Shown here piece by piece: positions 1 through 61,431 of a DNA stretch of 61,431 nucleotides; positions within the stretch are counted from its first letter, which is position 1; every line of letters begins with the position of its first letter. A model generated the notes under the pieces. It did no database searches and had not been told where the DNA came from. It was given only the letters and a program-made list of their open reading frames with translations. This DNA is from a virus, in IMG/VR virus record IMGVR_UViG_3300045988_127488; one strand, 5' to 3'. The position numbers and the translations under genes were made by a program.

Positions 1-75
1 AAAGCACAAGTCACCGTTCTCGTCAAGATAGAGCTTCTTTCTGATGGTTGTTTCTCCCTTGGTTGATTGGAACTC
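1..75. repeat. 75-nt terminal overlap identical to 61357..61431 (circular closure of the contig)
   Basis: Compared by eye: aaagcacaagtcaccgttctcg...ggttgattggaactc occurs at both window ends. It lies inside a continuous ORF, so it is an assembly or permutation overlap and not a physical end. Confidence 0.95.
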
Positions 76-954
76 GATACTGGTGACAGCAGACATTTCG
101 CCTGTAATCATCTTAGATGCAGGGGCAAACTTTCTTCCCCACCAACTGTACTCAGAGAGGTCGATGCTTGTACCACCGCCTGTATTGCCACCACCATTGT
201 TCACAACAGGAGTCTTCCATCCGAAAGATTGACCATTCCAATAGAGGTAGCCAGTTGATGTCGGCATATCCATCTTGTTCAGCTCCGTCACAAACGGATT
301 CAACTTGATGGGTTTCCATGAATAGGTGGTGTCCTTCCACACACCTGCCTCGTCACACACGTAAACACTGCCATAGACTATCGCCCAATCGGTCACGGTA
401 GGCGATGGCACTGCTTGCTTCAGCTCGTCAAGGGTTCTGTAATAATATCCCTTGTTGCGTCCTGTGCCGTTGTATGTGAAGAACTTGTATGAATCACCAT
501 TCGTCAAGGTCACGGTGATTTCATTCTTTCCACCATCCACGTTTGACGTGGAAGTCTGTGCGATGCTGCTCACGCCCACACCACGCTCACCTTGCACCAC
601 GCCAAAGCTTCTGTACTGACCGTTTCGAACCGTTCCGTTCGTACCAGTCCAAAGATAAAGCTCGCCATTGTAGAAATAGCCAAACCGTTTCTCCTCGTCC
701 GTTGGGTTCAGAGGAAAATCGCTCTCGCTGACACAAGCCTTTGAAAACAATAAGTTTTGAACGGTTGAAAGCACCTCGTCCCAATAGGAATCACGGTTCT
801 CGTTCACGCACCACGTCCCACGCTCAGGATTCCACCAATGCTGCCATCCGTTAATATCCACATAGTCCCCATCGACACCTCCGTTCGGATATGCCCTGTT
901 GACCTCATACACGTTCCTGTACGTTCCCTTAAAATGCAAGGAGTTCTTATCCAT
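1..954 (-). CDS. Tail fibre / receptor-binding protein, N-terminal part (gene wraps the junction and continues in 59644..61356)
   Basis: My translation of the minus strand from the ATG at 954 (MDKNSLHFKGTYRNVYEV...) has no stop down to nt 1. It reads ...LDENGDLCFNGNLYATGG in frame with ORF 59644..61365, giving 889 codons when joined. Confidence 0.7.
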   Translation of the reverse strand, partial: MDKNSLHFKGTYRNVYEVNRAYPNGGVDGDYVDINGWQHWWNPERGTWCVNENRDSYWDEVLSTVQNLLFSKACVSESDFPLNPTDEEKRFGYFYNGELYLWTGTNGTVRNGQYRSFGVVQGERGVGVSSIAQTSTSNVDGGKNEITVTLTNGDSYKFFTYNGTGRNKGYYYRTLDELKQAVPSPTVTDWAIVYGSVYVCDEAGVWKDTTYSWKPIKLNPFVTELNKMDMPTSTGYLYWNGQSFGWKTPVVNNGGGNTGGGTSIDLSEYSWWGRKFAPASKMITGEMSAVTSIEFQSTKGETTIRKKLYLDENGDLCF

Positions 955-955
955 A

Positions 956-1657
956 TCAGCTAAAATTTGAAAGTTTACTAAATCGCTCAGCCAAATCAGC
1001 TTGCTGGTTACTGCCCAAGTAGATGCTCGCTGCACGGTATATCACGTTTTGGCGGCAAATGTCCAGGAGCGCAACGGTCAGTCTCGAATCATCACCGACG
1101 GCCTCCACCTTAGCCTTCGGAATATATGTAAAGACTTCCACTATATGGTCATAGACATTATCCACCGTACCAGAGACATGGCTGCTGTACCGCCCTGCCG
1201 TGAAGTACATCAGCACACGGTTGCCACCGCTGCGTACGGTCAGGAATCCCCTTGGCTTCTGAGGCGTGCCACGCCCCCACCGTGTGGCTTGCATCCTAGC
1301 CTCCTGGCTCTGTATCGGCAACAACTCATACAAGCTCTGCTGCCAACTTCTCAGCCTCAACTCATATAGGCGCAAGAAGTCCTCGGGAACGATGAGATAG
1401 CCATGTCCATCGGTGTATTTGTACTGGATTGACGTGTAATCTTGCTCCACGCCCGACACGGATGCCTTCACATGCTGTGGAATAAGAAAATCAGCTGGAG
1501 CCTCAACAAGCAACATGTTAGCCGACGACTCCAGGCACTGACGGATGATGACATCAGTGTCATCCACGATAAGGTCATTCATGTCATCATGGCTTATCTC
1601 ACTGATGGCCTTCCGCACCTCTAAAACTAGTTCGCTCATCAACGCTTCCATATACAT
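956..1657 (-). CDS. Hypothetical virion-module protein
   Basis: ORF 956..1693. The track start is a GTG that overlaps the upstream gene. The first ATG after the upstream stop (MYMEALMSELV) is at 1657. The stop lies 1 nt before the tail-fibre ATG. Confidence 0.55.
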   Translation of the reverse strand: MYMEALMSELVLEVRKAISEISHDDMNDLIVDDTDVIIRQCLESSANMLLVEAPADFLIPQHVKASVSGVEQDYTSIQYKYTDGHGYLIVPEDFLRLYELRLRSWQQSLYELLPIQSQEARMQATRWGRGTPQKPRGFLTVRSGGNRVLMYFTAGRYSSHVSGTVDNVYDHIVEVFTYIPKAKVEAVGDDSRLTVALLDICRQNVIYRAASIYLGSNQQADLAERFSKLSNFS

Positions 1658-1673
1658 TATTATATTATAAATG

Positions 1674-2051
1674 TTAGAAATCCATCTCCACACCGTTTTT
1701 CTTCGCCTCGTCCTTCACGCTCTGGGGGCTTTTCAGCTTTCTCGTATCTACGCCAAAAGTCTTGGCAAGATAGTTCTTAGCCTTGGTGATATTCTCGAAG
1801 TGAAGGGCATTCTCGTTCGTCACGTGCTCTTCTTCATGCTTCTGCACCTGCACCTCTTCGGGCTGACTCTCATCGATGATGCGCCCTGCTTTCGTTAGCG
1901 GATGCTTCCGGATGCAGTCTGCCACCTGCTTATTGTCCGTAAGATAGGAGTAAGCATTGTTGCTGCACCGTTCAAACTCCACACTCTTGATAAGTCCGCT
2001 GGGCAGAGTCACCACAAAGATGAGCATACTGTTTGCTACAAATCTATACAT
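1674..2051 (-). CDS. Hypothetical protein (hydrophobic N-terminus), head module
   Basis: 125-aa ORF with an ATG start, directly downstream of the capsid-protein candidate in the same operon. Confidence 0.5.
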   Translation of the reverse strand: MYRFVANSMLIFVVTLPSGLIKSVEFERCSNNAYSYLTDNKQVADCIRKHPLTKAGRIIDESQPEEVQVQKHEEEHVTNENALHFENITKAKNYLAKTFGVDTRKLKSPQSVKDEAKKNGVEMDF

Positions 2052-2153
2052 ATCTTTTGTGTTTATGGGTGAAGGGATAGCGAGACCTTTCAGCCTCAGC
2101 TATCCCCGATTTTCGATATATGTTAGAAAACTATCAGCTCCCTATTACGATGA

Positions 2154-3722
2154 TTAAGCTGCCTCCTGAATCTGCTCATCGGTCACACCGTCTTCGGTGA
2201 AGGTTGGACGAGATACACGGGCATGGGCATCAGGGAATGTCAATACCCAGCAACTATACTCTTCCATCACCACACCTGCAGTGTTGCGAATCAGGAGATC
2301 CTTGGCGTTAAACTCGTTGCGTGACCAAGTACCGAATACATATTTGTCAAGATAACGAGAATCCAGACAGAAGGCTCTACCATCCATGCCCCAACTATTG
2401 AAGGCATCGTGACGATAGATGAGAATCTTTGTTCCCATGCTCTCAAACTTCTCGAAGTCAAGTTTCCATCCCTGGTAGTCCTTTTCGGTCTGTGTAATGA
2501 TACGCTTGTTAGAGCGGAGGTTAGCAAATGCCTGATAAATCAGGTTGTCTACGAAGAGCAACTTGGTACGGCTGGAGTTACCAGCACCCTTCAACATGGA
2601 TGCAATAAACTGGGTCAACTCCTTCTCGCTAATCACATACTCATATACCTGTTTCTTCTCAACCTTTGTACCGCTAGAACCATCAGGAACGGTCACATCG
2701 GCTGTTACAGGCACAAGAGTACCATCAGCCTGCTTACGCATCTTTGGCTCCCAGTGTCCAATCTGTAAATCCTTACCTGCTTCCCAGAAGATGCCACCCA
2801 TGGTATAGACAAGACCTACATCCTTGCCACCATTCGACATAGAGCGATAACCAAACAGTCCACTCAGCTCCTGACCTTGGCGCATATCGTCCATAGCCAT
2901 CTTCTCCTGACGTGTGAAGTCCCACTGCACCTGGGTCTTGCTCATACGGTCGATAAGAGACTCCTCCACCTGCATGATGAATCGCTGGCAATACTGGAAG
3001 CTCTTGTCTGGCATAGAGTAGTAGCTACCTGTCTCTACCTCTTTTTCACCAGCTGCTCGTCCAAGTCGCATTACGACCGTACCTACGGCAATATCATCAG
3101 GAAGGTCTCTGTTACCACGTGCGTTGTTTTTCTTTCCGTTCAGCGCATAACATGTAGGGTTTCCGTCATTGTCAACCTCAGTTACACGCAACTGCAAAGG
3201 AATCATTTCGCTTCGGTCAGTACCATTATCCTTAAAGCCCAGATAGCTGTTCACCATGATAATGTCGCCTACACCGAATACGGTAGGATTCTCTACCTTC
3301 AAGGTCACAGAGCCACCATTTGTGGTTTTAGTAACCTTTTCCGTCAATTTTGTTTTGATTGGTCGCTGACCGATGGAATAGTACTCGATGCGGTTACTGT
3401 CCACAGGAGTCATTCGCTTCGAGGCTCGAAGAATCTGGTCGATTGGGCAACTCTCCAGCTTCATTTCTACCACGGTAGGGTTCACATGAGCCACATAGTA
3501 GTCCCAGTTATTCATTTTCTCCTGCTGCTCCTGGCTTCCACCCTGCCACTTTGGACCTGTGCCACCTACGCCTGGACCATCCGTTGGACCTGTAGGGCCA
3601 CCGCCTCCTTCACCTGCAGGAATATTAGGAGGAGTTTCTGCCATAGCATAAGAGCTGCCACCACTCAGGATCATGACTACAATCGCCATCATGAATCCAA
3701 ACCATTTCTTAAACTGTTTCAT
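2154..3722 (-). CDS. Major capsid protein candidate with an atypical N-terminal signal/anchor and Gly/Pro-rich linker
   Basis: 522 aa, immediately after the scaffold-like gene. The call rests on size, position and general sequence character, with no diagnostic motif. The N-terminus MKQFKKWFGFMMAIVVMILSGGSSYAMA-E resembles a Sec signal peptide. Confidence 0.55.
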   Translation of the reverse strand: MKQFKKWFGFMMAIVVMILSGGSSYAMAETPPNIPAGEGGGGPTGPTDGPGVGGTGPKWQGGSQEQQEKMNNWDYYVAHVNPTVVEMKLESCPIDQILRASKRMTPVDSNRIEYYSIGQRPIKTKLTEKVTKTTNGGSVTLKVENPTVFGVGDIIMVNSYLGFKDNGTDRSEMIPLQLRVTEVDNDGNPTCYALNGKKNNARGNRDLPDDIAVGTVVMRLGRAAGEKEVETGSYYSMPDKSFQYCQRFIMQVEESLIDRMSKTQVQWDFTRQEKMAMDDMRQGQELSGLFGYRSMSNGGKDVGLVYTMGGIFWEAGKDLQIGHWEPKMRKQADGTLVPVTADVTVPDGSSGTKVEKKQVYEYVISEKELTQFIASMLKGAGNSSRTKLLFVDNLIYQAFANLRSNKRIITQTEKDYQGWKLDFEKFESMGTKILIYRHDAFNSWGMDGRAFCLDSRYLDKYVFGTWSRNEFNAKDLLIRNTAGVVMEEYSCWVLTFPDAHARVSRPTFTEDGVTDEQIQEAA

Positions 3723-3775
3723 AATCTGCTAATTTTTAAACTATTAATTATTAATTTTAAATTCTTAATTGAAGT

Positions 3776-4588
3776 TTACATGCCAACCATCTTGCTGTAC
3801 ACCTGTTCCGTCCGGCTCTTTTCCTTTGGAAGTGCAGGAGCACCACCGCCACCATTGATGTTGATGTTCTTCTTGCCACCCTGTTTTCCATCGTGAAGCT
3901 GCCTCTGCTGGTCTATTTTCTCGTTCTTGCCACGCTTATAGCCTCGCTCCTCGGCATCAGTAACAGCCTTGTCAAAGTCCTTGATCTGGAAGAGGCGCAA
4001 GAAGTCTGCCTTCTTCAAGTCATACCGGACAGCTCTCCATACGAATCCATCATCATCGTGGTCTTCGCCATCCTCGCTACGCTTGTACATCCATTCTATC
4101 AGGTCATTGATAGACTCAGGCTTAATCTTGGCTTCCTTCATGGCTTCATCAAGCTCCTTATCCTCTTGCTCCATGTTGGCTGCAAGTTTCTCCTTGCCCT
4201 TGGCTAGCTTCTCACTCGCATCGAGCTTTTCCTTCTCGCTAGCCTTCAAGCGTTTCCTTGCCTCCTCGTCACCATTGATAGCTTCGATGTAGTCCTGACC
4301 CAGCTCGTCTATCAGGTAGTCGATAAGGTTAAAGTCGCCACCATCAGCATTTTTCTTGGTCACAAGACCTGTTACCAACCCAGGAGCATGAGGATTTTCT
4401 TTCAGCATATTGTTGAAGTCGTCCATCTTTTTCTTGCTTTGGTCGTACTGGTCGTAATCGGTCGCAATTTGGTTAAAAACAGCCTCATCATCGTCCATAT
4501 TCAGGTCGGGATAACGCTGCGCAAAACTCTCTCTGAAAGAATCTCGCTTCGATTTAACATTCTGATTATCAATCGTTTCTTTTGCCAT
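3776..4588 (-). CDS. Scaffolding protein candidate
   Basis: 270 aa, highly charged (K/E/D-rich) with coiled-coil-like character. It is the first gene of the operon and precedes the capsid candidate. Confidence 0.5.
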   Translation of the reverse strand: MAKETIDNQNVKSKRDSFRESFAQRYPDLNMDDDEAVFNQIATDYDQYDQSKKKMDDFNNMLKENPHAPGLVTGLVTKKNADGGDFNLIDYLIDELGQDYIEAINGDEEARKRLKASEKEKLDASEKLAKGKEKLAANMEQEDKELDEAMKEAKIKPESINDLIEWMYKRSEDGEDHDDDGFVWRAVRYDLKKADFLRLFQIKDFDKAVTDAEERGYKRGKNEKIDQQRQLHDGKQGGKKNININGGGGAPALPKEKSRTEQVYSKMVGM

Positions 4589-4614
4589 AAACGTTCATTT
4601 TTAATATTTGTGTG

Positions 4615-4662
4615 CTAAATTAAGGAAAATTTCGCATTACTTTGTGATAAGTTCTGCATCTC
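4615..4662 (-). promoter_or_regulatory. Phage-specific promoter (GAGATGCAGAACTTATCAC-N21-TAATTTAG) upstream of the scaffold/capsid operon
   Basis: Read on the minus strand: an ACTTATCAC box sits exactly 21 nt upstream of a TAnnTTTG-like -7 box. The same layout occurs at four other sites. Confidence 0.6.
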
Positions 4663-4681
4663 GACGAATTAATTTTGTTGC

Positions 4682-5116
4682 ATGAAACATCTAAATTCCA
4701 TATCCGAAATTTACCTTAAAAGAGACCAGGAAATGTTTCTGCTCTTTCGTAAGGCCAAGAGGATGGTAGAATATCCTACCACCATGGCTAAGATATGCGA
4801 TTACATCGCCCAGATGCCTGCCTCTTGTTATTATCTGGCTGATAGCACTGCCTATCGGTATATATGCAAACGCATTAAGGGCGAAAAACCAAAATTCGGA
4901 AAATACCAAGCCATGAAGGAAAAACTCTTCGAAGCCTTCTATCAGGACTTCCTGCGCCTCCGGCAGATGGATCAATACAAGAAATACAATACCAAGAATC
5001 TTGTGTATGTGTGCCTGGATCTCCCTGCGCCCAACCTGGGCATGGCTCCTCGCTACATACAGATGAAAATCAACCATCATTTCCGCAACAAGAAAACGTC
5101 ATTCATAACTCGATAA
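4682..5116 (+). CDS. Hypothetical protein, first gene of the terminase operon (small terminase possible by position only)
   Basis: 144-aa ORF. A TAATTTTG -7 box at 4670..4677 ends only about 4 nt before the ATG. No recognisable motif. Confidence 0.45.
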   Translation: MKHLNSISEIYLKRDQEMFLLFRKAKRMVEYPTTMAKICDYIAQMPASCYYLADSTAYRYICKRIKGEKPKFGKYQAMKEKLFEAFYQDFLRLRQMDQYKKYNTKNLVYVCLDLPAPNLGMAPRYIQMKINHHFRNKKTSFITR

Positions 5117-5128
5117 ATCTCTTCTATT

Positions 5129-5608
5129 ATGCGTACATTATATATTACACTCCTCATAATCCTCCTGATGGCGTTCATCATTCCGCTTCATGCCAACATG
5201 GCTGTATCGCCATCAACCCCAATATACTCCCATTTCGTTTACATGTTCGGTCATGCCAACTTCATCCATTGGTCTGTCAACGCCTGGTGCTTGTTGATGG
5301 TGCATCGTCAGTTCCGCTTCCATCGTCTATTGGCTTCGTGGCTGGCATCCGTGGCTCTCTCCTTCCTCTATTATCCGTCCCTCCCGGTCTTGGGTGCATC
5401 GGTCATCATATCCTTCTTCATGGGCTTCACTGCTCCCTGGCTCTACCATAGAAAGCGCCTAGCCTTCTTCCAGATGCTCATTCTCCTGGTAATAGGTTGC
5501 CTCCTCCCTCATATAGCTGGCATCTACCACCTCATCCTCTTCGCCCTAGGCTTCATCTATGCCAAGGCAGAAGGATTCATTCACAAGTCTCAAAAACTCA
5601 ACATTTAA
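5129..5608 (+). CDS. Rhomboid-family intramembrane serine protease-like protein (compact, about 6 TM)
   Basis: FGHANFIHWSVNAW matches the rhomboid HxxxxHxxxN motif. LGASVIISFFMG matches the GxSx catalytic-Ser helix. HIAGIYHLILFALG supplies a His-bearing last helix. I count six hydrophobic segments. Confidence 0.6.
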   Translation: MRTLYITLLIILLMAFIIPLHANMAVSPSTPIYSHFVYMFGHANFIHWSVNAWCLLMVHRQFRFHRLLASWLASVALSFLYYPSLPVLGASVIISFFMGFTAPWLYHRKRLAFFQMLILLVIGCLLPHIAGIYHLILFALGFIYAKAEGFIHKSQKLNI

Positions 5609-5637
5609 CATTCAACACTCAACATTAAAAATAAAAA

Positions 5638-7827
5638 ATGCCAGTAGCAAAGTCTTCATTAAAGGTACGACCTCAGCAGCAGATTTCCGATAAGAAGCTC
5701 AAAGAGATTCTTGCCGAAAATACGAGGAGATTGGAAAGTCTCCTCGCAAGCTATCGTCCCATTACTGGAGAGAATGCACCTGGTCTTCGATTCGAGTGTG
5801 TCATTGAGGATTTCTTGAAGGGCAAGAAACTTTGGCTTCCGGTAGAAATGTTGAAGGAAAAGAAGTTTTGCGCCATCATCAAGTGCGGTTCTATCTCTGC
5901 CTTCTGCGAGAAGTACATGGCAGACCTGGATCAAGAAAAGGCACGCGATGCAGTATTCCGCTATCTCATCCGTCTTCGCTGCAAGCACGATTTTTATTTC
6001 TTCGCCTACGCCTATGCCAGAATCAAGAACAAGGATGGTGGCGATGATATACCTTTCCTTCTCAACCATGCACAGATAGGTCTCACCAAGGATTTCGAAC
6101 GGCAACGCCTTCATGGTGAGCTGCACAGTATCTTGATTATCCTCTTGAAGTGTCGCCAATGGGGTGGTTCTACTGATACCGAGGTTTACATGTTCTGGAT
6201 TCAGATGTTCTGGAAGACCAACTGGAATAGCAACATCATCGGCCACCAGTCTTCATCTGCTACCCAGGTGTTCGATATGTACGAGAAATTGGCGAATGCC
6301 ATCCCTACATGGCTCTACTATGAGATTGGAGAGACATTCAAGGAAGACTCTCGCAAACTCCGCACATCAAGCACTCAGAACAACATCAAGTACCTCATCC
6401 CTCGCTCCTGCAAGATACAGACTGGTTCGGCTCGCAACCCTGAGTCCTGCCGTTCTGCCGATGCAGCCATGGCTCACATCACCGAGGAAGCCTTTTTCCC
6501 TAACACTACAGAGTGGACTCCACAGAAGGTTGTCAATGCCGCAATCTCGCCTATCAATGTTACGAGACCTTACACCTTCATCGTGCGAGAGTCCACCCCT
6601 AATGGGCGTGAAAATGAGTTTCATGATGAATGGGTGCGTGCCAACTCTTTCGACAAGGACGGCAATCGCCTTTCCATCTATACCCCTTACTTCGTTCCAT
6701 GGTTCGACATCGAGAAGTATATCCTTCCTTTCAAGTCTGAGCAAGAAAAGATAGATTTCGTTCTTTGGCTCTACAAGAATCGTGAGGATGAGCAATATCA
6801 TGGCTCTTACTTCTGGTGGCTTTGGGAAATCAAGGGGGCAACCCTCGAAGGCATCCATTGGTATGTGAATGAGTGCAAGAAGTATAGCGACTTGGATGGC
6901 ATGCGTCAGGAATACCCTTCCGATGATGTGGAAGCCTTCCTCTTCTCCGGCACAACAGTCTTCGACCCTTACAAGTTGAAGGAAATGGAAGAGGACTGCA
7001 AGGGCATTGAGCCTATCATGGTGGGCGACATCGAAGGTGATTCCTACGATGCTGCCGATGATGCTTGCATGAACAATATCCGCTTCGTGGAGCGTTCCGG
7101 TGGACCTCTTAAGGTTTGGGCTGGACCCGATAACTCCGAGATTGTCAAGCACCGTTATGTTGTGGCATGTGATATTGGTGGCTCTCATAAGACCTCCGAC
7201 TTCTCCGACATCGTAGTGCTCGACCGCTACGATGAAATCTACGGTGGCGTTCCCGAACTGGTAGCCGAATGGCATGGTCACTGCGATGCCGATCAGTTAG
7301 CTATGCGCTGTGCCCAGATAGCCCATTTCTATAATGATGCTTATCTGGTCATAGAGAACAATACCGCTTACTCTCGCATGAACAATACCGAGGGCAATCA
7401 GTCAGAGCTGTTCTTCCCTATCCTCCTCCCTCTCTACGACAACCTGTATAGTGCCTCCCAGTCCAAGTTGAAGAAGGTGAAGAATATCGAAATGAAATGG
7501 GGATTCAACACCAACAAGAACACAAAGGTAGCAGTAGTGAAGACGATGGCAAGAATCATCCGTGATGGTGGCTATATGGAGCGAGAACTTGCAGCCATAG
7601 ATGAATGCACCTACTTCCTCTATTACAAGCAGAACGACTGCTATGGTGCCATAGCCGGAAAGCACGATGACCGAGTGATGGCAAGAGCCATCGCCCTCTA
7701 TGTAGAAAAGGACATGCCAGCCCCGGAAATCATCCCATTCCGCTCCAAGTCCGACATAGAGCGAGAACGCCTCCGCAACCGCCCTCCAGTAGTAGCCGAG
7801 TTAGCCGGAATAGGTGGCAGCAAATAG
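5638..7827 (+). CDS. terL: Terminase large subunit
   Basis: 729 aa. LLKCRQWGGST resembles the terminase ATPase P-loop variant. VVACDIGGSHKTSDFSDIVVLD and GKHDDRVMARAIAL resemble RNaseH-like nuclease acidic motifs. Confidence 0.8.
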   Translation: MPVAKSSLKVRPQQQISDKKLKEILAENTRRLESLLASYRPITGENAPGLRFECVIEDFLKGKKLWLPVEMLKEKKFCAIIKCGSISAFCEKYMADLDQEKARDAVFRYLIRLRCKHDFYFFAYAYARIKNKDGGDDIPFLLNHAQIGLTKDFERQRLHGELHSILIILLKCRQWGGSTDTEVYMFWIQMFWKTNWNSNIIGHQSSSATQVFDMYEKLANAIPTWLYYEIGETFKEDSRKLRTSSTQNNIKYLIPRSCKIQTGSARNPESCRSADAAMAHITEEAFFPNTTEWTPQKVVNAAISPINVTRPYTFIVRESTPNGRENEFHDEWVRANSFDKDGNRLSIYTPYFVPWFDIEKYILPFKSEQEKIDFVLWLYKNREDEQYHGSYFWWLWEIKGATLEGIHWYVNECKKYSDLDGMRQEYPSDDVEAFLFSGTTVFDPYKLKEMEEDCKGIEPIMVGDIEGDSYDAADDACMNNIRFVERSGGPLKVWAGPDNSEIVKHRYVVACDIGGSHKTSDFSDIVVLDRYDEIYGGVPELVAEWHGHCDADQLAMRCAQIAHFYNDAYLVIENNTAYSRMNNTEGNQSELFFPILLPLYDNLYSASQSKLKKVKNIEMKWGFNTNKNTKVAVVKTMARIIRDGGYMERELAAIDECTYFLYYKQNDCYGAIAGKHDDRVMARAIALYVEKDMPAPEIIPFRSKSDIERERLRNRPPVVAELAGIGGSK

Positions 7828-7860
7828 GTAGCAGCTAAGATAGTTTCCCCCTCTGAGCCT

Positions 7861-7891
7861 CCGTTCCAGGCGATTCCATCGCCTGGTCCCA
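7861..7891 (+). repeat. 31-nt element with a 9-bp GC-rich hairpin, identical copy at 50065..50095
   Basis: ccgttCCAGGCGATtccATCGCCTGGtccca sits 34 nt after the terL stop. An exact second copy follows the 962-aa gene. Confidence 0.85.
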
Positions 7892-7923
7892 ATAAGTAAG
7901 TAACAATTAAAAATCAAGAAAAA

Positions 7924-8391
7924 ATGAAAAAAGTTTATCAAAATCATCTTCGCAAGATGCTGATAGCCATCTACCAGCCAGTAATCACTCGTATCGAGCT
8001 TTTCCGCTCAACCCGAATGTGGAAGAAAGGCGTAAAAGCCACCCTAGCCAAGTACCAGGAAGGAGGCGCTCCACGCTTCTACCTGCTCTACGACCAGTCC
8101 CACAAGGATTGGGCTATCATGACCTATGACCCCAACCGCAAGCAGCTCCTTGCCTACCGTCGCCTAGTCCAGCTTGGCAAGTGGAAGGCAACACGCTACT
8201 TCAAGAACGTGGAAGACATCAAGGCAGCCTCCTACTACTACACCCCTTCCAAGTGGGGAGCAATCGGCTGCGATGCCGACAACAAGGTCAGAGCAAAGAA
8301 ATTGAAGCAATGGCAAGAGTATTACATGTATCGTGTTTCCGTCCAGATGGAAAAGCTACGCTCCTACAAGAAGAAACATGGAATCTCTTAA
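7924..8391 (+). CDS. Hypothetical basic protein
   Basis: 155-aa ORF with an ATG start, the last gene of the terminase operon. Confidence 0.5.
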   Translation: MKKVYQNHLRKMLIAIYQPVITRIELFRSTRMWKKGVKATLAKYQEGGAPRFYLLYDQSHKDWAIMTYDPNRKQLLAYRRLVQLGKWKATRYFKNVEDIKAASYYYTPSKWGAIGCDADNKVRAKKLKQWQEYYMYRVSVQMEKLRSYKKKHGIS

Positions 8392-8393
8392 GC

Positions 8394-8448
8394 CCACACA
8401 AAAAAAGGAAGAGAAAGCCATCACGGTTTCCTCTTCCTCAACCTTTTT
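8394..8448. terminator. Bidirectional intrinsic terminator between convergent genes
   Basis: The stem aggaagag(aaa)/(ttt)c-ctcttcct (8406-8438) is flanked by an A-run upstream and a T-run (8444-8448) downstream. Confidence 0.65.
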
Positions 8449-8496
8449 ACCTTTAAACTAAAAAACTTAAAGTCTATATATACAACGTTATAATTT

Positions 8497-10560
8497 TTAT
8501 GTAGCTGTAGATGCCGATGGCAAAGCAGCCAAGTCATTTGTACCGCTGTTTCCATCTTTCAGATGTGCTGCTGGCGTACCAGTCTGCTGTTGCCCTGCTC
8601 CGGCTGTAGGCATTTCGCCATTTGCTTGCTGCTGCGCTTGCATAGCTTCAAGCTTCTCCAACTGCTCCTTGAAGTACTTCTTCATTCTGTTCGTACCAGG
8701 GAATTGTCCTACGGTCAGCATCGTATATGGGTCCATCTTACCGCTTGTCATGAAGTTCCAAGCCATATCGTTGTTGGTGGCTCTGATGATTGGGCTGTAA
8801 GCATCCAGGTCGATGGCTACGTCCAGATCCATATCCCTCATGGTCTCCGGGTTGAAATGTATCTCGAAGTCATCCCCGGTCAGTTTCACGCTGTCCGCTG
8901 CGGTGCAGAACTCCTGAATCAGGTACAGCTTCTTCTTGGCGATTCTCACCTTGTAGTTATTGAAACTCTCCACAAAGTCCTGAATGGTGGTGGATGATGC
9001 CTCTCTCTCCAGCTGATACTGCTTTCCGCTGGTGTTGCGATGCTGTCCCTGCAGAGCACCCTGCACGCCTGTACCCTCTCCTGCCATAGTCTTGGCAAAA
9101 TTCACCATGAAGTCAACTCCTGCCGGAATACTCTTGTTGACCAAAGTCTGCGGTGGCTTACCTCCATTCTTGGAGTTCCACAAGATAATGCTATCAGTTT
9201 TGGTATAGTTCACCTGCATTTCATCAATGCTCTGTTTCTCGCTCAGAGCATTCTCGTCCACAAGCATCGTACCCTTGGCACCATTGGCCACGATGAAGTT
9301 AATCATCATCATATAATGGTTCAAGGTGCGCTGATTGTTCTCGGCACGCATAGTGAAACTTCTTACCTCGCCATTCAAACAAGGATATGCCACGAAGGTA
9401 TATGGCATGATGGAAGTCCTGAAACCGTCTCTCAGCACATAGTAGGGCGATTCCCTCGCATCCAGCAGATAGCCATTCGGTGTAAGGTATCTTCTGAACC
9501 AATACGTTTCAGCCTCAGCCTTCATTTCGATGGTTTTCAACTCCGATGGGTCCACATAATAGATAGGCTCACCGTTCTCATCGAGCACTGGCAGACCGTT
9601 CTCGTCCTTCATGATGTTGGCTTCCTCCAGCTTCCGCTTCTTCTCCTCGTAGAAGGCTCGTTGGTCGGGAGAGGCATAGCCACATGTCCCGGCATCCCAG
9701 TCATGCACCCAGATGGCTGGTCGGGTCTCTTTCGTCCATATCTCCAATACCCTGTACTTGCCGATTACCGAAGAATGAGTGAAATCGTCTATTCCGGCAT
9801 ACTGCGCTTCACCGTTGGGGTGATAAGTCTGCTCAGGAGCGAAATGATGCTGCGTCTGTAGATAGATCTCACTGAGTTTATTAGCCTCTTCCTTGCTTCC
9901 ATTTGTAAAGGTAGCAATAATCTCTCGCCAAGTCAAATCATGAGCCTCAGCAATAAATTCCACATCGCTCAGGTCATACTTAAAGAAAGGTGGTAAAGCT
10001 AACTTAAAGATGTCTACAGAATAGTCAAAGATGCCATTCTTGCCATCCCTTCTGCCATAATAGGTTTTCATGCCCACAAAGGCGAAGATACAGAAGGCAT
10101 AGAACATTCTCGCATCTAACTCTTGCCTGTCGTTCAAGTTGTCGTTCTGACGAAGATATTCATTGAAGAAACTGATATAGTCTTCCTCGTTGGGGTCTAC
10201 GGCACTGCAAGAGGCTGTACTGCGTTGCTGGCGCACAAGTCCTACGAGAGAAAGCAGCTTGTCGCCTATCACGTCATATTCCAGGATAGGCATACCCTTC
10301 ATTTCCATATACTGACGGATGCTTATCTTCCTACCGTTCCATTCTATCAGCTCTTCCAGCTGTCTGCCCATCACGAAGTCCTGCGCTCGCTTCCACTTCT
10401 TTCTCAGCTCTGCGCCATCATAGAAGTATTGGCAAGCCCATTCTATCAGCCGAAGGTTGCTGTCTGTCTGGGCAAACCGCTCCCGGCTCACTCCTTCAAG
10501 TGAGTCTGGTCCAGGCTCTGCATAGTTCGATATGTCATTTATTACATGATTGTCAACCAT
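8497..10560 (-). CDS. Portal protein candidate
   Basis: About 687 aa from the ATG at 10560 (the track start at 10569 is a TTG). It is convergent with the terminase operon and has its own late-type promoter. Size and position fit a portal. Confidence 0.6.
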   Translation of the reverse strand: MVDNHVINDISNYAEPGPDSLEGVSRERFAQTDSNLRLIEWACQYFYDGAELRKKWKRAQDFVMGRQLEELIEWNGRKISIRQYMEMKGMPILEYDVIGDKLLSLVGLVRQQRSTASCSAVDPNEEDYISFFNEYLRQNDNLNDRQELDARMFYAFCIFAFVGMKTYYGRRDGKNGIFDYSVDIFKLALPPFFKYDLSDVEFIAEAHDLTWREIIATFTNGSKEEANKLSEIYLQTQHHFAPEQTYHPNGEAQYAGIDDFTHSSVIGKYRVLEIWTKETRPAIWVHDWDAGTCGYASPDQRAFYEEKKRKLEEANIMKDENGLPVLDENGEPIYYVDPSELKTIEMKAEAETYWFRRYLTPNGYLLDARESPYYVLRDGFRTSIMPYTFVAYPCLNGEVRSFTMRAENNQRTLNHYMMMINFIVANGAKGTMLVDENALSEKQSIDEMQVNYTKTDSIILWNSKNGGKPPQTLVNKSIPAGVDFMVNFAKTMAGEGTGVQGALQGQHRNTSGKQYQLEREASSTTIQDFVESFNNYKVRIAKKKLYLIQEFCTAADSVKLTGDDFEIHFNPETMRDMDLDVAIDLDAYSPIIRATNNDMAWNFMTSGKMDPYTMLTVGQFPGTNRMKKYFKEQLEKLEAMQAQQQANGEMPTAGAGQQQTGTPAAHLKDGNSGTNDLAALPSASTAT

Positions 10561-10577
10561 AATTCTCAATTTTTCGC

Positions 10578-10625
10578 CAAAAATACCGCATTTTTCTCGC
10601 TTATTAGTGATAAGTTGCGCAACTT
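10578..10625 (-). promoter_or_regulatory. Phage-specific promoter (AAGTTGCGCAACTTATCAC-N21-TATTTTTG) upstream of the portal gene
   Basis: A perfect 14-nt palindrome AAGTTGCGCAACTT is followed by ATCAC, and a canonical Bacteroides -7 box lies 21 nt downstream. Confidence 0.65.
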
Positions 10626-10651
10626 AACATTACTTTTTCATATTTTCTCCT

Positions 10652-10659
10652 TATTTTTG
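10652..10659 (+). promoter_or_regulatory. Bacteroidota-type -7 box (TATTTTTG) for gene 10691
   Basis: Matches TAnnTTTG and lies 32 nt upstream of the ATG at 10691. Confidence 0.45.
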
Positions 10660-10690
10660 TTCCGCATTTCAATTTAAAACGTTTTAAATC

Positions 10691-11164
10691 ATGGGTAAAT
10701 CAATCAATGTACATGAAGCTTGCGTCATTACTAAAGATGATAAAGGCAACTTATCTCTGGTAGGAAAGGCAAAAGAAGCCCTTACCACCTTGAAGAAAAA
10801 TAAGGTTTCCGTCTGCATTCTTCTCTGCGACAACAAGAAGGAGGATGTGGAGAAGTTCCTTAACGACAATAACGTGCCTTTCGCCTCTCTCAGTACCAAG
10901 GAGGAGACCGATAAGGATGGCAACACCAAGCATATTGACCCACCAAAGGCAGATGTCACCATCATGCCAAGTTCCAAGGTCATCACTCTTCGAGACGATT
11001 GGCAGTGGTGTTTGGATGATATTGCCAGACGCCTTTGGGGAAAGGAAAAGAAGGAGAATCCGAAGAGTGAGCAGCAGCGCATGGATGACAGCATGGCTGA
11101 TTACATACGCTGGGCAACACCAAAAAATGAACCAGATAAAGCATCTGGTACTTCTCTCGGATAA
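10691..11164 (+). CDS. Hypothetical protein
   Basis: 157-aa ORF with an ATG start, its own -7 box, and the 11256 hairpin downstream. Confidence 0.5.
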   Translation: MGKSINVHEACVITKDDKGNLSLVGKAKEALTTLKKNKVSVCILLCDNKKEDVEKFLNDNNVPFASLSTKEETDKDGNTKHIDPPKADVTIMPSSKVITLRDDWQWCLDDIARRLWGKEKKENPKSEQQRMDDSMADYIRWATPKNEPDKASGTSLG

Positions 11165-11255
11165 CATCGCTCCAACATCTTCAATTTTCAAAATACGATT
11201 TCAATCTTTTTGTTAAAAATAAAATTTATTTGGAATTTAGAATTTTACGACTATC

Positions 11256-11289
11256 AAAAAGGGACTCGCTGTGAAGCGAGTCCCTTTTT
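11256..11289. terminator. Bidirectional intrinsic terminator
   Basis: aaaaaGGGACTCGCtgtgaaGCGAGTCCCttttt forms a 9-bp GC-rich stem with A and T runs on either side. It lies between convergent gene 10691..11164 and the giant ORF. Confidence 0.85.
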
Positions 11290-11338
11290 CTGTTTGTAGA
11301 AATATAGAACATTTTCCTAGAGTGAAGTAGCCCAAAGG

Positions 11339-14300
11339 CTACTCCATTCCGTTCAACGTTTTAAGCAGCTCCTTTCTGGTCTTTCTGATCTCCACCATTT
11401 TGGCAGCCCCATTCGTACCATCCATTTGCTTCTTTGCCTTATTCATCTTCTTCTTGGCAGCAGAGATAGCCTTTCTAGCCGCAAACAGTCGCTTGTTGGT
11501 CTTGCTGTTCTTGAAGGCATTAGCCTTCGCCTTATCAATATCCTTCAAGCGCTGATACTCCTGATAAGCCTCCATGGTTCCGTTCCAGGCGTTCTGTATT
11601 CTCCAGTCCTCCGTCACGTCCTCAGCCTTGGCCGCCATCAGATACTTGCTTTCAGCCTTCTCCATTTCCTTCAAGTCTTCATCACCGTTCAGATAACCCT
11701 GCACCATGTCCAGAGCCTCCTTCTGGGTGAAAGCCTTGTAATCACTCTGCGAGAGGAATTTCTTCATCTTCTGGCGCATCTTCTTCTTCTCCGTGATACT
11801 CTTGGCAGCATCAAAGCGTTTAATAGCCTCCTGTAAGGAAGTTACTCCATCGCTCATTTCTGCACTCTCCAGTGCCTTCACGCTTCCGATGGCAGCCTTA
11901 ATCTGAGCCTCAGCATCAATACCGTTGCGTTGGCAGCTCTGGTAGGTCATTGCTATACCCTCCATGTCACCGCTAAGGATAAAATCCTTGAAATAACTCT
12001 GAGCCTTCCATGGAGAGAAACCCTTAGAAGAAGGGAAGAAGAAATCCACGGCCTTGAACTCCTTGTTCTCCTGGCTCGGAATCAGGAAAGGTGCCCAGTA
12101 CAAAGCATCCTTGTAAAGCAGTCCGATGGTCTTGCCATACTTGCGCTGAATCTCTTGATCCGCATGGCTGGCTTGGAAATCGCTCAGATAGTTTATATCA
12201 TCCAAGGTCATTCTCACCATAGGGTTAGCCTTACCTATCATTCGCTGTACCATAGGTCCAGGGAACTCTAGTTCTCCCTTATGGTTGAAGAGATATTCAG
12301 GAACCTCACGGAACTGCTTACCATGTCTCACATACATTTCTGTACCATCTTCATATCTGCCAAGGAAAATCTTGCTTTGCTGACCAAGGCTGTTGCCTCG
12401 CATCAGATAGTCATACCAATTCATACCATCAGGATAAGCAAGTTCATACATGCTCTTATAGCTTGGGTTGGTCTTTCTGATCTCCTCAGCCTTTTTGCGC
12501 TCCTTCTCCTCGTCCAAGGCACGGAAAGCAGCATTGATGCCATTGGCAATACCCTCATAGAACACCATGAATCCGATACCATAACAGAGTAAAGCAGAAA
12601 TCTGTCTGCTCCTTCTGCCCTCATCCTCCGGTGTAAGAATCCCATGGCCAAGTCGCTTGTAGTAATGCTTGAAGTTCTCAAAGGTTGCCTCATTCCAGAT
12701 AGAGCCATATCCGGTTAATGCCAGGAAGTGGCGTGTAGTAGAAGCATTCCAGTCTGGCGAAAGAAGAACTCGTCCGGCATAGCGCAAGGTTCGATGGCTG
12801 GCACCCAGGATGTCCCAGTGCTGACCGCCAAACATATCGTTCACAAACTGACCGTCCTCGTCCAAAGCCCGGCTCAGTTCCTCCTCAGTCCATCCCTTCT
12901 TCTTGGCACGTTCCTTGGTCTTGTCTGCCCTCATCCGGTAGGTCGCAAGTTTCAGTCCGTCATGGAGGAAATCCCACAAGGCTCTATCCATGCCCTTGTT
13001 GATGAGCGAAAGCATCTGCGTTGCCACCTTCAATGGCATAGTAGCCAAAGCCACCGTTCCGGAAATTTTATTTCCGTCCTTCAACTTCTCCTGCACCTTT
13101 ATCATCGCATCGCGCATATTGTCAAACATGTTCTGAACATCTGCTGCTGCATAGTCGTTGGTCGCTCCAAACTTCACCAGGTGGGTAGCAGCCTCTTGGA
13201 AGTCCTCAGGATTGGCAAAGCAAGGCAGCTCATGGTTCTTCATCGTATCTACAAAGATATACTTCATAAAGTTGGCCATAGCCTTCTTCGGACCAAATTC
13301 CACCATGTTCTGTACCATATAAACCTCCGTCAATGCTCCGGCATGGAAACCGCTAAAGCCCAACTCCAGTTTCTTAGCACTCGAAGCAAGCGTATCAAAC
13401 GCCTTCCAGAAAGGAGAAGACTGATAGCTCTCGAATACTACACCGAATCGGTCTCCGGCACTCGCCTCGCTATAAAGCACCCTCTCCTTGCCAGTGATAG
13501 GATTCTTCACCTTCATCTGCCTAGGCGATACATTATATACCCATACAGGGCCTACGCCCGGAATCTCGAAGTACTTATATTGCTCCAGGTTAAAAGGAGG
13601 CGTAGAAGAAAGCAGTGCGTCAGAAGAAACGATTTCTCCGTCCTCATTCCGCTCTATCACGTTCAATCCGCTCAACTCCTGCAGCATGGTTTTGTTAACC
13701 CAAGCCTCGATATTGCTTCTGCTGTAGTAAGCCATCATCTTCGTAATGTCGGTAGTCTTAGGCACAAGTCCTACGCTGATACCCTCCATCAGGGTACTGA
13801 TGGTTCTCGGCTTCTCGTTAGGGCTTTTTGTGCGCTGCCTATTCTCCACAAAGGTAGCATACGCCTCAGGATCAGATTTCTCTTTATCCCAGATATGGTT
13901 TACATAGTCGGCATTATATCCGGTGTCCTCTCTTAAGGTATGATTATCCTTCAACCAGTCGTAGGTATAGTTATACCAGTCTCTGATAGAATCAATGGCA
14001 GCCTTCATTTCAGGCGAGAGATTCTTGTAGTCGATACCCACAGGCACAATCTGCTGCTTCACCAGTGGCAATACATGTTCGCTAAGAATGTCCGTTCCGT
14101 CAATAGGAACAAAACCTTCCTCGCCCTGATGATTGGCATTGATCACCTGCGCCATCTTGCTGGCCACCTCGCTCACAGCCTGCGGATCATCATATACCTC
14201 CACCTCCTTGCCATCTTTCAGCTCGGTATGCTTCTTGCCAGTCTCAGCAATCAGATCTGCCACGTATGGCTGGATAGCCTCAACATCAGCCGGCTGGATA

Positions 14301-17300
14301 TGGATATGCCCCTTATCAAAAGCGCCAGTGGCATTCAGATCGTGCGCCAGGTCACGCAAACGTCTTGGAGCCTCTATTATATAAGGTATAGCCTCAGCCA
14401 GCTTTTCTGCTCGGTTCGGCTTGCCCTTGTAATCAGAAAGTAACTTGTCAAAAGCACCGCTGTCTGCCATCTTCTCTATTCTGTTCTTCACATCATTGAT
14501 ATAGATGGCATCATCTGCACTCGCCTCCTCCATGTTCTTTCTACGATGGATAACGGCATGCTTCACGGTCTTGGCAGCACCCTCCTTGCTCACGTCCGTA
14601 CTGGTCACCTCAGCCAAGTCCTGCATCACCTGCTGCTCCAGGTCATCAGCCTTCGGATTGGTCTCTGCCGGATAAATCTTACCCTCATACAAGTCCAAAT
14701 CTGCTTGCTGCTGCTCCAGAAGCTCATGTCTGGACAACCAGTCCTCATACTTGCGTTTCACCTCCTCCTGCTTTTTCTTTTCGTAGGCAAACATATCAGG
14801 CATAGGGTCTTCCTGGTCCTTCATGGCTTCCTTCCATTTCTCATATTCGTGAATACGAGTCATGTAGGCACCATCCTCTTCACCTTCCATACGGATAGGC
14901 ATCCCCATAGGTTCCTCGCCTGCAAGATGGTGTCGCTCACGCCAGTCCTTATTGAGCTGTGCCCATTCCTTCTTGCCTGCTTCATCCTTGTCGATGTCGT
15001 AGAACATAGGTGGTTCTGGGTCCTCCTTATCCTCACGTGCATTCTTCCATTTGCGCCATTCCTGTACACGTTTCATATACTGAATGGTGCTTTCACCCTT
15101 CTTCTGGCGAGGCTTGCCATTCTTGGCTCCCTCACCCAGCGAGTCCTTGATTTCAGCATTGCTAGCCTGCTTCATCATGGCTTCCTGCTTCTCCTTAGGC
15201 ATATTGTCCCAAACGTGCAAAGCCTTGCCAGCCTTCATCAGGTAGTATCTCAAATCCTTGTCATTCAGAAGTCCCGGCACACGAATACCCAGTTTCTTCA
15301 AAAATCGGATAAGGTAATGCTTAATCTTAGTCCAAAGAGTAAAGTCCTCAGCAGTCTTAGGACCCTCCTCAGCCAAATGAGCGATATACTCCTGCGTTCC
15401 CACATTCATGCGATCAGGGTTCTTCCAGTCCGGATCATACTCATTTGCAATCTCCAGAATCTTGCCGCGAGTGCTTGCTGCGACAGAATTATAAACGAAA
15501 TTAGCGAATTTTCTCACCTCATCTTCGCCACCCAGCAGCACTTCCATACCCTCATGGCCTATCTTCTCATGAAGCACCGTTCTCTCCGCCTCGCTCGCAT
15601 CAGCACAGTTAGGCAGATAAACATGCACCGTATGAGTCTCCGGATCATACCATCCGGTAGCCCCATTCTTCACTTCACTCAGATAAGCATCCGGAACCTC
15701 ATCCACAGAAGTGTAAACCGTAGCCTCAGCACCACCCAGTTTGTTGGCAGTGTTCACCACCTGGTCACTCACCTTCTTCTGCTTATCAGCATCCCAGTCA
15801 TTCTTGAAGATAGATTTTCCAAGTCGTGCCAGCACATTTCTGCCCGATAAGTCATCCTTATTCAGCAGAGGAGCAATCACACCCTGGGTCAACTGCACCG
15901 GAATACCATTGCCAATGATGGTATGTGCCAAAGATTCCGTCTTAGGCAGCAGATAGTCATCACCAAGTCCGGTAATTCTCGCCAGCACCCTGCCATCAGC
16001 ACGCAACACCTTTCCACCCGGCATGATGATCACGTCACCACTCTTGGTTCTCAGCGTTGGCAGAATCTCATCCCCATAGGCATGAGGAATCTTTCCGTCT
16101 GCATAGGCACTGCCCATCACGTAAAGAGGCTTCTCCACCTTCTGCCAGTCGATTCCGTCAGCCTTCAATCTAGCATCCATCCATGGAGCCACACCGCTTT
16201 CTTTCACCGTCAGAGTAGGAAGAATATCCTCCACAGCCTCTAGCCATCCACCCTTGCGTGGTTGCTTTTTAGGCTTCTCCGGCAGTTCTCCGTCCTTCAC
16301 GGCTCTCACTATCAGTCGCTCCCTGCTGGTATAGCCACCATAGTCTGCGGCATTATACACGTCAGCATCCCATGTGTAGCCGTTCTTATCCAGTGCCTGG
16401 GTGATAATCTTCATCGCCTCAGAGTCCTTGTAGCCCTTCACGTTCTCGATAGTCACCACTCGCGGTTTCACGGCATCAATGAAGTCGGCAGTACTCTTGG
16501 CAGTCTCCTTGTCAAGTTCCACCTCTCCACTATTACTTTTGGCCTGCGAATAGTTCTTGCATACAGGCGAAGCATGGAAATACTCAACCTCACCATCTAT
16601 ATGCTTCACCAGTTCCTTTGGATCCACGTCTCTCACGTCAGCCGTAACAATATGCTGCCCGAAGTTATTGCGATATACACCGCTTATCTTCCGGTCATAT
16701 TCCACGGCCACTACGGGGTCAATAATGCCCTTCAATCCCTCTTCTACCAGTCCACCACCGCTAAAGTAGGTACCAGCCTTCATCAGCGAATCAGGGTGCT
16801 TCTTCAACTTCTGCTCCACGATAGGCGATTGCGCATTTTTACCGTACACCTTAGAATAATGCACACCATCATTCTCGCCTCCTACAATTCTTCCTCTGTT
16901 ATCGGTCTCCACAAACGGCACACCTCGCTTCTCCAACTCTTTTCTCAGACTTGGAGTAACCACATTAGAAGGCATAGTGATATTCTTGCCCTTGAACATA
17001 TCATTAACAATAACATCAGCCACCTCGCTGTCAGGCACAATACGCACAGGCTTATCCCAACGAGAAAGTACCACCTTGCGCTTGCCTGTCAGCTGTCCTT
17101 GGATGATACCAGCCTTCCACTCTACTTCGCCCACGGCATCCTTGGCTTTATCAGCCTTGTAGCCACTGGTCAGCTCGCTCTTTGGCACCTCAACCTCTAC
17201 AGTTACGATGTTAGGGCGATTCTGAGCCTCGCTAAACTGGTCATTCAGTGGAGTGCGAGAAGTATGAAGGTAAGGATTGTAAGCAGCCTTAAGCGACTTA

Positions 17301-20300
17301 CCATTACCCTTGTTGAGGGTAAACATACCCTTATCATCAGCAAGCTCTGGTCGCTCGTCTGCCTGTTCCCACTTACCGAGTTCGATAGGTTGCACAAACT
17401 TGCCCTTCACCTTTGCAGCCATCGGTGGATAGAGTTTTCCATCCTCGCCTACCTGCATGGCACGATAAACCTTCACCGTGTCTTCCTTATCCAGCTTCTT
17501 GATGGTCTCAGGGTCTTTCACAATGCTATAGCTAGCATCATTCCCATTCATCACGATCTGCTCGTCTCGGTTCACGTCCTCAGTCTCCTCAGCCAATGAG
17601 TTTCTGCGCTCCTCATCAGTCATACCCAAACGCTTCTCCACATTTCTCGATTCTACCTCACCTGCCAACTTTAGGTATTCTTTGTAAGAATCAAAGTCAG
17701 AGCGTGTACTTTCATTCAGGCGAAAACGTTTGATGGCATCATCCATACTTCTATCAGCATAGCCACGTGCAAAGTAATTGAACCCCTTGATACGTGTTTC
17801 TTTATCAGGAAGTTCATCAGACATATCCAAATCCTTATATTCCTCAACAAGGGCTTTTTCTACCTCCGATTGATTATACTCACCTCCCAATTCCTTGGCC
17901 TTTTCTTCCAATTCATGAGCATAAGCACGTGCCTTCCACTCGTCTTGCGCTTCCTTAAATTCTTTTTCCATTTGTTCAGGTGATCCACCTTTTCCAAAGC
18001 CCTCTATATACTGGATAGCATGCTGAATCTCGTGATTCAAAATACTATTCATATATTTCAGCTCATCAGCATGAATGGTAATGGTGTTGGTCTTGGCATT
18101 ATAATTACCATTTGAAGGCATATCGTTCATAATGGCATCCGTATCAATACGCACATCCTTCAACTGAGGATAAGCCTCAAAGAGTCCAGGCGCATCAATG
18201 ACATTAGTAAGTTTACCATCATTCCAAAGCATATCGTCATCAAAACGCTTAACAATATTACCACCGCCAATATCCTTCATATCCTTAATCTTAGCATCCG
18301 GCATTTCATATCTCCACTTGCCATCTACACCTTTCTCCCAACCTGTAGCCATCTTGATAATCTTGGCATTCTTTTTTGACACTTCCATTTGCTTAGCCAC
18401 ATCCAGGTTATCCATGCGGATAGTTTGCTCCTCAGCCTTATCAGCCTCAGCAGCTCCCTTCTCTCCAGCAAACATGAATCTCACATCGCTCTTGCGAGAA
18501 TTGAAACGCTTAGAAGGAGGAATAACGTCACCCTTATCATCATAGGTAACAAGGTCGTTCAACTTTCTGTTGTTCTTGGCATTCTTATATTTATATGCCT
18601 TGCCATCATCAAAGCCAAACTCGTTTGCGTCATTACCGTCCCACCACAGTTGAGTAGCCGGAACTTCATCTTCAATGATACGATATTTGCCTTCCAGACG
18701 GTTTGTTCCGTGCATTTCGGCATATTTCTTTGAAGGAGTAACCCAGTCACCATTACGCAACTTGCCTTCCTTCACAGAAGTAGGAACAGCACGATAAACC
18801 TTTACCTTAACATCCTTCTCGCCATTCTTAATAGCATCAATAGCTGCATTGATGGCTTTCACAGATTCCAATCCATGAGGAGTGTTCTGAGAATAACGCT
18901 CAGGATGGGAGAAGTAATCATCCGGCTGAGGAGCATAGCCCAAGGCAATATCCTCCAGGTTCACATCCGAGCCACTGGATTCCCAATCGTCACGTCTCGC
19001 CTTGTCGCTTTCATACCCAGGGTTTCCCGGTGCAGCCCATGCACCTACACCTTGGTATGCGCTTTCGGTATCATCATAGCCCTTGCGTCTGGCAGCCTCA
19101 TCAAGCATTTCCCTGGCTGTAGCATCATCACCTTTGGCAAGAGCATCCATATACTGCTTGTCAAGTTGATCATCAGGAATCACAGAAAGTTCCTCCAGGT
19201 GCTTTTGGCGCTTGGCTTCCTCTTCCTCTGCTCTCTTTCTAGCGGCTTCCATGGCGTTACGCTGCGCCTCCACCTGCTTCACGCGCTCCTCGATCATAGC
19301 ATCAAGGTCGCCAAAGTTCTCCTTCAAGGCATTATTTACAGGCACGGTGTACTTAAGAAGTTCCTTTAAAGAGGAAATCTTATCTTCATTTGCCTGCAAC
19401 AAATGGCGTTTGATATTGGCTCTGGCACGTGCAGCCTCAGCTGTAGAACCCTTCTTAATAGCATTGGCATACATCGCCACATCTGCCTCATCTACACCAA
19501 ATTGCTGAGATACAGCCATTATTTTATCCTCCACAGATAAATTTCCACCATTTCCCTTGGCGGTTTCGATATTATTTCTTATCTTTGCATCGCTATGAGG
19601 ATTCAGGACGCTATCCTTTCCGCTTGGGTTATTTGCGGATGGAGTTAATGCCGAACCTTGATTCTCGCCCAAGGAATTAGAATCGCCTCTGAAACGATTC
19701 CATAGCACTTTTGATTCCGTCAATTCTTTCAAAACTTTCGAAGGATCTATTTGATGTGCGCTAATCGCCACTTCCTCTTCACCCTGCTTTACTGTTATGG
19801 ATTCATAGTTCAGAATCTTGTTTCCATCAGCCTTTTTAAAGGATTTGATGAACAGATATTTAGTCTGTCGTTCCGCACCCTCTTTTGGTGCAGACTTCTC
19901 CAGGATAACATCAGGACGCTCCAGGGTAGGCTTCAACAAACCAAATCTTTTGATTCGGTCGTTTCTTCCAGCCTTCTTATATTGGTTTTCACCAAGTTTG
20001 ATACTTCCAATAGGAGTAGTAACACGGCTATCCTTGCCAAATTCTTTCAGCCAGTTTTCTTCCGTATGCTCTAGAATCCGTTCTTGCTCAGCATTATCTG
20101 CCATCTGTTTACGAAGAGAAACTGCATCTTCCTTAGTCATACGAGACTTCACGTTGCGTGGGTCCACCCCATTCGCCAAGTCTCTCAACACAAGATTACG
20201 AATATCCTCCAAGGTCATTTTCTTAATGTCCTCAGGCTTCCACTTCGTAAATGTATCAAGAGTCCAATACCAGAATTTCTTCAGCCACTCCTTCAACTTA

Positions 20301-23300
20301 TTGATAACGCTAAGTTCCTTGGCTGTATCAAGCGGATTCTCCTTGATAGCATCCTTAGCCATCTGTTCCAGGATGGCAGCTCCGTCCTCACCTGTCAAAC
20401 GAGCAAAAGCCTCATCGCAAATCTGCTCATCTGTCAGATGATTATAGTTAGGATCCTTCTTCAAATCGGCAAATAGCTGGGTCTGCATGATGAGTTTATC
20501 ACCATACTCTATAAGTTCCGGATTCATGTTCTTGGCAGCAGTACGCCAAAGATGCTGGTACTCATGAATAGGAGTATTAGGATTCAGATGCTCCTGGTTC
20601 AGCACAATCTCCTTGCCATCAGTGTAGCCATAAACTACACCCTTACCCTGCGCAAACTTGGTATGATCAACTATTTTCATATCCTCAGGCTTGAAGATAA
20701 CATAGTTGGTATCACCTTCCTCTGCACCACCAAAGTTACGACCAGCTTTATACTTGATGCCAGTGTAGCCAATAGAAGACAGGAACTTACTAACTGCACG
20801 ACTAGCATCTACATCTTTCCACTTTTTTGTTCTTCTTAAAGCATACATTAGAAAATCATAGGCATTACCGCCAAATGAACCATCAAAAGAAAAACCACGC
20901 TTTTTAAAGTCGTCAAAATCTATTTTTAATCGCCTTAATTCTTTAATGATTGTATTCTTCTGTTTATCTGTCAAAGGAGCATCCCAATCCAGATAGTTGC
21001 TGCCATTATCATCAGGTATATCCACCTCATAGAGATTATGATATGGCTCAGCCAACTTCTTCATTTCATTGTAGAAGTCAATCTTTTCCTGCTCTGTAAA
21101 CTTGTCATTCATGGCTATTTGCTTATCACCATGCAGGAATGATTCTAGAGTAGGATATTTCTTGGCGAACCTTGTACCATTGGAATGCTGAATGCGATAA
21201 TATGCCCTAGAAGGGTCATTGTCCATCAGAGTAGCATAATTCTTTCCAATCTTCTTAGATGATGTAACATAGCCACCCCAACCAAATGCTTGTGAACCTT
21301 CACCCTCGACCATGTGGTCGAAGTCAAACTCAGAAAAGCTAGCACCAGTACCATGATAAGTGCGTAAGAATCTCACTCCCGGCTCAGCAATAGCCTTCAA
21401 CTGTCTATCCAAATCCTTATATTTCGCAAACAAGGAATCAAGCTTATCTTGATATTTTTCAAAGGATTTATTCCTGCAATCATTCCAAACATCATCAGGA
21501 ATATCGTTTTCAGAATCCAGTCCATGCTCATCCATGTACTCCTTCATCAACTGATTTTGATACTCCTTACGTTCCTGCCCGGTTGACTTATAAGCCTCCT
21601 CAGTCTCCTTAATCTGCTTCTTCAATTCATCCTTCTTACTAGTCTGAGCAGCTATCTTATATGGGTCAAACTCCGAAGGGAAAGAGCCAGTAAGCCCAGC
21701 CACATTGTCCTCAAAGCTCTTGTCGAGATTGAAAACCTTGTAGTTTCCCCACATCAGCCTATTCAGGTAGGTACGTTCCTTTCTTGCCAGTTCCTGCTTC
21801 TGATAGTACTCCGGCATCTTATTCGGATTGCTCATATCCACCACGGCATACTGCGCCCATTTGTTTGGTCGCAAATCCTTGGCAAAGTTATAAGCATTCT
21901 CGGCAGCCTGCTTCTCCTCAGGAGTCTTAATCTTAAATCTCATTTCAGGCTGATTCAGCAGCATGGCAAGATTCAGATTATCCTGCGCATCAGCCACCTT
22001 CTCCATATCCTCGTTGCTAACCACCTTCACCGGAATACCAGCCTTCTTAAGCATAGTAGAAACAGCATCGTAAGCCACCTTCTGCGCCTCCGTCATATCA
22101 GATGGCTTCACCTCCTTCACATCGCGATCAAATTTTGCCTGTTCCTTCTGCACCATAGCATAGTCTGCAAAAGGTTTAGTCTTGCGGTCAGAAGACTCCA
22201 GCCACTTGTCAAAGGTAGCCTTAGGCACAGAAGTAACCTTACCAAGTCCCTTCCAGCCCTTGGAGTAGTTGGCAAGATAAGCCTCTGTAGCAGCCTCCTC
22301 AGAAGGATAGCCATACATCACCTTATGCTCGTCAAACTCACCAGTCTCTGGGTTCACCTGGTCAACAACATAAACGTTACCATCAAAAGAATCAAGGTCA
22401 GCAGCATCATTGATGAACATATCAATATGGTCACCATCCACACCAATCTTGCCCAAGATATAGCCATAAGTATCGTGCATGGTCACGCTCCAAGGCTTGC
22501 CCTGCTCGTCATTACCGCTACGTGTAGTTCCCTTCGGTGTCTCTACAGTAAAGTCATAGCCACCAAATGACAAATGTCCCTTCTTATAGTTACCTGCCTT
22601 CTTCTGAGCCTCAGAAGGGTTAGGCTCAGTCTCGGCAATGGCACTCTTTAAACGTTCTCCGAAGGATGCTTCTTGCGGTAGATGTGAGCCTCGAACAGCT
22701 GAGCCTTCGCCAGGTTCCATGCTGCCAGTCTCTTGTCGCCCTTTGCGTCCGCTATCAGAGCCTTCTCCAATCTCGGACTCAGAAGATGCTTCTCCGTTAC
22801 CAACTTCTTCGCCTTGGCTATTTCCTTCATCAACTCCTCTCCGTGAAGAGTCGCTACCCAGGCTACTGCCTCCTCCATATCCTTCTTCATTGCTTCTGTC
22901 ATCATAATCAGCTAATTCTGGTAAAATTGATTTGACATATTGTTTGTACTCTCGTTCACGATCCTCAATCTCCATCATACGGTCAAATTCAAGTCCATTG
23001 ATGTGATCAAGTTCGCTTTCAGACGGCAAAGATAACTCTTTTTCGTGAATATACGATTTATATTTCTCAATTTCTGCCTGTCTTTCGATAATTTCACGCT
23101 CTTTCTGTGCCTCATAATACTCTTCCTCGCTTGCAAGTTCATCTTCTGCAGCTGCTATGCGGTTCATGAAAGCCACATTTTTCATTTCCTTCACGCTGTC
23201 ATAAGACTTGAACATATCAAGAAGGGTATTACGAACATCCTGGTCGGTATATCCCATATCCAGCAAGTTTACAGGAAGGTCATTATATACCTTCACGGCA

Positions 23301-26300
23301 AATTCGTTAACCGACATACCGGTTCCTTTCTTGGCAATAAGATAATTGAACTTATTAGAATCATACCCCTTGCCAATACCAAACTTAAAATTACTCTTGC
23401 CCAACTCATATTGAAGAGATTCCGGATTCAAGCTATGAGGACTCAAATATTCTGATACTGCCTCTTCAAGAGTCTGAGGAGTCAAGTCCGTAATATCAAC
23501 AGAGGCATCCTTGTATATCTTTATTATTGCTCCAAGGTCATTCTTCTTGATGGCATCAGACACAAGAACCTTACGATGCTCAGAAGGGGTCATCATACCC
23601 TGTTCCTCCATTTCCTGCTGGCTAATTTCTGTTTTATAAAGTTTGCTGAGTTTATTAGCTTGTGCCTTCAAACCCTTTGCTGCAACCGACAAATTAGTCT
23701 GCAGAGCCTCCAGTTGAGCCTTTGTAGTATTCAATTCCATAAGTTGGGTAGGGTCCAGCTCTGTTTCGCCATTGATATACTGATCCAGCATATCATTCAC
23801 ACCATTTATCTTGCGTTCCACATCCTCCTGGGTATGATAAATGTCCTTGCGCTGAGAGGTAATATAGTCGGTAGCCTCATCCATAGTTGGATATTGCTTC
23901 TTCAATTCTTTATCATCAAGTACGAGCACATGGAAATCATCAGATGGCACGATGGCAGTTTCATCAACACCAGCCTTCTCCACCTCAGCCTTGCGCTCCT
24001 CCGTCATTGCTTTCACCTCATCAGGAGTCATCACGCTGTTGCGGATAGTATTCCAGTTCTTGAAACGAGCATCAAGATCAGCAATCTGCTCATTAACCAG
24101 ACTCAACTCATCTTCCACCTTCTTAGCCTTTTCCGGGTCAAGATCGGCATTTGTATCAAGCCAGTTCTGATATTCAGCAGCAGCCTTCCTCTTGTTGGCA
24201 AGTTGAGTCTTGATGTCATCACGGCTGCCATTAACCAGATTCAAAAGTTTGCCATGGTCTTCACCATACTGCTCCTGCAAATAATCAGCAGCCACCTTTG
24301 TATCTGTATCTTTTGAAGAATAATCAGGATGTCCCTCGCTCAATCCCACGATACCATCATTATATCGTTGCTTCTTTTCAGCCTCAGCCTGAGAAACTGC
24401 TTTCTGTTCACGTTCATCGTCCTCGCGATCCAAATGTTCATTGATTGTGTTGTCGAGCGCATTCTTGCGCCATGCTGCAAACTCCTCTTTAGATAGGGGA
24501 AGATAATCTTTGCCATCAGTAAGTACAATCTTTCCGTCCTCGCTATATCCGGCAAAGGTCATGTTGATATTAGCATCACCCTCCTCCATGGCAACTGTAA
24601 CCTGGTCATTCGGTTTCAAACCGCTGCCATCAAACTGGCTGATAAACTGCTTATTTCTTGCATCTTTCTGCTGAGCCACAGCTTTCTCGATGTATTGATC
24701 AAGAGGAACAGGAGTGCCCTTCTCTATAATACTTGCTTTAGATACCTGCTTAATCATAGGCTGTCCCTGCTCATCAGGAACAACAACAAAGGCTCCACCA
24801 TATTCGTTGTCTTTTTTCAGGAACACCTGTTTTCCGCTATCCAGAGTAGCTGGCACGATGTTTCCGTCTTCCGTCTGGTATGGCCAGAGCTGTTCCTTCA
24901 AAGCCTCACCATAGCCATCATCGGCATGCTGCAGAGCATCAATAGCGCCCTTCTTGGCATCCATTGCCTCTACATACTTACTGATAGCCTCTTTTTGTGC
25001 TGGAGTCAAACTACTTGCACGCTGAGCCACAAACTGATCCATATCTCTACCTTCATTATAGGCATTGGCTACAATATCAGGCATCTTCTCGTTATCAGCA
25101 AACGCTCGCTTCAAACGTCCTGTAGCTAAATCACTATTATAATCGATAGCCTGCAAAGCCTCAGAATCCCCATTCTTATAGGCATTCTGTCCCATAACAA
25201 AAGCATCAGAGCCTGCAACCTTTGTCTCAGGACTTGCACCCTCAGCAGAAGAGTTTGAAACGTTTGCAGGGTTTGCAGCAACTTCTGCATCACTCGGAGT
25301 TGGTACGGATTTGGTACGGTCTTGGTACGAAGCAGGTCCCTCTGAAACTGGAGGCTCCTGACCACCAGCAGAACCCTCAACAGGAGATACCGGGTTTTCG
25401 CCTTCAATCCTCTTCTGCTCATTACCATGTGAAGTATTATAGAGATCATCCATCGTCTGCTTCATTTCACGTTTCAGTTCGATGGAGTTGTAAAGCTCCT
25501 TAAGATAAGATTCCACCAAAGGTGCATATTTCTTATCTTTCGACTCCAAAGCCTTACGAAGTGTACCGCGCGCCACGCCATGGGAATCCTCAAACGTGTT
25601 GACAAACTCCCTCATCACAGAACTGTTCTCCAAAGCACTGTCATAATAATGACGATAGGCATTAATCTGCTTCTGCTCCTCATCAGTAAGGATAATACCC
25701 TTCTGCTGCTTATCCATGATTTCCTTGATGGCACCAGCATTCTGATGAAGATAAACCGCTGCCTTATCCTCATCTGTCAATTTCTCACCCATATTATATT
25801 TCTGGGCAGCCTTGTTGTATAAGCCTTCAAGATGCTCCTGCGTAAACTCATTGTGGAACTCACCTTCCAGCACAGAAGCCAAACCAAGAGTCTTCTCATA
25901 CTCCAGTTTCTTCTCATCATTACGTGCAGCATCATGAGAAGAATACTCCTTGCGGTCGATTACGCCTCCATCCTTATTATAGGTTTCCAAATAGTACTTA
26001 CCATCGTCACCTCTATATACCTCGCTATCAATAACAGGCGAGAAAGAAGAAGGTCGCTTGCCTTCCACCACAGCCATCATCTTAGCCTTCAACACCTCCG
26101 GAACACTCTTGTCGTTCATCAGGTTCATATATTTCTGGGTAAGCTGTCCATCAAGTCGCTGGGCATTTTCGCCAACCACGGCATACTCCCCGATACCTAC
26201 CTTCTCAAAAGCATCACGAAGACCATCATAGCCGAATCTCTTCAACTCGGCAATATCCTGATCTGTGAAGTCAAACTTCTTATTAAACTCCCTCGCATCC

Positions 26301-28471
26301 TTGAATCGGGCATACTTGCCCACAAAACCAGGGAAACCAATAGACAAAAGATTAGCACCACTCTCCAAGAAAGTTTCAGCCGCATCCTTGCCTGTAGGCT
26401 TAAAGTTAGGGTCATGCGCCATGCGCTCCAGTATCTGCTGCCCGGTCATGATACCGGAATCCGCAACCTTACCACCAACATCAGCCAGAATATTGGTAGC
26501 CAAACCTCTGCCCTTGCCTACCATGTTGGCAATAGTACCACCTTGCATAATGGCACCTACGGCACTCTGCTTAACCACATCGCCCAAAGTATTGGCAAGA
26601 ATCTTGCCCACTGAAGGATTGTAAACCTTGCCATTCTCATCAAACTGGCCAGTACGATAAATCTCATCAATAGGCTTCGAGATTGCAGACTGACCACCAA
26701 AGGTAACAGCACCATGCACGGCTCCGCTCTTCAAAGCCGCAGCCTTACTCTTGCCGATAAGCACCTTGGCAGCTCGCTCTGCCATCTTGCGCTCCATACC
26801 TTTAGCCATCAAGTCACCAGCCAGTTTGCCCTCAGCCTTAGCCACCATGCTCTTGGTCAACTTGCCACCTGCGGCTCCCGGTAGCCAATAACTCCAGGCA
26901 TCACCTGCAAAGGTCAACGCACCACTAGCCACGTTCTCCCAGAAGCCCGGCTGATACTGCTGATTGGCAATATCCTCCAGCCAGTTCTGATAGTCCGTCT
27001 GCATAGCCTTGCGAGTAATCTTGCCCACAATAGTGTTACCCAAACCAGTCTTCATGATGTACTCAGCACTACCCTTAGGCATCATACCCTTAATTTCCAG
27101 CTGGTCGAGTTCATTCTTAAGAACAGAATTGATCATCGGCTTGAACTGCTTAGGATCACCAGTCATACCGCCATTCAAGCCATATCGCTGCATCACCCTG
27201 AATGCAGCATTGCTCATATCGTTCAGGAACTCCGGATTCCGGTAGAGATTGCCAAACTTCTTCTGCAAACCAGAAAGCACCTTTGCTGGATCCTTAGCCT
27301 CGTTTGCCTCATACTGAGCACCAAGTGCTGTACCCAGACGAAGATTAGCTGGAATATACTGACTTCCTTCCATTCCCTCTGTAAATGCCTTGCTACCTGC
27401 CTCCTGAGCCTTGTTGTACTCATCCACTACAGATGGATTCACATATTTATTAATAACGCTAGAAAGAGCCTCATTGATGTCCTGGTTCATCAGTCTGTCC
27501 TGCACATGCTCATCGTGAGCATAGAGACGAGTGGCGATACCCTCAGCGATGTCACGATAGTTCTGACCATACTTCTGCACAAGGCTCTGCACCATAGCTG
27601 GCTTCAAGAATTGAGCCACATAGTCATCATAGCTGATACCCATGCTGTCAGCCTCCTGCTTCAACTTATCCTGCACGCCATGGCTATACCATTGCGCCCC
27701 GATACTCTGCTCAGCATCCTGCACCGTATCATCAGGCAAAGAAGATACTACCTGGTTAGTTACGTCCATAGCCGAACGGTAGGCATATCTGTGCAAAGCA
27801 GGCATCACCATATTCACTGCCTCCTCATTGCTATTGGCAGTACCATCAGCCAACAAGTCGGCAACCATATTCTCAAAGTACGAACTCTGCTTATCCGGTC
27901 TCTGCTTCCAGTCCTCAATATAGTTGGCAAGTTTGGCATCCATCAACCCCTCATTATTCACCACACCAGTTGGTGTTGTAACAGGAGCCGCATTAGCAGA
28001 TGAAGAAGGAGAAGTTTCTTCCTTCACAGGCTTTTCCTCACCTTTTACAACAGGCTGAGAAATCGCTGGCGATGGCTGATATGTTCCGTTGCTCGTCTGA
28101 ACACCAGTAGGAATCATATCCAAAACTTTTGCTATAAGCCCAGGCTCTTTGTCTATTGTTTCCTGCTTCTTTGCTGGTTGAGCCACCTGCGGCTTAGTCT
28201 CAGTAGAAGCCTTCTGCTCTACACTCTGAGTCGTAGCAGAAGCATCTACCTGCTTACCACCACCAGAAGTAGATGGAGCTGGCTCCAGCACCATCTTGTC
28301 AAAGTCTGCCTGTGTTCCCACATCATAGCCCATGTTCTTTGCCTCATTGTAGTACCAGTCACGATCTTCCTTGTTGTTCAAGTCCTTTTTAAAGTCATCA
28401 TAGCTACCTACCTCATAGCCATTGTTCTTGAACTCATCATAGAAATACTTTCTGTCTCGTTCGTCAAACAT
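11339..28471 (-). CDS. Giant multidomain polyvalent-type protein (5,710 aa), probably virion-delivered
   Basis: A single ATG-initiated ORF of 17,133 nt with no stop. Several enzymatic motifs are embedded in it (sub-features below), separated by charged or coiled-coil linkers. It is the last gene of a late-promoter operon. Confidence 0.9.
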   Translation of the reverse strand: MFDERDRKYFYDEFKNNGYEVGSYDDFKKDLNNKEDRDWYYNEAKNMGYDVGTQADFDKMVLEPAPSTSGGGKQVDASATTQSVEQKASTETKPQVAQPAKKQETIDKEPGLIAKVLDMIPTGVQTSNGTYQPSPAISQPVVKGEEKPVKEETSPSSSANAAPVTTPTGVVNNEGLMDAKLANYIEDWKQRPDKQSSYFENMVADLLADGTANSNEEAVNMVMPALHRYAYRSAMDVTNQVVSSLPDDTVQDAEQSIGAQWYSHGVQDKLKQEADSMGISYDDYVAQFLKPAMVQSLVQKYGQNYRDIAEGIATRLYAHDEHVQDRLMNQDINEALSSVINKYVNPSVVDEYNKAQEAGSKAFTEGMEGSQYIPANLRLGTALGAQYEANEAKDPAKVLSGLQKKFGNLYRNPEFLNDMSNAAFRVMQRYGLNGGMTGDPKQFKPMINSVLKNELDQLEIKGMMPKGSAEYIMKTGLGNTIVGKITRKAMQTDYQNWLEDIANQQYQPGFWENVASGALTFAGDAWSYWLPGAAGGKLTKSMVAKAEGKLAGDLMAKGMERKMAERAAKVLIGKSKAAALKSGAVHGAVTFGGQSAISKPIDEIYRTGQFDENGKVYNPSVGKILANTLGDVVKQSAVGAIMQGGTIANMVGKGRGLATNILADVGGKVADSGIMTGQQILERMAHDPNFKPTGKDAAETFLESGANLLSIGFPGFVGKYARFKDAREFNKKFDFTDQDIAELKRFGYDGLRDAFEKVGIGEYAVVGENAQRLDGQLTQKYMNLMNDKSVPEVLKAKMMAVVEGKRPSSFSPVIDSEVYRGDDGKYYLETYNKDGGVIDRKEYSSHDAARNDEKKLEYEKTLGLASVLEGEFHNEFTQEHLEGLYNKAAQKYNMGEKLTDEDKAAVYLHQNAGAIKEIMDKQQKGIILTDEEQKQINAYRHYYDSALENSSVMREFVNTFEDSHGVARGTLRKALESKDKKYAPLVESYLKELYNSIELKREMKQTMDDLYNTSHGNEQKRIEGENPVSPVEGSAGGQEPPVSEGPASYQDRTKSVPTPSDAEVAANPANVSNSSAEGASPETKVAGSDAFVMGQNAYKNGDSEALQAIDYNSDLATGRLKRAFADNEKMPDIVANAYNEGRDMDQFVAQRASSLTPAQKEAISKYVEAMDAKKGAIDALQHADDGYGEALKEQLWPYQTEDGNIVPATLDSGKQVFLKKDNEYGGAFVVVPDEQGQPMIKQVSKASIIEKGTPVPLDQYIEKAVAQQKDARNKQFISQFDGSGLKPNDQVTVAMEEGDANINMTFAGYSEDGKIVLTDGKDYLPLSKEEFAAWRKNALDNTINEHLDREDDEREQKAVSQAEAEKKQRYNDGIVGLSEGHPDYSSKDTDTKVAADYLQEQYGEDHGKLLNLVNGSRDDIKTQLANKRKAAAEYQNWLDTNADLDPEKAKKVEDELSLVNEQIADLDARFKNWNTIRNSVMTPDEVKAMTEERKAEVEKAGVDETAIVPSDDFHVLVLDDKELKKQYPTMDEATDYITSQRKDIYHTQEDVERKINGVNDMLDQYINGETELDPTQLMELNTTKAQLEALQTNLSVAAKGLKAQANKLSKLYKTEISQQEMEEQGMMTPSEHRKVLVSDAIKKNDLGAIIKIYKDASVDITDLTPQTLEEAVSEYLSPHSLNPESLQYELGKSNFKFGIGKGYDSNKFNYLIAKKGTGMSVNEFAVKVYNDLPVNLLDMGYTDQDVRNTLLDMFKSYDSVKEMKNVAFMNRIAAAEDELASEEEYYEAQKEREIIERQAEIEKYKSYIHEKELSLPSESELDHINGLEFDRMMEIEDREREYKQYVKSILPELADYDDRSNEEGYGGGSSLGSDSSRRGVDEGNSQGEEVGNGEASSESEIGEGSDSGRKGRQETGSMEPGEGSAVRGSHLPQEASFGERLKSAIAETEPNPSEAQKKAGNYKKGHLSFGGYDFTVETPKGTTRSGNDEQGKPWSVTMHDTYGYILGKIGVDGDHIDMFINDAADLDSFDGNVYVVDQVNPETGEFDEHKVMYGYPSEEAATEAYLANYSKGWKGLGKVTSVPKATFDKWLESSDRKTKPFADYAMVQKEQAKFDRDVKEVKPSDMTEAQKVAYDAVSTMLKKAGIPVKVVSNEDMEKVADAQDNLNLAMLLNQPEMRFKIKTPEEKQAAENAYNFAKDLRPNKWAQYAVVDMSNPNKMPEYYQKQELARKERTYLNRLMWGNYKVFNLDKSFEDNVAGLTGSFPSEFDPYKIAAQTSKKDELKKQIKETEEAYKSTGQERKEYQNQLMKEYMDEHGLDSENDIPDDVWNDCRNKSFEKYQDKLDSLFAKYKDLDRQLKAIAEPGVRFLRTYHGTGASFSEFDFDHMVEGEGSQAFGWGGYVTSSKKIGKNYATLMDNDPSRAYYRIQHSNGTRFAKKYPTLESFLHGDKQIAMNDKFTEQEKIDFYNEMKKLAEPYHNLYEVDIPDDNGSNYLDWDAPLTDKQKNTIIKELRRLKIDFDDFKKRGFSFDGSFGGNAYDFLMYALRRTKKWKDVDASRAVSKFLSSIGYTGIKYKAGRNFGGAEEGDTNYVIFKPEDMKIVDHTKFAQGKGVVYGYTDGKEIVLNQEHLNPNTPIHEYQHLWRTAAKNMNPELIEYGDKLIMQTQLFADLKKDPNYNHLTDEQICDEAFARLTGEDGAAILEQMAKDAIKENPLDTAKELSVINKLKEWLKKFWYWTLDTFTKWKPEDIKKMTLEDIRNLVLRDLANGVDPRNVKSRMTKEDAVSLRKQMADNAEQERILEHTEENWLKEFGKDSRVTTPIGSIKLGENQYKKAGRNDRIKRFGLLKPTLERPDVILEKSAPKEGAERQTKYLFIKSFKKADGNKILNYESITVKQGEEEVAISAHQIDPSKVLKELTESKVLWNRFRGDSNSLGENQGSALTPSANNPSGKDSVLNPHSDAKIRNNIETAKGNGGNLSVEDKIMAVSQQFGVDEADVAMYANAIKKGSTAEAARARANIKRHLLQANEDKISSLKELLKYTVPVNNALKENFGDLDAMIEERVKQVEAQRNAMEAARKRAEEEEAKRQKHLEELSVIPDDQLDKQYMDALAKGDDATAREMLDEAARRKGYDDTESAYQGVGAWAAPGNPGYESDKARRDDWESSGSDVNLEDIALGYAPQPDDYFSHPERYSQNTPHGLESVKAINAAIDAIKNGEKDVKVKVYRAVPTSVKEGKLRNGDWVTPSKKYAEMHGTNRLEGKYRIIEDEVPATQLWWDGNDANEFGFDDGKAYKYKNAKNNRKLNDLVTYDDKGDVIPPSKRFNSRKSDVRFMFAGEKGAAEADKAEEQTIRMDNLDVAKQMEVSKKNAKIIKMATGWEKGVDGKWRYEMPDAKIKDMKDIGGGNIVKRFDDDMLWNDGKLTNVIDAPGLFEAYPQLKDVRIDTDAIMNDMPSNGNYNAKTNTITIHADELKYMNSILNHEIQHAIQYIEGFGKGGSPEQMEKEFKEAQDEWKARAYAHELEEKAKELGGEYNQSEVEKALVEEYKDLDMSDELPDKETRIKGFNYFARGYADRSMDDAIKRFRLNESTRSDFDSYKEYLKLAGEVESRNVEKRLGMTDEERRNSLAEETEDVNRDEQIVMNGNDASYSIVKDPETIKKLDKEDTVKVYRAMQVGEDGKLYPPMAAKVKGKFVQPIELGKWEQADERPELADDKGMFTLNKGNGKSLKAAYNPYLHTSRTPLNDQFSEAQNRPNIVTVEVEVPKSELTSGYKADKAKDAVGEVEWKAGIIQGQLTGKRKVVLSRWDKPVRIVPDSEVADVIVNDMFKGKNITMPSNVVTPSLRKELEKRGVPFVETDNRGRIVGGENDGVHYSKVYGKNAQSPIVEQKLKKHPDSLMKAGTYFSGGGLVEEGLKGIIDPVVAVEYDRKISGVYRNNFGQHIVTADVRDVDPKELVKHIDGEVEYFHASPVCKNYSQAKSNSGEVELDKETAKSTADFIDAVKPRVVTIENVKGYKDSEAMKIITQALDKNGYTWDADVYNAADYGGYTSRERLIVRAVKDGELPEKPKKQPRKGGWLEAVEDILPTLTVKESGVAPWMDARLKADGIDWQKVEKPLYVMGSAYADGKIPHAYGDEILPTLRTKSGDVIIMPGGKVLRADGRVLARITGLGDDYLLPKTESLAHTIIGNGIPVQLTQGVIAPLLNKDDLSGRNVLARLGKSIFKNDWDADKQKKVSDQVVNTANKLGGAEATVYTSVDEVPDAYLSEVKNGATGWYDPETHTVHVYLPNCADASEAERTVLHEKIGHEGMEVLLGGEDEVRKFANFVYNSVAASTRGKILEIANEYDPDWKNPDRMNVGTQEYIAHLAEEGPKTAEDFTLWTKIKHYLIRFLKKLGIRVPGLLNDKDLRYYLMKAGKALHVWDNMPKEKQEAMMKQASNAEIKDSLGEGAKNGKPRQKKGESTIQYMKRVQEWRKWKNAREDKEDPEPPMFYDIDKDEAGKKEWAQLNKDWRERHHLAGEEPMGMPIRMEGEEDGAYMTRIHEYEKWKEAMKDQEDPMPDMFAYEKKKQEEVKRKYEDWLSRHELLEQQQADLDLYEGKIYPAETNPKADDLEQQVMQDLAEVTSTDVSKEGAAKTVKHAVIHRRKNMEEASADDAIYINDVKNRIEKMADSGAFDKLLSDYKGKPNRAEKLAEAIPYIIEAPRRLRDLAHDLNATGAFDKGHIHIQPADVEAIQPYVADLIAETGKKHTELKDGKEVEVYDDPQAVSEVASKMAQVINANHQGEEGFVPIDGTDILSEHVLPLVKQQIVPVGIDYKNLSPEMKAAIDSIRDWYNYTYDWLKDNHTLREDTGYNADYVNHIWDKEKSDPEAYATFVENRQRTKSPNEKPRTISTLMEGISVGLVPKTTDITKMMAYYSRSNIEAWVNKTMLQELSGLNVIERNEDGEIVSSDALLSSTPPFNLEQYKYFEIPGVGPVWVYNVSPRQMKVKNPITGKERVLYSEASAGDRFGVVFESYQSSPFWKAFDTLASSAKKLELGFSGFHAGALTEVYMVQNMVEFGPKKAMANFMKYIFVDTMKNHELPCFANPEDFQEAATHLVKFGATNDYAAADVQNMFDNMRDAMIKVQEKLKDGNKISGTVALATMPLKVATQMLSLINKGMDRALWDFLHDGLKLATYRMRADKTKERAKKKGWTEEELSRALDEDGQFVNDMFGGQHWDILGASHRTLRYAGRVLLSPDWNASTTRHFLALTGYGSIWNEATFENFKHYYKRLGHGILTPEDEGRRSRQISALLCYGIGFMVFYEGIANGINAAFRALDEEKERKKAEEIRKTNPSYKSMYELAYPDGMNWYDYLMRGNSLGQQSKIFLGRYEDGTEMYVRHGKQFREVPEYLFNHKGELEFPGPMVQRMIGKANPMVRMTLDDINYLSDFQASHADQEIQRKYGKTIGLLYKDALYWAPFLIPSQENKEFKAVDFFFPSSKGFSPWKAQSYFKDFILSGDMEGIAMTYQSCQRNGIDAEAQIKAAIGSVKALESAEMSDGVTSLQEAIKRFDAAKSITEKKKMRQKMKKFLSQSDYKAFTQKEALDMVQGYLNGDEDLKEMEKAESKYLMAAKAEDVTEDWRIQNAWNGTMEAYQEYQRLKDIDKAKANAFKNSKTNKRLFAARKAISAAKKKMNKAKKQMDGTNGAAKMVEIRKTRKELLKTLNGME
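15200..15760 (-). other. Zincin-like metallopeptidase module 3 within the giant ORF
   Basis: TVLHEKIGHEGMEVLLGG (nt about 15550-15578) contains the HExxxH / HExxGHxG signature. Confidence 0.45.
15880..16790 (-). other. C5-cytosine DNA methyltransferase domain within the giant ORF
   Basis: Motif I YFSGGGL (about 16751-16770). Motif IV-like ASPVCKNYS (about 16558-16570). Motif VI TIENV (about 16439-16450). Motif VIII YTSRERLIV. Motif X IGNGIPVQL (about 15899-15915). Confidence 0.75.
17000..17485 (-). other. Conserved module beginning DTVKVYRAMQ...LYPPM (function unknown)
   Basis: Shares the VKVYRA start signature with the module at 18560..18810. No catalytic assignment is possible from sequence alone. 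Confidence 0.3.
17960..18345 (-). other. Zincin-like metallopeptidase module 2 within the giant ORF
   Basis: GWEKGVDGKWRYEMPD...NSILNHEIQHAIQYIEGFGKGG, with the HExxH at nt about 18020-18034. Confidence 0.5.
18560..18810 (-). other. Module KVKVYRAVPTSV...GDWVTPSKKYAEMHG...ANEFGFD (possible R-S-E type ADP-ribosyltransferase-like)
   Basis: The spacing of an Arg (YRAV), a Ser/Thr-x-Ser (TPS) and a Glu (NEF) is reminiscent of R-S-E ARTs. This is a weak motif-level call. Confidence 0.3.
20250..20650 (-). other. Zincin-like metallopeptidase module 1 within the giant ORF
   Basis: NTPIHEYQHLWRTAAKN has its HExxH at nt about 20552-20566. It directly follows the ART-like module. Confidence 0.5.
20660..21370 (-). 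other. ADP-ribosyltransferase-like module (H-Y-E style signature) within the giant ORF
   Basis: RTYHGTGASFSEFDFDHM, GWGGYVTSS and DTNYVIFKPEDMKIV appear in the order expected for H-Y-E ARTs. Confidence 0.4.
22155..22625 (-). other. Family-I inorganic pyrophosphatase-like domain within the giant ORF
   Basis: FTVETPKGTTRSG...TYGYILGKIGVDGDHIDMFI closely parallels my recollection of the E. coli PPase core, [20 protein letters not shown]. Confidence 0.65.
26440..26950 (-). other. Gly/Ala-rich hydrophobic segment within the giant ORF
   Basis: GFWENVASGALTFAGDAWSYWLPGAAGG...GAVHGAVTFGG...AVGAIMQGGTIANMVGKGRGLATNILADVGG has small-residue helix-packing character. Confidence 0.4.
28292..28456 (-). 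repeat. Two tandem copies of an approx. 25-aa motif at the N-terminus of the giant protein
   Basis: RKYFYDEFKNNGYEVGSYDDFKKDL is followed by RDWYYNEAKNMGYDVGTQADFDKMV. Confidence 0.6.
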
Positions 28472-28492
28472 ATCTTGATTATTTAATGATTA

Positions 28493-29743
28493 TTACTTTC
28501 TTCTCGATGGTGGAACCTTACTTCCGCCTCTACGTGAAGGAGGTACTTTACTGCCACCTCTACGTGAAGGAGGAGTCCGGTCATGCTTCATCTTTGCCCT
28601 AGCGTAAGCAGATGCCTGCTGTCTGTTCTTCTCATTAGCCCAAGTGCCACCTCTGCCATCATTACCACCGATTGCCATACCATTGTGTGTAGCCCATTCA
28701 TTTACATGCTTCTTGAAAACAGGGTCATTCACATACCTGGTGTTGAAACCATCCGCCTCCTTCTGGTTAGCATTCCTCTGATTCTGTCCCTCTGTTTGCG
28801 AATTGATATGCTTAACTTGCGCTCCCTTAACGTTAACGCTAGCATTATGATCAGCAGCTCCGGCATTGGCATTATTAGCTTGAGCATCAAGTAACTTTCC
28901 CTTCTTGCCTCTCAAAGCCTCCTCAGTCTCTTTCTTAGAAGTACTGAGTGCAGCCTGTGCAGCAGCAGCATTACCTCTCTCCTGCTCTGTCTTAACCTTA
29001 ACAGGAGTGAGAGCATCCGTTTGATTCTTCTGTGATGCACGATATTCAGCTAGTTTCTCATTTGCCTTTGCAGCAGCCTCTGCCTGCATCTGTGCCTGCT
29101 TGTCTTGACGGTCCTTCCAGATATTCACCATCATTTGGTTATATCCCTTGGCACGAAGAGCCTCAGTAGCCTCTCTTATCTTGCGTTGTCGATCAGTAAG
29201 TTCTTGTGCAGATTCTATTTTTTGCGATGGAGCACCTTGAACTGTACCAAAAAAGTTACCCAAGTGCATAAAAAGATTTCCCCATTGTTCCCATTTTGCT
29301 TTCCTCTCCGCTTTCTTCTTTAAGGCTTCATTGGCTGCTACGGTTTTATCTCCATCACCCAGAGTATTGAGCCATGGCAAAAAGACTGACCAGTTTCCAT
29401 CACCATTCTTCTGGTAGTCCCTCATGATGTCATACGGCTTCATCTGCTGCAAGATAGGATTCTGTTCTATCTCGGCATAAGGTCTGCTCCAGTCTATCTT
29501 GATACCTTGGTTAGGCTCCACCTTGGTAACTTCCTCGGTTGGCTGCTGGGCAAAAGATTCCTTGCCACCATTCCCAGTAATACCGGTTGTATCTATGGCT
29601 GTACCCTTTCCCGGTTCTGTATCAGTTGTCTGAACTGGTACTGCAACCTCCGGCTTCACCGCATTATCATCAGGAAAATCAGTAATAGGAGTTGCTGCTG
29701 TTGCCGGACGTTTAGGAGTTAAATCATCCAATATAAATCCCAT
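28493..29743 (-). CDS. Hypothetical protein (Q/A/K-rich coiled-coil, basic repeat tail), possible internal virion protein
   Basis: 416-aa ATG ORF lying 21 nt upstream of the giant ORF. The C-terminus has PPSRRGGSKV repeats. Confidence 0.55.
   Translation of the reverse strand: MGFILDDLTPKRPATAATPITDFPDDNAVKPEVAVPVQTTDTEPGKGTAIDTTGITGNGGKESFAQQPTEEVTKVEPNQGIKIDWSRPYAEIEQNPILQQMKPYDIMRDYQKNGDGNWSVFLPWLNTLGDGDKTVAANEALKKKAERKAKWEQWGNLFMHLGNFFGTVQGAPSQKIESAQELTDRQRKIREATEALRAKGYNQMMVNIWKDRQDKQAQMQAEAAAKANEKLAEYRASQKNQTDALTPVKVKTEQERGNAAAAQAALSTSKKETEEALRGKKGKLLDAQANNANAGAADHNASVNVKGAQVKHINSQTEGQNQRNANQKEADGFNTRYVNDPVFKKHVNEWATHNGMAIGGNDGRGGTWANEKNRQQASAYARAKMKHDRTPPSRRGGSKVPPSRRGGSKVPPSRRK
28496..28573 (-). 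repeat. 30-nt tandem repeat (2.6 copies) encoding PPSRRGGSKV-PPSRRGGSKV-PPSRRK
   Basis: Units lie at 28514-28543 and 28544-28573, with a partial unit at 28496-28513. Read directly from the sequence. Confidence 0.85.
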
Positions 29744-29757
29744 AATTACCTCCTTCC

Positions 29758-30261
29758 TTAAATTGGCAATTCACTTGCAGCTCCAGCCAAGCCACCAACT
29801 GCATCCGTGATACCCTGGGCAGTAGAAAGAGCCTTCTCCTTCTTGGCTGTGGCGATGTAGTTAGTCATCTGGTCTATCTGCGAATCAGCAGTATTCCAGA
29901 CATTTTCTTTCGTTTGAGCACCTTGCACGGCAGCCTGCTGCATGATATTACCCACCTGCTGCTGGGCAGCCTGTTTACTGAGCGCAACCGCTTCATCAGA
30001 TCCACCACTAACAATATTGGTGTTCTTTGCGGTTGCTGTAGCATTATCCAATACCTTCTGGGCATTGGTCACGGCTACCTGATTCTCCGCCGACTGAGTA
30101 GGATCCTGATAATACAAGTTGTCACGATGATCCTTCACCTGTTGCATACGGTCTTGAAACATGTTGATATAATCATTATATCCCTTGTTTCTTGCTTTAG
30201 CTGATAGTGCGCCACCTACAGCAGAGGTCAGTCCACCAGCAATACTTCCAATAATTCCCAT
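29758..30261 (-). CDS. Hypothetical Gly-rich protein, first gene of the giant-ORF operon
   Basis: 167-aa ATG ORF with Gly-rich termini (MGIIGSIAGGLTSAVGGALS...GGLAGAAS). Confidence 0.5.
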   Translation of the reverse strand: MGIIGSIAGGLTSAVGGALSAKARNKGYNDYINMFQDRMQQVKDHRDNLYYQDPTQSAENQVAVTNAQKVLDNATATAKNTNIVSGGSDEAVALSKQAAQQQVGNIMQQAAVQGAQTKENVWNTADSQIDQMTNYIATAKKEKALSTAQGITDAVGGLAGAASELPI

Positions 30262-30290
30262 AAAATTCGAATTTTAATGTTTAAACTGTT

Positions 30291-30338
30291 CAAAAGTAAT
30301 GCGTTTTTCTTACCTGTCTGTGATAAGTTCCGCAACTT
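30291..30338 (-). promoter_or_regulatory. Phage-specific promoter (AAGTTGCGGAACTTATCAC-N21-TACTTTTG) for the 30261-to-11339 operon
   Basis: Same box, the same 21-nt spacer and a canonical -7 box. Confidence 0.65.
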
Positions 30339-30364
30339 GAACACCAAGTTTCGTAATTATTTCC

Positions 30365-30372
30365 TATATTTG
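30365..30372 (+). promoter_or_regulatory. Bacteroidota-type -7 box (TATATTTG) for gene 30413
   Basis: Matches TAnnTTTG and lies 40 nt upstream of the ATG. Confidence 0.45.
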
Positions 30373-30412
30373 CACCCGAAAACTATCAGTAAACATTAAA
30401 AATCAATAGAAT

Positions 30413-30796
30413 ATGGCAGTAAAACAAGACAATAATAATGAGCCGAAGCCAAAGAGGAAGAAGACTGGCGGACGTAAGGCTGGCACACCTAATAAGGTTA
30501 CCAAAAGTGTTCGTGAGAGCCTACGTGATGCCCTTACTGGCTACATCAATGGTATCAATGAGAAGAACTATTCACTTTTCACGGATCTCATGCAGATTGA
30601 CGAGCCTGCCGGACGTCTGGCGATGGTGGCAAAGTTCCTTCCATACGTGGCTCCAAAACTACAGTCGGTATCGTTCAATAATGATGAATCCAGAAACTTA
30701 TCTGTGGAGGAATCTTTCATGCAGTTGGAAGAGAAATTTGAGAAACAAGAAACCACTATCAACATCAAAAATCTCAAAATTGTTAATAATGGCTAA
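30413..30796 (+). CDS. Putative DNA-binding protein with a basic N-terminus (KRKKTGGRKAGTPNKVT)
   Basis: 127-aa ORF. The GGRKxGxPNK-type basic motif is common in small phage DNA-binding or small-terminase-like proteins. The function is not established here. Confidence 0.45.
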   Translation: MAVKQDNNNEPKPKRKKTGGRKAGTPNKVTKSVRESLRDALTGYINGINEKNYSLFTDLMQIDEPAGRLAMVAKFLPYVAPKLQSVSFNNDESRNLSVEESFMQLEEKFEKQETTINIKNLKIVNNG

Positions 30797-30929
30797 TTAT
30801 AAAAAATGGGTAGCCCTCTCTAAATTTTCTTCAACTTTAGAGAAGACTACCCTTGACTTGGTTATCGAGCAAAAACGCTCTGTTTTAACTTATATTGGGT
30901 CAATTTTAATCTGTATTAACACAAAATAG

Positions 30930-32396
30930 CTATTTTATGTCCCTGACTCGTTCAAAGTACTTCGTCTGGTCCTTGGTGATATTCTTCACCTTGATTTGTA
31001 TCGTACAGTTCTTAGGCACAGTATCATTTATGCTGGCCATGAGCTGTTCTATTATCTCATCTGTATTCTTGTAGCCCTTGCCATCCACATGAGCCACAAC
31101 CTCGCCCATGAAGTAGCCATCAGCAGATAACTCAAATGTTTCTTCCACCTTATCGAATACAGGCACATGATGTTCCTCCAGGCGTTTACTCTTGTCATTA
31201 GTGAAAAATATCTTCTCCACTACCTTCTCATTTAATTCCCATGCTCTAGAGAAATCAGGTTTCACATAGCCCATGGTAATCTTGTGGGTACTTATATGGT
31301 TCATAGCAAAGCCTATCTCTTCATAATTGGCACCAACATCATTTTGGGCTATTGTAGCCCAGGTATGGCGAAAAGTATAAGGTGTTATCTTCAAATCAAC
31401 ATCCTTCAAGGTGTTGATACAGAATTTCTTCAGGAACAGACACAAATTACCATCCATCGACCTGCTACATCCATAGCTTTTATGGAAATTAAACAGATAT
31501 GGGTCTTCTTTATCTGAAAGATACTTAGTCATCGTAGGTATGAGCATATCAGGTACTTTCATTTCTATATAGGCTTCATCAGCTCTAACCGTCCGTGTCT
31601 TTTGTCGCTTATAATGCAAAATACCATCATAATAATCAACCTTTTTCATTTCATACAGGTCAGCCACATTAATTCCAGCAAGACACAATACCATCTTGCA
31701 CACATCCACAGCCAAACATTCGGTCTTAGAAGAAGGAATTACTGAAAAAATCCTTCTGCAATCTTCCATCAAGATAGCACGCTTTTTGGGAATAGCATGC
31801 TTATGATACTCAACTTTAGTCCAAGGATTCACCTTTATCCTTACGATGTCGTTATCATAATCATTATATTTAGCCACACCTGCCTTGAACATTTTTTTTA
31901 GAAACTGAGGATAATAAGATTTCTTTGCCTTGGAATCCTTCATACTATCTATCCAGCCTTGCACAAGTTTGGTGTTCAATTCACTAAACATCACTTTCTT
32001 TGAACCACAATATTTTTCTATACTATTCAAGGTATTGTGATAATTTACGAGAGACTGAGGCTTCAATGTTTCAGACAATTCACCAATGTATTCTCTAGCG
32101 AAGTCAGAAAAACACACATCTGCATCATTTTGCTCCAGATAGTCCCTAACCTGTTCAGCACTCCAAGAACGGATGTCTAGCTTATTTAGCTTGAACATCC
32201 ATTCTTCAATAGTTTGGTTCAGCGAATTTAGCACAAAGGAATCCCTCACATCATGAGAACCTTTCACGATGCCCTTCTGCCCCACCATCTTGCTCGTCTT
32301 GATATAAAGCGATCTACGATTGTGAGTCATTCGGATATACACTTGGTAAAAGCCATCAGATCTCTGATGTTGAACAACAATTTTAAATGTAGCCAT
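30930..32396 (-). CDS. int: Tyrosine recombinase / phage integrase
   Basis: 488 aa. An N-terminal arm-binding-like beta region (MATFKIVVQHQRSDGFYQVYIRM) precedes a catalytic region with TPYTFRHTWATIA and NHISTHKITMGYVKP (R...H-x-x-R...H...Y pattern). Confidence 0.85.
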   Translation of the reverse strand: MATFKIVVQHQRSDGFYQVYIRMTHNRRSLYIKTSKMVGQKGIVKGSHDVRDSFVLNSLNQTIEEWMFKLNKLDIRSWSAEQVRDYLEQNDADVCFSDFAREYIGELSETLKPQSLVNYHNTLNSIEKYCGSKKVMFSELNTKLVQGWIDSMKDSKAKKSYYPQFLKKMFKAGVAKYNDYDNDIVRIKVNPWTKVEYHKHAIPKKRAILMEDCRRIFSVIPSSKTECLAVDVCKMVLCLAGINVADLYEMKKVDYYDGILHYKRQKTRTVRADEAYIEMKVPDMLIPTMTKYLSDKEDPYLFNFHKSYGCSRSMDGNLCLFLKKFCINTLKDVDLKITPYTFRHTWATIAQNDVGANYEEIGFAMNHISTHKITMGYVKPDFSRAWELNEKVVEKIFFTNDKSKRLEEHHVPVFDKVEETFELSADGYFMGEVVAHVDGKGYKNTDEIIEQLMASINDTVPKNCTIQIKVKNITKDQTKYFERVRDIK

Positions 32397-32719
32397 AGTA
32401 ATTTTATTTTCAAAGCAATTTCAAAACAAACGCTCTTGTTTGTCACGTTTAACGTGTCAAACGTTTCTAAAACACTATATTTGTGACTATCTAGGAACCA
32501 GGCATTTACGCCAATTCTCTAAATATCAAGCAATTACAAAAACATGCTCTCCAATTTCCAAACCAGATTCATATTGTATTGTATTTACAAACGTTTCAGC
32601 GTTTCTTTCGAAACAATTTATAAACTCTATAATAATTATATTTTACTTCTTAATTTTGTTTATACCAATTAAATACATTCTACTTGAACAAACTTTCTAT
32701 TCACTAATCCAAAGGATCA
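32397..32719. promoter_or_regulatory. AT-rich non-coding region next to int: candidate attP / int regulatory region
   Basis: About 320 nt without a credible ORF. It contains the palindrome cacgtttaacgtg (32444-32456), repeated AAACGTTTC boxes (about 32458-32467 and 32589-32597), and gtttc...gaaac (32592-32614). Confidence 0.4.
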
Positions 32720-33346
32720 TTATTCTTTTGATAAGTCAAAGATATAAATGTTTCCATTAACAGGAACCTTCAATATCAAGTTCTGAGCCTTTGGATTCTT
32801 CGCAACAACCATGCCATAACGCATTTGACCTGCATTAATAGTTACACGCTTGAAGTATCTGCTATTGATACTTGCCTCTGCTTGTGCCCTAGCCTCATCA
32901 TTAGCGTTAGTAACAACCTCTGCTTTAGTTTCGATGGTCGTAGTCTTACCATCAGCTCCTTTGACATTTGTCCTTACTGACTGCTCCTCTACATTATTTG
33001 GACCCCACAAAAGAATCCTTGTCTTTTCTTTCTTCACCCATTCATCACAAGTGTACACATCGCAAGTTTCTGACTTATTCTTGTTAATAGCCTCAACTTG
33101 TATTTTTGAAGGATCAAAGTTAAATCTATTCTGACTCTGGTTAATAATCGAAACATAAAACTCCTGATGTTTGGTTATCTTCCTATCATCCTTTTTAGAG
33201 ACAACTACTATTACACCATCATCACCATCAACCTGTATACCTTTATTTCCTGATTCATAGCCAACAGTATACTTCTCAAATGTTTTCTGTGCCATTGCCG
33301 GAACACTCAAAAGAAACATTGAAAGAGCAAATAAAATCTTCTTCAT
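32720..33346 (-). CDS. Secreted protein (signal peptide), lysogeny-island cargo
   Basis: MKKILFALSMFLLSVPAMA-QK is a classical signal peptide. The gene is AT-rich. Confidence 0.6.
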   Translation of the reverse strand: MKKILFALSMFLLSVPAMAQKTFEKYTVGYESGNKGIQVDGDDGVIVVVSKKDDRKITKHQEFYVSIINQSQNRFNFDPSKIQVEAINKNKSETCDVYTCDEWVKKEKTRILLWGPNNVEEQSVRTNVKGADGKTTTIETKAEVVTNANDEARAQAEASINSRYFKRVTINAGQMRYGMVVAKNPKAQNLILKVPVNGNIYIFDLSKE

Positions 33347-33393
33347 ATCTTAATTCATTTGAAATTTAACTATATATCATTTACCGCACCAGC

Positions 33394-34134
33394 CTATTTT
33401 AAAAGAGAAGCATCAAATACTTTCTTTGGAGGAAAGGATGTGCTAATAAAATAAACCTTACCTGTTTCATTGTCTAGAACATACCTATCCTGTAAAGTAT
33501 ATCTTATGTTACTATCCATGATAGTTTTATTATTCAACAAAAAGATGCAGCAACAATATATAAATACAGAAGCTACGATCATACTTAATACCATATAGTA
33601 ATATTTGAGCCAATTTTGCCCAGAATGTGTATCTATTTTATAAAGATGAAAAATTCTATTCATAACACTTTTAGAGTTCAATTTATTACCGAAGCACTCC
33701 CAATACCTACTAGTTATATGCATAACTGCAGTCATTTTCCGAAAATCGGGATTGAAGTGGGTAAAAATAGATATACTCAACAAAGGGTTCAAATATCCAT
33801 ATTTTATTGCATCATGATTCGATGAAGAATTGTTAATAACAAACAAATTGGAATCCAGCATCCCCATTAATACATTTACTGCATCCCATACATTTGCAGT
33901 TCTGTCTGTGCAACTTTCAATTGTTATATCAACACATTTATTATTGTCAAATTTATATAATATTGAAACATACAGATTAGCATTTATCTTGTAACTAGGG
34001 ATAATAATTTCAATCATATCAGTTTTGCCATCATATAAAGAAGCGATTTCCATTACGTGCTTAAAATCGTCACCTATTGTAATACCTAAAACTGTTACAT
34101 TGCCATTAGAATAGCAATTTATAAAATTCTTCAT
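33394..34134 (-). CDS. Hypothetical membrane-anchored protein, lysogeny-island cargo
   Basis: 246 aa with one strong TM helix (YYYMVLSMIVASVFIYCCCIFLL). It lies downstream of the XRE gene in the same orientation. Confidence 0.55.
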   Translation of the reverse strand: MKNFINCYSNGNVTVLGITIGDDFKHVMEIASLYDGKTDMIEIIIPSYKINANLYVSILYKFDNNKCVDITIESCTDRTANVWDAVNVLMGMLDSNLFVINNSSSNHDAIKYGYLNPLLSISIFTHFNPDFRKMTAVMHITSRYWECFGNKLNSKSVMNRIFHLYKIDTHSGQNWLKYYYMVLSMIVASVFIYCCCIFLLNNKTIMDSNIRYTLQDRYVLDNETGKVYFISTSFPPKKVFDASLLK

Positions 34135-34150
34135 TTCTTTCTCATTTTAA

Positions 34151-34480
34151 TTATCCTACATGTACCTGGCTTCTAGCCGAAAGACCCTGAATCTCCCTCA
34201 GCACCTTATTTTCCGCTCTTAGAGCTATTACTTCTCGTTCCAATTCATTCATATCTACTACACTTTTATTGGACAAAGAAGGCGCTTTCTGCTCTGAACA
34301 AAAAAAATCAGCGACATCTACACCAAGGACTTCAGCAAGGTTTTCAACTGTACTAACCTTCACATCAGCACCATTCAGAAGGTTATCCAACGTTGTTCGA
34401 CTAACCTTCATCCTAGAAGCAATATCAATTTTGCTAAGTTTATTGGACGTTATAATGTCCATTATTCTTTGCACATTCAT
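34151..34480 (-). CDS. XRE-family helix-turn-helix regulator (CI-like repressor candidate)
   Basis: LSKIDIASRMKVSRTTLDNLLNGADVKVSTVENLAEVLGV is a typical HTH_XRE. The gene is divergent from the + strand early operon. Confidence 0.75.
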   Translation of the reverse strand: MNVQRIMDIITSNKLSKIDIASRMKVSRTTLDNLLNGADVKVSTVENLAEVLGVDVADFFCSEQKAPSLSNKSVVDMNELEREVIALRAENKVLREIQGLSARSQVHVG

Positions 34481-34565
34481 ATTAAAATCCTTTAAATGTT
34501 CAACAAAGTGGGTTAATATATACTAATAATGCCCACCAAACTATACACCTTTTAAAAGTTTATTG

Positions 34566-34573
34566 TACTTTTG
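34566..34573 (+). promoter_or_regulatory. Bacteroidota-type -7 box (TACTTTTG), early rightward promoter candidate
   Basis: Lies in the divergent region between the XRE gene and gene 34626. Confidence 0.45.
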
Positions 34574-34625
34574 CACCATAAAGTTAGTAAATAAATACAT
34601 AAGTACCAAATAAATTTGAAGAAAA

Positions 34626-35069
34626 ATGAAGAATGAAGATAAATTAGTTTTCAATTCACCTAAAAGGTTATGGGTTCGAACATCTTCTTTGTTACATAAC
34701 TCAGGCTTAATGTCAATAGGAAATGTTTCATACAGAGAATATTGGATCGGACACAAAAATAAGGTTCCAAAACATTTTGCACCTTATTGTTTTGAAAAAG
34801 AAGAGGAATACGTCAGCCTCAGCCGATCTTGGCATAAAGCAAAGGAAGTTCCAGAAGATTTGCACACCTATATCATTGGTGTTTCCAAAAACTTCACTCA
34901 TCCGGTTCTTATTAACTTAGAAAAGAAATGCCTGCATAAGTTTTATGATGCTGTCAACATAAGCGATAAGATGAAGTGGAACGGAATCATCCGGAAAGAT
35001 TTTCGCTTCGCTTACTGGGCTTACATTAGGGACTTAGTTCCTACTATTGAGGAAGGAGGCACAAAATGA
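34626..35069 (+). CDS. Hypothetical protein
   Basis: 147-aa ATG ORF, the first gene of the rightward operon. Confidence 0.5.
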   Translation: MKNEDKLVFNSPKRLWVRTSSLLHNSGLMSIGNVSYREYWIGHKNKVPKHFAPYCFEKEEEYVSLSRSWHKAKEVPEDLHTYIIGVSKNFTHPVLINLEKKCLHKFYDAVNISDKMKWNGIIRKDFRFAYWAYIRDLVPTIEEGGTK

Positions 35070-35236
35070 AAAAGAATAAAGCTCTATTCCTCGATATTAT
35101 GCTCAATGACAGATTTGTATGCACACTGAAATACATGTATTGTCCATTGTTTGCAATTAAATACGAGGCGTTAATAAAGTTTATTCTCGATAAGAGACCG
35201 TCTTTGAAAGGCAAACCATTCAGAATAATGTTTTGA
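35066..35236 (+). CDS. Small hypothetical protein (56 aa)
   Basis: My own translation (MKKNKALFLDIMLNDRFVCTLKY...). It is ATGA-coupled to the previous gene and is preferred over the antisense track ORF 35044..35253. Confidence 0.35.
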   Translation: MKKNKALFLDIMLNDRFVCTLKYMYCPLFAIKYEALIKFILDKRPSLKGKPFRIMF

Positions 35237-35258
35237 AGCAACAAACGAAACAAAGCGT

Positions 35259-35840
35259 ATGAAAAAGATAATGTTCAATGACCTGTACGGTCTCACCGAA
35301 GCAGTTTTAGATGGCCGCAAGACTCAGACCAGAAGAATCGCTTATGAAAAGCCTTTCAAGTATAAACGTAGCTGCGGTTTTATCATGGAAGGTAAAGATA
35401 AAGGCAAACTCAGCATTAATGATGGAAATGAGATTGTGGCAAAGTCCACTTACAAAATAGGTGAAGTCGTAGCAGTCGCACAAAGATACTGCGACATTCC
35501 GTTTGCCAATGATATATTCATAAGGGCAGTTCCCATAGGATGGTCAAACAAGATGTTTGTGAAGTCGAGTTTGATGCCTCATCAAATCAAGATAACCAAC
35601 ATTCGAGTAGAACGATTACAGGACATCAGCACCGATGACTGCATGAAGGAAGGAATCTTCTGTAGCCACATTGATGGCATTGACGATGCTTATTCATACG
35701 ATGCTACAAATAATAGTTTTGTGAAGAAATGGTGGTACAGAACACCTATCGAAGCATACAAGATGCTTAGCTGCAAGCTCCACCTCCACTGGGACAGCAA
35801 TCCTCTCGTTTTCGTTTACGATTTCAAACTAATTAAATAA
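35259..35840 (+). CDS. ASCH-domain-like protein
   Basis: The N-terminal LTEAVLDGRKTQTRRI matches the ASCH signature (xxGxKTxExR-like). 193 aa. Confidence 0.5.
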   Translation: MKKIMFNDLYGLTEAVLDGRKTQTRRIAYEKPFKYKRSCGFIMEGKDKGKLSINDGNEIVAKSTYKIGEVVAVAQRYCDIPFANDIFIRAVPIGWSNKMFVKSSLMPHQIKITNIRVERLQDISTDDCMKEGIFCSHIDGIDDAYSYDATNNSFVKKWWYRTPIEAYKMLSCKLHLHWDSNPLVFVYDFKLIK

Positions 35841-35858
35841 TAATTAAATTCAAGCAAT

Positions 35859-36050
35859 ATGTCAGAAGAAAAAGTACCACTCAGACCTCAGATCAGAGAA
35901 CTGGAGTTGGGTAAATCAATCAGTTTCCCTATCCAGAGAATGAGAACGATCAAGACAACCTGCTCGGAATTAGGTGTAATTTACTGTCGTAAGTTCAGAA
36001 CCAAAATCAACCGGGAGAAAGAGATCATCACAGTTACAAGAACCAAATAA
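35859..36050 (+). CDS. Hypothetical protein
   Basis: 63-aa ATG ORF in operon register. Confidence 0.4.
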   Translation: MSEEKVPLRPQIRELELGKSISFPIQRMRTIKTTCSELGVIYCRKFRTKINREKEIITVTRTK

Positions 36051-36063
36051 AAACAATAGTCTC

Positions 36064-36357
36064 ATGAACGAAGTAGTACAAATCCAGTTTGCAGATAAGA
36101 TGCTATCCTTTGATACATTCCTGTCAGCCATACGCAACGTTGTGAAAGAAGAAGTCTGCAAGGCTGTGGGTAAACGTCCGTTCCTCACACAAGCCAAGGC
36201 ATACGACATCTACGGAAGAAAAAACGTTGAGCGATGGAAACGTGAAGGAAAGGTGAAGGATTTTGCTAGAGGCAGAAATGGCAAAATTACTCGCCACGAA
36301 TACAAAGTATCAGAGCTGGAAGCCTGTGCCTGCCAAGTTCAAGACTATCTGTCCTAA
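36064..36357 (+). CDS. Putative HTH DNA-binding protein (excisionase/MerR-like)
   Basis: LTQAKAYDIYGRKNVERWKREGKV resembles an Xis/HTH_17 recognition segment. Confidence 0.4.
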   Translation: MNEVVQIQFADKMLSFDTFLSAIRNVVKEEVCKAVGKRPFLTQAKAYDIYGRKNVERWKREGKVKDFARGRNGKITRHEYKVSELEACACQVQDYLS

Positions 36358-36377
36358 ATAAGATAAAAGATAAAGTT

Positions 36378-36596
36378 ATGAAAACAATTAAGATTATCTT
36401 CTGCATTGCCATCTGGATAGTCCTTGGATGGCTCTACCTCAGTAAACTCTCTCAGGGCTTTCATGATGAGAATCTCATTTTACAGATGCCTCAGAGTACC
36501 TATGATGAGATAGTAGATACTCTTACCACTCGTTATGGCTTTCAGCCTACCGAGCATCAGATAGTAACTTACTATTATGAGCGATTCCAGAAGTAA
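36378..36596 (+). CDS. Small membrane protein
   Basis: 72 aa with an N-terminal TM (IIFCIAIWIVLGWLYL). Confidence 0.45.
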   Translation: MKTIKIIFCIAIWIVLGWLYLSKLSQGFHDENLILQMPQSTYDEIVDTLTTRYGFQPTEHQIVTYYYERFQK

Positions 36597-36717
36597 GGGC
36601 ACCTATGCAGCTCGCAAGTGCCTCCTCTGCCATGATGGGCGTAACTGCATCAATGGCAAGTTTTGCCTTAAGCACAAAAGATACGTGGAGCATCAGGAGA
36701 AACTGCCATGTGAATAA
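36577..36717 (+). CDS. Small Cys-rich protein (46 aa), possible zinc-binding
   Basis: My own translation: MSDSRSKGTYAARKCLLCHDGRNCINGKFCLKHKRYVEHQEKLPCE. It is below the track cutoff and overlaps the previous gene by 20 nt. Confidence 0.3.
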   Translation: MSDSRSKGTYAARKCLLCHDGRNCINGKFCLKHKRYVEHQEKLPCE

Positions 36718-36761
36718 TTTTAGGTAAACAGAAATGTGGTTTTTATATAATTTCAATCATC

Positions 36762-37196
36762 ATGCAATCAGAAGAAGCAAAGTCAAAACAAAAAGAAAGG
36801 CAGCGAGAATACTATCTTAAGCATCGTGATAAAATGCTCGCCTATTCTCGCAAATACATCAAGGATCATCCCGAAAAGCAGAAGCTATATCGGGAAAATG
36901 CAGCCAAGAAACGAGCCAACGGCACTGGATATTATCAGAGATACTATCAGCGCAACAAAGAAAAATTGCTGGAAAAGTCTAAAAGCTGGAGACAGAATCA
37001 CCCCGAAAAGGTGAAGGAGTACCAGCGCAGATACTATCAGAAGAAAAGAGCAGCAGCAAAGAAAGAAAAGAAGATAATGCTGAATCCAGATATAGATAAG
37101 GCAAAATCCCTCTTCCGTGATCCTTCTAAGACAGTTCACCTACAGTGGCTCCTGGAACACAACAGAAACAAAAGTAAGCAATATGAATCACGCTAG
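36762..37196 (+). CDS. Highly basic repeat protein (YY-x-K/R ... HPEK repeats)
   Basis: Three units of the type REYYLKHRDKMLAYSRKYIKDHPEKQKLY / QRYYQRNKEKLLEKSKSWRQNHPEKVKEY / QRRYYQKK. Confidence 0.5.
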   Translation: MQSEEAKSKQKERQREYYLKHRDKMLAYSRKYIKDHPEKQKLYRENAAKKRANGTGYYQRYYQRNKEKLLEKSKSWRQNHPEKVKEYQRRYYQKKRAAAKKEKKIMLNPDIDKAKSLFRDPSKTVHLQWLLEHNRNKSKQYESR

Positions 37197-38475
37197 TTTA
37201 TTCAGCGGAATCGGTGGTGCTGAGGTCGCGGCATCCATGATGGGATGGCAGAACCTCTTCCATTGCGAGATACAAGAGTTCCCTCGCAAGGTACTCCAAT
37301 ACTGGTTCCCAAATTCAGAAAGTTATGAAGACATTACCAAAACAGACTTCACAAAGTGGCACGGCAAAGTCGATGTTCTCACAGGAGGATTCCCCTGCCA
37401 ACCTTTCTCCCTTGCTGGCAGAAGAAAGGGAGCGGACGATAACCGCTACCTCTGGCCACAGATGCTTCGAGCGATACGGCAGATACACCCCACTTGGGTC
37501 GTTGGTGAAAACGTTAATGGAATCAAAACGATGGTGGAGTCCTGCCAAGTCACTCATATGGGACGCACAGACTATCTTTTCGAAGAGAATCACCTATACC
37601 GAGAGGAAAGCCGATTCACCCTCGACAAAATCTGTGCAGACGTCGAAGCCGAAGGATATTCCGTCCAACCGATTGTTATTCCAGCTTGTGCCATCGGAGC
37701 ACCACACAGAAGAGACCGAGTTTGGATTGTTGCCCACCGTTCAGACCCAAGGGCTGAAACAGTGCAACAAGAAGGGCAAGACAGACCACAGCCTAGGTCT
37801 AGAAGACATGGCAGTGGCACAACTCCTTCCTACGCCCACGGCACTCGACAAAGGAGGAGGAAGAATAAACAAGAGCCTTTCACCGAATGCAGCAGAACGC
37901 CCAACCTTGGCACTCGCCGCTCGAAAAGGCTTGCTTCCCACTCCTTGCAGCATAGAAGCCACGAAGTTCACCAAGACCATCAATCCCAATTCCCAGATGG
38001 GGCAAGGACTAACAGCCTTGGCAGTCAATGGTCTTCTTCCCACTCCTACCGCAATGGAGGTAAAGCACTCCAAGCGAGTAAAGGGCTTGAAAGAACAGGG
38101 CGCAAAAGGGATGTACAGCCGAAAGAACGGAGCACTTCGCCCGAATGGACTGACCGACTTTCTCGACTTCAACGGCATGATGCCCACGCCATCAGCGAGA
38201 GACTGGAAGGGATGTACCAATCCTGGGGTGAAGAAAGTGAACGGAAATGTGTATGGCGAGACTTTGCCCGACACTGTGAAGAAGGTCACTGGAAGCACTT
38301 CCCAACTCAATCCCCTGTTTGTAGAGGAAATGATGGGATTCCCTTTGATGTGGACAGCCTTACCATTTCTTTCCCAAAGTGGCGACAAGAATCCATAAAG
38401 GCTTACGGCAATGCCTGGGTGCCACAAGTGGCTTACGAGATATTCCGTGCCATCGAGGCAGAAGAAAACAAATAA
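37183..38475 (+). CDS. C5-cytosine DNA methyltransferase (frame-1 ORF; the middle 200 aa look out of frame)
   Basis: Motif I LFSGIGG, IV GGFPCQPFS, VI VGENV and VIII GAPHRRDRVWIVA lie in the N-terminal part. Motif X YGNAWVPQV lies at the C-terminus. The region between is R/S/Q/H-rich low-complexity sequence. Confidence 0.7.
   Translation: MNHASLFSGIGGAEVAASMMGWQNLFHCEIQEFPRKVLQYWFPNSESYEDITKTDFTKWHGKVDVLTGGFPCQPFSLAGRRKGADDNRYLWPQMLRAIRQIHPTWVVGENVNGIKTMVESCQVTHMGRTDYLFEENHLYREESRFTLDKICADVEAEGYSVQPIVIPACAIGAPHRRDRVWIVAHRSDPRAETVQQEGQDRPQPRSRRHGSGTTPSYAHGTRQRRRKNKQEPFTECSRTPNLGTRRSKRLASHSLQHRSHEVHQDHQSQFPDGARTNSLGSQWSSSHSYRNGGKALQASKGLERTGRKRDVQPKERSTSPEWTDRLSRLQRHDAHAISERLEGMYQSWGEESERKCVWRDFARHCEEGHWKHFPTQSPVCRGNDGIPFDVDSLTISFPKWRQESIKAYGNAWVPQVAYEIFRAIEAEENK
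37325..38398 (+). other. Overlapping +1-frame ORF (357 aa) carrying the methyltransferase target-recognition-like repeats
   Basis: Five LLPTPxAxD-type repeats start at 37727, 37823, 37931, 38033 and 38177. A motif IX-like LNPLFVEEMMGFPLMWT lies at 38306..38356. All are in the frame shifted +1 relative to 37183..38475. Confidence 0.6.
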
Positions 38476-38519
38476 ATGATAGATTCGTAAATTCTACATT
38501 CCAAATAAAAGAAGAATAA

Positions 38520-39905
38520 ATGAAAACAGATGGCTACATATTTACTCCAGAGCTGTTGCAGTGGCGTTACTTCCATCGTCCTGTGGTCGTTCAGGTGCTC
38601 ATCCATGTGCTCCTCTCCTCCGCTCACAACGAGGCTTCCGCTGCCACCCTCTCCTATCGTGATTTGGCTCTACAGCTCCATACCACGGTCAAGACCATCC
38701 GTGTCGCCATCGATGTGCTCATAGCCGAGAAAATCATCACCAAGTGCTCTGCTCCAAGAGCCTCAACTAAACTCTACGTTAACAGTTCTCACCCCCTATC
38801 CCACTGCATCATACCGTGGCAAAGAGACCAAGGGGCACAGGTTACGGCACACTTCGGGGCACAGATTGGGGCACAATATAGGGCACAGATTCAATCTTCC
38901 GAAGTTCCTTTAAATAAAGGCGATTCCGAAGATTCAGAAACTATCAAGGGCACAGTTAAGGGCACGATTAAGGGCAAAGATGGGGCACGCTCCAGGGCAC
39001 ACCCTAAACAAGGGACACACCAAAAGGCACATTATAGGGCACAGATTAACAATCCCGAAACCCCTTTAAATAAAGGTTATTCCGAAGATTCTGCCGAAGT
39101 TGAGGGCACAGCCAAGGGCAATGGTAAGGGCACAGAAGTAAGAGGAAAGAAACAAATAAAAGAAAACATTTCCCCCGAACCCCCTATAAAAGAAAACAAA
39201 CAAAGAAAGGAGAAAGCCCACACCCACACACAAAAAAAAGAAAAAGAAAAAAAGTCGTTGGATCCGGAAGTTCAGTTCTCGGAAGTGCTAAGACTCTTCA
39301 ATCGCCTCTTTCTGGGCACGCAGGTCAAGCCAATCTCAAAGATGACTCCAGACCGAAAGAAGATGGTGGCAAAGTTTATCTCAGACTATTCCTTCGAGGA
39401 TATAGAACCGATGCTTCGCAAGGCTCTCAACTCCGATCTTCTCTCAGGGCGCAAGGATGGTGGATGCTATATCTCCTTCAACTGGCTCTTCAATCCGAAG
39501 AACTACGAGGCTCTGATGGAAGGAACCTTCGACAATCCTACAGTTGTAGCCTCAGCCGGGAAGAAGCCTCAGCATTCAAGTTCTCCACCACCTTCTCCTC
39601 CACAGCCTCAATGCGAGGAGACCAACGAGGAAATAGAAGCTCGCCTCAGAATGAAAGAAGATCGCAAGAAGGAATTAGAGAAAGAACAGACCGAAGCCCT
39701 ACGGCAGAAGTATCTAGGCTGGATAGAAGCCGCCAAGAAGAACCCGAATGGCTCGATGGCAAAGATGGTGATAGATGCCTACAAGAATGGCACTCTGGCT
39801 AAACTGGGCATCGTCTGGAATCCATCGGTGGCAGAAGAAGAACAGTCACTGGCCGACTTGGATGATCAGACTCAGAATTATCTCCAGTCTCTCCTCAGCG
39901 ACTAA
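38520..39905 (+). CDS. Replication initiation / DnaD-like protein with a phage conserved C-terminal domain
   Basis: An N-terminal wHTH-like segment (LSYRDLALQLHTTVKTIRVAIDVLIAEKII) is followed by an iteron-encoded low-complexity linker. The C-terminal FNRLFLGT...SGRKDGGCYISFNWLFNPKNYEALMEGTFDN resembles the Phg_2220_C type. Confidence 0.55.
   Translation: MKTDGYIFTPELLQWRYFHRPVVVQVLIHVLLSSAHNEASAATLSYRDLALQLHTTVKTIRVAIDVLIAEKIITKCSAPRASTKLYVNSSHPLSHCIIPWQRDQGAQVTAHFGAQIGAQYRAQIQSSEVPLNKGDSEDSETIKGTVKGTIKGKDGARSRAHPKQGTHQKAHYRAQINNPETPLNKGYSEDSAEVEGTAKGNGKGTEVRGKKQIKENISPEPPIKENKQRKEKAHTHTQKKEKEKKSLDPEVQFSEVLRLFNRLFLGTQVKPISKMTPDRKKMVAKFISDYSFEDIEPMLRKALNSDLLSGRKDGGCYISFNWLFNPKNYEALMEGTFDNPTVVASAGKKPQHSSSPPPSPPQPQCEETNEEIEARLRMKEDRKKELEKEQTEALRQKYLGWIEAAKKNPNGSMAKMVIDAYKNGTLAKLGIVWNPSVAEEEQSLADLDDQTQNYLQSLLSD
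38833..39133. repeat. Iteron array: at least 11 exact copies of GGGCAC plus degenerate copies in about 300 bp, including two approx. 78-bp direct repeats
   Basis: Exact GGGCAC hexamers start at about 38833, 38857, 38869, 38881, 38948, 38960, 38983, 38995, 39037, 39104 and 39128. Degenerate copies (cggcac, gggcaa, gggaca, aggcac) lie between them. Long repeats span 38877-38955 and 39033-39111. Confidence 0.8.
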
Positions 39906-39939
39906 GATACAAGTAACAAACAATTTAATTCATACGATT

Positions 39940-40515
39940 ATGGACAGACAAGAATTAATCGACCGCCTCAACGGCAATTATCCAGAATACACGCAGAAGC
40001 CTCAGCAGAAGAAGGTTCAGCGAGAAGGTCAGCTGCAGATAGCCTGTGTACGATGGTTTCGCCTCCAGTACCCGGCATTCTCCACCCTCCTCTTCCATCC
40101 CAAGAATGAGGCAGACGGTGCAACAAGTGGCAAGAAGATAGCCATCAACGCAGCAGCAGGAGTAGTACCAGGCGTTCCAGATCTCATTCTGGCTCTCCCT
40201 TCCATCAGATATGAAGAGAACATCGGTGACCTCAGCCCCCACAAGGCTTTCTATCACGCCCTGGGCATAGAATTGAAGTATGGTCACACCAATCAGCAGT
40301 CAGCCCATCAGAAGGAGTTCCAAGCCTTCTGGGAAGCAGCAGGCTATAAATACGTCCTCTGCCGCTCATTAGAGGAAGTGAAGCAGCAAGTCGATGACTA
40401 CATGCGCCACGCCCCACTCTCGGCTCGTCAGGATGTCAGCGTAGTCTATCACTCTGATCCGGCAACCGAGTCTAACAAGAAGTTATTAAATAAAATCATC
40501 AAAAGCAAGAAGTAA
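39940..40515 (+). CDS. VRR-NUC domain nuclease
   Basis: EGQLQIACVRWF...GVVPGVPDLILALP...LGIELKYGHTNQQSAHQKEF follows the D...ExK PD-(D/E)xK pattern of VRR-NUC. I moved the start to the ATG at 39940. Confidence 0.7.
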   Translation: MDRQELIDRLNGNYPEYTQKPQQKKVQREGQLQIACVRWFRLQYPAFSTLLFHPKNEADGATSGKKIAINAAAGVVPGVPDLILALPSIRYEENIGDLSPHKAFYHALGIELKYGHTNQQSAHQKEFQAFWEAAGYKYVLCRSLEEVKQQVDDYMRHAPLSARQDVSVVYHSDPATESNKKLLNKIIKSKK

Positions 40516-40517
40516 CT

Positions 40518-40760
40518 ATGCAAACAGAACTATCATTCATCCTCTTCATGCTTCTCGTCAGTTCAATAGCAGTCCTCTATCTGTGGTTGATCACAAGAAG
40601 CAACAAGAAACACTGTCAGGACTGTGTTTTCTTCACCCTCAGAAAAGAGTCCAAGCGTCTGGGCCAATGCTCTCGCTTCTCCAACCACCATTTCTTCTGG
40701 GAGCCAGCATGCAAAGGCTGGCAGCGTAAACCTATAGAACAGAAGGAGGCAGAACTATGA
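40518..40760 (+). CDS. Small membrane protein
   Basis: 80 aa with an N-terminal TM (LSFILFMLLVSSIAVLYLWLI). Confidence 0.45.
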   Translation: MQTELSFILFMLLVSSIAVLYLWLITRSNKKHCQDCVFFTLRKESKRLGQCSRFSNHHFFWEPACKGWQRKPIEQKEAEL

Positions 40761-41416
40761 AAGGATATGAAAATGTAGACGAACAGAAACTGTTCAAATT
40801 GTTCTGCAGCGATAAGTATATCATAAATAAGCCTATACTCAAAGATGACAAGGTTTTTGCTACAAATGGTAAAATAGCTATCTACGTCAATGCAGAAATC
40901 TGTCAAGGCGAGTATGAGAAAACTGAAAAGTTTAATGTCGCATTACCTCCTATAAGGCAAGAACTGCAGATTCCTCTGATGAGCCTACTGAAGGCATATG
41001 ATTCTCTGCCGAAAGATGAACATGAGGATTATGATATTGAAGTTTGTAACGAATGTCATAATACAGGCTTTGTAAATTGGCAATATATTGATAAGAAAGG
41101 AACTATCTATCATAGAGATTTTGGCTGTCCGGCATGCGATAGCCTCGGATTCCAAAAGCGAAATATAAGAAAGGTTTATGGACCCGAAAAATCAGCTGTC
41201 ATAAAATTGGATGGATTCTTGCTTATACATTGGCAAGTAAAAACCATCATTGATACCTTATTCGTTCTGGGAAAAGATCATATAACACTTCTCTCGAAAA
41301 ATAAGACGCATACTTTGGTTTGGGTTTACCTACGTGTAGATGAAAATATCACTATCCTAGTTTCACCATGTTGCTATATCAATGAGGATGCTGCTGATGC
41401 AATAGTTGAACTTTAA
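40757..41416 (+). CDS. Hypothetical protein with a zinc ribbon
   Basis: CNECHNTGF...GCPACDSLGF supplies a CxxC...CxxC pattern. The gene is ATGA-coupled. Confidence 0.5.
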   Translation: MKGYENVDEQKLFKLFCSDKYIINKPILKDDKVFATNGKIAIYVNAEICQGEYEKTEKFNVALPPIRQELQIPLMSLLKAYDSLPKDEHEDYDIEVCNECHNTGFVNWQYIDKKGTIYHRDFGCPACDSLGFQKRNIRKVYGPEKSAVIKLDGFLLIHWQVKTIIDTLFVLGKDHITLLSKNKTHTLVWVYLRVDENITILVSPCCYINEDAADAIVEL

Positions 41417-41427
41417 AGTATTTATCT

Positions 41428-41988
41428 ATGGGCAATTACATCAAACAAAACCTGATGCAGTCAACACCATCGGTTGCTGATCAGGAGAAAATGAGGATGT
41501 GCAAGTTCTGTGTACATAGCCACATCAGCGACCTCGGATACAACCATTGCTGGAAGTCTGATAGTGCTTATAATGGATCTCCTACAGGCATCTGCTGTGC
41601 ATACAAGGATAAGAGGATATGGAAGCCCTATTATTTCTCTGGTCTCATATCACACTACAGGGGTAACATCTGTTGGGCACAACCAGTATATAACACTTCT
41701 ACAAAAGGAAAGAGCCGTATTTTCAAATACGAAGTCCTCGACCCAGTAGCCTCAACTATAATAAACCTCCTGCCTAAGGAGTTTGCCAAGGATTACATTC
41801 CAGCCACTCCTGGCTCCAAGCCTCCACATACGATGAAGGAGTATGAGAAATTTGACGCCTTATGCTTCGGTGGCTACGACCCACAACTAACAGAGAAGCA
41901 AGAGGCAAGAAATTATCATGAAGCCAACTGGCAGCAAATCCTTGCTCAGGAAGCAATAGACAAACAATTAAAACAAGAAGCAATATGA
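41428..41988 (+). CDS. Hypothetical protein
   Basis: 186-aa ATG ORF. Confidence 0.5.
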   Translation: MGNYIKQNLMQSTPSVADQEKMRMCKFCVHSHISDLGYNHCWKSDSAYNGSPTGICCAYKDKRIWKPYYFSGLISHYRGNICWAQPVYNTSTKGKSRIFKYEVLDPVASTIINLLPKEFAKDYIPATPGSKPPHTMKEYEKFDALCFGGYDPQLTEKQEARNYHEANWQQILAQEAIDKQLKQEAI

Positions 41989-42245
41989 AGAAAAGATATT
42001 TTTACGTAGTCGCATCATACATGCGCAAAGACATAGCCAACACATGGTGTAAGGTTGTCTTTACCATCATGAAGGATGATGGCTCAGCATTGTTCCCTCT
42101 TATGGAGGCTTTCAAGGTGATTAGTGAAGGATATTCAGAGATAGCTGATCCTGCCACTATCCAGTTCGACAATTACCTTGAAATTAGCAAGGAAGACTAT
42201 GAGGCTTATAACAAACTCAATAATTTAGTCAAAGTGAATAAGTAG
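41985..42245 (+). CDS. Hypothetical protein
   Basis: 86-aa ORF, ATGA-coupled. Confidence 0.45.
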   Translation: MKKRYFYVVASYMRKDIANTWCKVVFTIMKDDGSALFPLMEAFKVISEGYSEIADPATIQFDNYLEISKEDYEAYNKLNNLVKVNK

Positions 42246-42323
42246 CGTATGAAAAGAACAATGAAGACTGTGGATAAGTATTTATCAGATATGAAAATCA
42301 ACTCAGAAATGGAGGTGTAGAGT

Positions 42324-43292
42324 ATGAAAAGAAATATCTATTATAAGTCGGCATGCAATATGGAAGAGTTAGCAGATGAAAGCATCAATATTGTAGTAAC
42401 ATCGCCTCCATATCCGATGGTTGAAATGTGGGACGATATATTTGCAAGTCAAAATAAGGCTATTGCGTACAACCTTGCAGATCATCCATCCGTATCTTTC
42501 GATTTAATGCACGGAATACTCAACAATATATGGAGGGAGTGTTATAGGGTTCTTTCAGAAGGAGGTTTCCTTTGCATCAATATAGGAGATGCTACAAGAA
42601 CTATCAATGGAAACTTCCAGCTGTTCAATAACCATGCGAAAATATCGCAATTTTGCAGAAGCCTTGGTTTTACGGAACTTCCATGCGTCATTTGGAGAAA
42701 GCAAACCAATGCCCCAAATAAGTTTATGGGAAGTGGTATGCTTCCCTGTGGTGCTTATGTCACCCTCGAACACGAATACATACTAATATTCAGAAAGGGT
42801 AAAAGGCGAAAGTTTAAGACCGAGGAGGAAAAGAAGAATCGAAGACAAAGCGCATTCTTCTGGGAAGAGAGAAATACGTGGTTCTCTGACACCTGGAATG
42901 TGAAGGGTGTAAAGCAGAAGATGGCTAACGGAAAATCTCGAACAAGAAGCGCAGCCTTCCCTTACGAAATACCTTACCGTCTTATCAACATGTATTCGTG
43001 CAAGGGAGACACGGTGCTCGACCCATTCCTTGGTCTTGGAACGACAATGCAAGCCGCATTAAACTGTGGTAGAAACTTTGTTGGTTATGAGATAGACAAA
43101 ACATTGGAAGAATACCATGAAAGTCTGTCTGCAGCGCAGATCGCAGGTTCCAGAACTATAGCATCGTCTCGTATTTTGCAGCATAACCGATTTGTTGCAG
43201 ATAGAGAAATTAACGGAAAGGACTTAAAGTATTTTAATAAGCATCTTGGCTGCAAAGTTATGACAAAGCAAGAGCAAGACATAAAATTATAA
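42324..43292 (+). CDS. N4-cytosine / N6-adenine DNA methyltransferase (beta class)
   Basis: Motif IV VVTSPPYPM precedes motif I DTVLDPFLGLGTTMQAA. This IV-then-I order is typical of the N-4/N-6 methylase family. Confidence 0.8.
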   Translation: MKRNIYYKSACNMEELADESINIVVTSPPYPMVEMWDDIFASQNKAIAYNLADHPSVSFDLMHGILNNIWRECYRVLSEGGFLCINIGDATRTINGNFQLFNNHAKISQFCRSLGFTELPCVIWRKQTNAPNKFMGSGMLPCGAYVTLEHEYILIFRKGKRRKFKTEEEKKNRRQSAFFWEERNTWFSDTWNVKGVKQKMANGKSRTRSAAFPYEIPYRLINMYSCKGDTVLDPFLGLGTTMQAALNCGRNFVGYEIDKTLEEYHESLSAAQIAGSRTIASSRILQHNRFVADREINGKDLKYFNKHLGCKVMTKQEQDIKL

Positions 43293-43311
43293 ATCTTAAA
43301 AGAAATAGCGT

Positions 43312-43461
43312 ATGAAAGAGAAAGAGTTAAAAGTCAAATTAAGAGTTGATATGCTCATCCTTGAGATAGAATCCGCATTAAATATTTCTGACTCCAAGTT
43401 TATCAATGCAGAGTATGTTTTATCACAGTTGAGAATTATTAAACAAGAATTAGAGCAATGA
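43312..43461 (+). CDS. Small hypothetical protein (49 aa)
   Basis: My own translation (MKEKELKVKLRVDMLILEIESALN...). It is ATGA-coupled to the next gene. Confidence 0.3.
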   Translation: MKEKELKVKLRVDMLILEIESALNISDSKFINAEYVLSQLRIIKQELEQ

Positions 43462-43742
43462 ATATATACTTAACAGAATCAGAATACGATGCTATAAGTT
43501 TTGCTTGGTCTCAAATTGCAACAGAGATTGAAGCAAGCTCTGATGATAGCTTTACCATTGAAGCTGGAGAGGCTATCAGCCAACTGTCTTCTATACAAGA
43601 CAAATACAGAGAAGCAAAAAGAAAAAGCGAAATATTCTATGCAGTAAGAGCAAAGTTCAAAGAACGCTTTCCAGAAGTTAGTTCTTCGACTTTAGGAAAA
43701 CTGGCTAGAAAAGCAATAAAAATGAGTAACGAAAAGAATTAA
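43458..43742 (+). CDS. Hypothetical protein
   Basis: 94-aa ATG ORF. Confidence 0.45.
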   Translation: MNIYLTESEYDAISFAWSQIATEIEASSDDSFTIEAGEAISQLSSIQDKYREAKRKSEIFYAVRAKFKERFPEVSSSTLGKLARKAIKMSNEKN

Positions 43743-43746
43743 AGTA

Positions 43747-43995
43747 ATGAAGATAAAATTAATCAAACCAACGAAGTGCGCTCAGGATGTTCACGAAACG
43801 ACCAAATATCCACGCCCATGGTTTAAGCCGAAGCCAGAGCTTCCAGCAGATACGATTTTGGAGGTGGATAAAGTCTGGCAAAATTTCTTTGGTAGCTATT
43901 ATCGCTGTCAATTGCCAGAAGAAATGGAAGATGAAAATTATTCCCTTCCGTGGTACGACATCCCAATAGAGAATGCTGAAATATATAAAAGTTAA
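43747..43995 (+). CDS. Hypothetical protein
   Basis: 82-aa ATG ORF. The antisense track ORF is rejected on operon context. Confidence 0.45.
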   Translation: MKIKLIKPTKCAQDVHETTKYPRPWFKPKPELPADTILEVDKVWQNFFGSYYRCQLPEEMEDENYSLPWYDIPIENAEIYKS

Positions 43996-44013
43996 ATTCA
44001 AATCATAACAATT

Positions 44014-44268
44014 ATGGCTGTAGTAAATGTAGATTATTCAGAGTTCGAAACCTTGAAGATCAGTAAACTTCGTCATGAGCAGCATTTGCACGAAAGACTG
44101 CAAGAAGCCCAACTTCGACAGATAAAGCGAGAGCACGATGGTCTCCACAAGTGGATAACCATCAAGCCACGCCTCAGACTCCTCTGCCGAATAGACGAAA
44201 AAGGTAACCTCCTCCCCAAGGAGCAGGAACGCATCAGGAAAGTTAAACAAACTTTAGGTATCAAATAA
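44014..44268 (+). CDS. Hypothetical protein
   Basis: 84-aa ATG ORF. Confidence 0.45.
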   Translation: MAVVNVDYSEFETLKISKLRHEQHLHERLQEAQLRQIKREHDGLHKWITIKPRLRLLCRIDEKGNLLPKEQERIRKVKQTLGIK

Positions 44269-44271
44269 GAT

Positions 44272-44862
44272 ATGAGTGAAGAATCAGTATTATCCTTTCG
44301 CAAGCTGGTTTCAGCTATGCGAACCACGGAAAAGGAATATTGGGCACACCGCGATAAGAAGATGCTGCGCCAGTCCATCGAACTTGAAAAGCGTGTTGAT
44401 GGCATCATCATGAAGGCAGACGGAAATGATGTCCCTCAGAACGACAATGGCACATTCTTCCTTCTGGTAGCAGAACTTAGAGCCTCAACCATCCAATATT
44501 TCCAAGAGAAGAAGAAGCTACAGCCCGACAAGGAGCTGGTCAACTCCCTCTTCAAGACCATCAAGGAGAAAGAAGCCAAGATAGATAAGATGCTCATACG
44601 TCTCAAAGACGAGCAGATAAAGAAAGATGGCTACATCATCCAGTACCACGTCATGGAACGTATGCCAAGAGCACATCAGGCTCGTTCTATCTTTAATACC
44701 TCGGATGAGCAGCTTGCCAATATAGAGTTGAATGACCACTACCGCCATCACGACCATCCTGGCACCATGTATTTCATCTGCAAGGAATATCTTGGCAAAG
44801 ACGGAAAACAGCTACCTCAGGAAGAGGTAGACAAAATTATTAATAACAATTTAAATTCTTAA
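44272..44862 (+). CDS. Hypothetical protein
   Basis: 196-aa ATG ORF. Confidence 0.5.
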   Translation: MSEESVLSFRKLVSAMRTTEKEYWAHRDKKMLRQSIELEKRVDGIIMKADGNDVPQNDNGTFFLLVAELRASTIQYFQEKKKLQPDKELVNSLFKTIKEKEAKIDKMLIRLKDEQIKKDGYIIQYHVMERMPRAHQARSIFNTSDEQLANIELNDHYRHHDHPGTMYFICKEYLGKDGKQLPQEEVDKIINNNLNS

Positions 44863-44866
44863 GATT

Positions 44867-45436
44867 ATGGAAAAGAAAACAGAAAGTTTAAAAGTCAAAG
44901 TAGACAAAGCCATTGCCGAAAAGATTATTGGCATAGGCAACTGTTCTTCCCTCCGCTCTCGTACAAGCACATGGTTCGAGTGCAAGGTACGCTATAAGAA
45001 GACCCAGGAGGATGGAAGCGATAAATTGGTAAACGAACTGTATGTTGTTGATGCTCTCTCCTTCACCGAGGCAGAAGCTAGCATCATTGATAACATGTCC
45101 GTCTATGTCTCAGGCGAGTTTAAGGTTGCCAACATCAACCCAGCCAACTACAACGAGATTTTCTTCTCTGATATTGATGACGATGATCTTTGGTTCAAGG
45201 CTCGTTTGGCTTTCATCACCATTGATGAAAAGAAGGATAAGGAGAAGCGTACCTATGTCAACTACCTCATCCAAGCCAAGTGCATTGAGCGTGCCAAGCG
45301 TTATGTAGACGAGGTTATGGGCAAGACCATGATAGACTATGAGTTGAAGAGCCTCAGCGAGACAAAGATTTTTGATGTCTTCGAGCATGAGCCTTCCACT
45401 GACAAGCAGAAAGAGAAGGACGGTAAAACCGAGTAA
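44867..45436 (+). CDS. Hypothetical protein, DUF4494-like (recalled Bacteroidota family)
   Basis: WFECKVRYKKTQEDG...LYVVDALSFTEAEA...LWFKARLAFITIDEKKDKEK resembles the DUF4494 pattern as I remember it. Not verifiable here. Confidence 0.45.
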   Translation: MEKKTESLKVKVDKAIAEKIIGIGNCSSLRSRTSTWFECKVRYKKTQEDGSDKLVNELYVVDALSFTEAEASIIDNMSVYVSGEFKVANINPANYNEIFFSDIDDDDLWFKARLAFITIDEKKDKEKRTYVNYLIQAKCIERAKRYVDEVMGKTMIDYELKSLSETKIFDVFEHEPSTDKQKEKDGKTE

Positions 45437-45475
45437 TCACTGACAATTCTTGCGCAATTTGGTTCTCAACAAGCT

Positions 45476-45523
45476 AAGTTGCGCAAGTTATCACTTCTCT
45501 TCCGCACATTTCTCGTAACTTAG
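45476..45523 (+). promoter_or_regulatory. Phage-specific promoter, plus-strand copy (AAGTTGCGCAAGTTATCAC-N21-TAACTTAG)
   Basis: Same architecture as the four minus-strand copies. It ends 37 nt upstream of the ATG at 45561. Confidence 0.55.
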
Positions 45524-45560
45524 CCACACATTATTAATATATATATAACATCAATCATAT

Positions 45561-45896
45561 ATGAAAAAGTTGAAACGTTTCATCATTTATCTCCGTCTCT
45601 GGTTCATCCGCAAGATGGGTTACACCCTTCCTTCTCTCAGAGAAGCAACCAGCGTCATGCCGGGAGAGTTCTATGATCTCTTCGGGCGCATTGTCCGGGC
45701 AGTTCCCAACAAGGAATCCTCCACCCCACATGTTGAAGACAACTTGGAGCATGAAGAAGTCCCAGAGCATTGCCATAACTGCGATTTGTTCAAAGAGCAC
45801 ATTCCTTGCTCCTTCAACCACCGTATGCCCAACGGCTGCGATATTTGCGACAATCATCATTTCGAAATCATCTGCATCAACAGAGGTAACATCTAA
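45561..45896 (+). CDS. Cys/His-rich hypothetical protein
   Basis: 111 aa containing EHCHNCDLFKEHIPCSFNHRMPNGCDICDNHH. The strand was chosen from the promoter and operon context. Confidence 0.45.
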   Translation: MKKLKRFIIYLRLWFIRKMGYTLPSLREATSVMPGEFYDLFGRIVRAVPNKESSTPHVEDNLEHEEVPEHCHNCDLFKEHIPCSFNHRMPNGCDICDNHHFEIICINRGNI

Positions 45897-45908
45897 AGCA
45901 CAATCAAT

Positions 45909-46640
45909 ATGAAACAGCAAAAGTCAAATTATAAACTCGACAAGAAGACTGGTCACCTTCTCGAAATTCCTTCCAGAAAGCAAGTTCGTGAACATGTCAA
46001 GAAGATACGTGAGCAGCAGACCCAAGAGCCTCAGGACCCCATCACCCTGCATGAGACCCAAGCCGACAAGAATTTCAAGAAGGTCCAGAAGGTTCTCGAC
46101 CGTATGCACGCCAAGGCAAAACTACCCGACTTCCTTACCATGGCCCGCAAGAAGTTCCTTTCCACCGTCTGCGTTATCAATCGTCCCGGCAAGCAGCGTA
46201 GCCTCCTCCCCGATAAGAAAGGACGATACGTAATGCTCTGCCACCGAAAGATGGCTAAGGTCTTCACAGCCGATGTCTGCCTCCTCGTTAAGATACAGAA
46301 GTCCTGGGTCACTGACAATACCGAAGAGCGCACAGTGGAACATTGGCAAGATGGCTCCTGGAGCATCGTTCCTTGCCGGGTAGACAAAAGCAACTACACC
46401 ACCATTCAGGAAGTCCGTATTCGTCCATGGTTCTTCCTTCATCGCTACTGGTACGAGATCACATTTGATGGCAGGGTAGAGCCAGCCATGATGTTGAATG
46501 ATTACAACCTCAACCCTACCCTTCGCAAGAAGCATTTCTACGTTACCAGGGAATATGTAAAAGTACGTAACCAGGATGCCGAAAACGACTACTTCCGTTT
46601 TTGGCTCCACAAACCTACAGATTATGCAGAACGAAACTGA
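45909..46640 (+). CDS. Hypothetical protein
   Basis: 243-aa ATG ORF. Confidence 0.5.
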   Translation: MKQQKSNYKLDKKTGHLLEIPSRKQVREHVKKIREQQTQEPQDPITLHETQADKNFKKVQKVLDRMHAKAKLPDFLTMARKKFLSTVCVINRPGKQRSLLPDKKGRYVMLCHRKMAKVFTADVCLLVKIQKSWVTDNTEERTVEHWQDGSWSIVPCRVDKSNYTTIQEVRIRPWFFLHRYWYEITFDGRVEPAMMLNDYNLNPTLRKKHFYVTREYVKVRNQDAENDYFRFWLHKPTDYAERN

Positions 46641-47028
46641 TATTTACATCCTCAACCGTCCACGCCATCAAAAGCGTGGGCTAACCCTCAACAAGAATGG
46701 GCGCATCACTCTGCGCTCATCCCCAATTAAACTTCTTGGTTTGGAGCGAGGAGATAAGATCATCTTCTTATTCCATGACTCTCAGATGTACATTGTCAAG
46801 TCTTCCAGCCATAATCTTGCTATCCCTCTATATGGGCGCAAGTCTCAACTCCACGGTTGTAGCGCCAGCACCGTCAAGGAACTCTTCAATCATATACCAG
46901 GCATTCCACCTGATACTCAGGAGATAGACTTGGTAGTCTCTGACCACCTCGAAAACATCATGATATGCAATGACATCATTCAGGCTTTGGCAGTAGTCAA
47001 TCGTGCCGACCCATCCCATTGCCGATAA
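46624..47028 (+). CDS. Hypothetical protein (possible AbrB/SpoVT-like N-terminus)
   Basis: From the ATG at 46624: MQNETDIYILN...GRITLRSSPIKLLGLERGDKIIF resembles a swapped-hairpin DNA-binding fold. This is a weak call. Confidence 0.4.
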   Translation: MQNETDIYILNRPRHQKRGLTLNKNGRITLRSSPIKLLGLERGDKIIFLFHDSQMYIVKSSSHNLAIPLYGRKSQLHGCSASTVKELFNHIPGIPPDTQEIDLVVSDHLENIMICNDIIQALAVVNRADPSHCR

Positions 47029-47065
47029 TTAAACATTAAGCACAACACATTAAACATTAAGAAAG

Positions 47066-49954
47066 ATGCAACAATCAATCAGATACAAAGGTCTCAGCCT
47101 CACTCCCGATGAAATGGCAGTAGAAAACGGTGCGCTATCCCTCTGCGGCAATATAGAGCTGCACGATGGTGCATTACGCCCTGCCATTGTCGCTGGCACA
47201 CCCCTCTCTCAGCCCCTCACCGTTAATGGTGAGGTGGCTAAGATTTTATATGTTCACGAAACTGGCAGTTATCACCACCTCATAGCCATAGCCTCATCCT
47301 CCATCTATTGGTTCATGCAGGATGGCACGCTAGGCTCATCCACCCCGATCAAGTCCTTCGACTACGGTTCCACCATACTCTCCATCAACTCCATAGGCAA
47401 TACCCTCATCATCACCGCCACCGATGGCATCCACTATGCCCAGTGGAAAGAAGGCTCTTACTATTATCTTGGGCAGAAACCACCATTTCTTCCTATTTCC
47501 TTCGGTCTGTCATACAACCATACGGAATCCTATACCCATGGAGGTGGATTGGAAACAACTGGTAGCATAGACGAGACCGACTATGTTTGGCAACAAACCA
47601 CCGTCAGTTCTGCCGATGTTCTTTCTGCGGCCAAGGCATCTGCTGATTTCCATTCTCCCGGACAGACTGCATATAGCATCAAGGAAGAAAAACAGTCGGA
47701 TATTACCCAGAGCCTTTGGGCGTTAATCAATCGTACTAACAATCTCATAGCCAAGAACGGACGTTTTTATGCCAATTTCTTGGTGCGTTATTGTTATCGT
47801 CTTTACGATGGCACAATGATTATGCACTCTGCGCCAGTCCTCATGCCAGTCCTGGTGCCAAACAATTTCAAGGTCTATTATACCAATGGCTGGGCTAAAA
47901 GTACCAAGCCGGAAAATCCGGTAGGATCAGAAGTCACAGGCGCAAAGGATTTTGAGTATGATGATTCTTTTGAGCAAAGAATAACCAATTCCAGCGGCGA
48001 AATGGTATTCTCTATGAAGGTCAACAAACTTACCATGACATATTATCCTCGTAACGTATCCCTCCAATACACCATCAGAAGCTATTCTCTCATCCAGGAG
48101 CTGAAACAGTGGAACGACATCATCAAGTCGGTCGACATATTTATTTCCACCCCGATTCTTAAGGCAGACCAAAGTGAGAAAGTAGTTTCTTTCAATGTTA
48201 CAGAAGCATGCTACGGATTGGGAAAAGGTCTCTTCGAATCCATAGCCACTCGTACTCTTAATGGTAAACTGCGTGGCTATGGTGTCATCACAGTCAACAT
48301 CCCATCGCTCTCCGATTCAGCCTATGCCGACAAGATCAAGAACACCTCTGCCCTCTATAAGGTGGCATCACTGCAGGTGGATGAGTTGTCAACTGCCTAC
48401 CATGCAGAAGTGCCGGTGGATAAGTCTGCAGTCTATAACATATCCACTCAGGAACAGATGAAAGACGACTACAAAACCCACAACAGTCTCTTTGCCAAAG
48501 GCACTTATGCCTACAATCATCGCTTGAATCTCTATGGCATGAGCGAGAAACTGTTTTCAGGCTTCTCTCCTTTCGAAATGTTCCCATATCCTCCATATCC
48601 TTATAACTTCTATAATGGTAGCAATGTCACCATCAGCCAGATTGTCGTGCAGCTCAAAACCACGGAAGGCTTCAAGTATGTAGAATGTTCCGGCTCTAAC
48701 ATCAAGACCGAACTTTACACGCTCATCAATATGCCTAAGTTCTACCCGGATTCACGTGCCGAGAAGATGATCATATTCACAGACGGTGGTGACATTTATG
48801 AGTTTGTCCTGAAGGAATGCAATGAGTTGAATGGCGCTATGCACATGGGCGATTTCTCATACAGTCCATCCAAATATCGCATATCCTCCTTCTCCTATTC
48901 CGTAGATGATGTAGTCGATATGAGCAACAAGATCTACACTTCAGAGTCCGATAACCCTTTCTATTTCCCTCTGAACGGAATCAACACCGTAGGTATCGGC
49001 ATCATCCAGGGCATAGCCTCCACCACGCGTGCCCTCAGTCAGGGGCAGTTTGGTCAGTACCCTCTCATGGCGTTCTCCACCGATGGTATCTGGGCGTTGG
49101 AAGTCTCCTCCCAAGGCACCTATAGCAGCATCCACCCTATCAGCCGTGAGGTCTGCAGCAATCCGAAGTCCATCACCCAGCTAGACCAGTCCGTGCTCTT
49201 CGCCACAAATCGCTCCCTCAGTCGCATAGCAGAGTCTCAGGTGGTTTCCATGTCAGATGTCTTGGATGGCCCCGGCTTCAACATTTCCGGTAGCCTAGGT
49301 AAGTTCCTCAACTTCTTCATTGATGCAGAAGGGGATAGCGAATCCGTCAAGACAATCAAGGCTCAGATGCGTCAACTCATAGATTTTACTTCATCGCCAA
49401 TAGAGTTCTTCCAGCATTGTCAGGTTATCTACGATTACAAAAACTCTCGCATCTTATGCCTGGATGTTACGCAGACGAGTAGGGCCTCTACGGCTGATAC
49501 TGTGGCTCTCTGCTATTCTATCAAGGATAATGCCTGGAGCACTTTCCTTATACAGAACGTGCTCACGTCAATCAATTCCTACCCACACCCCTACATACAA
49601 TATAGGGATGGCAGCGTGATAGTCCTGGATAGCGGTTACGATTACGAGGATGATACCGAGTATCACGGCATCATCGTCACCCGAACCTTGAAGTTCGATG
49701 AGGATAATGCCCCTGATTCCATCACTGGCTACATCCATTCCCTCACGTCTGGCAGCATACCAATCATGTGGTTATATGGTAGCAATGATAATCAGAATTG
49801 GCATTACATCGGTCGCTTGGGCGGCATGAAGTCCAGCTACATGGCTACTCACAGCTATCGCTTTTTCCGCATTGCCCTCTATCTAAAGATGAAGTCCATG
49901 AACCAATATTTCGCAACTCGCCTCGAAGTCATCCGTCGCTTCAACAAGTTCTAG
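47066..49954 (+). CDS. Large virion structural protein candidate (962 aa; tail/nozzle?)
   Basis: Long ATG ORF with beta-rich composition. It is the last gene of the + operon and is followed by hairpins. No diagnostic motif. Confidence 0.5.
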   Translation: MQQSIRYKGLSLTPDEMAVENGALSLCGNIELHDGALRPAIVAGTPLSQPLTVNGEVAKILYVHETGSYHHLIAIASSSIYWFMQDGTLGSSTPIKSFDYGSTILSINSIGNTLIITATDGIHYAQWKEGSYYYLGQKPPFLPISFGLSYNHTESYTHGGGLETTGSIDETDYVWQQTTVSSADVLSAAKASADFHSPGQTAYSIKEEKQSDITQSLWALINRTNNLIAKNGRFYANFLVRYCYRLYDGTMIMHSAPVLMPVLVPNNFKVYYTNGWAKSTKPENPVGSEVTGAKDFEYDDSFEQRITNSSGEMVFSMKVNKLTMTYYPRNVSLQYTIRSYSLIQELKQWNDIIKSVDIFISTPILKADQSEKVVSFNVTEACYGLGKGLFESIATRTLNGKLRGYGVITVNIPSLSDSAYADKIKNTSALYKVASLQVDELSTAYHAEVPVDKSAVYNISTQEQMKDDYKTHNSLFAKGTYAYNHRLNLYGMSEKLFSGFSPFEMFPYPPYPYNFYNGSNVTISQIVVQLKTTEGFKYVECSGSNIKTELYTLINMPKFYPDSRAEKMIIFTDGGDIYEFVLKECNELNGAMHMGDFSYSPSKYRISSFSYSVDDVVDMSNKIYTSESDNPFYFPLNGINTVGIGIIQGIASTTRALSQGQFGQYPLMAFSTDGIWALEVSSQGTYSSIHPISREVCSNPKSITQLDQSVLFATNRSLSRIAESQVVSMSDVLDGPGFNISGSLGKFLNFFIDAEGDSESVKTIKAQMRQLIDFTSSPIEFFQHCQVIYDYKNSRILCLDVTQTSRASTADTVALCYSIKDNAWSTFLIQNVLTSINSYPHPYIQYRDGSVIVLDSGYDYEDDTEYHGIIVTRTLKFDEDNAPDSITGYIHSLTSGSIPIMWLYGSNDNQNWHYIGRLGGMKSSYMATHSYRFFRIALYLKMKSMNQYFATRLEVIRRFNKF

Positions 49955-49965
49955 CCAGAAAAAAT

Positions 49966-50009
49966 AAGAGCCTTCGCAAATCAGGAGAATCCCGATAGCG
50001 AAGGCTCTT
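49966..50009 (+). terminator. Hairpin downstream of the 962-aa gene
   Basis: aagagccttcgc...gcgaaggctctt forms a 12-bp stem with a 20-nt loop and a weak T tract. Confidence 0.4.
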
Positions 50010-50064
50010 TCCATAAACACCCAAAATAATGAAGAAAAAGAATAGCCTCAAAAATAAAAAGTCA

Positions 50065-50095
50065 CCGTTCCAGGCGATTCCATCGCCTGGTCCCA
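50065..50095 (+). repeat. Second exact copy of the 31-nt hairpin element (see 7861..7891)
   Basis: ccgttccaggcgattccatcgcctggtccca, in the convergent intergenic region. Confidence 0.85.
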
Positions 50096-50116
50096 GATAG
50101 CCCCCAAGTCCGCCTC

Positions 50117-50755
50117 TTAAGTAAAGCTAGGCCGTCTCAGCGTATAGTTATCCCGGCTCAGCAAGTCGCTCTTGATGTTATTGTAGTCAGCGGTAGCGCT
50201 TTCTCCATACGTTCCAGCCTTATCCGCAAACTGATCCATCAGGAACTGGCTCATCACGTAGTCTACGATGTATCTGTGGCAGTGGCTCTTCAAGGCATCC
50301 GTCACAGCCACGTTCCAGTTCGGAATCTCCAGTTTCAGCGTCACCGTCTCATAGATGGTTTCCTCCCTGTCCTTACCAGCCTTGTTTACGGTAGCAGTCG
50401 TTTCGTTCTCCTCACCGTCAATGATGGTGGTCACTACCTCCGTCCAAGTACCGTCTTCGTTGTCAGTATAGGCATACTTTCTGATGCCCTTCACCAGTCG
50501 CTCCAGGTTGTTGTTGTCCTCCACTCTACCAGTAGTCTGATAACGTTGAGCAGCCAGTTTGATGTTAGCGATGGCTTCCGTCACGGCACGGTTGATAATA
50601 CTGCGAGTCTCGTCACTGTCAGGGCTTTCTATGTTGGCTCTGATGTCCTTCTGAGCTTCGTCCACCATTCCCTGGCTTACTACATAGCATCTTGCCAGTA
50701 TATCATTACATACCTGCTCCATGCTAAAATTCAATGTAATCAATTTTCTATCCAT
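50117..50755 (-). CDS. Hypothetical virion-module protein
   Basis: 212-aa ATG ORF. Confidence 0.5.
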   Translation of the reverse strand: MDRKLITLNFSMEQVCNDILARCYVVSQGMVDEAQKDIRANIESPDSDETRSIINRAVTEAIANIKLAAQRYQTTGRVEDNNNLERLVKGIRKYAYTDNEDGTWTEVVTTIIDGEENETTATVNKAGKDREETIYETVTLKLEIPNWNVAVTDALKSHCHRYIVDYVMSQFLMDQFADKAGTYGESATADYNNIKSDLLSRDNYTLRRPSFT

Positions 50756-50784
50756 AATTGCAATTATTTATATTGAAGAAAAAA

Positions 50785-51435
50785 TTATCTCAGTTCGAAA
50801 GGTGGTCTGCCTCCGCTCCAGTCCACGAAGTCTTGATGAAAATGCTGCGAAACAAAGTCAGGGTTGCGCTCAGAGCCTTTCACCCCTCTCTGCTCATCCT
50901 TGTCTACCGCATCCCCATTTCTAGCCTCAGCATCCACAGCCGAAGATCCTTCTTTCTCTGTATCATCAGCAATTCTTGCAGCCTCAGCAAAGCTAAAATC
51001 CTTCTTTAGCAGCACCTCTTTGATAGCTTCCAGGTCACTTGCTCCCATGCTGGCATAGTCCGTATGGTTCATATCCGGGAAGTCACTCAGCCATCCGGCA
51101 AGGATAGCATGAACCAGATAGTTCTGTATTTGGTTGGTAAGGACCCCACTTAGCCTAGGTGGCCAAAAAACTAAAGTCTTGATGGTGATTGAGAAATCAT
51201 CAGCCAGTGCCTGTAGGTCAAACTGCTGTGTGGTCGAAGAAGAGAATCTTGCCAAGAAGTTTTCCAGGTCGGTTATTGCCTCCCGATAGTATATATCCAG
51301 TTTCGCTTCCTCGCCATCGCTCGCCCAGACGGTCTGAAAGTCCACCTCCGGGTTATGCTGCGCAATGGTGACAGATAGTCCCTCTACCACGACCATTACG
51401 CTCTTTTTCACTATTTTTATAGTTATCGTTTTCAT
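50785..51435 (-). CDS. Hypothetical virion-module protein
   Basis: 216-aa ATG ORF. Confidence 0.5.
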   Translation of the reverse strand: MKTITIKIVKKSVMVVVEGLSVTIAQHNPEVDFQTVWASDGEEAKLDIYYREAITDLENFLARFSSSTTQQFDLQALADDFSITIKTLVFWPPRLSGVLTNQIQNYLVHAILAGWLSDFPDMNHTDYASMGASDLEAIKEVLLKKDFSFAEAARIADDTEKEGSSAVDAEARNGDAVDKDEQRGVKGSERNPDFVSQHFHQDFVDWSGGRPPFELR

Positions 51436-51440
51436 AAGCC

Positions 51441-51869
51441 TTATTTCTTTCTATGCCACAACCAAATCAGCAAACCAATCACTGCAACTACCAGGGTCCA
51501 GATGATCTTGGCTGTATACTTCCCCAGGGTGATATACCTCTGTTCTGCCTTGCTCAGTTCTCGTACCATCGGCTTCGGAACATAGATAGTATCTCGTTTG
51601 ATGAATGAATCCGTCTTCACTTTGTTCAGATACCTGTATCTATCTTGCAGCACAAGCCTATCCTTAAAGATGGTATCACCCCTCTGATAGATATATACGC
51701 TATCCTTCCGGTAGAAGCTATCTGTTTTCTCCACCGTGTCCGTCCTTACCACATATTGGGTATGATATTCCGGCACGGTCACATATTTCGTCTTGCAGCT
51801 CGTCAAAAAGAGCACAGAGAAATAAGCTACACATACCAGCAGATAGATGATCCAATGTCTTGTCTTCAT
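51441..51869 (-). CDS. Unimolecular spanin candidate (N-terminal lipoprotein signal plus C-terminal TM)
   Basis: MKTRHWIIYLLVCVAYFSVLFLTSC carries a lipobox (LTSC). The C-terminal TM is IIWTLVVAVIGLLIWLW. The gene lies directly after the endolysin. Confidence 0.55.
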   Translation of the reverse strand: MKTRHWIIYLLVCVAYFSVLFLTSCKTKYVTVPEYHTQYVVRTDTVEKTDSFYRKDSVYIYQRGDTIFKDRLVLQDRYRYLNKVKTDSFIKRDTIYVPKPMVRELSKAEQRYITLGKYTAKIIWTLVVAVIGLLIWLWHRKK

Positions 51870-51872
51870 AAG

Positions 51873-52410
51873 CTATGATATGTTTAAGGCTCGCTTGGAT
51901 CTTTTCAAATACTCCTTGCATTTGTCCAGTCCATTGTAGCCACCGTTAATTTTCCGTCTGATTGCTTTCAGATTATCTTCGTCTGCCAATTCGTTGCAAC
52001 CGAAGGTATCAAATATCCACATCGATGAACGTGTTGCACCAAGAGGCTTCTCCAACAACTCAGGCTGCTCCACTACATCATAGCCACAATATCCGGCATA
52101 CTTCCTGTAGTTGGCTCGTCCTGTTATCTGTATCAGCCCACGCCCCTTATACCTCACCCCATCACCCTTATGGGTATTGCCAAGGTCTTTTCGCCCTTCA
52201 TACGCCTTTCCGCTGGCAATTTCTTTAGTATATCTCAACTCACCACTCTCATGCGCTATCTGGGCAAGATAGTGTGCCCACCTTAAAGGCGTATTGATTT
52301 CAAACTCCTCGGCATATCGGTTCAGGTATGGCAGAAACTTCTCTGCCCTTTTCCCGGCATTAGGCATCGCCATCAGCAGCTGCTCCAATCTAATTTCCTT
52401 CATTTCCATT
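51873..52410 (-). CDS. Endolysin, glycoside hydrolase family 19 (chitinase-like lysozyme)
   Basis: RWAHYLAQIAHESGELRY, GRKDLGNTHKGDGVRYKGRGLIQITGRANY. I moved the start to the ATG at 52410 (MEMKEIRLEQ). Confidence 0.85.
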
Positions 52411-52878
52411 TTCCTTATTGTTTTTAAATTCTTGGTATTTCTTGAACATCGGAAACTTCTCCACAAATCCAAGTGTCAACGCATAATAAGCATAGTCCAC
52501 AAGTTTATAAAATGGCGTATCAGGCACTAGCATCCTCCTCAGGTTCTTCAATATGTTGGTCGTGAACAGATAGGTTGCAGCTATACACACCCACTTCACG
52601 CAAAACAGAGCCTCAGTATCAGAATGCAAGAAATGACCGATAATAAACAATGCAGCCACCGTCACGAAGAACACTGCACAGCATACGAAGAACATGCCGA
52701 ATTTCTTCCAGCTCCATTCTTCACCGTTAAACACTGCAGCCACGATACCGAACACCAGGTTCAGCCCGAACAATACCATCATGGCAATCATAAAGTCTCT
52801 GATGGGAACTAGCAGACTCAGAAAAGTCCATATCGTCCCAATTAAGTAACCTCGAATATCATTCATTTTCTTTTCCAT
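52390..52878 (-). CDS. Holin candidate (about 4 TM)
   Basis: 162 aa with four hydrophobic helices. It is the first gene behind the lysis promoter and overlaps the endolysin start. Confidence 0.6.
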   Translation of the reverse strand: MEKKMNDIRGYLIGTIWTFLSLLVPIRDFMIAMMVLFGLNLVFGIVAAVFNGEEWSWKKFGMFFVCCAVFFVTVAALFIIGHFLHSDTEALFCVKWVCIAATYLFTTNILKNLRRMLVPDTPFYKLVDYAYYALTLGFVEKFPMFKKYQEFKNNKENGNEGN

Positions 52879-52910
52879 TTTTCCGTCCCCACTCCGTTAT
52901 GGAAACGATG

Positions 52911-52958
52911 CAAATTTAAGCCATCATTCCCGATTATCAGTGATAAGTTCAGCAACTT
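52911..52958 (-). promoter_or_regulatory. Phage-specific promoter (AAGTTGCTGAACTTATCAC-N21-TAAATTTG) for the lysis cassette
   Basis: Same box, the same 21-nt spacer and a canonical -7 box. It ends 33 nt upstream of the holin ATG. Confidence 0.65.
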
Positions 52959-53099
52959 CATACGAAAAAGAGAACACAAGCCCCTAATAAAGCCTGCATT
53001 CTCTTCTTCTGATAGTTTTCTTTTATATATCTCTAGGTGTTATGGAATCATTTCTAGAAGAGCAAATTGATTCTTCACTCTTCGTTCTTCACTCTTCAC

Positions 53100-53588
53100 T
53101 TAGTTAAAGTACCCCCAAGCCTTACAATGGCCATATGGGTTATCATCATCCCTCAGCCAATTTACGGCAAGATCCACCATCTTGTCCATCAACTGCTCCT
53201 CGCTGTCCTCAGGAAACCATTTCTTCATCAGATTATAGTTGTCCGAGTAGATCATATTCAGCACCACGGCAAAATCCCATTGGTTGTATGGCCGTATCTC
53301 GTCCTTCACCGTCTCATAAATCTCCTGAGTCTTGGCTGCAGTATAGTAAGGAGCACGATACTCAACCTCCTTGTCATCCTCAAACACCATCTTCTTGATC
53401 TGAGCCTCAGCAAAGAAGTCGTTGAAGTGGCCGTTACCCACAACCCCATAAATCTCCTTATACAGTTTCAGGAGATCATCTTCCTCGGCATGCATCGCCA
53501 CAAACTTGCCGATGATCTTGGTTACCTGCACCATCTGTTCCGGTGTGGCATCTGCCTGATATTTTGTGATAAGTTCTACTAAGTTCAT
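53100..53588 (-). CDS. Hypothetical protein
   Basis: I moved the start to the ATG at 53588 (MNLVELITKYQ), 1 nt after the upstream stop. The track ORF extends to 53717 in overlap. Confidence 0.5.
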   Translation of the reverse strand: MNLVELITKYQADATPEQMVQVTKIIGKFVAMHAEEDDLLKLYKEIYGVVGNGHFNDFFAEAQIKKMVFEDDKEVEYRAPYYTAAKTQEIYETVKDEIRPYNQWDFAVVLNMIYSDNYNLMKKWFPEDSEEQLMDKMVDLAVNWLRDDDNPYGHCKAWGYFN

Positions 53589-53589
53589 A

Positions 53590-54081
53590 TCATTCTTGTT
53601 TTTGTGATTTGACGTATTTGAAAATCTCGTCCAACTTGTTTTCCATGTTGTCGAGTCGCTGATTTGTTCTCTGCTGGTCACGAAATGATGTGTCCAACTC
53701 TGAGAGAAGTTGATCACAGTCCTTTACGGTCTGCTTGAAGTCCGGCATCTTATTGATGATGTCATTGGCTTGGTTCTTCAATGCGTTTACCTCGTTGATG
53801 ATACTCTCCTTACTACAAGAGATTACAAGAGTGTCGCTGTATGCTGTTTGCTCAGTATCAACTACCGAATAAGTTGACTGCTTTCCGTCTTCCGTCTGAA
53901 CATTCACCTTCACGTTCATGGTGCCAAAGTTTGGCATGCCAGGCATCTGTGGCATCATGTTGGGTTTGCTACCACTAATATCAGGGCTTGGAGCATTCAT
54001 CACTTTACCCTGCTTGAATTTTCTAGTCGCCCGGTCAAACAAAAAAACTGGGAAACCTGCCTTTAAATCTTTAAATATCAT
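53590..54081 (-). CDS. Hypothetical protein
   Basis: 163-aa ATG ORF. Confidence 0.5.
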   Translation of the reverse strand: MIFKDLKAGFPVFLFDRATRKFKQGKVMNAPSPDISGSKPNMMPQMPGMPNFGTMNVKVNVQTEDGKQSTYSVVDTEQTAYSDTLVISCSKESIINEVNALKNQANDIINKMPDFKQTVKDCDQLLSELDTSFRDQQRTNQRLDNMENKLDEIFKYVKSQKQE

Positions 54082-54160
54082 AATCGTATCTTTTTAAATG
54101 GATAATGCGAGGGAAACGATGGCTAACAAACCATCCACCATTTCCCCCTATAAAATGATA

Positions 54161-54604
54161 CTAAGCAGTAGTCAATGCTACGGTTAGACTGTCAAATATG
54201 CTCAGGCCTCTAGCCTTTCCGCATACCACATCGTTAGCCTTTTGCGTTCTGCCTACACTGGTGATGGTCACAGCCGTTGGCAGAGCTGTCTGCCCTTGGA
54301 AGGCTGCTACCCATCTTTCCGTGTAAATCAAAGGCTGCGCTCTCATCACGTTTCTGTTGCCTATTACAGGCGAAATGATGGAGATTGTCGCCACGATAGG
54401 TACAAACACCGTTGTGCCATTCAGGATAGGCTGCTCATAACTGTAGGTTATGCTTGTCTGTGGCTGCACGCTGCCATTCACGCAATAAGGTCTGCAAAGC
54501 TTCTCATTGTAAGTAGCTAAGACTGAAACTTGGTTGGCTACCAATGCTGTAGTAGCCAAACCCACTGGAGAAATCTTGTTCATACCACTACGCTTCTGTT
54601 TCAT
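54161..54604 (-). CDS. Hypothetical beta-rich protein
   Basis: I moved the start to the ATG at 54604 (MKQKRSGMNKISPVG), just after the upstream stop at 54616. Confidence 0.5.
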   Translation of the reverse strand: MKQKRSGMNKISPVGLATTALVANQVSVLATYNEKLCRPYCVNGSVQPQTSITYSYEQPILNGTTVFVPIVATISIISPVIGNRNVMRAQPLIYTERWVAAFQGQTALPTAVTITSVGRTQKANDVVCGKARGLSIFDSLTVALTTA

Positions 54605-54615
54605 TCTTAACTTTT

Positions 54616-55479
54616 TTACTGATAGCCACCTGCTACACCTGCGCCACATCCGCAACCGCCATTCATCAGATTGGCAAAGTAGATGTTCTGCTGCAACTGA
54701 GAGTTCTTAAACTTCAAGTCCTGAATCTCGTTAGCTTGCTCCTGGCTCCAATGCCCTGTCAAGGTGTCGATGATGCGCTGGGTGTTGTTCTCACCTGCAC
54801 GGATGACGTCACACTTGTCTTGCTGCATCTGGAAACCGAGATTCGAAGCTGCTCTTTCTATACCAGTGTTGGTATAGCTAAAGCCCTGCTGCATCTGGTT
54901 AACGATGTCCTTCTGACCAAGCTGGTTATCGTAACCCATCTTGATGATGTTCTGCTGAGTCTGGCAGCAGCAATCCTTCAACGCTATTGTCATCTGCAAG
55001 TTACCCTGCGAAATAGCGTTGATCACTCGCTCTGCCGAGAATCCTACCTGACCGCCAAGCTGCTGGATGCCTGCCTGGATGCCACAGATAGAGTTCTGCA
55101 AGGCGTTGAAGTCACAGTTCAGATTGCTTGCCAACATCTTAAGGTCGTTGCCGTTACCCTGGATGGCACCCATCAGCAAGTTGCTATTCTGGTTGTCTGC
55201 CATCTGGTTGCGCAAACTCTCGATTTGACTCTGAATCTCCGCACGCTGCACGTCTGCGCCATTGTCACGATTGTTCCAGTCTGCACCATACATATATCGC
55301 ATCATGCCCATCATCATCATGTAGGCAAACGGATTGTTCCACATATCATCATCGTCACGGTTACGCATCATAGCCGCCATTGCCAAAGGATTGCTGTCAC
55401 GATTTGCCATCGCTCCAAGCAAACCACCCATCATTGCATCGTTGCAACAAGAGGTAGTCTTAATTACTTCTTCTGCCAT
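54616..55479 (-). CDS. Met/Gln/Asn-rich protein with Cys clusters
   Basis: 287 aa containing TTSCCND, MMMMGMMRYMYG, KDCCCQTQQN and a C-terminal NGGCGCGAGVAGGYQ. Confidence 0.55.
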   Translation of the reverse strand: MAEEVIKTTSCCNDAMMGGLLGAMANRDSNPLAMAAMMRNRDDDDMWNNPFAYMMMMGMMRYMYGADWNNRDNGADVQRAEIQSQIESLRNQMADNQNSNLLMGAIQGNGNDLKMLASNLNCDFNALQNSICGIQAGIQQLGGQVGFSAERVINAISQGNLQMTIALKDCCCQTQQNIIKMGYDNQLGQKDIVNQMQQGFSYTNTGIERAASNLGFQMQQDKCDVIRAGENNTQRIIDTLTGHWSQEQANEIQDLKFKNSQLQQNIYFANLMNGGCGCGAGVAGGYQ

Positions 55480-55635
55480 AATTCCTAAAGAAATAAAAGT
55501 TGTACATTTTGTTTATTCACACATGTAATCGATTACGGCAGCAAAGTTATCCCAAAATATCTACATGTTTCATAACTCTGTCAAACATTCTTTTAGTGGC
55601 TGATTTCTAAAGATTTAAGGTGACATAGACCCATA

Positions 55636-55665
55636 TCAAAAAAGAGAAGCCTCATCAGCTTCTCT
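55636..55665 (-). terminator. Intrinsic terminator after gene 55677..55859
   Basis: On the minus strand, the stem AGAGAAGC/GCTTCTCT with a 7-nt loop is followed by TTTTTTG. Confidence 0.65.
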
Positions 55666-55676
55666 TCATTATTCTG

Positions 55677-55859
55677 TTATTTACCCATAAAATAAGTGAT
55701 GATGGTTCCAGCAATCGCTATCACATTGATAAATGTTAGCCACGCAAACAACCACTTCTTGCGTTTATAATCTCCTGTCCACCAAACAAAGATATTAAAC
55801 GAAACGCTCAACATTATAATGATAGCACACTCTACAAATAAAAATGTTACCATATTCAT
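55677..55859 (-). CDS. Small membrane protein (2 TM)
   Basis: From the ATG at 55859: MNMVTFLFVECAIIIMLSVSFNIFVWW... Confidence 0.45.
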   Translation of the reverse strand: MNMVTFLFVECAIIIMLSVSFNIFVWWTGDYKRKKWLFAWLTFINVIAIAGTIITYFMGK

Positions 55860-55885
55860 ATCGTTTATCCGTGTTGCGATAGGGC

Positions 55886-56233
55886 TTAGTTCTTTCTTTT
55901 CAGTCTTTTCTTGATAAACTCCCGAACGTCCCATTTTTTAAAGAAATGAGAATGGTCCCCAGCGTTCCCCACGCTTTCCAGCTCCCCATCAGCGATAGCC
56001 CTTCTTAGGGTAGATTCGCTGATATGCGCCTCCTTCTTCACCTGCCCGGCAGTCATCATTGGGTTGAGAGCATACGGCAGATAGTTCTCACAAAGGTCTT
56101 CTATCTCATCGCTACTCATTCCACAAGCAGTTACCTTCTCCCCTCTCTTCTCTTGCTCGTCTGCTCGAAAACAAGAATCCGATAACGATTTTAATAACAC
56201 TCCCAAGGTGTGATAACCAAATAACTTTCCCAT
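55886..56233 (-). CDS. HTH DNA-binding protein (excisionase/AlpA-like C-terminus)
   Basis: MTAGQVKKEAHISESTLRRAIADGELESVG...FFKKWDVREFIKKR. Confidence 0.5.
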   Translation of the reverse strand: MGKLFGYHTLGVLLKSLSDSCFRADEQEKRGEKVTACGMSSDEIEDLCENYLPYALNPMMTAGQVKKEAHISESTLRRAIADGELESVGNAGDHSHFFKKWDVREFIKKRLKRKN

Positions 56234-56237
56234 ATCA

Positions 56238-56789
56238 TTATAATCTAGAGATTAAACTTTGACAGCCCTTGCCTGAGAAATACTTATCGGCAAAACCATA
56301 TACATAAAATATAATGGTCATTACAAGTATTACAACATTAGCTTCCACCATTTCGTTGGTGGTAAAAACATTCCAGTATACGATATGAATAGCATTTATC
56401 CCAAATAGGTAGATGATCATCGGAATACGCCATCTGTAGCAGAGCCAAAAGAATCTGCTCGCAATTATAAGCACAAGCGGATGGATGTAAACGGAAAAAT
56501 AGATAAATGCTGCCGATACCCAATTCTCCTTAAACCATACGCACATTTCTTTTTCATGAGACGCAAATGTTACCATGCATGCAATATGAAAAAGCATGAT
56601 AAACAGAGGCATCACTTCACAATAATACTTAAACCAAGTGAGTAGCTTTACGCTGTAGCCTCTACCTGCAAGGATAATGACGTTTATCATTTCGCTAACG
56701 TCCATGTCCTTAAACATTATTCTTGACAACTGTACAACACCGACTGATTGAACTAACCGATGTACTTCATCTTCTTCCTCTTTACTCAT
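56238..56789 (-). CDS. Polytopic membrane protein
   Basis: 183 aa with about 5 hydrophobic helices. It is the first gene of a self-contained cassette. Confidence 0.5.
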   Translation of the reverse strand: MSKEEEDEVHRLVQSVGVVQLSRIMFKDMDVSEMINVIILAGRGYSVKLLTWFKYYCEVMPLFIMLFHIACMVTFASHEKEMCVWFKENWVSAAFIYFSVYIHPLVLIIASRFFWLCYRWRIPMIIYLFGINAIHIVYWNVFTTNEMVEANVVILVMTIIFYVYGFADKYFSGKGCQSLISRL

Positions 56790-56857
56790 AAATTCTTCTC
56801 CTTTTGTTTTTGTGTTTATTATTTGTTCTTAGTTCCTCATTCTTAATAAGAAGGAAA

Positions 56858-56893
56858 GTTCTGCAAAAATAAACAATTCTGCACAAAAATATT
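56858..56893 (-). promoter_or_regulatory. Tandem -7 boxes with a repeated flanking motif (TATTTTTGTGCAGAAT / TATTTTTGCAGAAC)
   Basis: Two TAttTTTG boxes lie 20 nt apart on the minus strand, upstream of gene 56789. Confidence 0.45.
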
Positions 56894-57020
56894 TATTTTG
56901 AGCAATATTTTTATAATTAAACTTTGCAAAAGTAACAATCTGTAAGCAAATTATTCGTATATTTGCACTAATTAAACATTCAAATTTATGAATAAGAAAA
57001 TTATAGCCTATATACAAGAA

Positions 57021-57052
57021 AAGGGAGTGCTAAGCAACACTCCCCTTTTTTT
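57021..57052. terminator. Intrinsic terminator after the amidase gene
   Basis: GGGAGTG-ctaagcaa-CACTCCC is flanked by T-runs in both orientations. Confidence 0.6.
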
Positions 57053-57068
57053 ATCTATCTAACATCTT

Positions 57069-57494
57069 TTATTCTATATCCTTATATTCAGACATGGCAT
57101 CAAAACAAGGACAATACTTCTTCCATTTCTTGCAGTCTGTCCCCCAAATGTCACGGTGGCCCATGATCTTTGCATCCGGGAATTGTTGCTTAAGTTTATG
57201 AAGCAGCAAAATAAGAGCATCCTTTTGATTTGGAGTGCGGTTGTCGATAGGCTTGCCGTGGCTGTCGATGCCACCCATATAGGCAACGTTGATAGCAGAG
57301 GAGTTATAGCCCTTGACTCCGTTGCTGACCAGCTCTATGGCGAGAAGCTGATGGATGCCACCATTGATGTCAACCACGTAATGATAACCAGGATATTTCC
57401 AACCCTTCAGACGAAATTCAGCCTTGAGATCCTCGATGCTCTGACGTTGCGAGCCAGCTGTACAATGAACAAAAATTCTTTCTATTTTTCTCAT
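57069..57494 (-). CDS. N-acetylmuramoyl-L-alanine amidase (T7-lysozyme/PGRP type)
   Basis: IFVHCTAG, GYHYVVDINGGIHQ, NSSAINVAYMGG, GHRDIWG...CPCFDA. Confidence 0.85.
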   Translation of the reverse strand: MRKIERIFVHCTAGSQRQSIEDLKAEFRLKGWKYPGYHYVVDINGGIHQLLAIELVSNGVKGYNSSAINVAYMGGIDSHGKPIDNRTPNQKDALILLLHKLKQQFPDAKIMGHRDIWGTDCKKWKKYCPCFDAMSEYKDIE

Positions 57495-57517
57495 TTTGAA
57501 ACAAATAGTAGTTTGCG

Positions 57518-57787
57518 TTACTTTTTCTCCTCTTCAAGTAGTCCAAGGGCATCTTGGTAGAAGAGAGGGAATCCCTGCCCGAACTCCTTCAACAGCTTGA
57601 ACTCCTTATCGTCAAGCTCAACCTCACCATCCGACTTGTATATCTTCATAGCCAATGCCATATAGCCGATACCTCTTGCGTTTTGATACATGGCATTAGC
57701 CAACTCCTCTCGGATGTCCTTGGTTATAAACTCGTCCTTCTTGATGTTTGTTGCAATCTGCAACGCAGCGAAATTAATCTTCTTCAT
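57518..57787 (-). CDS. Hypothetical protein
   Basis: 89-aa ATG ORF. Confidence 0.45.
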   Translation of the reverse strand: MKKINFAALQIATNIKKDEFITKDIREELANAMYQNARGIGYMALAMKIYKSDGEVELDDKEFKLLKEFGQGFPLFYQDALGLLEEEKK

Positions 57788-57834
57788 AATTCTTGATAGT
57801 TTTTATTGTTAATAATTTATTGATGTTTGCTATG

Positions 57835-59259
57835 TTAATATGTCTCACTGTAAATCTTTCCATCAGAGGTTATTCCGTCACCCTCAAACTCAGTTTGATA
57901 AATGAGGTTTTTGTCATCTCCTGATACATTGTCCAACTCAAAGACTACATACACGTCCCAGTTCGGGAATTTAAGCGATGTGTTTGTTGCGTTACTTATC
58001 TCAATAGGAATACCAGAATTTAGGTCGAAATAGCTATTGAGGTCTTCTGCGTCAGACTTCTCCTCGTAGCATTCCGTGTTGAATTTCGTTGACTTGACGG
58101 ATTGCGTTGAGCCTATCACATAGTTCGGGAATGTAACGTACCTAGTTGCGATGTATGTATTATCATCGTCATTGGAGCGACCTTCCAAACGTATCTTGAT
58201 TCCTGTCGCATTGCCAGTGAATGAGAAATCGAAAGCGACCTGCAAGAATTTTTTAGACTTGATGATATATGAATTATTATGGTTGTTGAAATAATAATCA
58301 TAAATGGTTGTTGTCGATAGCTTCAGATTCGTTATCTTGATAGTCTTCTTGACAACCTCGGCTGGCTTGTCACTTGCGCCTTCTATGGTATAACTTTGCT
58401 TTGCGATACCGAAACCTGTTCCTGTAGAATTTATCTTAGGAAAAGAAATGCTTCGTGTAAAGACATTGTTGTCACAGACACTTGCCACATTGGTCAAGAG
58501 CGCATATACACTGATAACGTCACCTGCATCCACCTTGAACCCCAATGCCGTTATTGGAATATCATCATCGTTACCAATGAGGGTATTCTTTAAGTCAATC
58601 GTAACGTTGGTTATCTCGTTATCACAAGCCTTCTCGTTTTTGAGTGGGACACTTGATGACACATACTTTGACTTGCCTTTCGTTTCGTTGACAACGTATA
58701 AGGCTGGATATACCTTTCCGCTGCCAAACTGGTAAGAAAGCATGTTGATAATGTCCTCTGCCGTTACAACATTGTCCTTGTGCGTTGGCTCAGAACCTGT
58801 AAAGAACATCACGGAAAACGATGATGATGTGTACATATTTCTTTCAGGGATATAGACTTGCAAAGGGAAAAACTCGGAATCAGCATCATCAATGTTATAA
58901 CCAGCAAAGTCCGTTAAGCGGTAAGGAGAACTTAAACCTCCGACTGGTCCGTTGTATTTCCAAGCACCGTTTGACACGATTTGGGATATTGTGTCGTAGG
59001 CACTCAGGGAATATGCGCCATACTCTAGGTTCTTGTCTCCAAGCCACCACCCTCTGTCTCCTTTTGCAGTCCAAGTTGACTTATCGGAGTTCAATGTATC
59101 GTCAACTGCAACCTTTGCCAATCGGACAGGTTTGTACTTCGACAAAATATTGATGTTCCCTGACTTGCAAAGTGTTGCCAAGTCATTACTTGTCTCTCCC
59201 AAAGCCTCTTTTACATCGTTGATTGTAACTGGGGCTTTGATAATTCCGTTATAAATCAT
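57835..59259 (-). CDS. Tail-associated / receptor-binding candidate
   Basis: 474-aa beta-rich ORF, ATGA-coupled behind the tail-fibre genes. Confidence 0.45.
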   Translation of the reverse strand: MIYNGIIKAPVTINDVKEALGETSNDLATLCKSGNINILSKYKPVRLAKVAVDDTLNSDKSTWTAKGDRGWWLGDKNLEYGAYSLSAYDTISQIVSNGAWKYNGPVGGLSSPYRLTDFAGYNIDDADSEFFPLQVYIPERNMYTSSSFSVMFFTGSEPTHKDNVVTAEDIINMLSYQFGSGKVYPALYVVNETKGKSKYVSSSVPLKNEKACDNEITNVTIDLKNTLIGNDDDIPITALGFKVDAGDVISVYALLTNVASVCDNNVFTRSISFPKINSTGTGFGIAKQSYTIEGASDKPAEVVKKTIKITNLKLSTTTIYDYYFNNHNNSYIIKSKKFLQVAFDFSFTGNATGIKIRLEGRSNDDDNTYIATRYVTFPNYVIGSTQSVKSTKFNTECYEEKSDAEDLNSYFDLNSGIPIEISNATNTSLKFPNWDVYVVFELDNVSGDDKNLIYQTEFEGDGITSDGKIYSETY

Positions 59260-59618
59260 TTCTTGCCTCCTTTCTTCTTTGCGTTGTTGGCGGTCTTCTT
59301 GACCTTGATGTCATTGAGACAGGTCACACCACCGCTGACGTAGAGATTGCCCTTGACCTCCAAGTCTCCGTCAATCACCACGTTGCCATCTATTAACTTG
59401 GTGTCGCTCGGGATTGTGTCTGAAACCACATAGATTGGCTTCTCCACCTCCACGGTCTTCACCACTTCCTTGATTACTTCTTTCTCAACTGGAACTTCCT
59501 TGGTCACCTCCTTGATAACCTCCACAGGAACTTCCACCCTCTTCTCAACGGTCTTGACTACCTCGACCGTTATGTTGGCATTGAATACCTTTGCCAACCA
59601 CTGAATAATTTTCTTCAT
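59256..59618 (-). CDS. Small fibre-associated protein with EV/KEV repeats
   Basis: VEVVKTVEKRVEVPVEVIKEVTKEVPVEKEVIKEVVKTVEVEK is followed by GNLYVSGGVT, the motif shared with the tail fibre. Confidence 0.5.
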   Translation of the reverse strand: MKKIIQWLAKVFNANITVEVVKTVEKRVEVPVEVIKEVTKEVPVEKEVIKEVVKTVEVEKPIYVVSDTIPSDTKLIDGNVVIDGDLEVKGNLYVSGGVTCLNDIKVKKTANNAKKKGGKK

Positions 59619-59643
59619 AAGCTTTATATTTTATATATCTTAC

Positions 59644-61431
59644 TTATAACACAGCCTTTTTCTTTGTCTTTCTTTCCTGTAAGGTTGATAGCTCTTGTGC
59701 TGATGAATACATTGTAAACACTCCTACACTAATTGCCTTCGACATATCTAATATATATTTACTGCCATTGTACGTAAAGACTACATTGACATTATTGTCT
59801 GTATCTCCAAGATAAAAACTACTACCATCAAGTGACATTCTACCATTTTCTTCGCTAACAAACTGAGGACTAAAAATCCAACCATCACTATCTACATGAC
59901 AATTAGTTTGTAAATACAAGTACCCACCATTATCATCAAATATATGCCAATTATAACTTTGATATTCAAATTTTAGTGGATTCTCAGTGTTATCTTTTGG
60001 ATATATTTCGAAAGGACAATCATCACTTGCATAAATTGTATTTTTTTTCGCAGTAACACTCTTAAAAGTAAAGTCAACATTATTACTTGTAGTAGCATTA
60101 TTACTTACACCCAGTGCAGTTATACCTCCAGTAGCATAAACATTTCCTTCTATCTTAAAAGCGTTATTGTCTGCATCCCAAGAGATTTTACCACCACTAT
60201 ATGTATAACCAAAATGAATAGCATTAGTATTAACATCGAAGACATTGCTCTTGAAATCATAATGATAGTCATCACCACTAGTATATATAGTCGTCTTATT
60301 ACCAAATAATAATATTGAAGCTTTGTTATTAGTCATATAACCAAAACCTATATATATGCCTGTATTACTATCAACCTTTAACAATGAATTATTACCTGTT
60401 TCAATATCAAATTCACTACCAGCATATATATTCTTTACATATTTTAAATCAGCATAAGCAGAACTAGTACCAATACTATTATTACCGCTAAAATTATTAC
60501 CCCAAAGAGTAACCGCATTAGCTAATTTATCAGCAGCACTGGCATTACTTACCTTGGTGCCCTTCACGTAACTGTTGAGACCATTGATTTCACTTGTTGA
60601 ATGGGTGTGGCTGCTAGGTGTAAATGTGCTTGGCTTGTTTGTCACGTTTTCCCAAGAGACGCTACCACCACTGGAACCACCACTAGAACCACCAGTAGCA
60701 GATAAAGTAATCTGTGAATGACTATCCCAAGTTACATTAAGTCCACTACCAAAGATTATCTTGAAGTCAGATTCACCATTCCAAGATTCTTCTGAACCAT
60801 CTTTATAGAAACGTAGCTTACCACTAGTAGTACCACTGGAACCACTTCCACTACCAACAGGAATACCAATATCTATACAACCTTTTGTAGAATTTGAACG
60901 AACAGTTGGCTTTGTACTATCACTAATATTAATAAAACGTAGTTTAGTTGCATTAATCCAATTTTCAGAACCTCCTGAATATTCAGGTAACTCTGCTACT
61001 TGTATAGAACCGCCACTACCTCCATCAGCTGTAACCACATACTCATCAACATTCAAAGTCATACTCAAACCACTTCCAAAACGAAGACGACACCCAGTCT
61101 CTCCATTATAAACGAAGAATGTAGAGCTATCTTTGCCTAGCACCTCTAATGGTTTTAAGCTGCCACCACTTCCAGTAGGAGTTTTCCAAACAAAATTACT
61201 ACCATTATAAGTTAGTACTTGACCATTGGCAGTAGGGAAAGGATTTTCACTATTAAGTTTAGTAAGAAGAGTTCCCAAAGAAGCACCACTGCCGCCCGAT
61301 GTACCGCCACCGCTGCCAAGAGCCGTTATGCCACCTGTTGCGTATAAGTTTCCGTTAAAGCACAAGTCACCGTTCTCGTCAAGATAGAGCTTCTTTCTGA
61401 TGGTTGTTTCTCCCTTGGTTGATTGGAACTC
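59644..61431 (-). CDS. Tail fibre / receptor-binding protein, C-terminal part (N-terminal part at 1..954)
   Basis: The track ORF 59644..61365 begins at an internal TTG, and the frame stays open to the window end. It contains Gly/Ser-rich linkers and two GN(L/V)YATGGITALG motifs. The distal third is AT-rich. Confidence 0.7.
   Translation of the reverse strand, partial: EFQSTKGETTIRKKLYLDENGDLCFNGNLYATGGITALGSGGGTSGGSGASLGTLLTKLNSENPFPTANGQVLTYNGSNFVWKTPTGSGGSLKPLEVLGKDSSTFFVYNGETGCRLRFGSGLSMTLNVDEYVVTADGGSGGSIQVAELPEYSGGSENWINATKLRFINISDSTKPTVRSNSTKGCIDIGIPVGSGSGSSGTTSGKLRFYKDGSEESWNGESDFKIIFGSGLNVTWDSHSQITLSATGGSSGGSSGGSVSWENVTNKPSTFTPSSHTHSTSEINGLNSYVKGTKVSNASAADKLANAVTLWGNNFSGNNSIGTSSAYADLKYVKNIYAGSEFDIETGNNSLLKVDSNTGIYIGFGYMTNNKASILLFGNKTTIYTSGDDYHYDFKSNVFDVNTNAIHFGYTYSGGKISWDADNNAFKIEGNVYATGGITALGVSNNATTSNNVDFTFKSVTAKKNTIYASDDCPFEIYPKDNTENPLKFEYQSYNWHIFDDNGGYLYLQTNCHVDSDGWIFSPQFVSEENGRMSLDGSSFYLGDTDNNVNVVFTYNGSKYILDMSKAISVGVFTMYSSAQELSTLQERKTKKKAVL
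61357..61431. repeat. 75-nt terminal overlap identical to 1..75
   Basis: See feature 1..75. Confidence 0.95.

Follow-up and report, generated by a model that had tools for sequence, protein, structure and literature searches.

Rhomboids are ubiquitous, yet a substrate or a role is known for very few of those found in bacteria. GlpG of Escherichia coli and Haemophilus influenzae (MEROPS S54, PF01694) is built on a six-helix core that carries motifs in TM2, TM4 and TM6, and has its two termini in the cytoplasm and an active site facing the periplasm. Canonical rhomboid substrates are N-out proteins (PMC2941825). AarA of Providencia stuartii, a bacterial-type rhomboid with a specific partner, is described as trimming a short membrane-proximal N-terminal peptide off TatA and thus activating it (PMC2941825; PMC3712462). 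Small rhomboid-fold proteins are also encoded by viruses, among them the 175-aa 'rhomboid membrane protein' of Stenotrophomonas phages DLP3 and DLP5, those of giant viruses and the phage 'rhombosortase'. The proteases that classically act on phage heads are of other kinds, namely HK97 gp4 (S78/U35), the ClpP-like S14 enzymes, lambda C (S49) and T4 gp21 (S77).

We analysed a gene that had been annotated, from the sequence of a viral DNA stretch of 61,431 nucleotides (referred to hereafter as the window), as a rhomboid protease lying in a terminase operon. A minimal rhomboid that belongs to the fixed core genes of a phage lineage abundant in the human gut and is tied into the terminase operon offers a genetically tractable setting for this family, in which the candidate substrates are very few.

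Sequence, fold and active site

The gene, an ORF of 159 aa running from ATG to stop, occupies exactly positions 5129..5608 of the + strand. Six membrane helices, of which TM2 is kinked, are obtained both from hydropathy and from the AlphaFold models, in agreement with the approximately six hydrophobic helices of the initial annotation. The three motif strings quoted there are also present: FGHANFIHWSVNAW at residues 40-53, LGASVIISFFMG at residues 88-99 and IAGIYHLILFALG at residues 129-141. They contain, respectively, a TM2 motif H42-x4-H47-x3-N51 (5252..5281, + strand), a TM4 motif G89-A-S91-V-I-I-S95-F-F-M-G99 (5393..5425, + strand) and a TM6 motif H134-x6-G141 (5528..5551, + strand).

Taken alone, the window protein shows no PF01694 match in Pfam even at E ≤ 1 and nothing meaningful against Pfam, PHROG and PDB sequences, its weak KASH and glycogenin matches being judged spurious. 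A narrow profile made of 28 close relatives has no PDB match and does not align to GlpG; likewise, a search of these 28 proteins at E ≤ 10 returned neither an NCBIfam rhomboid model nor the rhombosortase model TIGR03902, whose family is the partner of GlyGly-CTERM proteins. Given this absence of direct Pfam, PHROG, NCBIfam or PDB matches for the protein and its close subfamily, the rhomboid link by sequence is a transitive one. It runs through a broader family of 331 clusters, 135 members of which were used for the conservation and Pfam counts given below. The Pfam Rhomboid profile, which had been proposed as a check, thus matches the wider family (126 of 135 members, best E 7.6e-17) and not the window protein itself. 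Furthermore, the wide family profile aligns to E. coli GlpG in hhalign with 94.4% probability (E 9e-8), placing H42/H47/N51 on H145/H150/N154 of the oxyanion-hole region, G89/S91/G99 on G199/S201/G209 (within G199-L-S201-G-V-V-Y205-A-L-M-G209) and H134/G141 on H254/G261, and a second profile reproduces this register.

The structural comparison leads to the same family. A template-free AlphaFold2 model of the window protein (pLDDT 91.2, pTM 0.86) has as its top 30 PDB matches members of the rhomboid superfamily exclusively (GlpG, iRhom1/2), with a probability of ~ 1.0 and TM-scores up to 0.71, and an earlier, shallower AlphaFold model gave the same rhomboid-only result. After the rhomboid set the next matches fall to a TM-score of ~ 0.2. 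In a library of viral structures, a 'GlpG-like protein' from a gut podovirus ranks first (TM-score 0.77, E 1e-6). It could be argued that a generic small hydrophobic protein carrying chance motifs has been modelled by AlphaFold on a memorised fold, considering that neither the window protein nor its narrow profile has a direct database match and that Foldseek reaches E-values of only 0.011-0.18 in the PDB, all above 0.01. This is already contradicted by the data, and we give it next to no credence: the PF01694 link holds through the 126 relatives, eight functional positions are in register in the GlpG alignment, the fold matches are rhomboid without exception and the motif residues are invariant or nearly so. 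Together with the syntenic place of the gene described below, these results support the initial reading; of the two outcomes that had been named as refuting it, neither was seen in the profile and model analyses, and we regard it as almost certain that the window protein belongs to the rhomboid family.

Concerning the active site, S91, where the TM4 helix begins in the AlphaFold2 model, is the predicted nucleophile and H134 the predicted general base. H47, N51, G89 and S91 are kept in 135/135 family representatives, down to ~ 20% identity, while H134 is found in 134/135, H42 in 133/135, G99 in 132/135 and G141 in 128/135. Among close alleles, 65 of 66 have the catalytic set intact, and the gene displays a pN/pS of 0.28 over these 66 alleles, indicating purifying selection. 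The (near-)invariance of the catalytic residues together with this selection shows that the motif pattern is not due to chance. H128, in a 'PHIAG' context resembling the 'AHIAG' of GlpG, was considered as the catalytic histidine and rejected because the family has G, N, H or S at this position, whereas H134 is near-invariant and aligned to H254.

Several features of canonical rhomboids are modified. The GxSG motif reads GxSV, the aromatic Y205 of GlpG is replaced by Ser, and the AHxxGxxxG motif of TM6 is only partly kept, with Leu at the first Gly of GxxxG (GlpG G257) and G141 present. The WR motif of the L1 loop, which is a common and not a universal rhomboid feature, is absent: Y33-S34 align to W136-R137 of GlpG, in a loop of ~ 10-12 residues where the family has Y or W at position 33 and H or R at position 35. 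The loss of the GxSG glycine and of the Y205-equivalent aromatic in the subfamily, the iRhom structures among the top fold matches and, further down, Derlin-1 as the best non-protease match (rank 35, E 8.1, probability 0.16, TM-score 0.48) would fit a non-catalytic protein of derlin or iRhom type that thins the membrane, or that chaperones or dislocates an embedded partner without cutting it. We consider this very improbable. Indeed, known pseudoproteases lack the catalytic Ser and/or His, while Ser, His, the two TM2 His and the Asn are invariant or nearly so across the 135 clusters, and it is the conservation of Ser and His that keeps the window protein from being filed as a pseudoprotease. 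Judging from its conserved residues, the rhomboid is likely to be a catalytically active protease. The register of the GlpG alignment and the helix starts of the model would be consistent with S91 and H134 lying side by side in a membrane-embedded cavity. As read from the sequence, Arg and Lys are confined to the N-terminus, the TM2-3 and TM4-5 loops and the C-tail. The protein would span the inner membrane of the host and have its N- and C-termini on the cytoplasmic side, and the S91-H134 dyad and the H47/N51 oxyanion region would open to the periplasmic leaflet in the manner of GlpG.

Genomic setting and distribution

Directly upstream, a conserved 144-aa ORF (4682..5116, + strand; PHROG 27246 of unknown function, E 5.5e-8) ends 12 nt before the rhomboid gene, which itself ends 29 nt before a 729-aa ORF (5638..7827, + strand). 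The latter encodes the large terminase subunit (PHROG 24361 terminase, E 2e-10), as also found by tblastn to annotated TerL proteins, and is 40% identical to orthologues in Bacteroides phages BS-TP4, BKO1-TP3 and BF1-TP2. The rhomboid had been placed between a possible small terminase and terL; the position and the terL assignment hold, while the small-terminase label found no matching TerS profile. The 144-aa ORF has no Pfam match and nothing meaningful in a PDB profile search, and such a role, argued only from its position upstream of terL, is at most putative.

A Bacteroidetes-type -7 promoter box, TAATTTTG (4670..4677, + strand), which is only a weak match to the consensus, is located just upstream of the 144-aa ORF, and as far as the end of terL the + strand has no other box of this type. 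No convincing terminator was found between 4682 and 7827. The rhomboid probably shares one transcript with the ~ 144-aa ORF and terL, often with translational coupling as well, and as a consequence it would be made late, with the head and packaging proteins. The synteny of related phages had been suggested as a further check, and the rhomboid indeed adjoins terL across the whole lineage. The order ~ 144-aa ORF, rhomboid, TerL is kept at 72%, ~ 25-29% and ~ 20% identity, orthologues of the 144-aa ORF hold the same position in all loci examined, and the ORFs of the unit often overlap.

The source lineage is a large group of ~ 60-70 kb temperate podophages of Bacteroidales (Prevotella/Bacteroides). 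The rhomboid ORF is present in 94/97 loci, a set that includes the window and an unrelated control locus, and the gene belongs to the core of the lineage as a whole. The capsid protein of this lineage is encoded on at least 547 viral contigs of IMG/VR, and one of the cultured Bacteroides isolates is reported to occur in 31% of the viromes of healthy donors (PMC12694917). In the paper that describes the cultured phages, the rhomboid gene goes unmentioned and no proteomic or structural data on them are given (PMC12694917). The operon in blastn and the window protein in tblastn both returned no match among GenBank phages, and it took TerL and a distant member of the family to reach the cultured relatives.

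The identity of the gene is not new, given that the GenBank records of three cultured Bacteroides phages already say "rhomboid". The same family includes BF1-TP2 gp59, a 'rhomboid family intramembrane serine protease', and BS-TP4 gp8, a 'rhomboid domain-containing protein', and further annotated relatives are the UniProt 'GlpG-like protein' of a gut Podoviridae sp. and NCBI proteins of MAGs from Bacteroides and Duncaniella. These annotated lineage rhomboids share with the window protein a similar size (155-172 aa), the place between the ~ 144-aa ORF and terL and the catalytic motifs, but they are only ~ 20-30% identical to it. The Prevotella-associated subfamily of the window is missed by Pfam and appears as 'hypothetical protein' in source annotations. 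Across the family the size ranges from 143 to 209 aa, hence the window protein is among the smallest rhomboid cores and would be useful to define the minimal catalytic unit.

The conserved setting bears on the possibility that the enzyme is directed at host inner-membrane proteins, blocking superinfection, cleaving membrane-bound defence effectors or altering host physiology. Bacterial rhomboids are reported to act on membrane proteins of their host, as in the activation of TatA (PMC3712462) and in orphan-subunit quality control (PMC7232013); furthermore, the DLP3 and DLP5 proteins are encoded in accessory regions, and the phage is temperate, with an integrase in the window. However, genes of the accessory or moron kind usually vary and come with signals of their own, whereas the rhomboid is a fixed core gene that overlaps its neighbours and keeps its place down to ~ 20% identity. 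Real morons (Fic, HTH and toxin-like genes) are inserted at other places, never within the unit of the 144-aa ORF, rhomboid and terL, and the lack of a promoter-like box inside the unit makes expression from the prophage unlikely, which counts against a host-directed role. We consider such a role improbable.

Candidate substrates in the window

No classical prohead protease had been recognised in the initial annotation, and the searches agree with it: a Pfam scan of 57 window ORFs (the giant ORF of 5710 aa set apart) gave 16 families and no protease, and the best 25 of the 56 PHROG families matched include no head maturation protease annotation. This absence would speak for a role of the rhomboid in capsid processing; against it, many podophages of the P22-like and T7-like kinds have no head protease. 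The head genes of the window comprise a P22-type portal protein (8497..10569, - strand; PF16510 E 1.1e-31), an acidic, scaffold-like protein of 270 aa (3776..4588, - strand) and an SU10/HK97-type major capsid protein (MCP) of 522 aa (2154..3722, - strand; PF17236 SU10_MCP E 1.1e-14). Portal and MCP were assigned via precomputed matches of PF16510 and PF17236 on orthologues, each profile matching one window ORF. For the 270-aa protein, a scaffold function is suggested only by where it lies and by its composition; the gene is divergent from the rhomboid operon, and its place between the MCP and that operon is kept in all loci. At 1674..2051, an ORF displays an N-terminal hydrophobic stretch in the window only, its orthologues being devoid of it.

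The N-terminus of the MCP is unusual for a capsid protein, in that a signal-peptide-like anchor is present on the MCP of every relative examined, an observation that is new here and for which the literature searched contained no precedent in tailed phages. Codons 1-28 (3639..3722, - strand) encode this pre-sequence, MKQFKKWFGFMMAIVVMILSGGSSYAMA, followed by E, and consist of a basic segment, a hydrophobic helix and a G-x-[VI]-M-M-A-x-A motif (AMA before the E in the window); an acidic, Gly/Pro-rich linker of ~ 45 aa follows, down to ~ 3513. By inspection, this architecture is found in 11/11 diverse relatives and in 93/93 loci with an MCP, and the N-terminus has the features of Sec-type signals, namely a basic n-region, a hydrophobic h-region and a small-x-small c-region. 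Since a conserved Met follows, the hydrophobic stretch could have been an ORF-calling artefact or an untranslated leader; this was rejected because stops occur upstream in all relatives, the architecture is maintained at ~ 30% identity and pN/pS over codons 1-26 is 0.12. The pre-sequence is translated and under selection, although an additional internal start might exist. Within the conserved module, a predicted TM segment that is kept across the lineage occurs in two proteins only, the MCP and the rhomboid.

Made late, the rhomboid would cleave a membrane-embedded late protein, for which the leading candidate would be the N-terminal anchor of the phage's own MCP, the enzyme either freeing the MCP from the membrane or clearing the leftover anchor peptide. 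A functional link between the rhomboid and the MCP pre-sequence is plausible and topologically awkward, and we would put its chances somewhat below even. Indeed, the positive-inside rule predicts an N-in anchor, as in a type II protein or a signal peptide, the AxA motif is equally suited to host signal peptidase I, and a capsid protein has to finish in the cytoplasm. Moreover, the co-occurrence of the two genes is seen inside one lineage only, the compared set being without a rhomboid-less sister group. Three potential negative controls were discarded: MW202692, the nearest phage outside the lineage, is too distant and differently organised; locus L043, which has an MCP but lacks the rhomboid, is a mosaic contig with only 2.1 kb in common; and locus L089 is truncated.

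Other late membrane proteins of the window are those of its lysis cassette, which contains a holin-like multi-TM ORF (52390..52878), a u-spanin-like protein with an LTSC lipobox and a C-terminal TM (51441..51869, - strand; sequence inspection) and endolysin and amidase families. The u-spanin-like protein is a rival candidate substrate: after processing it would be N-out/C-in by sequence inspection, which is the canonical topology of rhomboid substrates (PMC2941825), and late co-expression with the packaging genes would suit a lysis clock, the rhomboid cleaving this protein, the holin or an antiholin so as to tune or trigger late lysis. However, the cassette lies ~ 46 kb from the rhomboid, which throughout the lineage is in rigid linkage with terL and the head genes, and cutting the anchor of a spanin would be expected to inactivate it. 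Given that nearly all phages of Gram-negative hosts have spanins and holins without a rhomboid, there is no specific association between lysis and rhomboid, and a regulator of lysis timing appears unlikely.

On balance we favour, with some reservation, the explanation in which an active minimal rhomboid, encoded by a core late gene, would cleave a late membrane protein, with the MCP anchor as leading candidate. Its furthest version, in which the MCP would be a membrane-tethered precursor processed by the phage's rhomboid in place of a prohead protease and assembly would be coupled to the inner membrane, perhaps to Sec, is put forward as tentative and rather doubtful. Should the rhomboid and the MCP prove to be linked, capsid assembly would be controlled in a new way and intramembrane proteolysis would gain a new biological role; otherwise, the pre-sequence of the MCP is an unexplained oddity which deserves study in itself.

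Comparison with known systems

The closest described counterpart is GlpG, with which the window protein has in common the six-helix core and the TM2, TM4 and TM6 motifs, the best fold matches showing TM-scores of 0.60-0.71 at ~ 13-17% identity. The orientation of GlpG in the membrane is also the one predicted for the window protein. With 159 aa, the window protein is shorter than GlpG of E. coli (276 aa) and of H. influenzae (192 aa). It has no cytoplasmic domain, and its L1 loop and L5 cap are very short; furthermore, it is phage-encoded and belongs to a packaging operon. The accessory viral rhomboids are likewise small and virus-encoded, but they are found in accessory regions or belong to other subfamilies, with no conserved terL linkage and no known link to a capsid.

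In terms of function, the trimming of TatA by AarA parallels the candidate trimming of the MCP; nevertheless, TatA is N-out, whereas an N-in orientation is predicted for the MCP pre-sequence, behind which comes a large domain of cytoplasmic type. If the MCP link holds, the phage rhomboid would share with the classical prohead proteases both the removal of an N-terminal pro-segment and a gene location in the head and packaging module. However, the prohead proteases are soluble enzymes of unrelated folds that are packaged into the procapsid, while the phage rhomboid is predicted to be an integral membrane enzyme.

The rhomboid gene and its neighbours

The ORF at 5129..5608 (+) runs for 159 codons from ATG to stop, as described in the initial annotation, and the three motif strings quoted there were all found in its translation. 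On the same strand a 144-aa ORF (4682..5116) ends 12 nt before it, and the gene of the 729-aa large terminase, terL (5638..7827), begins 29 nt after it; the latter was identified through a match to PHROG 24361 'terminase' (E 2e-10) and through numerous annotated TerL proteins found by tblastn. The opposite strand carries the genes of an SU10-type major capsid protein (MCP, 2154..3722), of a scaffold-like protein of acidic composition (3776..4588) and, beyond terL, of a P22-type portal (8497..10569). In other frames, several ORFs of 40-146 aa (5011..5451 (+), 5277..5449 (-), 4691..5080 (-)) run across the rhomboid gene or the ORF before it. They have no homologues and are not required by the synteny, and they seem to be mere by-products of coding in the main frame.

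A Bacteroidetes-type -7 box, TAATTTTG, was found at 4670-4677. No second -7 box was detected on the + strand anywhere before the end of terL, nor any convincing terminator between the box and that end, and a single transcript from the box through terL is weakly suggested. Over the whole window, the consensus TAnnTTTG was counted 60 times where 41.7 ± 6.9 would be expected, a number that only 1 of 100 shuffles attained, and many matches lie just 5' of ORF starts (e.g. 4670, 10652, 34611); both excess and placement are consistent with a Bacteroidales host.

Sequence and fold of the protein

Searched alone, the window protein gave no match in Pfam, PHROG or PDB sequence searches. None of 78 close homologues, which are 52-93% identical to it and lie mostly on contigs of about 60-63 kb, carries a precomputed Pfam domain, and a profile of 28 of them had no match in NCBIfam or the PDB, nor to GlpG, the E. 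coli rhomboid. Exhaustive profile searching then yielded 331 family clusters at E<=1e-3, nearly all of 143-209 aa, and 135 representatives with identities down to about 20% were aligned. H47, N51, G89 and S91 are present in all 135, H134 in 134, H42 in 133, G99 in 132 and G141 in 128. When each representative was scanned singly, 126 of the 135 matched the Pfam Rhomboid profile PF01694 (best E 7.6e-17), and many relatives carry a precomputed PF01694 match or the NCBI name 'rhomboid family intramembrane serine protease'. Against GlpG (E. coli glpG from NC_000913), the family profile scored 94.4% probability (E 9e-8), placing H42/H47/N51 on GlpG H145/H150/N154, G89/S91/S95/G99 on G199/S201/Y205/G209, and H134/G141 on H254/G261; a second profile left this register unchanged.

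Two template-free AlphaFold2 models were built, one from a shallow alignment (pLDDT 75.5) and one from a deeper, more diverse alignment (pLDDT 91.2, pTM 0.86). For both, the best PDB matches belong to the rhomboid superfamily only (H. influenzae and E. coli GlpG, iRhom1/2), with probabilities of about 1.0 and TM-scores up to 0.71, unrelated folds following at a TM-score of about 0.2. Since the Foldseek E-values are modest (0.011-0.18), the case rests jointly on the link by sequence, on eight functional residues falling in register and on fold matches confined to rhomboids. Taken together, the family PF01694 matches, the GlpG register and the rhomboid-only fold matches support the rhomboid reading of the initial annotation, in its observation as well as its interpretation, and the window protein as a divergent member of a group of phage-borne minimal rhomboids.

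Departures from textbook rhomboids, activity and topology

In contrast to textbook rhomboids, the window protein is a bare six-helix core, its L1 loop having only about 10-12 residues, with Y33-S34 at the WR motif positions, and its L5 cap about five. GxSG is replaced by G-A-S-V; of the 135 family representatives, 55 have Gly and 43 have Val as the fourth residue. At the position of GlpG Y205 the window subfamily has Ser, and most other subfamilies have Phe or Tyr. H128 lies in a string, 'PHIAG', similar to 'AHIAG' of GlpG; it was considered as the catalytic His and rejected, as it is not conserved.

Residue 91 is the first of TM4 in the model and residue 131 the first of TM6, so that S91 and H134 would lie near the outer helix ends, like S201 and H254 of GlpG. 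Arg and Lys are confined to the N-terminus, the TM2-3 and TM4-5 loops and the C-tail, and by the positive-inside rule the protein would adopt a GlpG-like N-in/C-in orientation with its active site probably facing the periplasm. Furthermore, the strict conservation of the catalytic set and a pN/pS of 0.28 over 66 alleles argue for an enzyme that would be active rather than a derlin- or iRhom-type pseudoprotease. Hence, a non-catalytic protein that merely keeps the rhomboid fold is highly improbable, being contradicted by the invariant catalytic residues.

Conservation of the operon

Across the lineage the order is constant: MCP and scaffold genes on one strand, an ORF of ~140-148 aa, the rhomboid and a TerL of ~695-729 aa on the other, then the P22-type portal. 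A polyvalent protein of 5,600-7,200 aa comes next in the four loci that reach far enough (L002, L007, L009 and L096). The position beside terL is kept in family members at 72% (P0056), about 25-29% (P0227, P0257, P0277, P0273) and about 20% identity to the window protein (P0201, P0133 and P0165, the most distant sampled), and the rhomboid ORF often overlaps both neighbouring genes. It was found in 94 of 97 loci, a set that includes the window and an unrelated control (L013). Among loci that have the MCP without it are a truncated one (L089) and a mosaic contig sharing only 2.1 kb with the window (L043). In this 75.6-kb contig (IMGVR_UViG_3300045988_088346), the common segment at 8001..10127 covers the MCP from about codon 6 and the next gene, with flanks unrelated to the window on both sides; either the assembly is chimeric or the contig comes from a recombinant that gained just the capsid gene.

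Morons (Fic, HTH and toxin-like genes) sit elsewhere in the module; they never interrupt the stretch from the ~144-aa ORF through the rhomboid to terL. At L096 12231..14821, for instance, an HTH regulator, a Fic-domain protein and a DUF4160/DUF2442 pair lie between the terL operon and the portal. A host-directed rhomboid, serving exclusion, anti-defence or host takeover, is improbable in our estimation, as the rigid core position and the lack of an own promoter speak against a moron.

A conserved pre-sequence on the capsid protein

The MCP of the window begins with MKQFKKWFGFMMAIVVMILSGGSSYAMA, followed by ETPP, thus with a basic start, a hydrophobic helix and a small-x-small motif. After this signal-peptide-like pre-sequence comes a Gly/Pro-rich linker of about 45 aa (pre-sequence and linker, 3513..3722 (-)) and then the conserved capsid fold; across orthologues the linker is acidic, Gly-rich and 35-50 aa long. 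The same architecture was observed in 11 of 11 diverse pairs and in 93 of 93 loci with an MCP (among them L002, L007, L009, L011, L012, L094, L096, L098, L100 and L101), and the motif G-x-[VI]-M-M-A-x-A is conserved. Codons 1-26 show a pN/pS of 0.12 at a pS of 0.29 (76 unique sequences), and the pre-sequence is under purifying selection; this value and the upstream stops rule out an ORF-calling artefact.

Within the conserved head/packaging module, only the MCP and the rhomboid have a predicted TM segment lineage-wide; the ORF at 1674..2051 has an N-terminal hydrophobic stretch in the window that is absent from its orthologues. Two lineages have a rhomboid with G-A-S instead of G-[LI]-S, and the same two have an MCP motif departing from [VI]MMAxA; with only two events, this covariation is suggestive at most. 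Literature searches turned up no earlier case of a tailed-phage MCP that carries a pre-sequence of this kind.

Phage lifestyle and other genes of the window

Genes for DNA methyltransferases, an amidase endolysin and an integrase are present in the genome, and one relative is named as from an uncultured Prevotella, which together indicate that the phage is temperate and infects Bacteroidales. Integrase families are matched by one window ORF, putatively the 488-aa ORF at 30930..32396 (-) that adjoins small HTH genes. No tRNA genes were found in the whole window. Close relatives also occur on contigs of 120-270 kb (L003, 266 kb; L005, 237 kb), one named 'uncultured Prevotella sp.', suggesting a temperate phage seen free and as prophage or concatemeric assembly. 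A single 5710-aa ORF (11339..28471 (-)) takes up 28% of the genome; its orthologues (5,600-7,200 aa) contain polyvalent-protein domains (InPase, PBECR1/3/5, LPD3/13/23/38, ddrB-ParB, helicase, ART-PolyVal and MuF_C). Presumably this multi-domain protein is injected and serves in anti-defence or takeover.

Candidate substrates

As the initial annotation had remarked, no classical prohead protease was recovered: a Pfam scan of 57 window ORFs, the 5710-aa ORF left out, gave no S78/U35, ClpP, S49 or S77 match. Many podophages have none, and the absence is by itself not evidence. A functional link between rhomboid and MCP pre-sequence, whether by cleavage or by clearance of the remnant peptide, is put forward tentatively; that the MCP is a membrane-tethered precursor processed by the phage's own rhomboid in place of a prohead protease is doubtful. 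The pre-sequence resembles a signal peptide or type II anchor in N-in orientation, and rhomboids canonically cut substrates that are N-out. One type II substrate, Star, is on record, as is a loop-back model for cases in which a flexible segment parts the motif from its TM helix (PMC2941825). With its length, the MCP linker might in principle permit such cleavage. The AxA motif would suit host signal peptidase I equally well. Moreover, a capsid protein must stay in, or return to, the cytoplasm; speculatively, the MCP could be a translocon-arrested hairpin freed by cleavage. The co-occurrence of rhomboid and pre-sequence, which has no negative control, may merely reflect joint lineage traits. 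The N-in topology, the signal peptidase I fit, the cytoplasmic need and this co-occurrence keep the link tentative.

A probable lysis cassette lies at 51441..52878 (-), with a holin-like ORF (52390..52878, 2-3 TM), an ORF at 51873..52409 and a u-spanin-like ORF (51441..51869) bearing a lipobox (FLTSC), a C-terminal TM and then a basic tail. Lipobox and C-terminal TM give the u-spanin-like protein the canonical N-out/C-in topology; even so, rhomboid action on it or on the holin-like protein in lysis timing is rather unlikely.

An abundant gut-phage lineage fixes a rhomboid in its terminase operon while its MCP bears a signal-peptide-like anchor. This puzzle is the unexplained and potentially important part, and it is directly testable in cultured Bacteroides phages.

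Comparison with known phage rhomboids

Through TerL, three cultured Bacteroides phages were reached, all temperate and 64-68 kb in size. In BS-TP4 the terL-adjacent gene is entered as 'rhomboid domain-containing protein'; its counterpart in BF1-TP2 bears the name 'rhomboid family intramembrane serine protease', and BKO1-TP3 has a homologous stretch without rhomboid annotation. The paper on these phages does not mention the rhomboid and includes neither virion proteomics nor a capsid structure (PMC12694917). In all three records the TerL orthologue, 40% identical to that of the window, is labelled 'tail spike protein' (BF1-TP2, PQ571263 gp60, L011 7034..9061; BS-TP4, PQ571277 gp7, L012 7001..9097; BKO1-TP3, PQ571269) and the MCP 'DUF5309' or 'DUF2951'; these labels look like misannotations.

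The best viral fold matches are UniProt 'GlpG-like protein' entries of 155-160 aa from gut Podoviridae assemblies (TM 0.77, E 1e-6), and UniProt also holds rhomboids from other phages and giant viruses. As relatives are already labelled rhomboid in databases, the identity is known at annotation level; the window subfamily is a divergent, previously unrecognised branch. The literature searched contained no functional study of any phage rhomboid, and in it neither role nor conserved operon position is discussed. Stenotrophomonas phages DLP3 and DLP5 carry a 175-aa 'rhomboid membrane protein', but theirs lies in an accessory region, whereas the rhomboid described here keeps its place beside terL.

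Follow-up and report, generated by a model that had tools for sequence, protein, structure and literature searches.

Polyvalent proteins, as described by Iyer et al. (2017, PMC5512222), combine 2-15 domains in one polypeptide that is often longer than 2,000 amino acids (aa). Those of phages are predicted to be packaged in the capsid, and their processing by metallopeptidases has been discussed (Iyer et al., PMC5512222). P1 DarB, which contains a methyltransferase, and T4 Alt, an ADP-ribosyltransferase (ART), are head-packaged enzymes whose injection protects the DNA or reprograms the host; N4 is discussed among the comparable cases, and a portal-InPase fusion in BcepF1 is cited (Iyer et al., PMC5512222). 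A 2,811-aa polyvalent protein, gp47 of phi24B, has been found in virions by proteomics, is absent from the cryo-EM map, and has been proposed to be an ejection protein. Podoviruses eject large or multiple internal capsid proteins before or with their DNA, among them the N4 virion RNA polymerase, T7 gp14, gp15 and gp16, and P22 gp7, gp20 and gp16.

The window, by which we mean the whole 61,431-nt stretch of viral DNA analysed here, has an exact direct repeat of 75 bp at its two ends, and therefore represents a complete circular genome of 61,356 bp. A single gene occupies 27.9% of it, in agreement with the share of about 28% given in an initial annotation. Both the ORF listing and our independent translation show an uninterrupted frame of 17,133 nt, or 5,710 codons with one terminal stop, as that annotation had reported; it had left the strand, which is minus, unstated. 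Every motif string that it quoted was located in the translation (Table 1).

Table 1. Features of the giant gene and its surroundings, with residue ranges in the giant protein (aa) and nucleotide positions in the window.
Feature	Residues (aa)	Position	Strand	Remarks
Bidirectional intrinsic-terminator-like hairpin		11256..11289	.	15-bp stem, A-run and T-run flanks, ~50 nt past the giant gene's stop
Giant polyvalent-protein gene		11339..28471	-	5,710 aa, about 628 kDa; ATG start, single stop
Basic helical C-terminal tail	5626-5710	11342..11596	-	net charge +13 in aa 5601-5700; helical in AF2
Conserved C-terminal core	4818-5625	11597..14020	-	undescribed domain, >100 invariant residues
Charged helical linker	4431-4817	14021..15181	-	long helices in AF2 model; 26% D+E in aa 4501-4600
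HEKIGHEG (HExxxH) module	4229-4430	15182..15787	-	first part of constant C-terminal block; phrog_14770, E 2.7e-11
C5-cytosine DNA methyltransferase	3903-4199	15875..16765	-	motifs I, IV, VI, VIII and X present; PF00145
Second VKVYRA module	3644-3854	16910..17542	-	phrog_13543, E 3.6e-17
HEIQHAIQY module, probable minimal zincin	3430-3625	17597..18184	-	weak profile matches and motif
LPD23 (large polyvalent protein associated domain 23)	3333-3395	18287..18475	-	PF18838, E 1.8e-12
First VKVYRA module	3102-3332	18476..19168	-	compact alpha/beta domain; phrog_2579, E 3.8e-20
PBECR2 domain		19700..20053	-	PF18810, E 1.9e-7, 31.8 bits vs cutoff 27.1; 7/15 relatives
HEYQH module, candidate zincin metallopeptidase	2606-2771	20159..20656	-	motif conservation
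ART-PolyVal ADP-ribosyltransferase with large insert	2369-2604	20660..21367	-	PF18760, E 3.4e-10
InPase domain	1954-2092	22196..22612	-	polyvalent-type family-I pyrophosphatase-like OB fold; PF18823, E 2.5e-51
Acidic Gly/Ser-rich low-complexity linker	1773-1930	22682..23155	-	net charge -16 in aa 1801-1900
N-terminal scaffold	1-1772	23156..28471	-	constant in family; no library match
Gly/Ala-rich amphipathic stretch, within the scaffold	~500-720	26312..26974	-	34% G+A in aa 501-600
Upstream co-oriented 416-aa ORF		28493..29743	-	basic C-terminal PPSRRGGSKV repeat
Upstream co-oriented 167-aa ORF		29758..30261	-	Gly-rich hydrophobic termini
TACTTTTG, candidate promoter of the three-gene unit		30291..30298	-	matches -7 consensus TAnnTTTG, ~30 nt upstream of the 167-aa ORF
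Integrase		30930..32396
Motifs	YFSGGG 3902, SPVCKNYS 3968, TIENV 4007, TSRERL 4048, GNGIPV 4187
Motifs	YGYILGKIGVDGDHIDMFI 2002, YHGTGASF 2372, GWGGYVT 2397, NYVIFKPED 2589
Motifs	HEYQH 2636, HEIQHAIQY 3480, HEKIGHEG 4301, VKVYRA 3223 and 3666

Whether mis-joins, stops or frameshifts split the frame, a concern of the initial annotation, was judged by comparison among relatives rather than by read mapping. The frame is open over all upstream sequence at hand in 79 of 80 IMG/VR loci, and a single ORF of 4,451-5,910 aa is found in 46 of 47 stitched relatives, for which N- and C-terminal loci were joined only where they overlapped identically for 7.7 kb or more. One relative (L102/L033) has an early stop, another (L001) a frameshift near aa 4269, and a distant relative (L002) a two-ORF version of 3,288 and 1,798 aa with a 4-nt overlap. 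In every region of the gene, pN/pS lies between 0.10 and 0.35. Chance cannot account for 5,710 codons without a stop; we estimate its probability at about e^-270 (~3 stops in 64 codons). The giant ORF is real and under purifying selection, not an assembly artefact. A word-indexed protein search returned database matches no longer than ~3,100 aa, which could be taken for split genes but may have been truncated by the ends of contigs; an exhaustive search returned full-length giants.

The exhaustive search found 45 representatives, of 3,346-7,483 aa, with the same layout. This layout is fixed in the family, and consists of an N-terminal scaffold of ~1,750 aa plus InPase, a series of shuffled effector cassettes, and a C-terminal block of ~1,450 aa. 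The size called unusual in the initial annotation is so for phages in general, but is normal within the family. Effector cassettes vary even between near-identical phages. Among 15 close relatives, InPase occurs in 14, the methylase in 10, LPD23 in 8, PBECR2 in 7 and ART in 3; rarer are MuF_C (PF18819), which is found in two and only as a cassette, PBECR5 (one) and Kinase-PolyVal (one). A search for long DNA repeats flanking the variable cassettes, as recombination substrates, found none. The phage group numbers 192 IMG/VR matches, plus prophages in isolates and metagenome-assembled genomes, with one prophage copy in the complete chromosome of S. copri G8; the host is the gut bacterium Segatella copri (Prevotella). 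Although the public database label of the giant protein is only "site-specific DNA-cytosine methylase", it is a very large new member of the known polyvalent kind, from a family that is large and barely described.

The N-terminal scaffold is present in 93% of close relatives and is 21-32% identical to the N-termini of distant giants. Across the N-terminal region, 33 of 1,930 alignment columns are at least 93% conserved, mostly as Gly, Pro or Ala, and no catalytic-type motif occurs among the conserved columns of the scaffold. It has no match in Pfam, PHROG or NCBIfam, and a tblastn search of 50,697 deposited phage genomes, with the N- and C-terminal regions as queries, was likewise without a match. 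The description of some 1,900 N-terminal and 1,500 C-terminal residues as uncharacterised is accurate, as they match no library. A stretch within the scaffold had been called Gly/Ala-rich and hydrophobic; the composition was borne out, but no 19-mer there reaches the hydrophobicity threshold.

The middle of the protein is where recognizable enzymes lie. In all, at least five Pfam-supported domains (InPase, ART-PolyVal, PBECR2, LPD23 and DNA_methylase) and five recurrent modules are strung along the 5,710 aa, with PF18823, PF18760, PF18810 and PF18838 all scoring above curated cutoffs. The first four of these domains are families of the class defined by Iyer et al. (2017), and with DNA_methylase they back the polyvalent-protein reading already offered in the initial annotation. 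PBECR2 and LPD23 were absent from its list of modules. The family-I pyrophosphatase-like core it named is the InPase domain, which is similar to the C-terminal domain of the Pa193 portal gp19 (PDB 9b41, E 1.6e-19). Scanned as a module, the proposed H-Y-E-style ART-like region proved to match ART-PolyVal with 41.3 bits (PF18760, cutoff 31.2); the match falls into two stretches separated by an insert of ~100 aa, and YHGTG, GWGGY and ...KPED are the putative H-Y-E-type triad. The C-terminal half of this region is absent in about 50% of relatives. The C5-cytosine methyltransferase matches positions 7-319 of the 324 in PF00145 (E 4e-27), nearly the full domain, as well as residues 35-313 of M.HhaI in PDB (E 8e-7), and has its motifs in order, so that this assignment too stands. 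Its activity is not certain, because its motif IV is SPVCK, with Val rather than Pro before the Cys, where (P)PCQ is usual. The methylase is found in 68% of relatives, and is replaced elsewhere by Kinase-PolyVal or others. MuF (PF04233, Phage_Mu_F) has no match in any segment of the protein, which is therefore not a carrier of the MuF/SPP1 gp7 type.

Support for the three proposed zincin modules is uneven. HEIQHAIQY has weak profile support, in the form of sub-threshold Pfam matches to DUF6782, SprT-like and eCIS_core; the E, H, Q and E of its HEIQHxIQxxE motif are nearly invariant, Foldseek matches to abylysin and PprI are non-significant (E >=2), and the cassette occurs in only 41% of relatives. 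HEYQH and HEKIGHEG hold as conserved motifs without profile support as zincins, and neither module matches Pfam. The former is kept as HEYGH or HEYAH in relatives at 24-32% identity, and its module recurs at shuffled positions in distant giants. The latter is in 100% of relatives, and reads HEKLGHEG in a relative at 41% identity (L169). An HExxxH variant has been described for polyvalent metallopeptidases (Iyer et al. 2017, PMC5512222). The Pfam MPTase-PolyVal model finds no match in the giant protein. The three modules were rejected as paralogous repeats of one another (best pairwise E 0.14, no internal protein repeats).

The two VKVYRA strings are both present, but the modules they were said to open have nothing in common beyond a 17-aa junction. 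Paralogous repetition was rejected here as well (blastp E 0.14), the only shared DNA being the 51-nt junction (D3). The first module is modeled by AF2 with pLDDT 73-91, has no significant PDB fold match by Foldseek, and recurs in distant giants at 40-44% identity. For the second, with a shallow alignment, AF2 is uninformative (pLDDT about 25-30). Neither matches a Pfam family (E up to 1-5 with module-sized queries).

The C-terminal core, for which pN/pS is 0.105, includes two hydrophobic segments, aa 5139-5157 and aa 5291-5312. It occurs in 1,696 protein clusters, with C-terminal placement in the full-length matches listed, in proteins that reach 7,483 aa. The core also exists, in other phages, as a stand-alone gene of ~950 aa that sits among major head, tail and terminase genes. 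Sequence and profile searches found no Pfam, PHROG, NCBIfam or PDB match for it, those against Pfam also having been run on distant homologues. Confidence in the two AF2 models is moderate to low (pLDDT 67 and 55), and neither has a significant Foldseek match in PDB; in BFVD, the C-terminal block matches LPD-annotated viral proteins with probability 1.00 and low TM-scores, 0.15-0.39. This widespread, unannotated core is new here, as are the fixed family layout and the depletion of cysteine. Cys makes up 0.12% of the giant protein vs 1.57% of the rest of the phage proteome, 13-fold less (P = 6e-30), and the depletion is common to the 45 family giants (median 0.17%) and phi24B gp47 (0.07%). Such a composition would fit a protein that passes a narrow channel unfolded.

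Both ORFs upstream of the giant gene are kept in 47 of 47 relatives; the 416-aa ORF has no library match. They are the two small Gly-rich or basic proteins of the initial annotation, the 167-aa product being Gly-rich and the other basic-tailed, although 416 aa is not small. For the late-type promoter named in the initial annotation, the sole candidate seen is the box ahead of the three-gene unit, which matches the Bacteroidetes -7 consensus; the full consensus, TTTG-N17-23-TAnnTTTG, occurs genome-wide at chance level. As the host belongs to the Bacteroidota, a sigma-70 promoter scan is not meaningful. Downstream, past a small opposite-strand ORF and the terminator, lies the portal gene on the same strand, and relatives show the same order, with a P22-type portal. 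The genome has integrase, portal, terminase and capsid genes, and two stand-alone methyltransferases; the phage is temperate. Its capsid protein is SU10-type. The reported absence of a tape-measure gene was confirmed, with no candidate found in the genome, nor was any tail tube, sheath or chaperone-frameshift pair detected. Tail genes are mostly unannotated, and the morphotype is read only from the capsid and portal families.

Like the polyvalent proteins of Iyer et al. (2017, PMC5512222), the giant is multi-domain, exceeds 2,000 aa and adjoins a portal-terminase packaging system; it shares with them InPase, ART-PolyVal, PBECR2, LPD23, a DNA methylase and HExxH/HExxxH peptidase-like modules, and its family shows the same shuffling of domains between relatives. 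Unlike them, it has no MuF, portal, ArdC-N or relaxase anchor, and its family is defined instead by a constant N-terminal scaffold and a C-terminal block that lie outside curated libraries. P1 DarB, of 2,255 aa, unites an N6-methylase with a helicase, whereas the giant has a C5-methylase and no helicase; its match to phrog_10089 ("DarB-like antirestriction") lies in the InPase region and involves no Dar-specific domain. In Pa193 the same InPase-type domain belongs to a virion protein, the portal gp19, of which residues 529-765 are unresolved in the cryo-EM map, but there it is fused to a myovirus portal, while in the giant it is embedded in a separate protein. The three consecutive genes, for 167, 416 and 5,710 aa, are comparable to T7 gp14/15/16 and P22 gp7/20/16; the giant itself lacks RNA polymerase and lytic transglycosylase domains, and in PDB it resembles none of the ejection proteins of N4, T7 or P22 by sequence or fold.

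A further parallel is phi24B, a Stx phage (Traversvirus) of ~58 kb that is likewise temperate and short-tailed and encodes one giant with LPD domains and a peptidase. This protein (gp47, or vb_24B_48; 2,807-2,811 aa) is half the size of ours and has only 2 Cys, a similar depletion. Directly upstream of it is an ORF of ~420 aa, as the 416-aa ORF is here, but its gene stands at the far end of the late region, whereas ours adjoins the portal gene. Homology of the 416-aa and 167-aa ORFs to the phi24B upstream genes is unconvincing (E 0.003 across 42 aa, for a very small search space). Orthology of gp47 was rejected, as the C-terminal core profile scores -1 bit and the best blastp E is 0.025; gp47 is a functional analogue of the giant, not an orthologue.

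Taking these observations together, we favor, with a probability of roughly 65%, the reading that the giant is a polyvalent protein that chains early-acting effector enzymes, is made late, is packaged in the capsid and is ejected with the DNA. It would be made late from the three-gene unit, and a few copies would enter the capsid of a short-tailed, P22/SU10-like temperate phage of S. copri, to leave through the portal and tail channel along with the DNA. The N- and C-terminal parts (~1,750 and ~1,450 aa) would serve structure and delivery, that is, capsid incorporation and possibly an envelope-spanning conduit or membrane insertion, and the middle would be a swappable payload. In that payload InPase may hydrolyze nucleotides or pyrophosphate, ART may ADP-ribosylate host targets, PBECR2 may cleave RNA, and the C5-methylase may shield the phage DNA from restriction on entry; between one and three zincin-type peptidases may process the chain into active fragments. 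Packaging and ejection are probable on account of the position of the gene within the morphogenesis region, the presence in structural clusters of a stand-alone homologue of the C-terminal core, the absence of a tape-measure gene, the phi24B and Pa193 precedents and the Cys depletion. Against packaging stand the lack of sequence homology to gp47 or to solved ejection proteins, and the lack of a MuF or portal fusion. A polypeptide of 628 kDa would be heavy cargo for a capsid that holds about 61 kb. The 3,500-aa virion RNA polymerase of N4 shows that heavy capsid cargo is feasible.

The same lack of any known packaging domain would suit a polyvalent protein that is never packaged and acts in the infected or lysogenic cell, for example by taking over the host late in infection, by excluding superinfecting phages or as a polyprotein from which intracellular enzymes derive. 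The gene follows right after the integrase-proximal prophage end, where morons and lysogeny-expressed genes often lie, and a third class of polyvalent proteins has no clear transfer context (Iyer et al., PMC5512222). We nevertheless think this unlikely: the gene is co-oriented with and adjoins structural genes, stand-alone homologues of the core are embedded in head and tail clusters, the Cys depletion is family-wide and common to the virion-associated gp47, and the two stand-alone methyltransferases already serve intracellular use. A restriction-protecting methylase and an ART would also be most useful if delivered with the DNA, as for P1 Dar and T4 Alt (Iyer et al., PMC5512222).

Far less probable is a tape measure, or another protein of the tail lumen, from a long-tailed phage and with effector domains added to it. 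The absence of another candidate, the N-terminal Gly/Ala-rich amphipathic stretch, much predicted helix and weak Foldseek matches of the C-terminal model to tape-measure proteins (E 0.1-0.5, probability <=0.13) might point that way. Tape measures span about 1.5 Å of tail per residue, so 5,710 aa would mean a tail of ~850 nm, and a length ruler could not vary from 4,451 to 5,910 aa among near-identical phages. A podovirus is indicated by the SU10-type capsid protein and by the P22-type portal of relatives; the gene lies outside the tail module, between the integrase side and the portal, no tail tube, sheath or chaperone-frameshift pair was detected, and the giant contains globular enzyme domains. 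As for an artefact, be it a chimera, a wrongly assembled contig or a pseudogene in decay read as one frame, the interrupted copies in L001 and L102/L033 and the fragmentary database matches are set against the intact frame in nearly all independently assembled relatives, low pN/pS throughout, the shared layout of the 45 representatives and the prophage in a complete S. copri chromosome; we give this explanation almost no credence.

A wider form of the packaging reading is put forward tentatively, as we think it somewhat less likely to be right than wrong. The C-terminal block (aa ~4229-5625) may be an undefined capsid-targeting and ejection module, a universal "delivery handle" that acts with the N-terminal scaffold, by which Bacteroidales and other gut phages would load thousands of residues of interchangeable anti-defence enzymes, threaded unfolded and Cys-free into the host, while an arms race with S. 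copri defences would reshuffle the payload among strains. If so, the module could serve as a means of placing cargo in phage capsids. The phage invests over a quarter of its coding capacity in one protein whose payload differs among near-identical phages; its gene is in effect a naturally assembled inventory of enzymes for counter-defence and host takeover, and can mark arms races between phage and host at the level of strains. Definition of the constant modules at the two ends would give curated libraries two further large domain families, and this protein family is a tractable system for the question raised by the phi24B authors, how a protein of >3,000 aa is arranged in the capsid and leaves it. 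The rest of the genome has a sole match to phage genomes by megablast, a 157-nt methylase fragment of Bacteroides phage BS-TP4.

The giant gene is a single open reading frame on the minus strand (11339..28471), with an ATG start, 5,710 codons and one stop, at its end, as seen in both the ORF listing and the translation, and it makes up 27.9% of the genome. The initial annotation had described 17,133 nt without interruption at these coordinates, and this is borne out, but it had omitted the strand. All motif strings that it quoted were found, each at its expected place. The integrity of the reading frame was judged by comparison among relatives. We confirmed 192 IMG/VR relatives by the C-terminal 893 aa and 123 by the N-terminal 900 aa, mostly on contigs of 58-64 kb. 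Followed upstream from the C-terminal match, the frame is free of stops in 79 of 80 loci across the whole available sequence (at least 4,226 codons). Full genes of relatives were assembled by joining N- and C-terminal loci only across an identical overlap of 7.7-12 kb; of the 47 obtained, 46 consist of one ORF of 4,451-5,910 aa, and the remaining one, in the IMG/VR genome of loci L102/L033, is interrupted early by a stop at codon 305. The gene is frameshifted near aa 4269 in one relative (L001, ~9880-9890), where the methylase cassette is also missing, and in a distant relative (L002) it is divided into two ORFs, of 3,288 and 1,798 aa, that overlap by 4 nt (L002 9941). These few interruptions may be natural or assembly-derived. 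Comparison with 12 relatives, by an approximate count of the Nei-Gojobori type, gave pN/pS values of 0.26 for the N-terminal scaffold (aa ~1-1750), 0.12 for the InPase domain, 0.31 for the mosaic middle, 0.16 for the C-terminal block and 0.105 for the C-terminal core (aa 4818-5625). Because pN/pS is low in every region, purifying selection acts along the entire gene. As far as such comparison allows, an assembly artefact or pseudogene can be considered excluded, and we give an artefactual ORF a negligible chance.

What is new in this analysis is a family layout of constant ends and a variable middle. In a set of 44 unique close relatives, the C-terminal block (4250-5710) was present in 100%, the InPase in 98% and aa 1-1750 in 93%. 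The middle cassettes are variable: 68% of these relatives have the methylase, 50% have 2450-2600 and 41% have 3350-3650. When Pfam domains were counted in 15 genes, over the ~3,333 aa preceding the core, InPase was found in 14, methylase in 10, LPD23 in 8 and PBECR2 in 7; rarer cassettes were ART (3), MuF_C (2), PBECR5 (1) and Kinase-PolyVal (1). Since the cassettes vary in this way, phages with 85-95% identity elsewhere differ in payload. When the C-terminal core was used as a profile in an exhaustive search of 1.84 billion representative proteins, 1,696 clusters matched at E <=1e-3, 292 of them at E <=1e-30. The core module forms the C-terminal end in the full-length matches listed, and 45 of the best 150 matches are proteins of 3,346-7,483 aa. 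Distant giants carry the N-terminal scaffold, always N-terminal, at 21-32% identity to the window protein, together with an InPase 45-63% identical to its own and recurring effector modules in shuffled order. The giant protein is very large, yet its size is typical of this broad family, which is undescribed as far as the literature searched shows.

Polyvalent proteins themselves are a known kind, defined in 2017 (Iyer et al. 2017, PMC5512222), and curated profiles support this reading of the giant protein through five domains, listed in the table with features of the phage genome annotated using PHROG and Pfam. The calls of a C5-methyltransferase, a pyrophosphatase-like core and an ART-like module made in the initial annotation all stand, as does its Gly/Ala-rich stretch (aa ~500-720); PBECR2 and LPD23 were absent from its list. 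The ART-PolyVal match falls below threshold when scanned inside a 771-aa segment. In methylase motif IV, SPVCK, Val replaces the usual Pro before the catalytic Cys.

Domains of the giant protein (aa) and selected features of the phage genome (nt)
Feature	Coordinates	Strand	Evidence
InPase	aa 1954-2092		PF18823, E 2.5e-51
ART-PolyVal	aa 2369-2604		41.3 bits vs cutoff 31.2 when scanned as module; split by insert
PBECR2 predicted RNase	aa 2807-2924		E 1.9e-7, above cutoff
LPD23	aa 3333-3395		E 1.8e-12
C5-methyltransferase	aa 3903-4199		PF00145 nearly full length, E 4e-27; M.HhaI in PDB
SU10-type major capsid protein	2154-3722	-	profile annotation
Terminase	5638-7827	+	PHROG/Pfam
Portal	8497-10569	-	PHROG/Pfam
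Integrase	30930-32396	-	PHROG/Pfam
Stand-alone C5-methyltransferase	37117-38475	+	phrog_363, E 2e-70
Replication initiator	38520-39905	+	PHROG/Pfam
Second stand-alone DNA methyltransferase	42324-43292	+	phrog_67, E 2.5e-41
Tail and collar-fibre-like proteins	59644-61365	-	PHROG/PDB similarity

The three zincin-like modules proposed earlier fared unequally. HEIQHAIQY (aa 3480) gives weak, mutually consistent matches to the zincin families DUF6782, SprT-like and eCIS_core; the E, H, Q and E of its HEIQHxIQxxE motif are nearly invariant, and Foldseek matches of the module to abylysin, PprI and CapP do not reach significance. HEYQH (aa 2636) has no profile match; relatives with no more than 24-32% identity still carry the motif, as HEYGH or HEYAH. 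HEKIGHEG (aa 4301) is an HExxxH motif, kept as HEKLGHEG in one relative (L169), and a HEXXXH variant of exactly such form occurs among polyvalent-protein metallopeptidases (PMC5512222); a zincin-like peptidase is plausible here, judging from the motif. Both modules said to start with VKVYRA are present, at aa 3102-3332 (phrog_2579) and aa 3644-3854 (phrog_13543), and both recur in other phage giants, but their likeness is limited to a 17-aa junction. The AF2 model of the first is confident (pLDDT 73-91), and no solved structural relative was found for it.

The C-terminal core has more than 100 invariant residues and two hydrophobic segments (aa 5139-5157 and 5291-5312), and no match in Pfam, NCBIfam or PDB. 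Its AF2 model (pLDDT 67) matches predicted structures of LPD-annotated viral proteins, one of them an LPD38 podovirus protein, with probability 1.00 and low TM-scores. A stand-alone gene of 940-967 aa, matching core aa ~4855-5525 at 25-29% identity, occurs in Gastranaerophilales/Melainabacteria and rumen MAG prophages, where it sits within a cluster of major head, tail and terminase genes. In the N-terminal scaffold, strong conservation is confined to 33 columns, mostly of Gly, Pro or Ala, a pattern that fits a structural role.

An exact 75-bp direct repeat at both termini (1-75 and 61357-61431) indicates that the window is a complete, circularly closed genome of 61,356 unique bp; it contains no tRNA genes. 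Counting the domain within the giant protein, the phage has three methyltransferases, the other two being stand-alone. Annotation of relatives assigns their portal to P22_portal and their capsid protein to SU10_MCP. The morphology of the phage is likely short-tailed. A segment of the minus-strand tail protein resembles 'Tail collar fibers, gp4' of PDB 9d93 (E 9e-14), and the protein also resembles minor-tail PHROGs. The tail-side block includes a 205-aa protein (53100-53717, -) with a DUF7841 domain (E 1.8e-15). The second-largest gene, a 962-aa ORF (47066-49954, +) closing the plus-strand early block, matches only phrog_32516, function not assigned (E 5e-120), with no Pfam or PDB match. Queries with the C-terminal module found prophages in Segatella (Prevotella) copri MAGs and in the complete strain G8 chromosome (NZ_CP146523.1, around 3.12-3.14 Mb), and matches at 35-42% identity in other Prevotellaceae and Bacteroidaceae MAGs; the host is S. 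copri.

The giant gene comes last in a row of three co-oriented genes, and the Gly-rich and basic proteins reported ahead of it were recovered. The first, of 167 aa, is Gly-rich and hydrophobic at both ends; the second, of 416 aa (28493-29743, -), is rich in Q, N, K and A and ends in a tandem basic PPSRRGGSKV repeat, TPPSRRGGSKVPPSRRGGSKVPPSRRK. Both are kept upstream of the giant gene in 47 of 47 relatives. A TACTTTTG box, which fits the Bacteroidetes -7 consensus, precedes the first gene by about 30 nt. On the 3' side of the giant gene stop, a bidirectional terminator-like hairpin with a perfect 15-bp stem (11256-11289) is common to the giant gene and an opposite-strand 157-aa ORF (10691-11164, +), beyond which is the portal gene. 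This ORF is also called in L001 and has no NCBIfam match.

We regard the giant protein as a capsid-packaged, co-ejected polyvalent effector carrier, the best-supported reading, with a probability of roughly 0.65. The domain repertoire, the layout, selection, the position beside morphogenesis genes and the host are shown. By precedent, the protein would be packaged in the capsid and ejected, and the zincin modules would cleave the chain, as proposed in PMC5512222, which also summarises P1 Dar, T4 Alt and N4 virion RNA polymerase as precedents. The payload may serve in methylation against restriction, ADP-ribosylation, RNA cleavage and hydrolysis of PPi or nucleotides. The closest functional analogue is gp47, the giant polyvalent protein of Stx phage phi24B, which recent evidence places in virions and which was proposed as an ejection protein; it has no detectable homology to the giant protein. 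In phi24B, a Q/N-rich 421-aa ORF directly precedes the gp47 gene, like the 416-aa gene here, and convincing homology between these two proteins was not found. An InPase-like domain is also present on the portal of Pseudomonas phage Pa193, with no density in the map.

Of the 5,710 residues of the giant protein, 7 are Cys (0.12%), against 1.57% in the other proteins of this phage (binomial P = 6e-30); the Cys at aa 3971 belongs to methylase motif IV, and that at aa 5296 is invariant in the core. The depletion is family-wide, with a median of 0.17% in 45 giants, and gp47 is likewise Cys-poor (2 Cys in 2,807 aa). Such depletion is consistent with unfolded passage through a narrow channel. That the product is instead an unpackaged intracellular polyprotein seems unlikely to us. 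A tape measure is far less probable still: the variable length of the giant protein, the position of its gene and the capsid and portal types all speak against this role. The initial annotation saw no tape-measure gene, and the window genome likewise yielded no candidate for one, nor a tube, a sheath or a chaperone pair.

JGI/IMG and ENA already contain the identical 5,710-aa protein, from two contigs, under the sole name 'site-specific DNA-cytosine methylase', which describes one domain of at least ten. For specialists, the interest lies less in size than in the fixed N- and C-terminal modules, the stand-alone C-terminal core in structural clusters, strain-level cassette turnover and Cys depletion. 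Many IMG/VR prophage-derived contigs (N-terminal loci L083-L162) stop ~3.9-4.3 kb ahead of the start of the giant gene, in window coordinates just past the integrase gene; because they end there, the attachment site is probably near 32.4-32.8 kb. GC content falls to 33-36% across 32-36 kb of the window.

Follow-up and report, generated by a model that had tools for sequence, protein, structure and literature searches.

The window analysed here, a stretch of 61,431 nucleotides of viral DNA (IMG/VR record IMGVR_UViG_3300045988_127488), carries a DNA cytosine-5 (C5) methyltransferase locus in which the conserved motifs are distributed over two overlapping reading frames. With a probability of roughly 70%, this nested pair encodes two separately translated subunits of a heterodimeric C5-methyltransferase. 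Two genes on the same strand, one inside the other, would each be translated from its own start codon. The larger gene, alpha, would be read straight through frame 1 and would supply the catalytic large domain with motifs I-VIII and X, whereby a linker of ~185 residues would join motif VIII to motif X, its sequence being irrelevant provided that it is stop-free. The smaller gene, beta, would be initiated in the +1 frame from an ATG within alpha and would supply the motif IX-like helix and the variable region with five LLPTP modules, presumably with a role in target recognition. At its N-terminus, beta is extended by a segment that overprints alpha motifs IV-VIII and probably serves to dock it onto alpha. 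By analogy to M.EcoHK31I, for which this is known from experiments, we infer that alpha and beta would physically assemble into one active DNA cytosine-5 methyltransferase, and methylation by this putative enzyme may shield the phage DNA from host restriction. Comparative genomics indicates that both frames exist and are kept by selection, each with its own constrained segments and maintained as coding, and suggests that the two ORFs are separately translated.

The ORF listing of the window contained three ORFs at exactly the positions given in an earlier sequence-only reading of this DNA, namely frame 1 (37183..38475), the +1 frame (37325..38398), and an antisense frame (37741..38427). The features of the locus are the following:

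37183..38475, plus strand: alpha gene, 430 aa from ATG 37183 (alternative start GTG 37117), in a single frame throughout; putative large subunit of the C5-methyltransferase
37198..37734, plus strand: alpha catalytic core with motifs I, IV, VI, and VII-VIII
37198-37218, plus strand: motif I, LFSGIGG, in the alpha frame
37325..38398, plus strand: beta gene, 357 aa, in the +1 frame and nested wholly within alpha; putative small subunit
37325..37327, plus strand: beta start codon ATG, made from the alpha codons TAT-GAA (Tyr-Glu)
37328..37726, plus strand: beta N-terminal extension, overprinted on alpha motifs IV-VIII, with WWSPAKSLIW at 37532-37561 and RLLFQLVPS from 37670
37384-37410, plus strand: motif IV (PCQ), GGFPCQPFS, in the alpha frame
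37498-37515, plus strand: motif VI (ENV), VVGENV, in the alpha frame
37654-37734, plus strand: motifs VII-VIII in the alpha frame, with APHRRDRVWIVA ending at 37734
37727..38302, plus strand: beta module array of five LLPTPxAxD-type modules, with cores at 37727, 37823, 37931, 38033, and 38177
37736..38289, plus strand: alpha linker, ~185 aa rich in R, S, Q, E, G, and H
37741..38427, minus strand: antisense ORF, 228 aa, apparently a by-product outside the system
38290..38430, plus strand: alpha C-terminal segment, WKHFPTQSPV...KWRQESIKAYGNAWVPQV, including motif X
38303..38356, plus strand: beta motif IX-like segment, QLNPLFVEEMMGFPLMWT, in the beta frame
38404-38430, plus strand: motif X, YGNAWVPQV, in the alpha frame

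Alpha matched PF00145 with 142.2 bits (Pfam gathering cut-off 22), TIGR00675 with 113 bits (cut-off 100.65), and phrog_363 with 235 bits. Motifs I (FxGxG), IV (PCQ), VI (ENV), VIII (RxR), and X (GNxxxP) are all on the alpha chain, which has neither the conserved variable region nor the motif IX of a canonical PF00145 enzyme between VIII and X. Alpha residues 185-369 showed an identity of 0.62 to relatives with codon position 1 as the most variable, and the hydrophobic fraction of the linker was 0.19 compared to 0.39 across the rest of alpha. The sequence-only reading had assigned motifs I, IV, VI, VIII, and X to frame 1 and the five LLPTP modules with the motif IX-like segment to the +1 frame, and we obtained the same division.

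Beta matched phrog_1008 (5e-23) and no model in Pfam or NCBIfam. Its first module core (37727) is degenerate (LLPTVQTQG), and the 21-nt GLLPTP core is the only part of the modules repeated at the DNA level. The most conserved beta segment is QLNPLFVEEMMGFPLMWT, in which G323, L328, P330, M337, P340, and W343 are invariant (alignment A1). It can be regarded as motif IX-like by its pattern L-[TN]-P-x-x-x-E-x-[LM]-[MQ]-G-F-P-x-x-[WF] and by the precedent of M.EcoHK31I. Adding the beta segment (last module only) to alpha raised the PF00145 score by 7.7 bits in the construct from the window and gave no gain for the relative L168, and hand-made frame 1/frame 2/frame 1 chimeras scored no better than alpha alone in Pfam and PHROG scans. 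AlphaFold2, run for beta on an alignment of 121 sequences, was confident only for segments of the N-terminal extension (pLDDT ~75-84 at roughly residues 30-80, ~64-66 around 116-126) and for a helix at 330-337 in the motif IX-like segment (pLDDT ~83), while the module array was modelled with pLDDT < 45. A natural alpha-beta fusion (P0283) reached a mean pLDDT of 54 with no convincing fold. Beta, compared to PDB chains by sequence and by profile, yielded nothing meaningful, and Foldseek searches against the PDB yielded no usable match for either the beta or the P0283 model.

The double openness of frames 1 and 2 exceeds chance. With the beta protein held fixed, the central 194 codons of the alpha frame contained no stop codon, compared to 16 expected from the genome codon usage and 8.7 expected from the gene's own codons. 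Zero stops had a probability of 5e-5 in the first of three tests, while in the other two none of 20,000 shuffles was free of stops. Upstream of motif VIII, the beta frame contained no stop codon either, with 1.9-5 expected (P 0.002-0.05). The central alpha region was stop-free in 115 of 123 unique relatives, and all relatives taken together had 7 stops there compared to ~776 expected. Also, the beta frame between motifs IV and VIII was stop-free in 113 of 124 unique loci. Some chromosomal Bacteroides copies (L085, L115-L117, L122-L124) carry a stop in the alpha linker. The linker appears as a stretch that is unconstrained in sequence but kept stop-free.

Of roughly 165 related loci in phages and prophages of Bacteroidota, Firmicutes, and Proteobacteria, about 140 had both frames open; these loci share ancestry, and the counts are therefore not independent. 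In about 75 of 78 viral relatives, alpha was intact with a length of 350-467 aa, and in ~75 of the 78, a single open frame held motifs I, IV, VIII, and X, the +1 frame holding the LLPTP modules together with the MGFP motif. Among 84 further loci, mostly bacterial genome contigs, 65 were intact with the same layout, and motif IV was never found in the frame of motif IX. The nested layout was also present in the Paenibacillus phages Leyra and HB10c2, a Porphyromonas phage, and the coliphages N15 and K1ind2.

Selection was read region by region from the nucleotide diversity per codon position and from the amino-acid identity to relatives. Alpha position 3 was the most variable in 37183-37482, 37603-37735, and 38399-38472. 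In regions R0, R1, and R3, diversity was highest at alpha codon position 3 (0.23-0.25), which points to alpha as the frame under purifying selection there. Beta position 3 was the most variable in 37736-38289 and in 37483-37602; in the latter region, diversity was 0.225 at beta position 3 compared to 0.085 and 0.160 at the others, and conservation was 0.815 in the beta frame compared to 0.785 in the alpha frame. Across the alpha linker (37736-38289), amino-acid identity to relatives reached 0.78 when read in the beta frame compared to 0.62 when read in that of alpha, while in 38290-38398 both frames were ~0.9 conserved with all positions constrained. Purifying selection thus appears to act on alpha up to 37735, on beta in 37736-38289, on both in 38290-38398, and then on alpha. 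The frame switches that the sequence-only reading had placed at ~37735-37760 and 38357-38398 coincide with the points where this signature changes frame. The comparison of homologues that it had proposed showed both frames to be open in most of them and revealed per-frame selection from codon-position diversity. The conserved motifs of the beta N-terminal extension are for the most part shadows of those of alpha. As alpha synonymous diversity drops only modestly in the overlap, constraint on this extension appears weak outside the W.S....L.W segment. The W.S....L.W motif is common to Paenibacillus and other distant relatives.

The beta ATG does not vary among 71 unique relatives, not even at T37326, which is a synonymous site in alpha. 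Of 124 unique loci, 99 have their first beta-frame ATG at a distance of 20-26 codons ahead of the PCQ proline. In three Firmicutes-type lineages, Shine-Dalgarno-like motifs were present 9-13 nt upstream of the beta ATG. In the Bacteroides-type phage of the window, beta is probably initiated separately as well. The earlier suggestion of an overprinted second protein starting at ATG 37325 is supported by the evidence, with the refinement that beta looks like the missing part of the same enzyme, i.e. motif IX plus the variable region, and not like an unrelated protein.

An improbable alternative is that beta is real and separately translated with a job unrelated to methylation, for example in anti-defence or regulation, and that alpha alone is active. 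This would be in line with alpha carrying motifs I, IV, VI, VIII, and X and passing PF00145 by itself, with beta having no detectable domain, and with the low confidence predicted for the beta modules, which could resemble a disordered array of short linear motifs. However, alpha is unconstrained from VIII to X and thus lacks both motif IX and a conserved variable region, while beta ends in the motif IX-like segment, and M.EcoHK31I needs both chains. The relatives also stand against this alternative, since motif X is on beta in the loci L084 and L168 and in the proteins P0216, P0233, P0275, and P0277. In L084, motif X is in the beta frame and alpha ends 25 codons past motif VIII; in L168, which has the same layout, alpha also stops just after motif VIII. 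Because alpha stops there, the enzyme of L084 and L168 presumably cannot work without beta. In P0150, P0216, P0233, and P0277, a counterpart of the alpha C-terminal segment follows motif IX in the frame of beta. Motif X can therefore sit on either chain among relatives, and since beta carries it in such staggered relatives, where alpha has motifs I-VIII only, beta would belong to the enzyme.

A two-subunit enzyme has natural precedents. One is M.EcoHK31I of E. coli HK31 (Lee, Kam and Shaw 1995), a C5-methyltransferase that naturally consists of two polypeptides; its alpha gene encloses the whole beta gene, which is read in a different frame (PMC2836561, PMC3404938). Methylation by M.EcoHK31I requires both chains (PMC2836561), N-terminal deletions of its beta chain weaken the association with alpha, and its predicted target-recognition domain was placed on alpha (PMC2836561, PMC3404938). 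Judged by the published description, the pair in the window shares the nesting with this enzyme and, if the motif IX-like segment is a true motif IX, also the motif distribution with I-VIII and X on alpha and IX on beta; its beta likewise has an N-terminal extension, which is conserved. In contrast, the variable region in the window, i.e. the LLPTP modules, is on beta. Also, M.EcoHK31I is part of a type II restriction-modification system, whereas the loci examined here belong to phages or integrated mobile elements, with no neighbouring restriction gene noted. A blastn search of the gene against complete E. coli genomes gave no match. The heterodimeric M.AquI alpha/beta of Agmenellum quadruplicatum is split in the variable region into I-VIII and IX-X (PMC3404938). 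This is the motif distribution of the relatives L084 and L168, whereas in the window motif X is on alpha and not on beta. Unlike in M.AquI, beta in this family starts ~20-26 codons upstream of PCQ, so that it overlaps alpha by ~105-145 codons even in the staggered relatives.

The same nested alpha/beta layout was recognized in Paenibacillus larvae phage Leyra (gp61/gp62), coliphage K1ind2 (ORF29/ORF28), and coliphage N15 (gp58). Their modules are fewer than in the window, with one to three WPTP or LLPTP cores, and their alpha linkers are shorter. In Leyra and K1ind2, both ORFs were deposited as 'DNA methyltransferase'. A Paenibacillus phage genomics paper names two methyltransferase genes without comment, and the literature searched yielded neither a description of overlapping methyltransferase ORFs in phages nor an explanation of such double annotation.

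Recoding or transcriptional slippage had also been proposed for this gene. Programmed recoding with a +1 shift after motif VIII and a -1 shift after motif IX would yield one canonical polypeptide and would make the overlaps incidental. We consider this very improbable. The constrained segments do follow the order frame 1, frame 2, frame 1 of a canonical enzyme, staggered relatives would require just one +1 shift, and single-chain fusions of both frames are found in databases (P0123, P0234, P0261, P0283). In these fusions, however, the switch point differs per protein, as random indels would have it: it follows motif I, IV, VI, or VIII, or falls within the linker. The fusions were therefore rejected as weak evidence for a canonical ancestor or a shift product. 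Recoding also leaves the stop-free middle of frame 1 unexplained, for which the selection for openness is gone in L084. There, the abandoned alpha frame has 29 stops in 440 codons compared to 37.6 expected and so provides a natural control. Equally unexplained would be the openness of frame 2 over ~135 codons upstream, the invariant ATG, the Shine-Dalgarno-like motifs, and the frame 2 constraint upstream of motif VIII. In agreement with the sequence-only reading, no X_XXY_YYZ heptamer was correctly phased. All three frames of 37690-37800 and 38290-38420 were devoid of a slippery site in a suitable register, and neither junction has a homopolymer run; the CCCAAAG at ~38373 is in the register of alpha and not of beta. 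In prfB, dnaX, and the phage tail assembly G/GT genes, two frames likewise contribute to the products of one locus. These use a defined shift site and have no need for openness of the zero frame long past that site or of the alternative frame long before it, whereas the locus in the window keeps both frames open and has no shift signal.

Decay of the methyltransferase, as previously considered, or two compensating assembly errors, the like of which had already been judged unlikely, are effectively refuted despite a few broken relatives (L022, L023, L038, L070, L078, L079), since roughly 140 loci keep the layout, as do phage isolates whose genomes came from different groups, a 430-aa protein identical to alpha (P0391) was called on an independent 61,411-nt contig, and both frames are apparently under purifying selection. 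With two nested subunit genes, the apparent anomaly would be settled: the gene would be neither broken nor recoded, but a compact coding of both enzyme halves.

The number of modules differs among relatives, with beta lengths of 322-419 aa among the closest ones and core counts ranging from one (beta of the Porphyromonas phage) to ~10 (P0150). The Bacillus phages SPR, phi3T, rho11s, and H2 encode C5-methyltransferases with tandem target-recognising modules between motifs VIII and IX. The module number differs among these enzymes, each of which is a single polypeptide encoded in one frame. In module layout they resemble the locus in the window, with tandem modules of variable number, but they differ in being single chains from one frame. 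Tentatively, and with the odds rather against it, the LLPTP modules of beta could be interchangeable target-recognition cassettes with their own flanking types, acting in trans to a constant alpha. If so, gain and loss of modules among close relatives would change the DNA sequences methylated by the phage, and the locus would encode a split multispecific methyltransferase in an arms race with host restriction systems. Nested genes overlapping on one strand by up to 1,074 nt, including an overprint of ~400 nt on catalytic motifs, would then have been stable across at least three bacterial phyla.

In the literature searched, the layout of M.EcoHK31I is one of only two natural exceptions. Among cytosine methyltransferases of phages and prophages, it seems to be the usual arrangement in a very large group, whose members include the coliphages N15 and K1ind2 and phages of Paenibacillus, Bacteroides, Porphyromonas, Burkholderia, Vibrio, Klebsiella, and Pseudomonas. 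Beta matched 4,318 database proteins, its central part matched 2,456 clusters at 50% identity, and gene callers often chose the beta frame. Either alpha or beta is called, and beta is mostly annotated as 'hypothetical protein'; the family is large and poorly annotated. It also offers a natural experiment on overlapping genes, in which the frame carrying motif X is kept open while the frame abandoned in L084 fills with stops.

The sequence-only reading had described all three open frames as hard to explain by chance. This holds for frames 1 and 2, for which no stops were observed against the expectations given above. The antisense ORF had no family match in Pfam or PHROG, and its open run varied from 49 to 290 codons among relatives and is thus not conserved, so that it was rejected as a third gene. 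Because it is in register with the frame 1 codons, it reads as a by-product of frame 1 being free of TTA, CTA, and TCA codons in this region.

The overlap of two methyltransferase frames in the window is real and well observed, and of the explanations offered for it the analysis supports an overprinted second protein, most likely the other subunit of this enzyme. The following reading frames are concerned:

37183..38475, plus strand: alpha, frame 1, 430 aa counted from ATG
37325..38398, plus strand: beta, +1 frame, 357 aa, fully enclosed by alpha
37741..38427, minus strand: antisense ORF, open

The sequence-only reading, in which C5-methyltransferase motifs are split over alpha and beta, proved accurate in ORFs and motifs. 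Motifs I, IV, VI, VIII, and X are all located in the alpha frame, which scores 142 bits with PF00145, while the linker between motifs VIII and X (~185 residues) is rich in R, S, Q, E, G, and H and has a hydrophobic fraction of 0.19 vs 0.39 in the remainder of alpha. For beta, no match was obtained in Pfam, NCBIfam or PDB, and a match was obtained to phrog_1008, a family labeled 'DNA methyltransferase'. Beta contains five LLPTPxAxD-type modules and its C-terminal end, QLNPLFVEEMMGFPLMWT, fits the motif IX pattern.

For comparison with chance, the beta protein was kept fixed and synonymous codons were reshuffled over its central 194 codons. There, 16 (genome codon usage) or 8.7 (the gene's own codons) alpha-frame stops are expected and none is observed; P for zero stops was 5e-5 in one of three shuffle tests, and in the other two no zero-stop shuffle occurred in 20,000. 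In the third sense frame, this stretch contains 14 stops. In the converse test for the beta frame upstream of motif VIII, 1.9-5 stops are expected and none is observed (P 0.002-0.05). Double openness of the sense frames beyond chance was thereby confirmed, but the antisense frame, previously counted as part of the signal, is not conserved, its open run in relatives ranging from 49 to 290 codons. Since its codons are in register with those of alpha, we regard it as a by-product, the presumed cause being that TTA, CTA, and TCA codons are absent from this part of alpha.

Diversity per codon position was measured in a nucleotide alignment of 71 unique relatives, and each frame has its own constrained regions.

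Most variable codon position and frame under selection
37183-37482: alpha position 3; alpha under selection
37483-37602: beta position 3 (0.225 vs 0.085 and 0.160); beta under selection
37603-37735: alpha position 3; alpha under selection
37736-38289: alpha position 1, which is beta position 3 (0.377); beta under selection
38290-38398: low at all positions; both frames under selection
38399-38472: alpha position 3; alpha under selection

At 37736-38289, relatives share 0.78 amino acid identity with the window when read in the beta frame vs 0.62 in the alpha frame; judged from the alignment, beta is the constrained frame here and the alpha sequence is free. Upstream of motif VIII, 37483-37602 encodes WWSPAKSLIW of beta, and conservation of beta is slightly above that of alpha (0.815 vs 0.785). 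A W.S....L.W motif is common to the very distant relatives Leyra (a Paenibacillus larvae phage), locus L084, and protein P0170, and because in the window type this segment overlies a variable alpha insert and no alpha motif, it reflects a genuine constraint on beta.

Translation of beta from ATG 37325, one of the explanations offered earlier, is supported by this constraint together with an invariant start codon at a conserved position. The ATG at 37325-37327 is invariant in 71 of 71 unique relatives, and so is T37326, though synonymous in alpha's Tyr codon. Of 124 unique loci, 99 have their first beta-frame ATG 20-26 codons upstream of the PCQ proline and 113 have a stop-free beta frame between motifs IV and VIII, a few mis-parsed loci being behind most of the apparent exceptions. 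In three lineages with Shine-Dalgarno-using hosts, a purine-rich motif was found within alpha codons at the right distance from the beta ATG:

Leyra: GGGAGG, 13 nt upstream
L168 (related locus): AAAGGAG, 9 nt upstream
L169 (related metagenome contig): AAGGGGGG, 9 nt upstream

Beta thus appears to have its own start codon.

Recoding had also been proposed, but ribosomes leaving frame 1 after motif VIII and returning before motif X would have no need for an open frame 1 in between, and this frame is kept stop-free: 115 of 123 unique central regions contain no alpha-frame stop, and 7 stops are observed in total, with ~776 expected (median 6.7 per region). Reading of the sequence at both junctions revealed no slippery heptamer in the right register, as noted before, and no homopolymer run. 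Staggered relatives, with motif X on beta, serve as a natural control for the nested type, in which beta lies wholly inside alpha and motif X is on alpha. In L084, alpha terminates 25 codons past motif VIII, and a single frame, that of the 660-aa beta (P0150), holds the modules and motif IX as well as an 'FFPTQSPV' segment and motif X; across the module region the L084 alpha frame has 29 stops in 440 codons vs 37.6 expected and is not kept open. L168 (P0277) is likewise staggered, alpha terminating nine codons past motif VIII, and in P0216, P0233, P0275, and P0325 motif X follows motif IX in the beta frame. As the nested type is stop-free, whereas alpha stops after motif VIII in L084 and L168 and its frame then fills with stops in L084, the frame with motif X is on this evidence the frame kept open, as straight-through translation of alpha would lead one to expect. 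Because alpha of staggered relatives has only motifs I-VIII, beta appears to be part of the enzyme.

Some related proteins have other arrangements. P0283 (Paenibacillus larvae genomes, 10 member sequences) is a prophage variant without motif X, in which alpha motifs I-VIII along with some of the linker are fused in frame to the final two beta modules plus motif IX; this protein may be a natural derivative with a single chain, or else a dead copy. In the related metagenomic, Firmicutes-like P0281 and P0329, the alpha motif I region is joined to the beta frame upstream of the PCQ position, leaving the catalytic cysteine motif out of frame; the junction shared by both sequences argues against random sequencing error. 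On two independent metagenome contigs (L169, L170), alpha has an identical break right at motif IV (…VCGGFP, then stop), and the 322-aa beta with motif X is intact.

Gene decay, suggested earlier, was rejected, since both frames are open in most relatives and in isolated phages. Among 80 viral contigs sampled, 78 had a parsable gene, and ~75 of these carry motifs I, IV, VIII, and X in a single end-to-end open frame (350-467 aa) and modules plus an MGFP motif in the likewise open +1 frame. The nested layout is intact in 65 of 84 additional loci, mostly Bacteroidota bacterial genome contigs, in none of which motifs IV and IX share a frame. It is also present in the isolated and independently sequenced Bacteroides phages BKO1-TP3 and BS-TP4 and Paenibacillus larvae phages Leyra and HB10c2, both Leyra ORFs being deposited as methyltransferase CDSs (gp61 and gp62), in a Porphyromonas phage whose minimal beta (205 aa) has one module, and in coliphages N15 (gp58) and K1ind2 (ORF29 and ORF28, both annotated). 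Searching with the central part of beta alone gave matches to 2,456 protein clusters (50% identity). Compensating assembly errors are dismissed, given these isolated phages and an alpha-identical protein (P0391) called on an independent 61,411-nt contig.

Broken viral relatives occur occasionally: L022 has a stop within the alpha linker, in L023 an indel moves motif X to the third frame, alpha stops early in L038, and in L070, L078, and L079 beta is interrupted with alpha intact. Cellular copies on Bacteroides chromosomes and a B. finegoldii plasmid (L115-L117, L122-L124, L085) have an open beta (335-353 codons) and one stop in the alpha linker, the position of which is shared by several species; they may be inactivated copies carried by a single mobile element, or the enzyme may here be split in a third way. 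L085 adjoins a TraQ conjugal transfer gene, and the only entries in its RefSeq annotation are a 'DNA cytosine methyltransferase' of 93 aa and a hypothetical protein of 146 aa. For Porphyromonas phage phage018a_AFR5B1 (L087; ORFs 937..1923 and 1148..1765), only beta is deposited (hypothetical protein, 1151..1765), and the enclosing 328-aa alpha methyltransferase ORF is unannotated.

Two natural heterodimeric C5-methyltransferases have been described, M.EcoHK31I and M.AquI (PMC2836561, PMC3404938). This kind has been known since M.EcoHK31I (1995). Both M.EcoHK31I chains are required, and N-terminal deletions of its beta past ~41 residues weaken association with alpha (PMC2836561, PMC3404938). 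By published description and layout, the window reproduces the M.EcoHK31I arrangement, and the role of that N-terminus fits the conserved N-terminal extension of the window's beta. The predicted target-recognition domain of M.EcoHK31I was, however, placed on alpha (PMC2836561, PMC3404938), whereas in the window it is beta that carries the constrained variable region, and alpha varies freely between motifs VIII and X. In M.AquI, one chain carries motifs I-VIII and the second carries IX-X (PMC3404938), a distribution reproduced by the staggered relatives. Three points appear to be under-appreciated: the nested type is widespread in phages, nested and staggered forms interchange, and no curated model exists for beta.

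AlphaFold2 predicted two helices and a hairpin for the N-terminal extension of beta with moderate confidence (block-mean pLDDT ~75-84 for roughly residues 30-80 and ~64-66 around 116-126). DNA-level likeness among the modules, which have pLDDT <45, is limited to a 21-nt GLLPTP core, and each module is flanked by a sequence type of its own, which relatives conserve. Module number varies, beta being 322, 341, 357, 377, 393 or 419 aa long among close relatives, and P0150 has up to ~10 cores. No convincing fold was predicted for a natural alpha-beta fusion protein, Foldseek and PDB searches were empty, and adding the beta C-terminus to alpha gave a small or no Pfam gain; alpha-beta assembly, a module function such as reading of the DNA sequence, and an anti-restriction role are accordingly inferred from the architecture and the published precedent.

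Upstream of alpha, and overlapping its start by 14 nt, a very basic 144-aa ORF (36762..37196, plus strand) with repeated Y-Q/R-R-Y-Y and K-rich motifs gave no match in a Pfam search. Just downstream, a 461-aa ORF (38520..39905, plus strand) has a proline-rich tract and an internal duplication (…YRAQI…E.PLNKG.SEDS…, twice), its sole Pfam match being a sub-threshold Stathmin. A replication initiation gene is located immediately upstream of the methyltransferase gene in BKO1-TP3 and farther upstream in BS-TP4. Over a quarter of the 61-kb window is occupied by a single 5,710-aa ORF (11339..28471, minus strand; 17.1 kb). As related viral contigs are mostly ~56-64 kb, the window may represent a nearly complete phage genome. 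Long ORFs on opposite strands overlap at 2154..3722 (minus) and 2877..3896 (plus), 5638..7827 (plus) and 6367..7281 (minus), and 54616..55479 (minus) and 54736..55488 (plus); these three pairs probably represent shadow ORFs.
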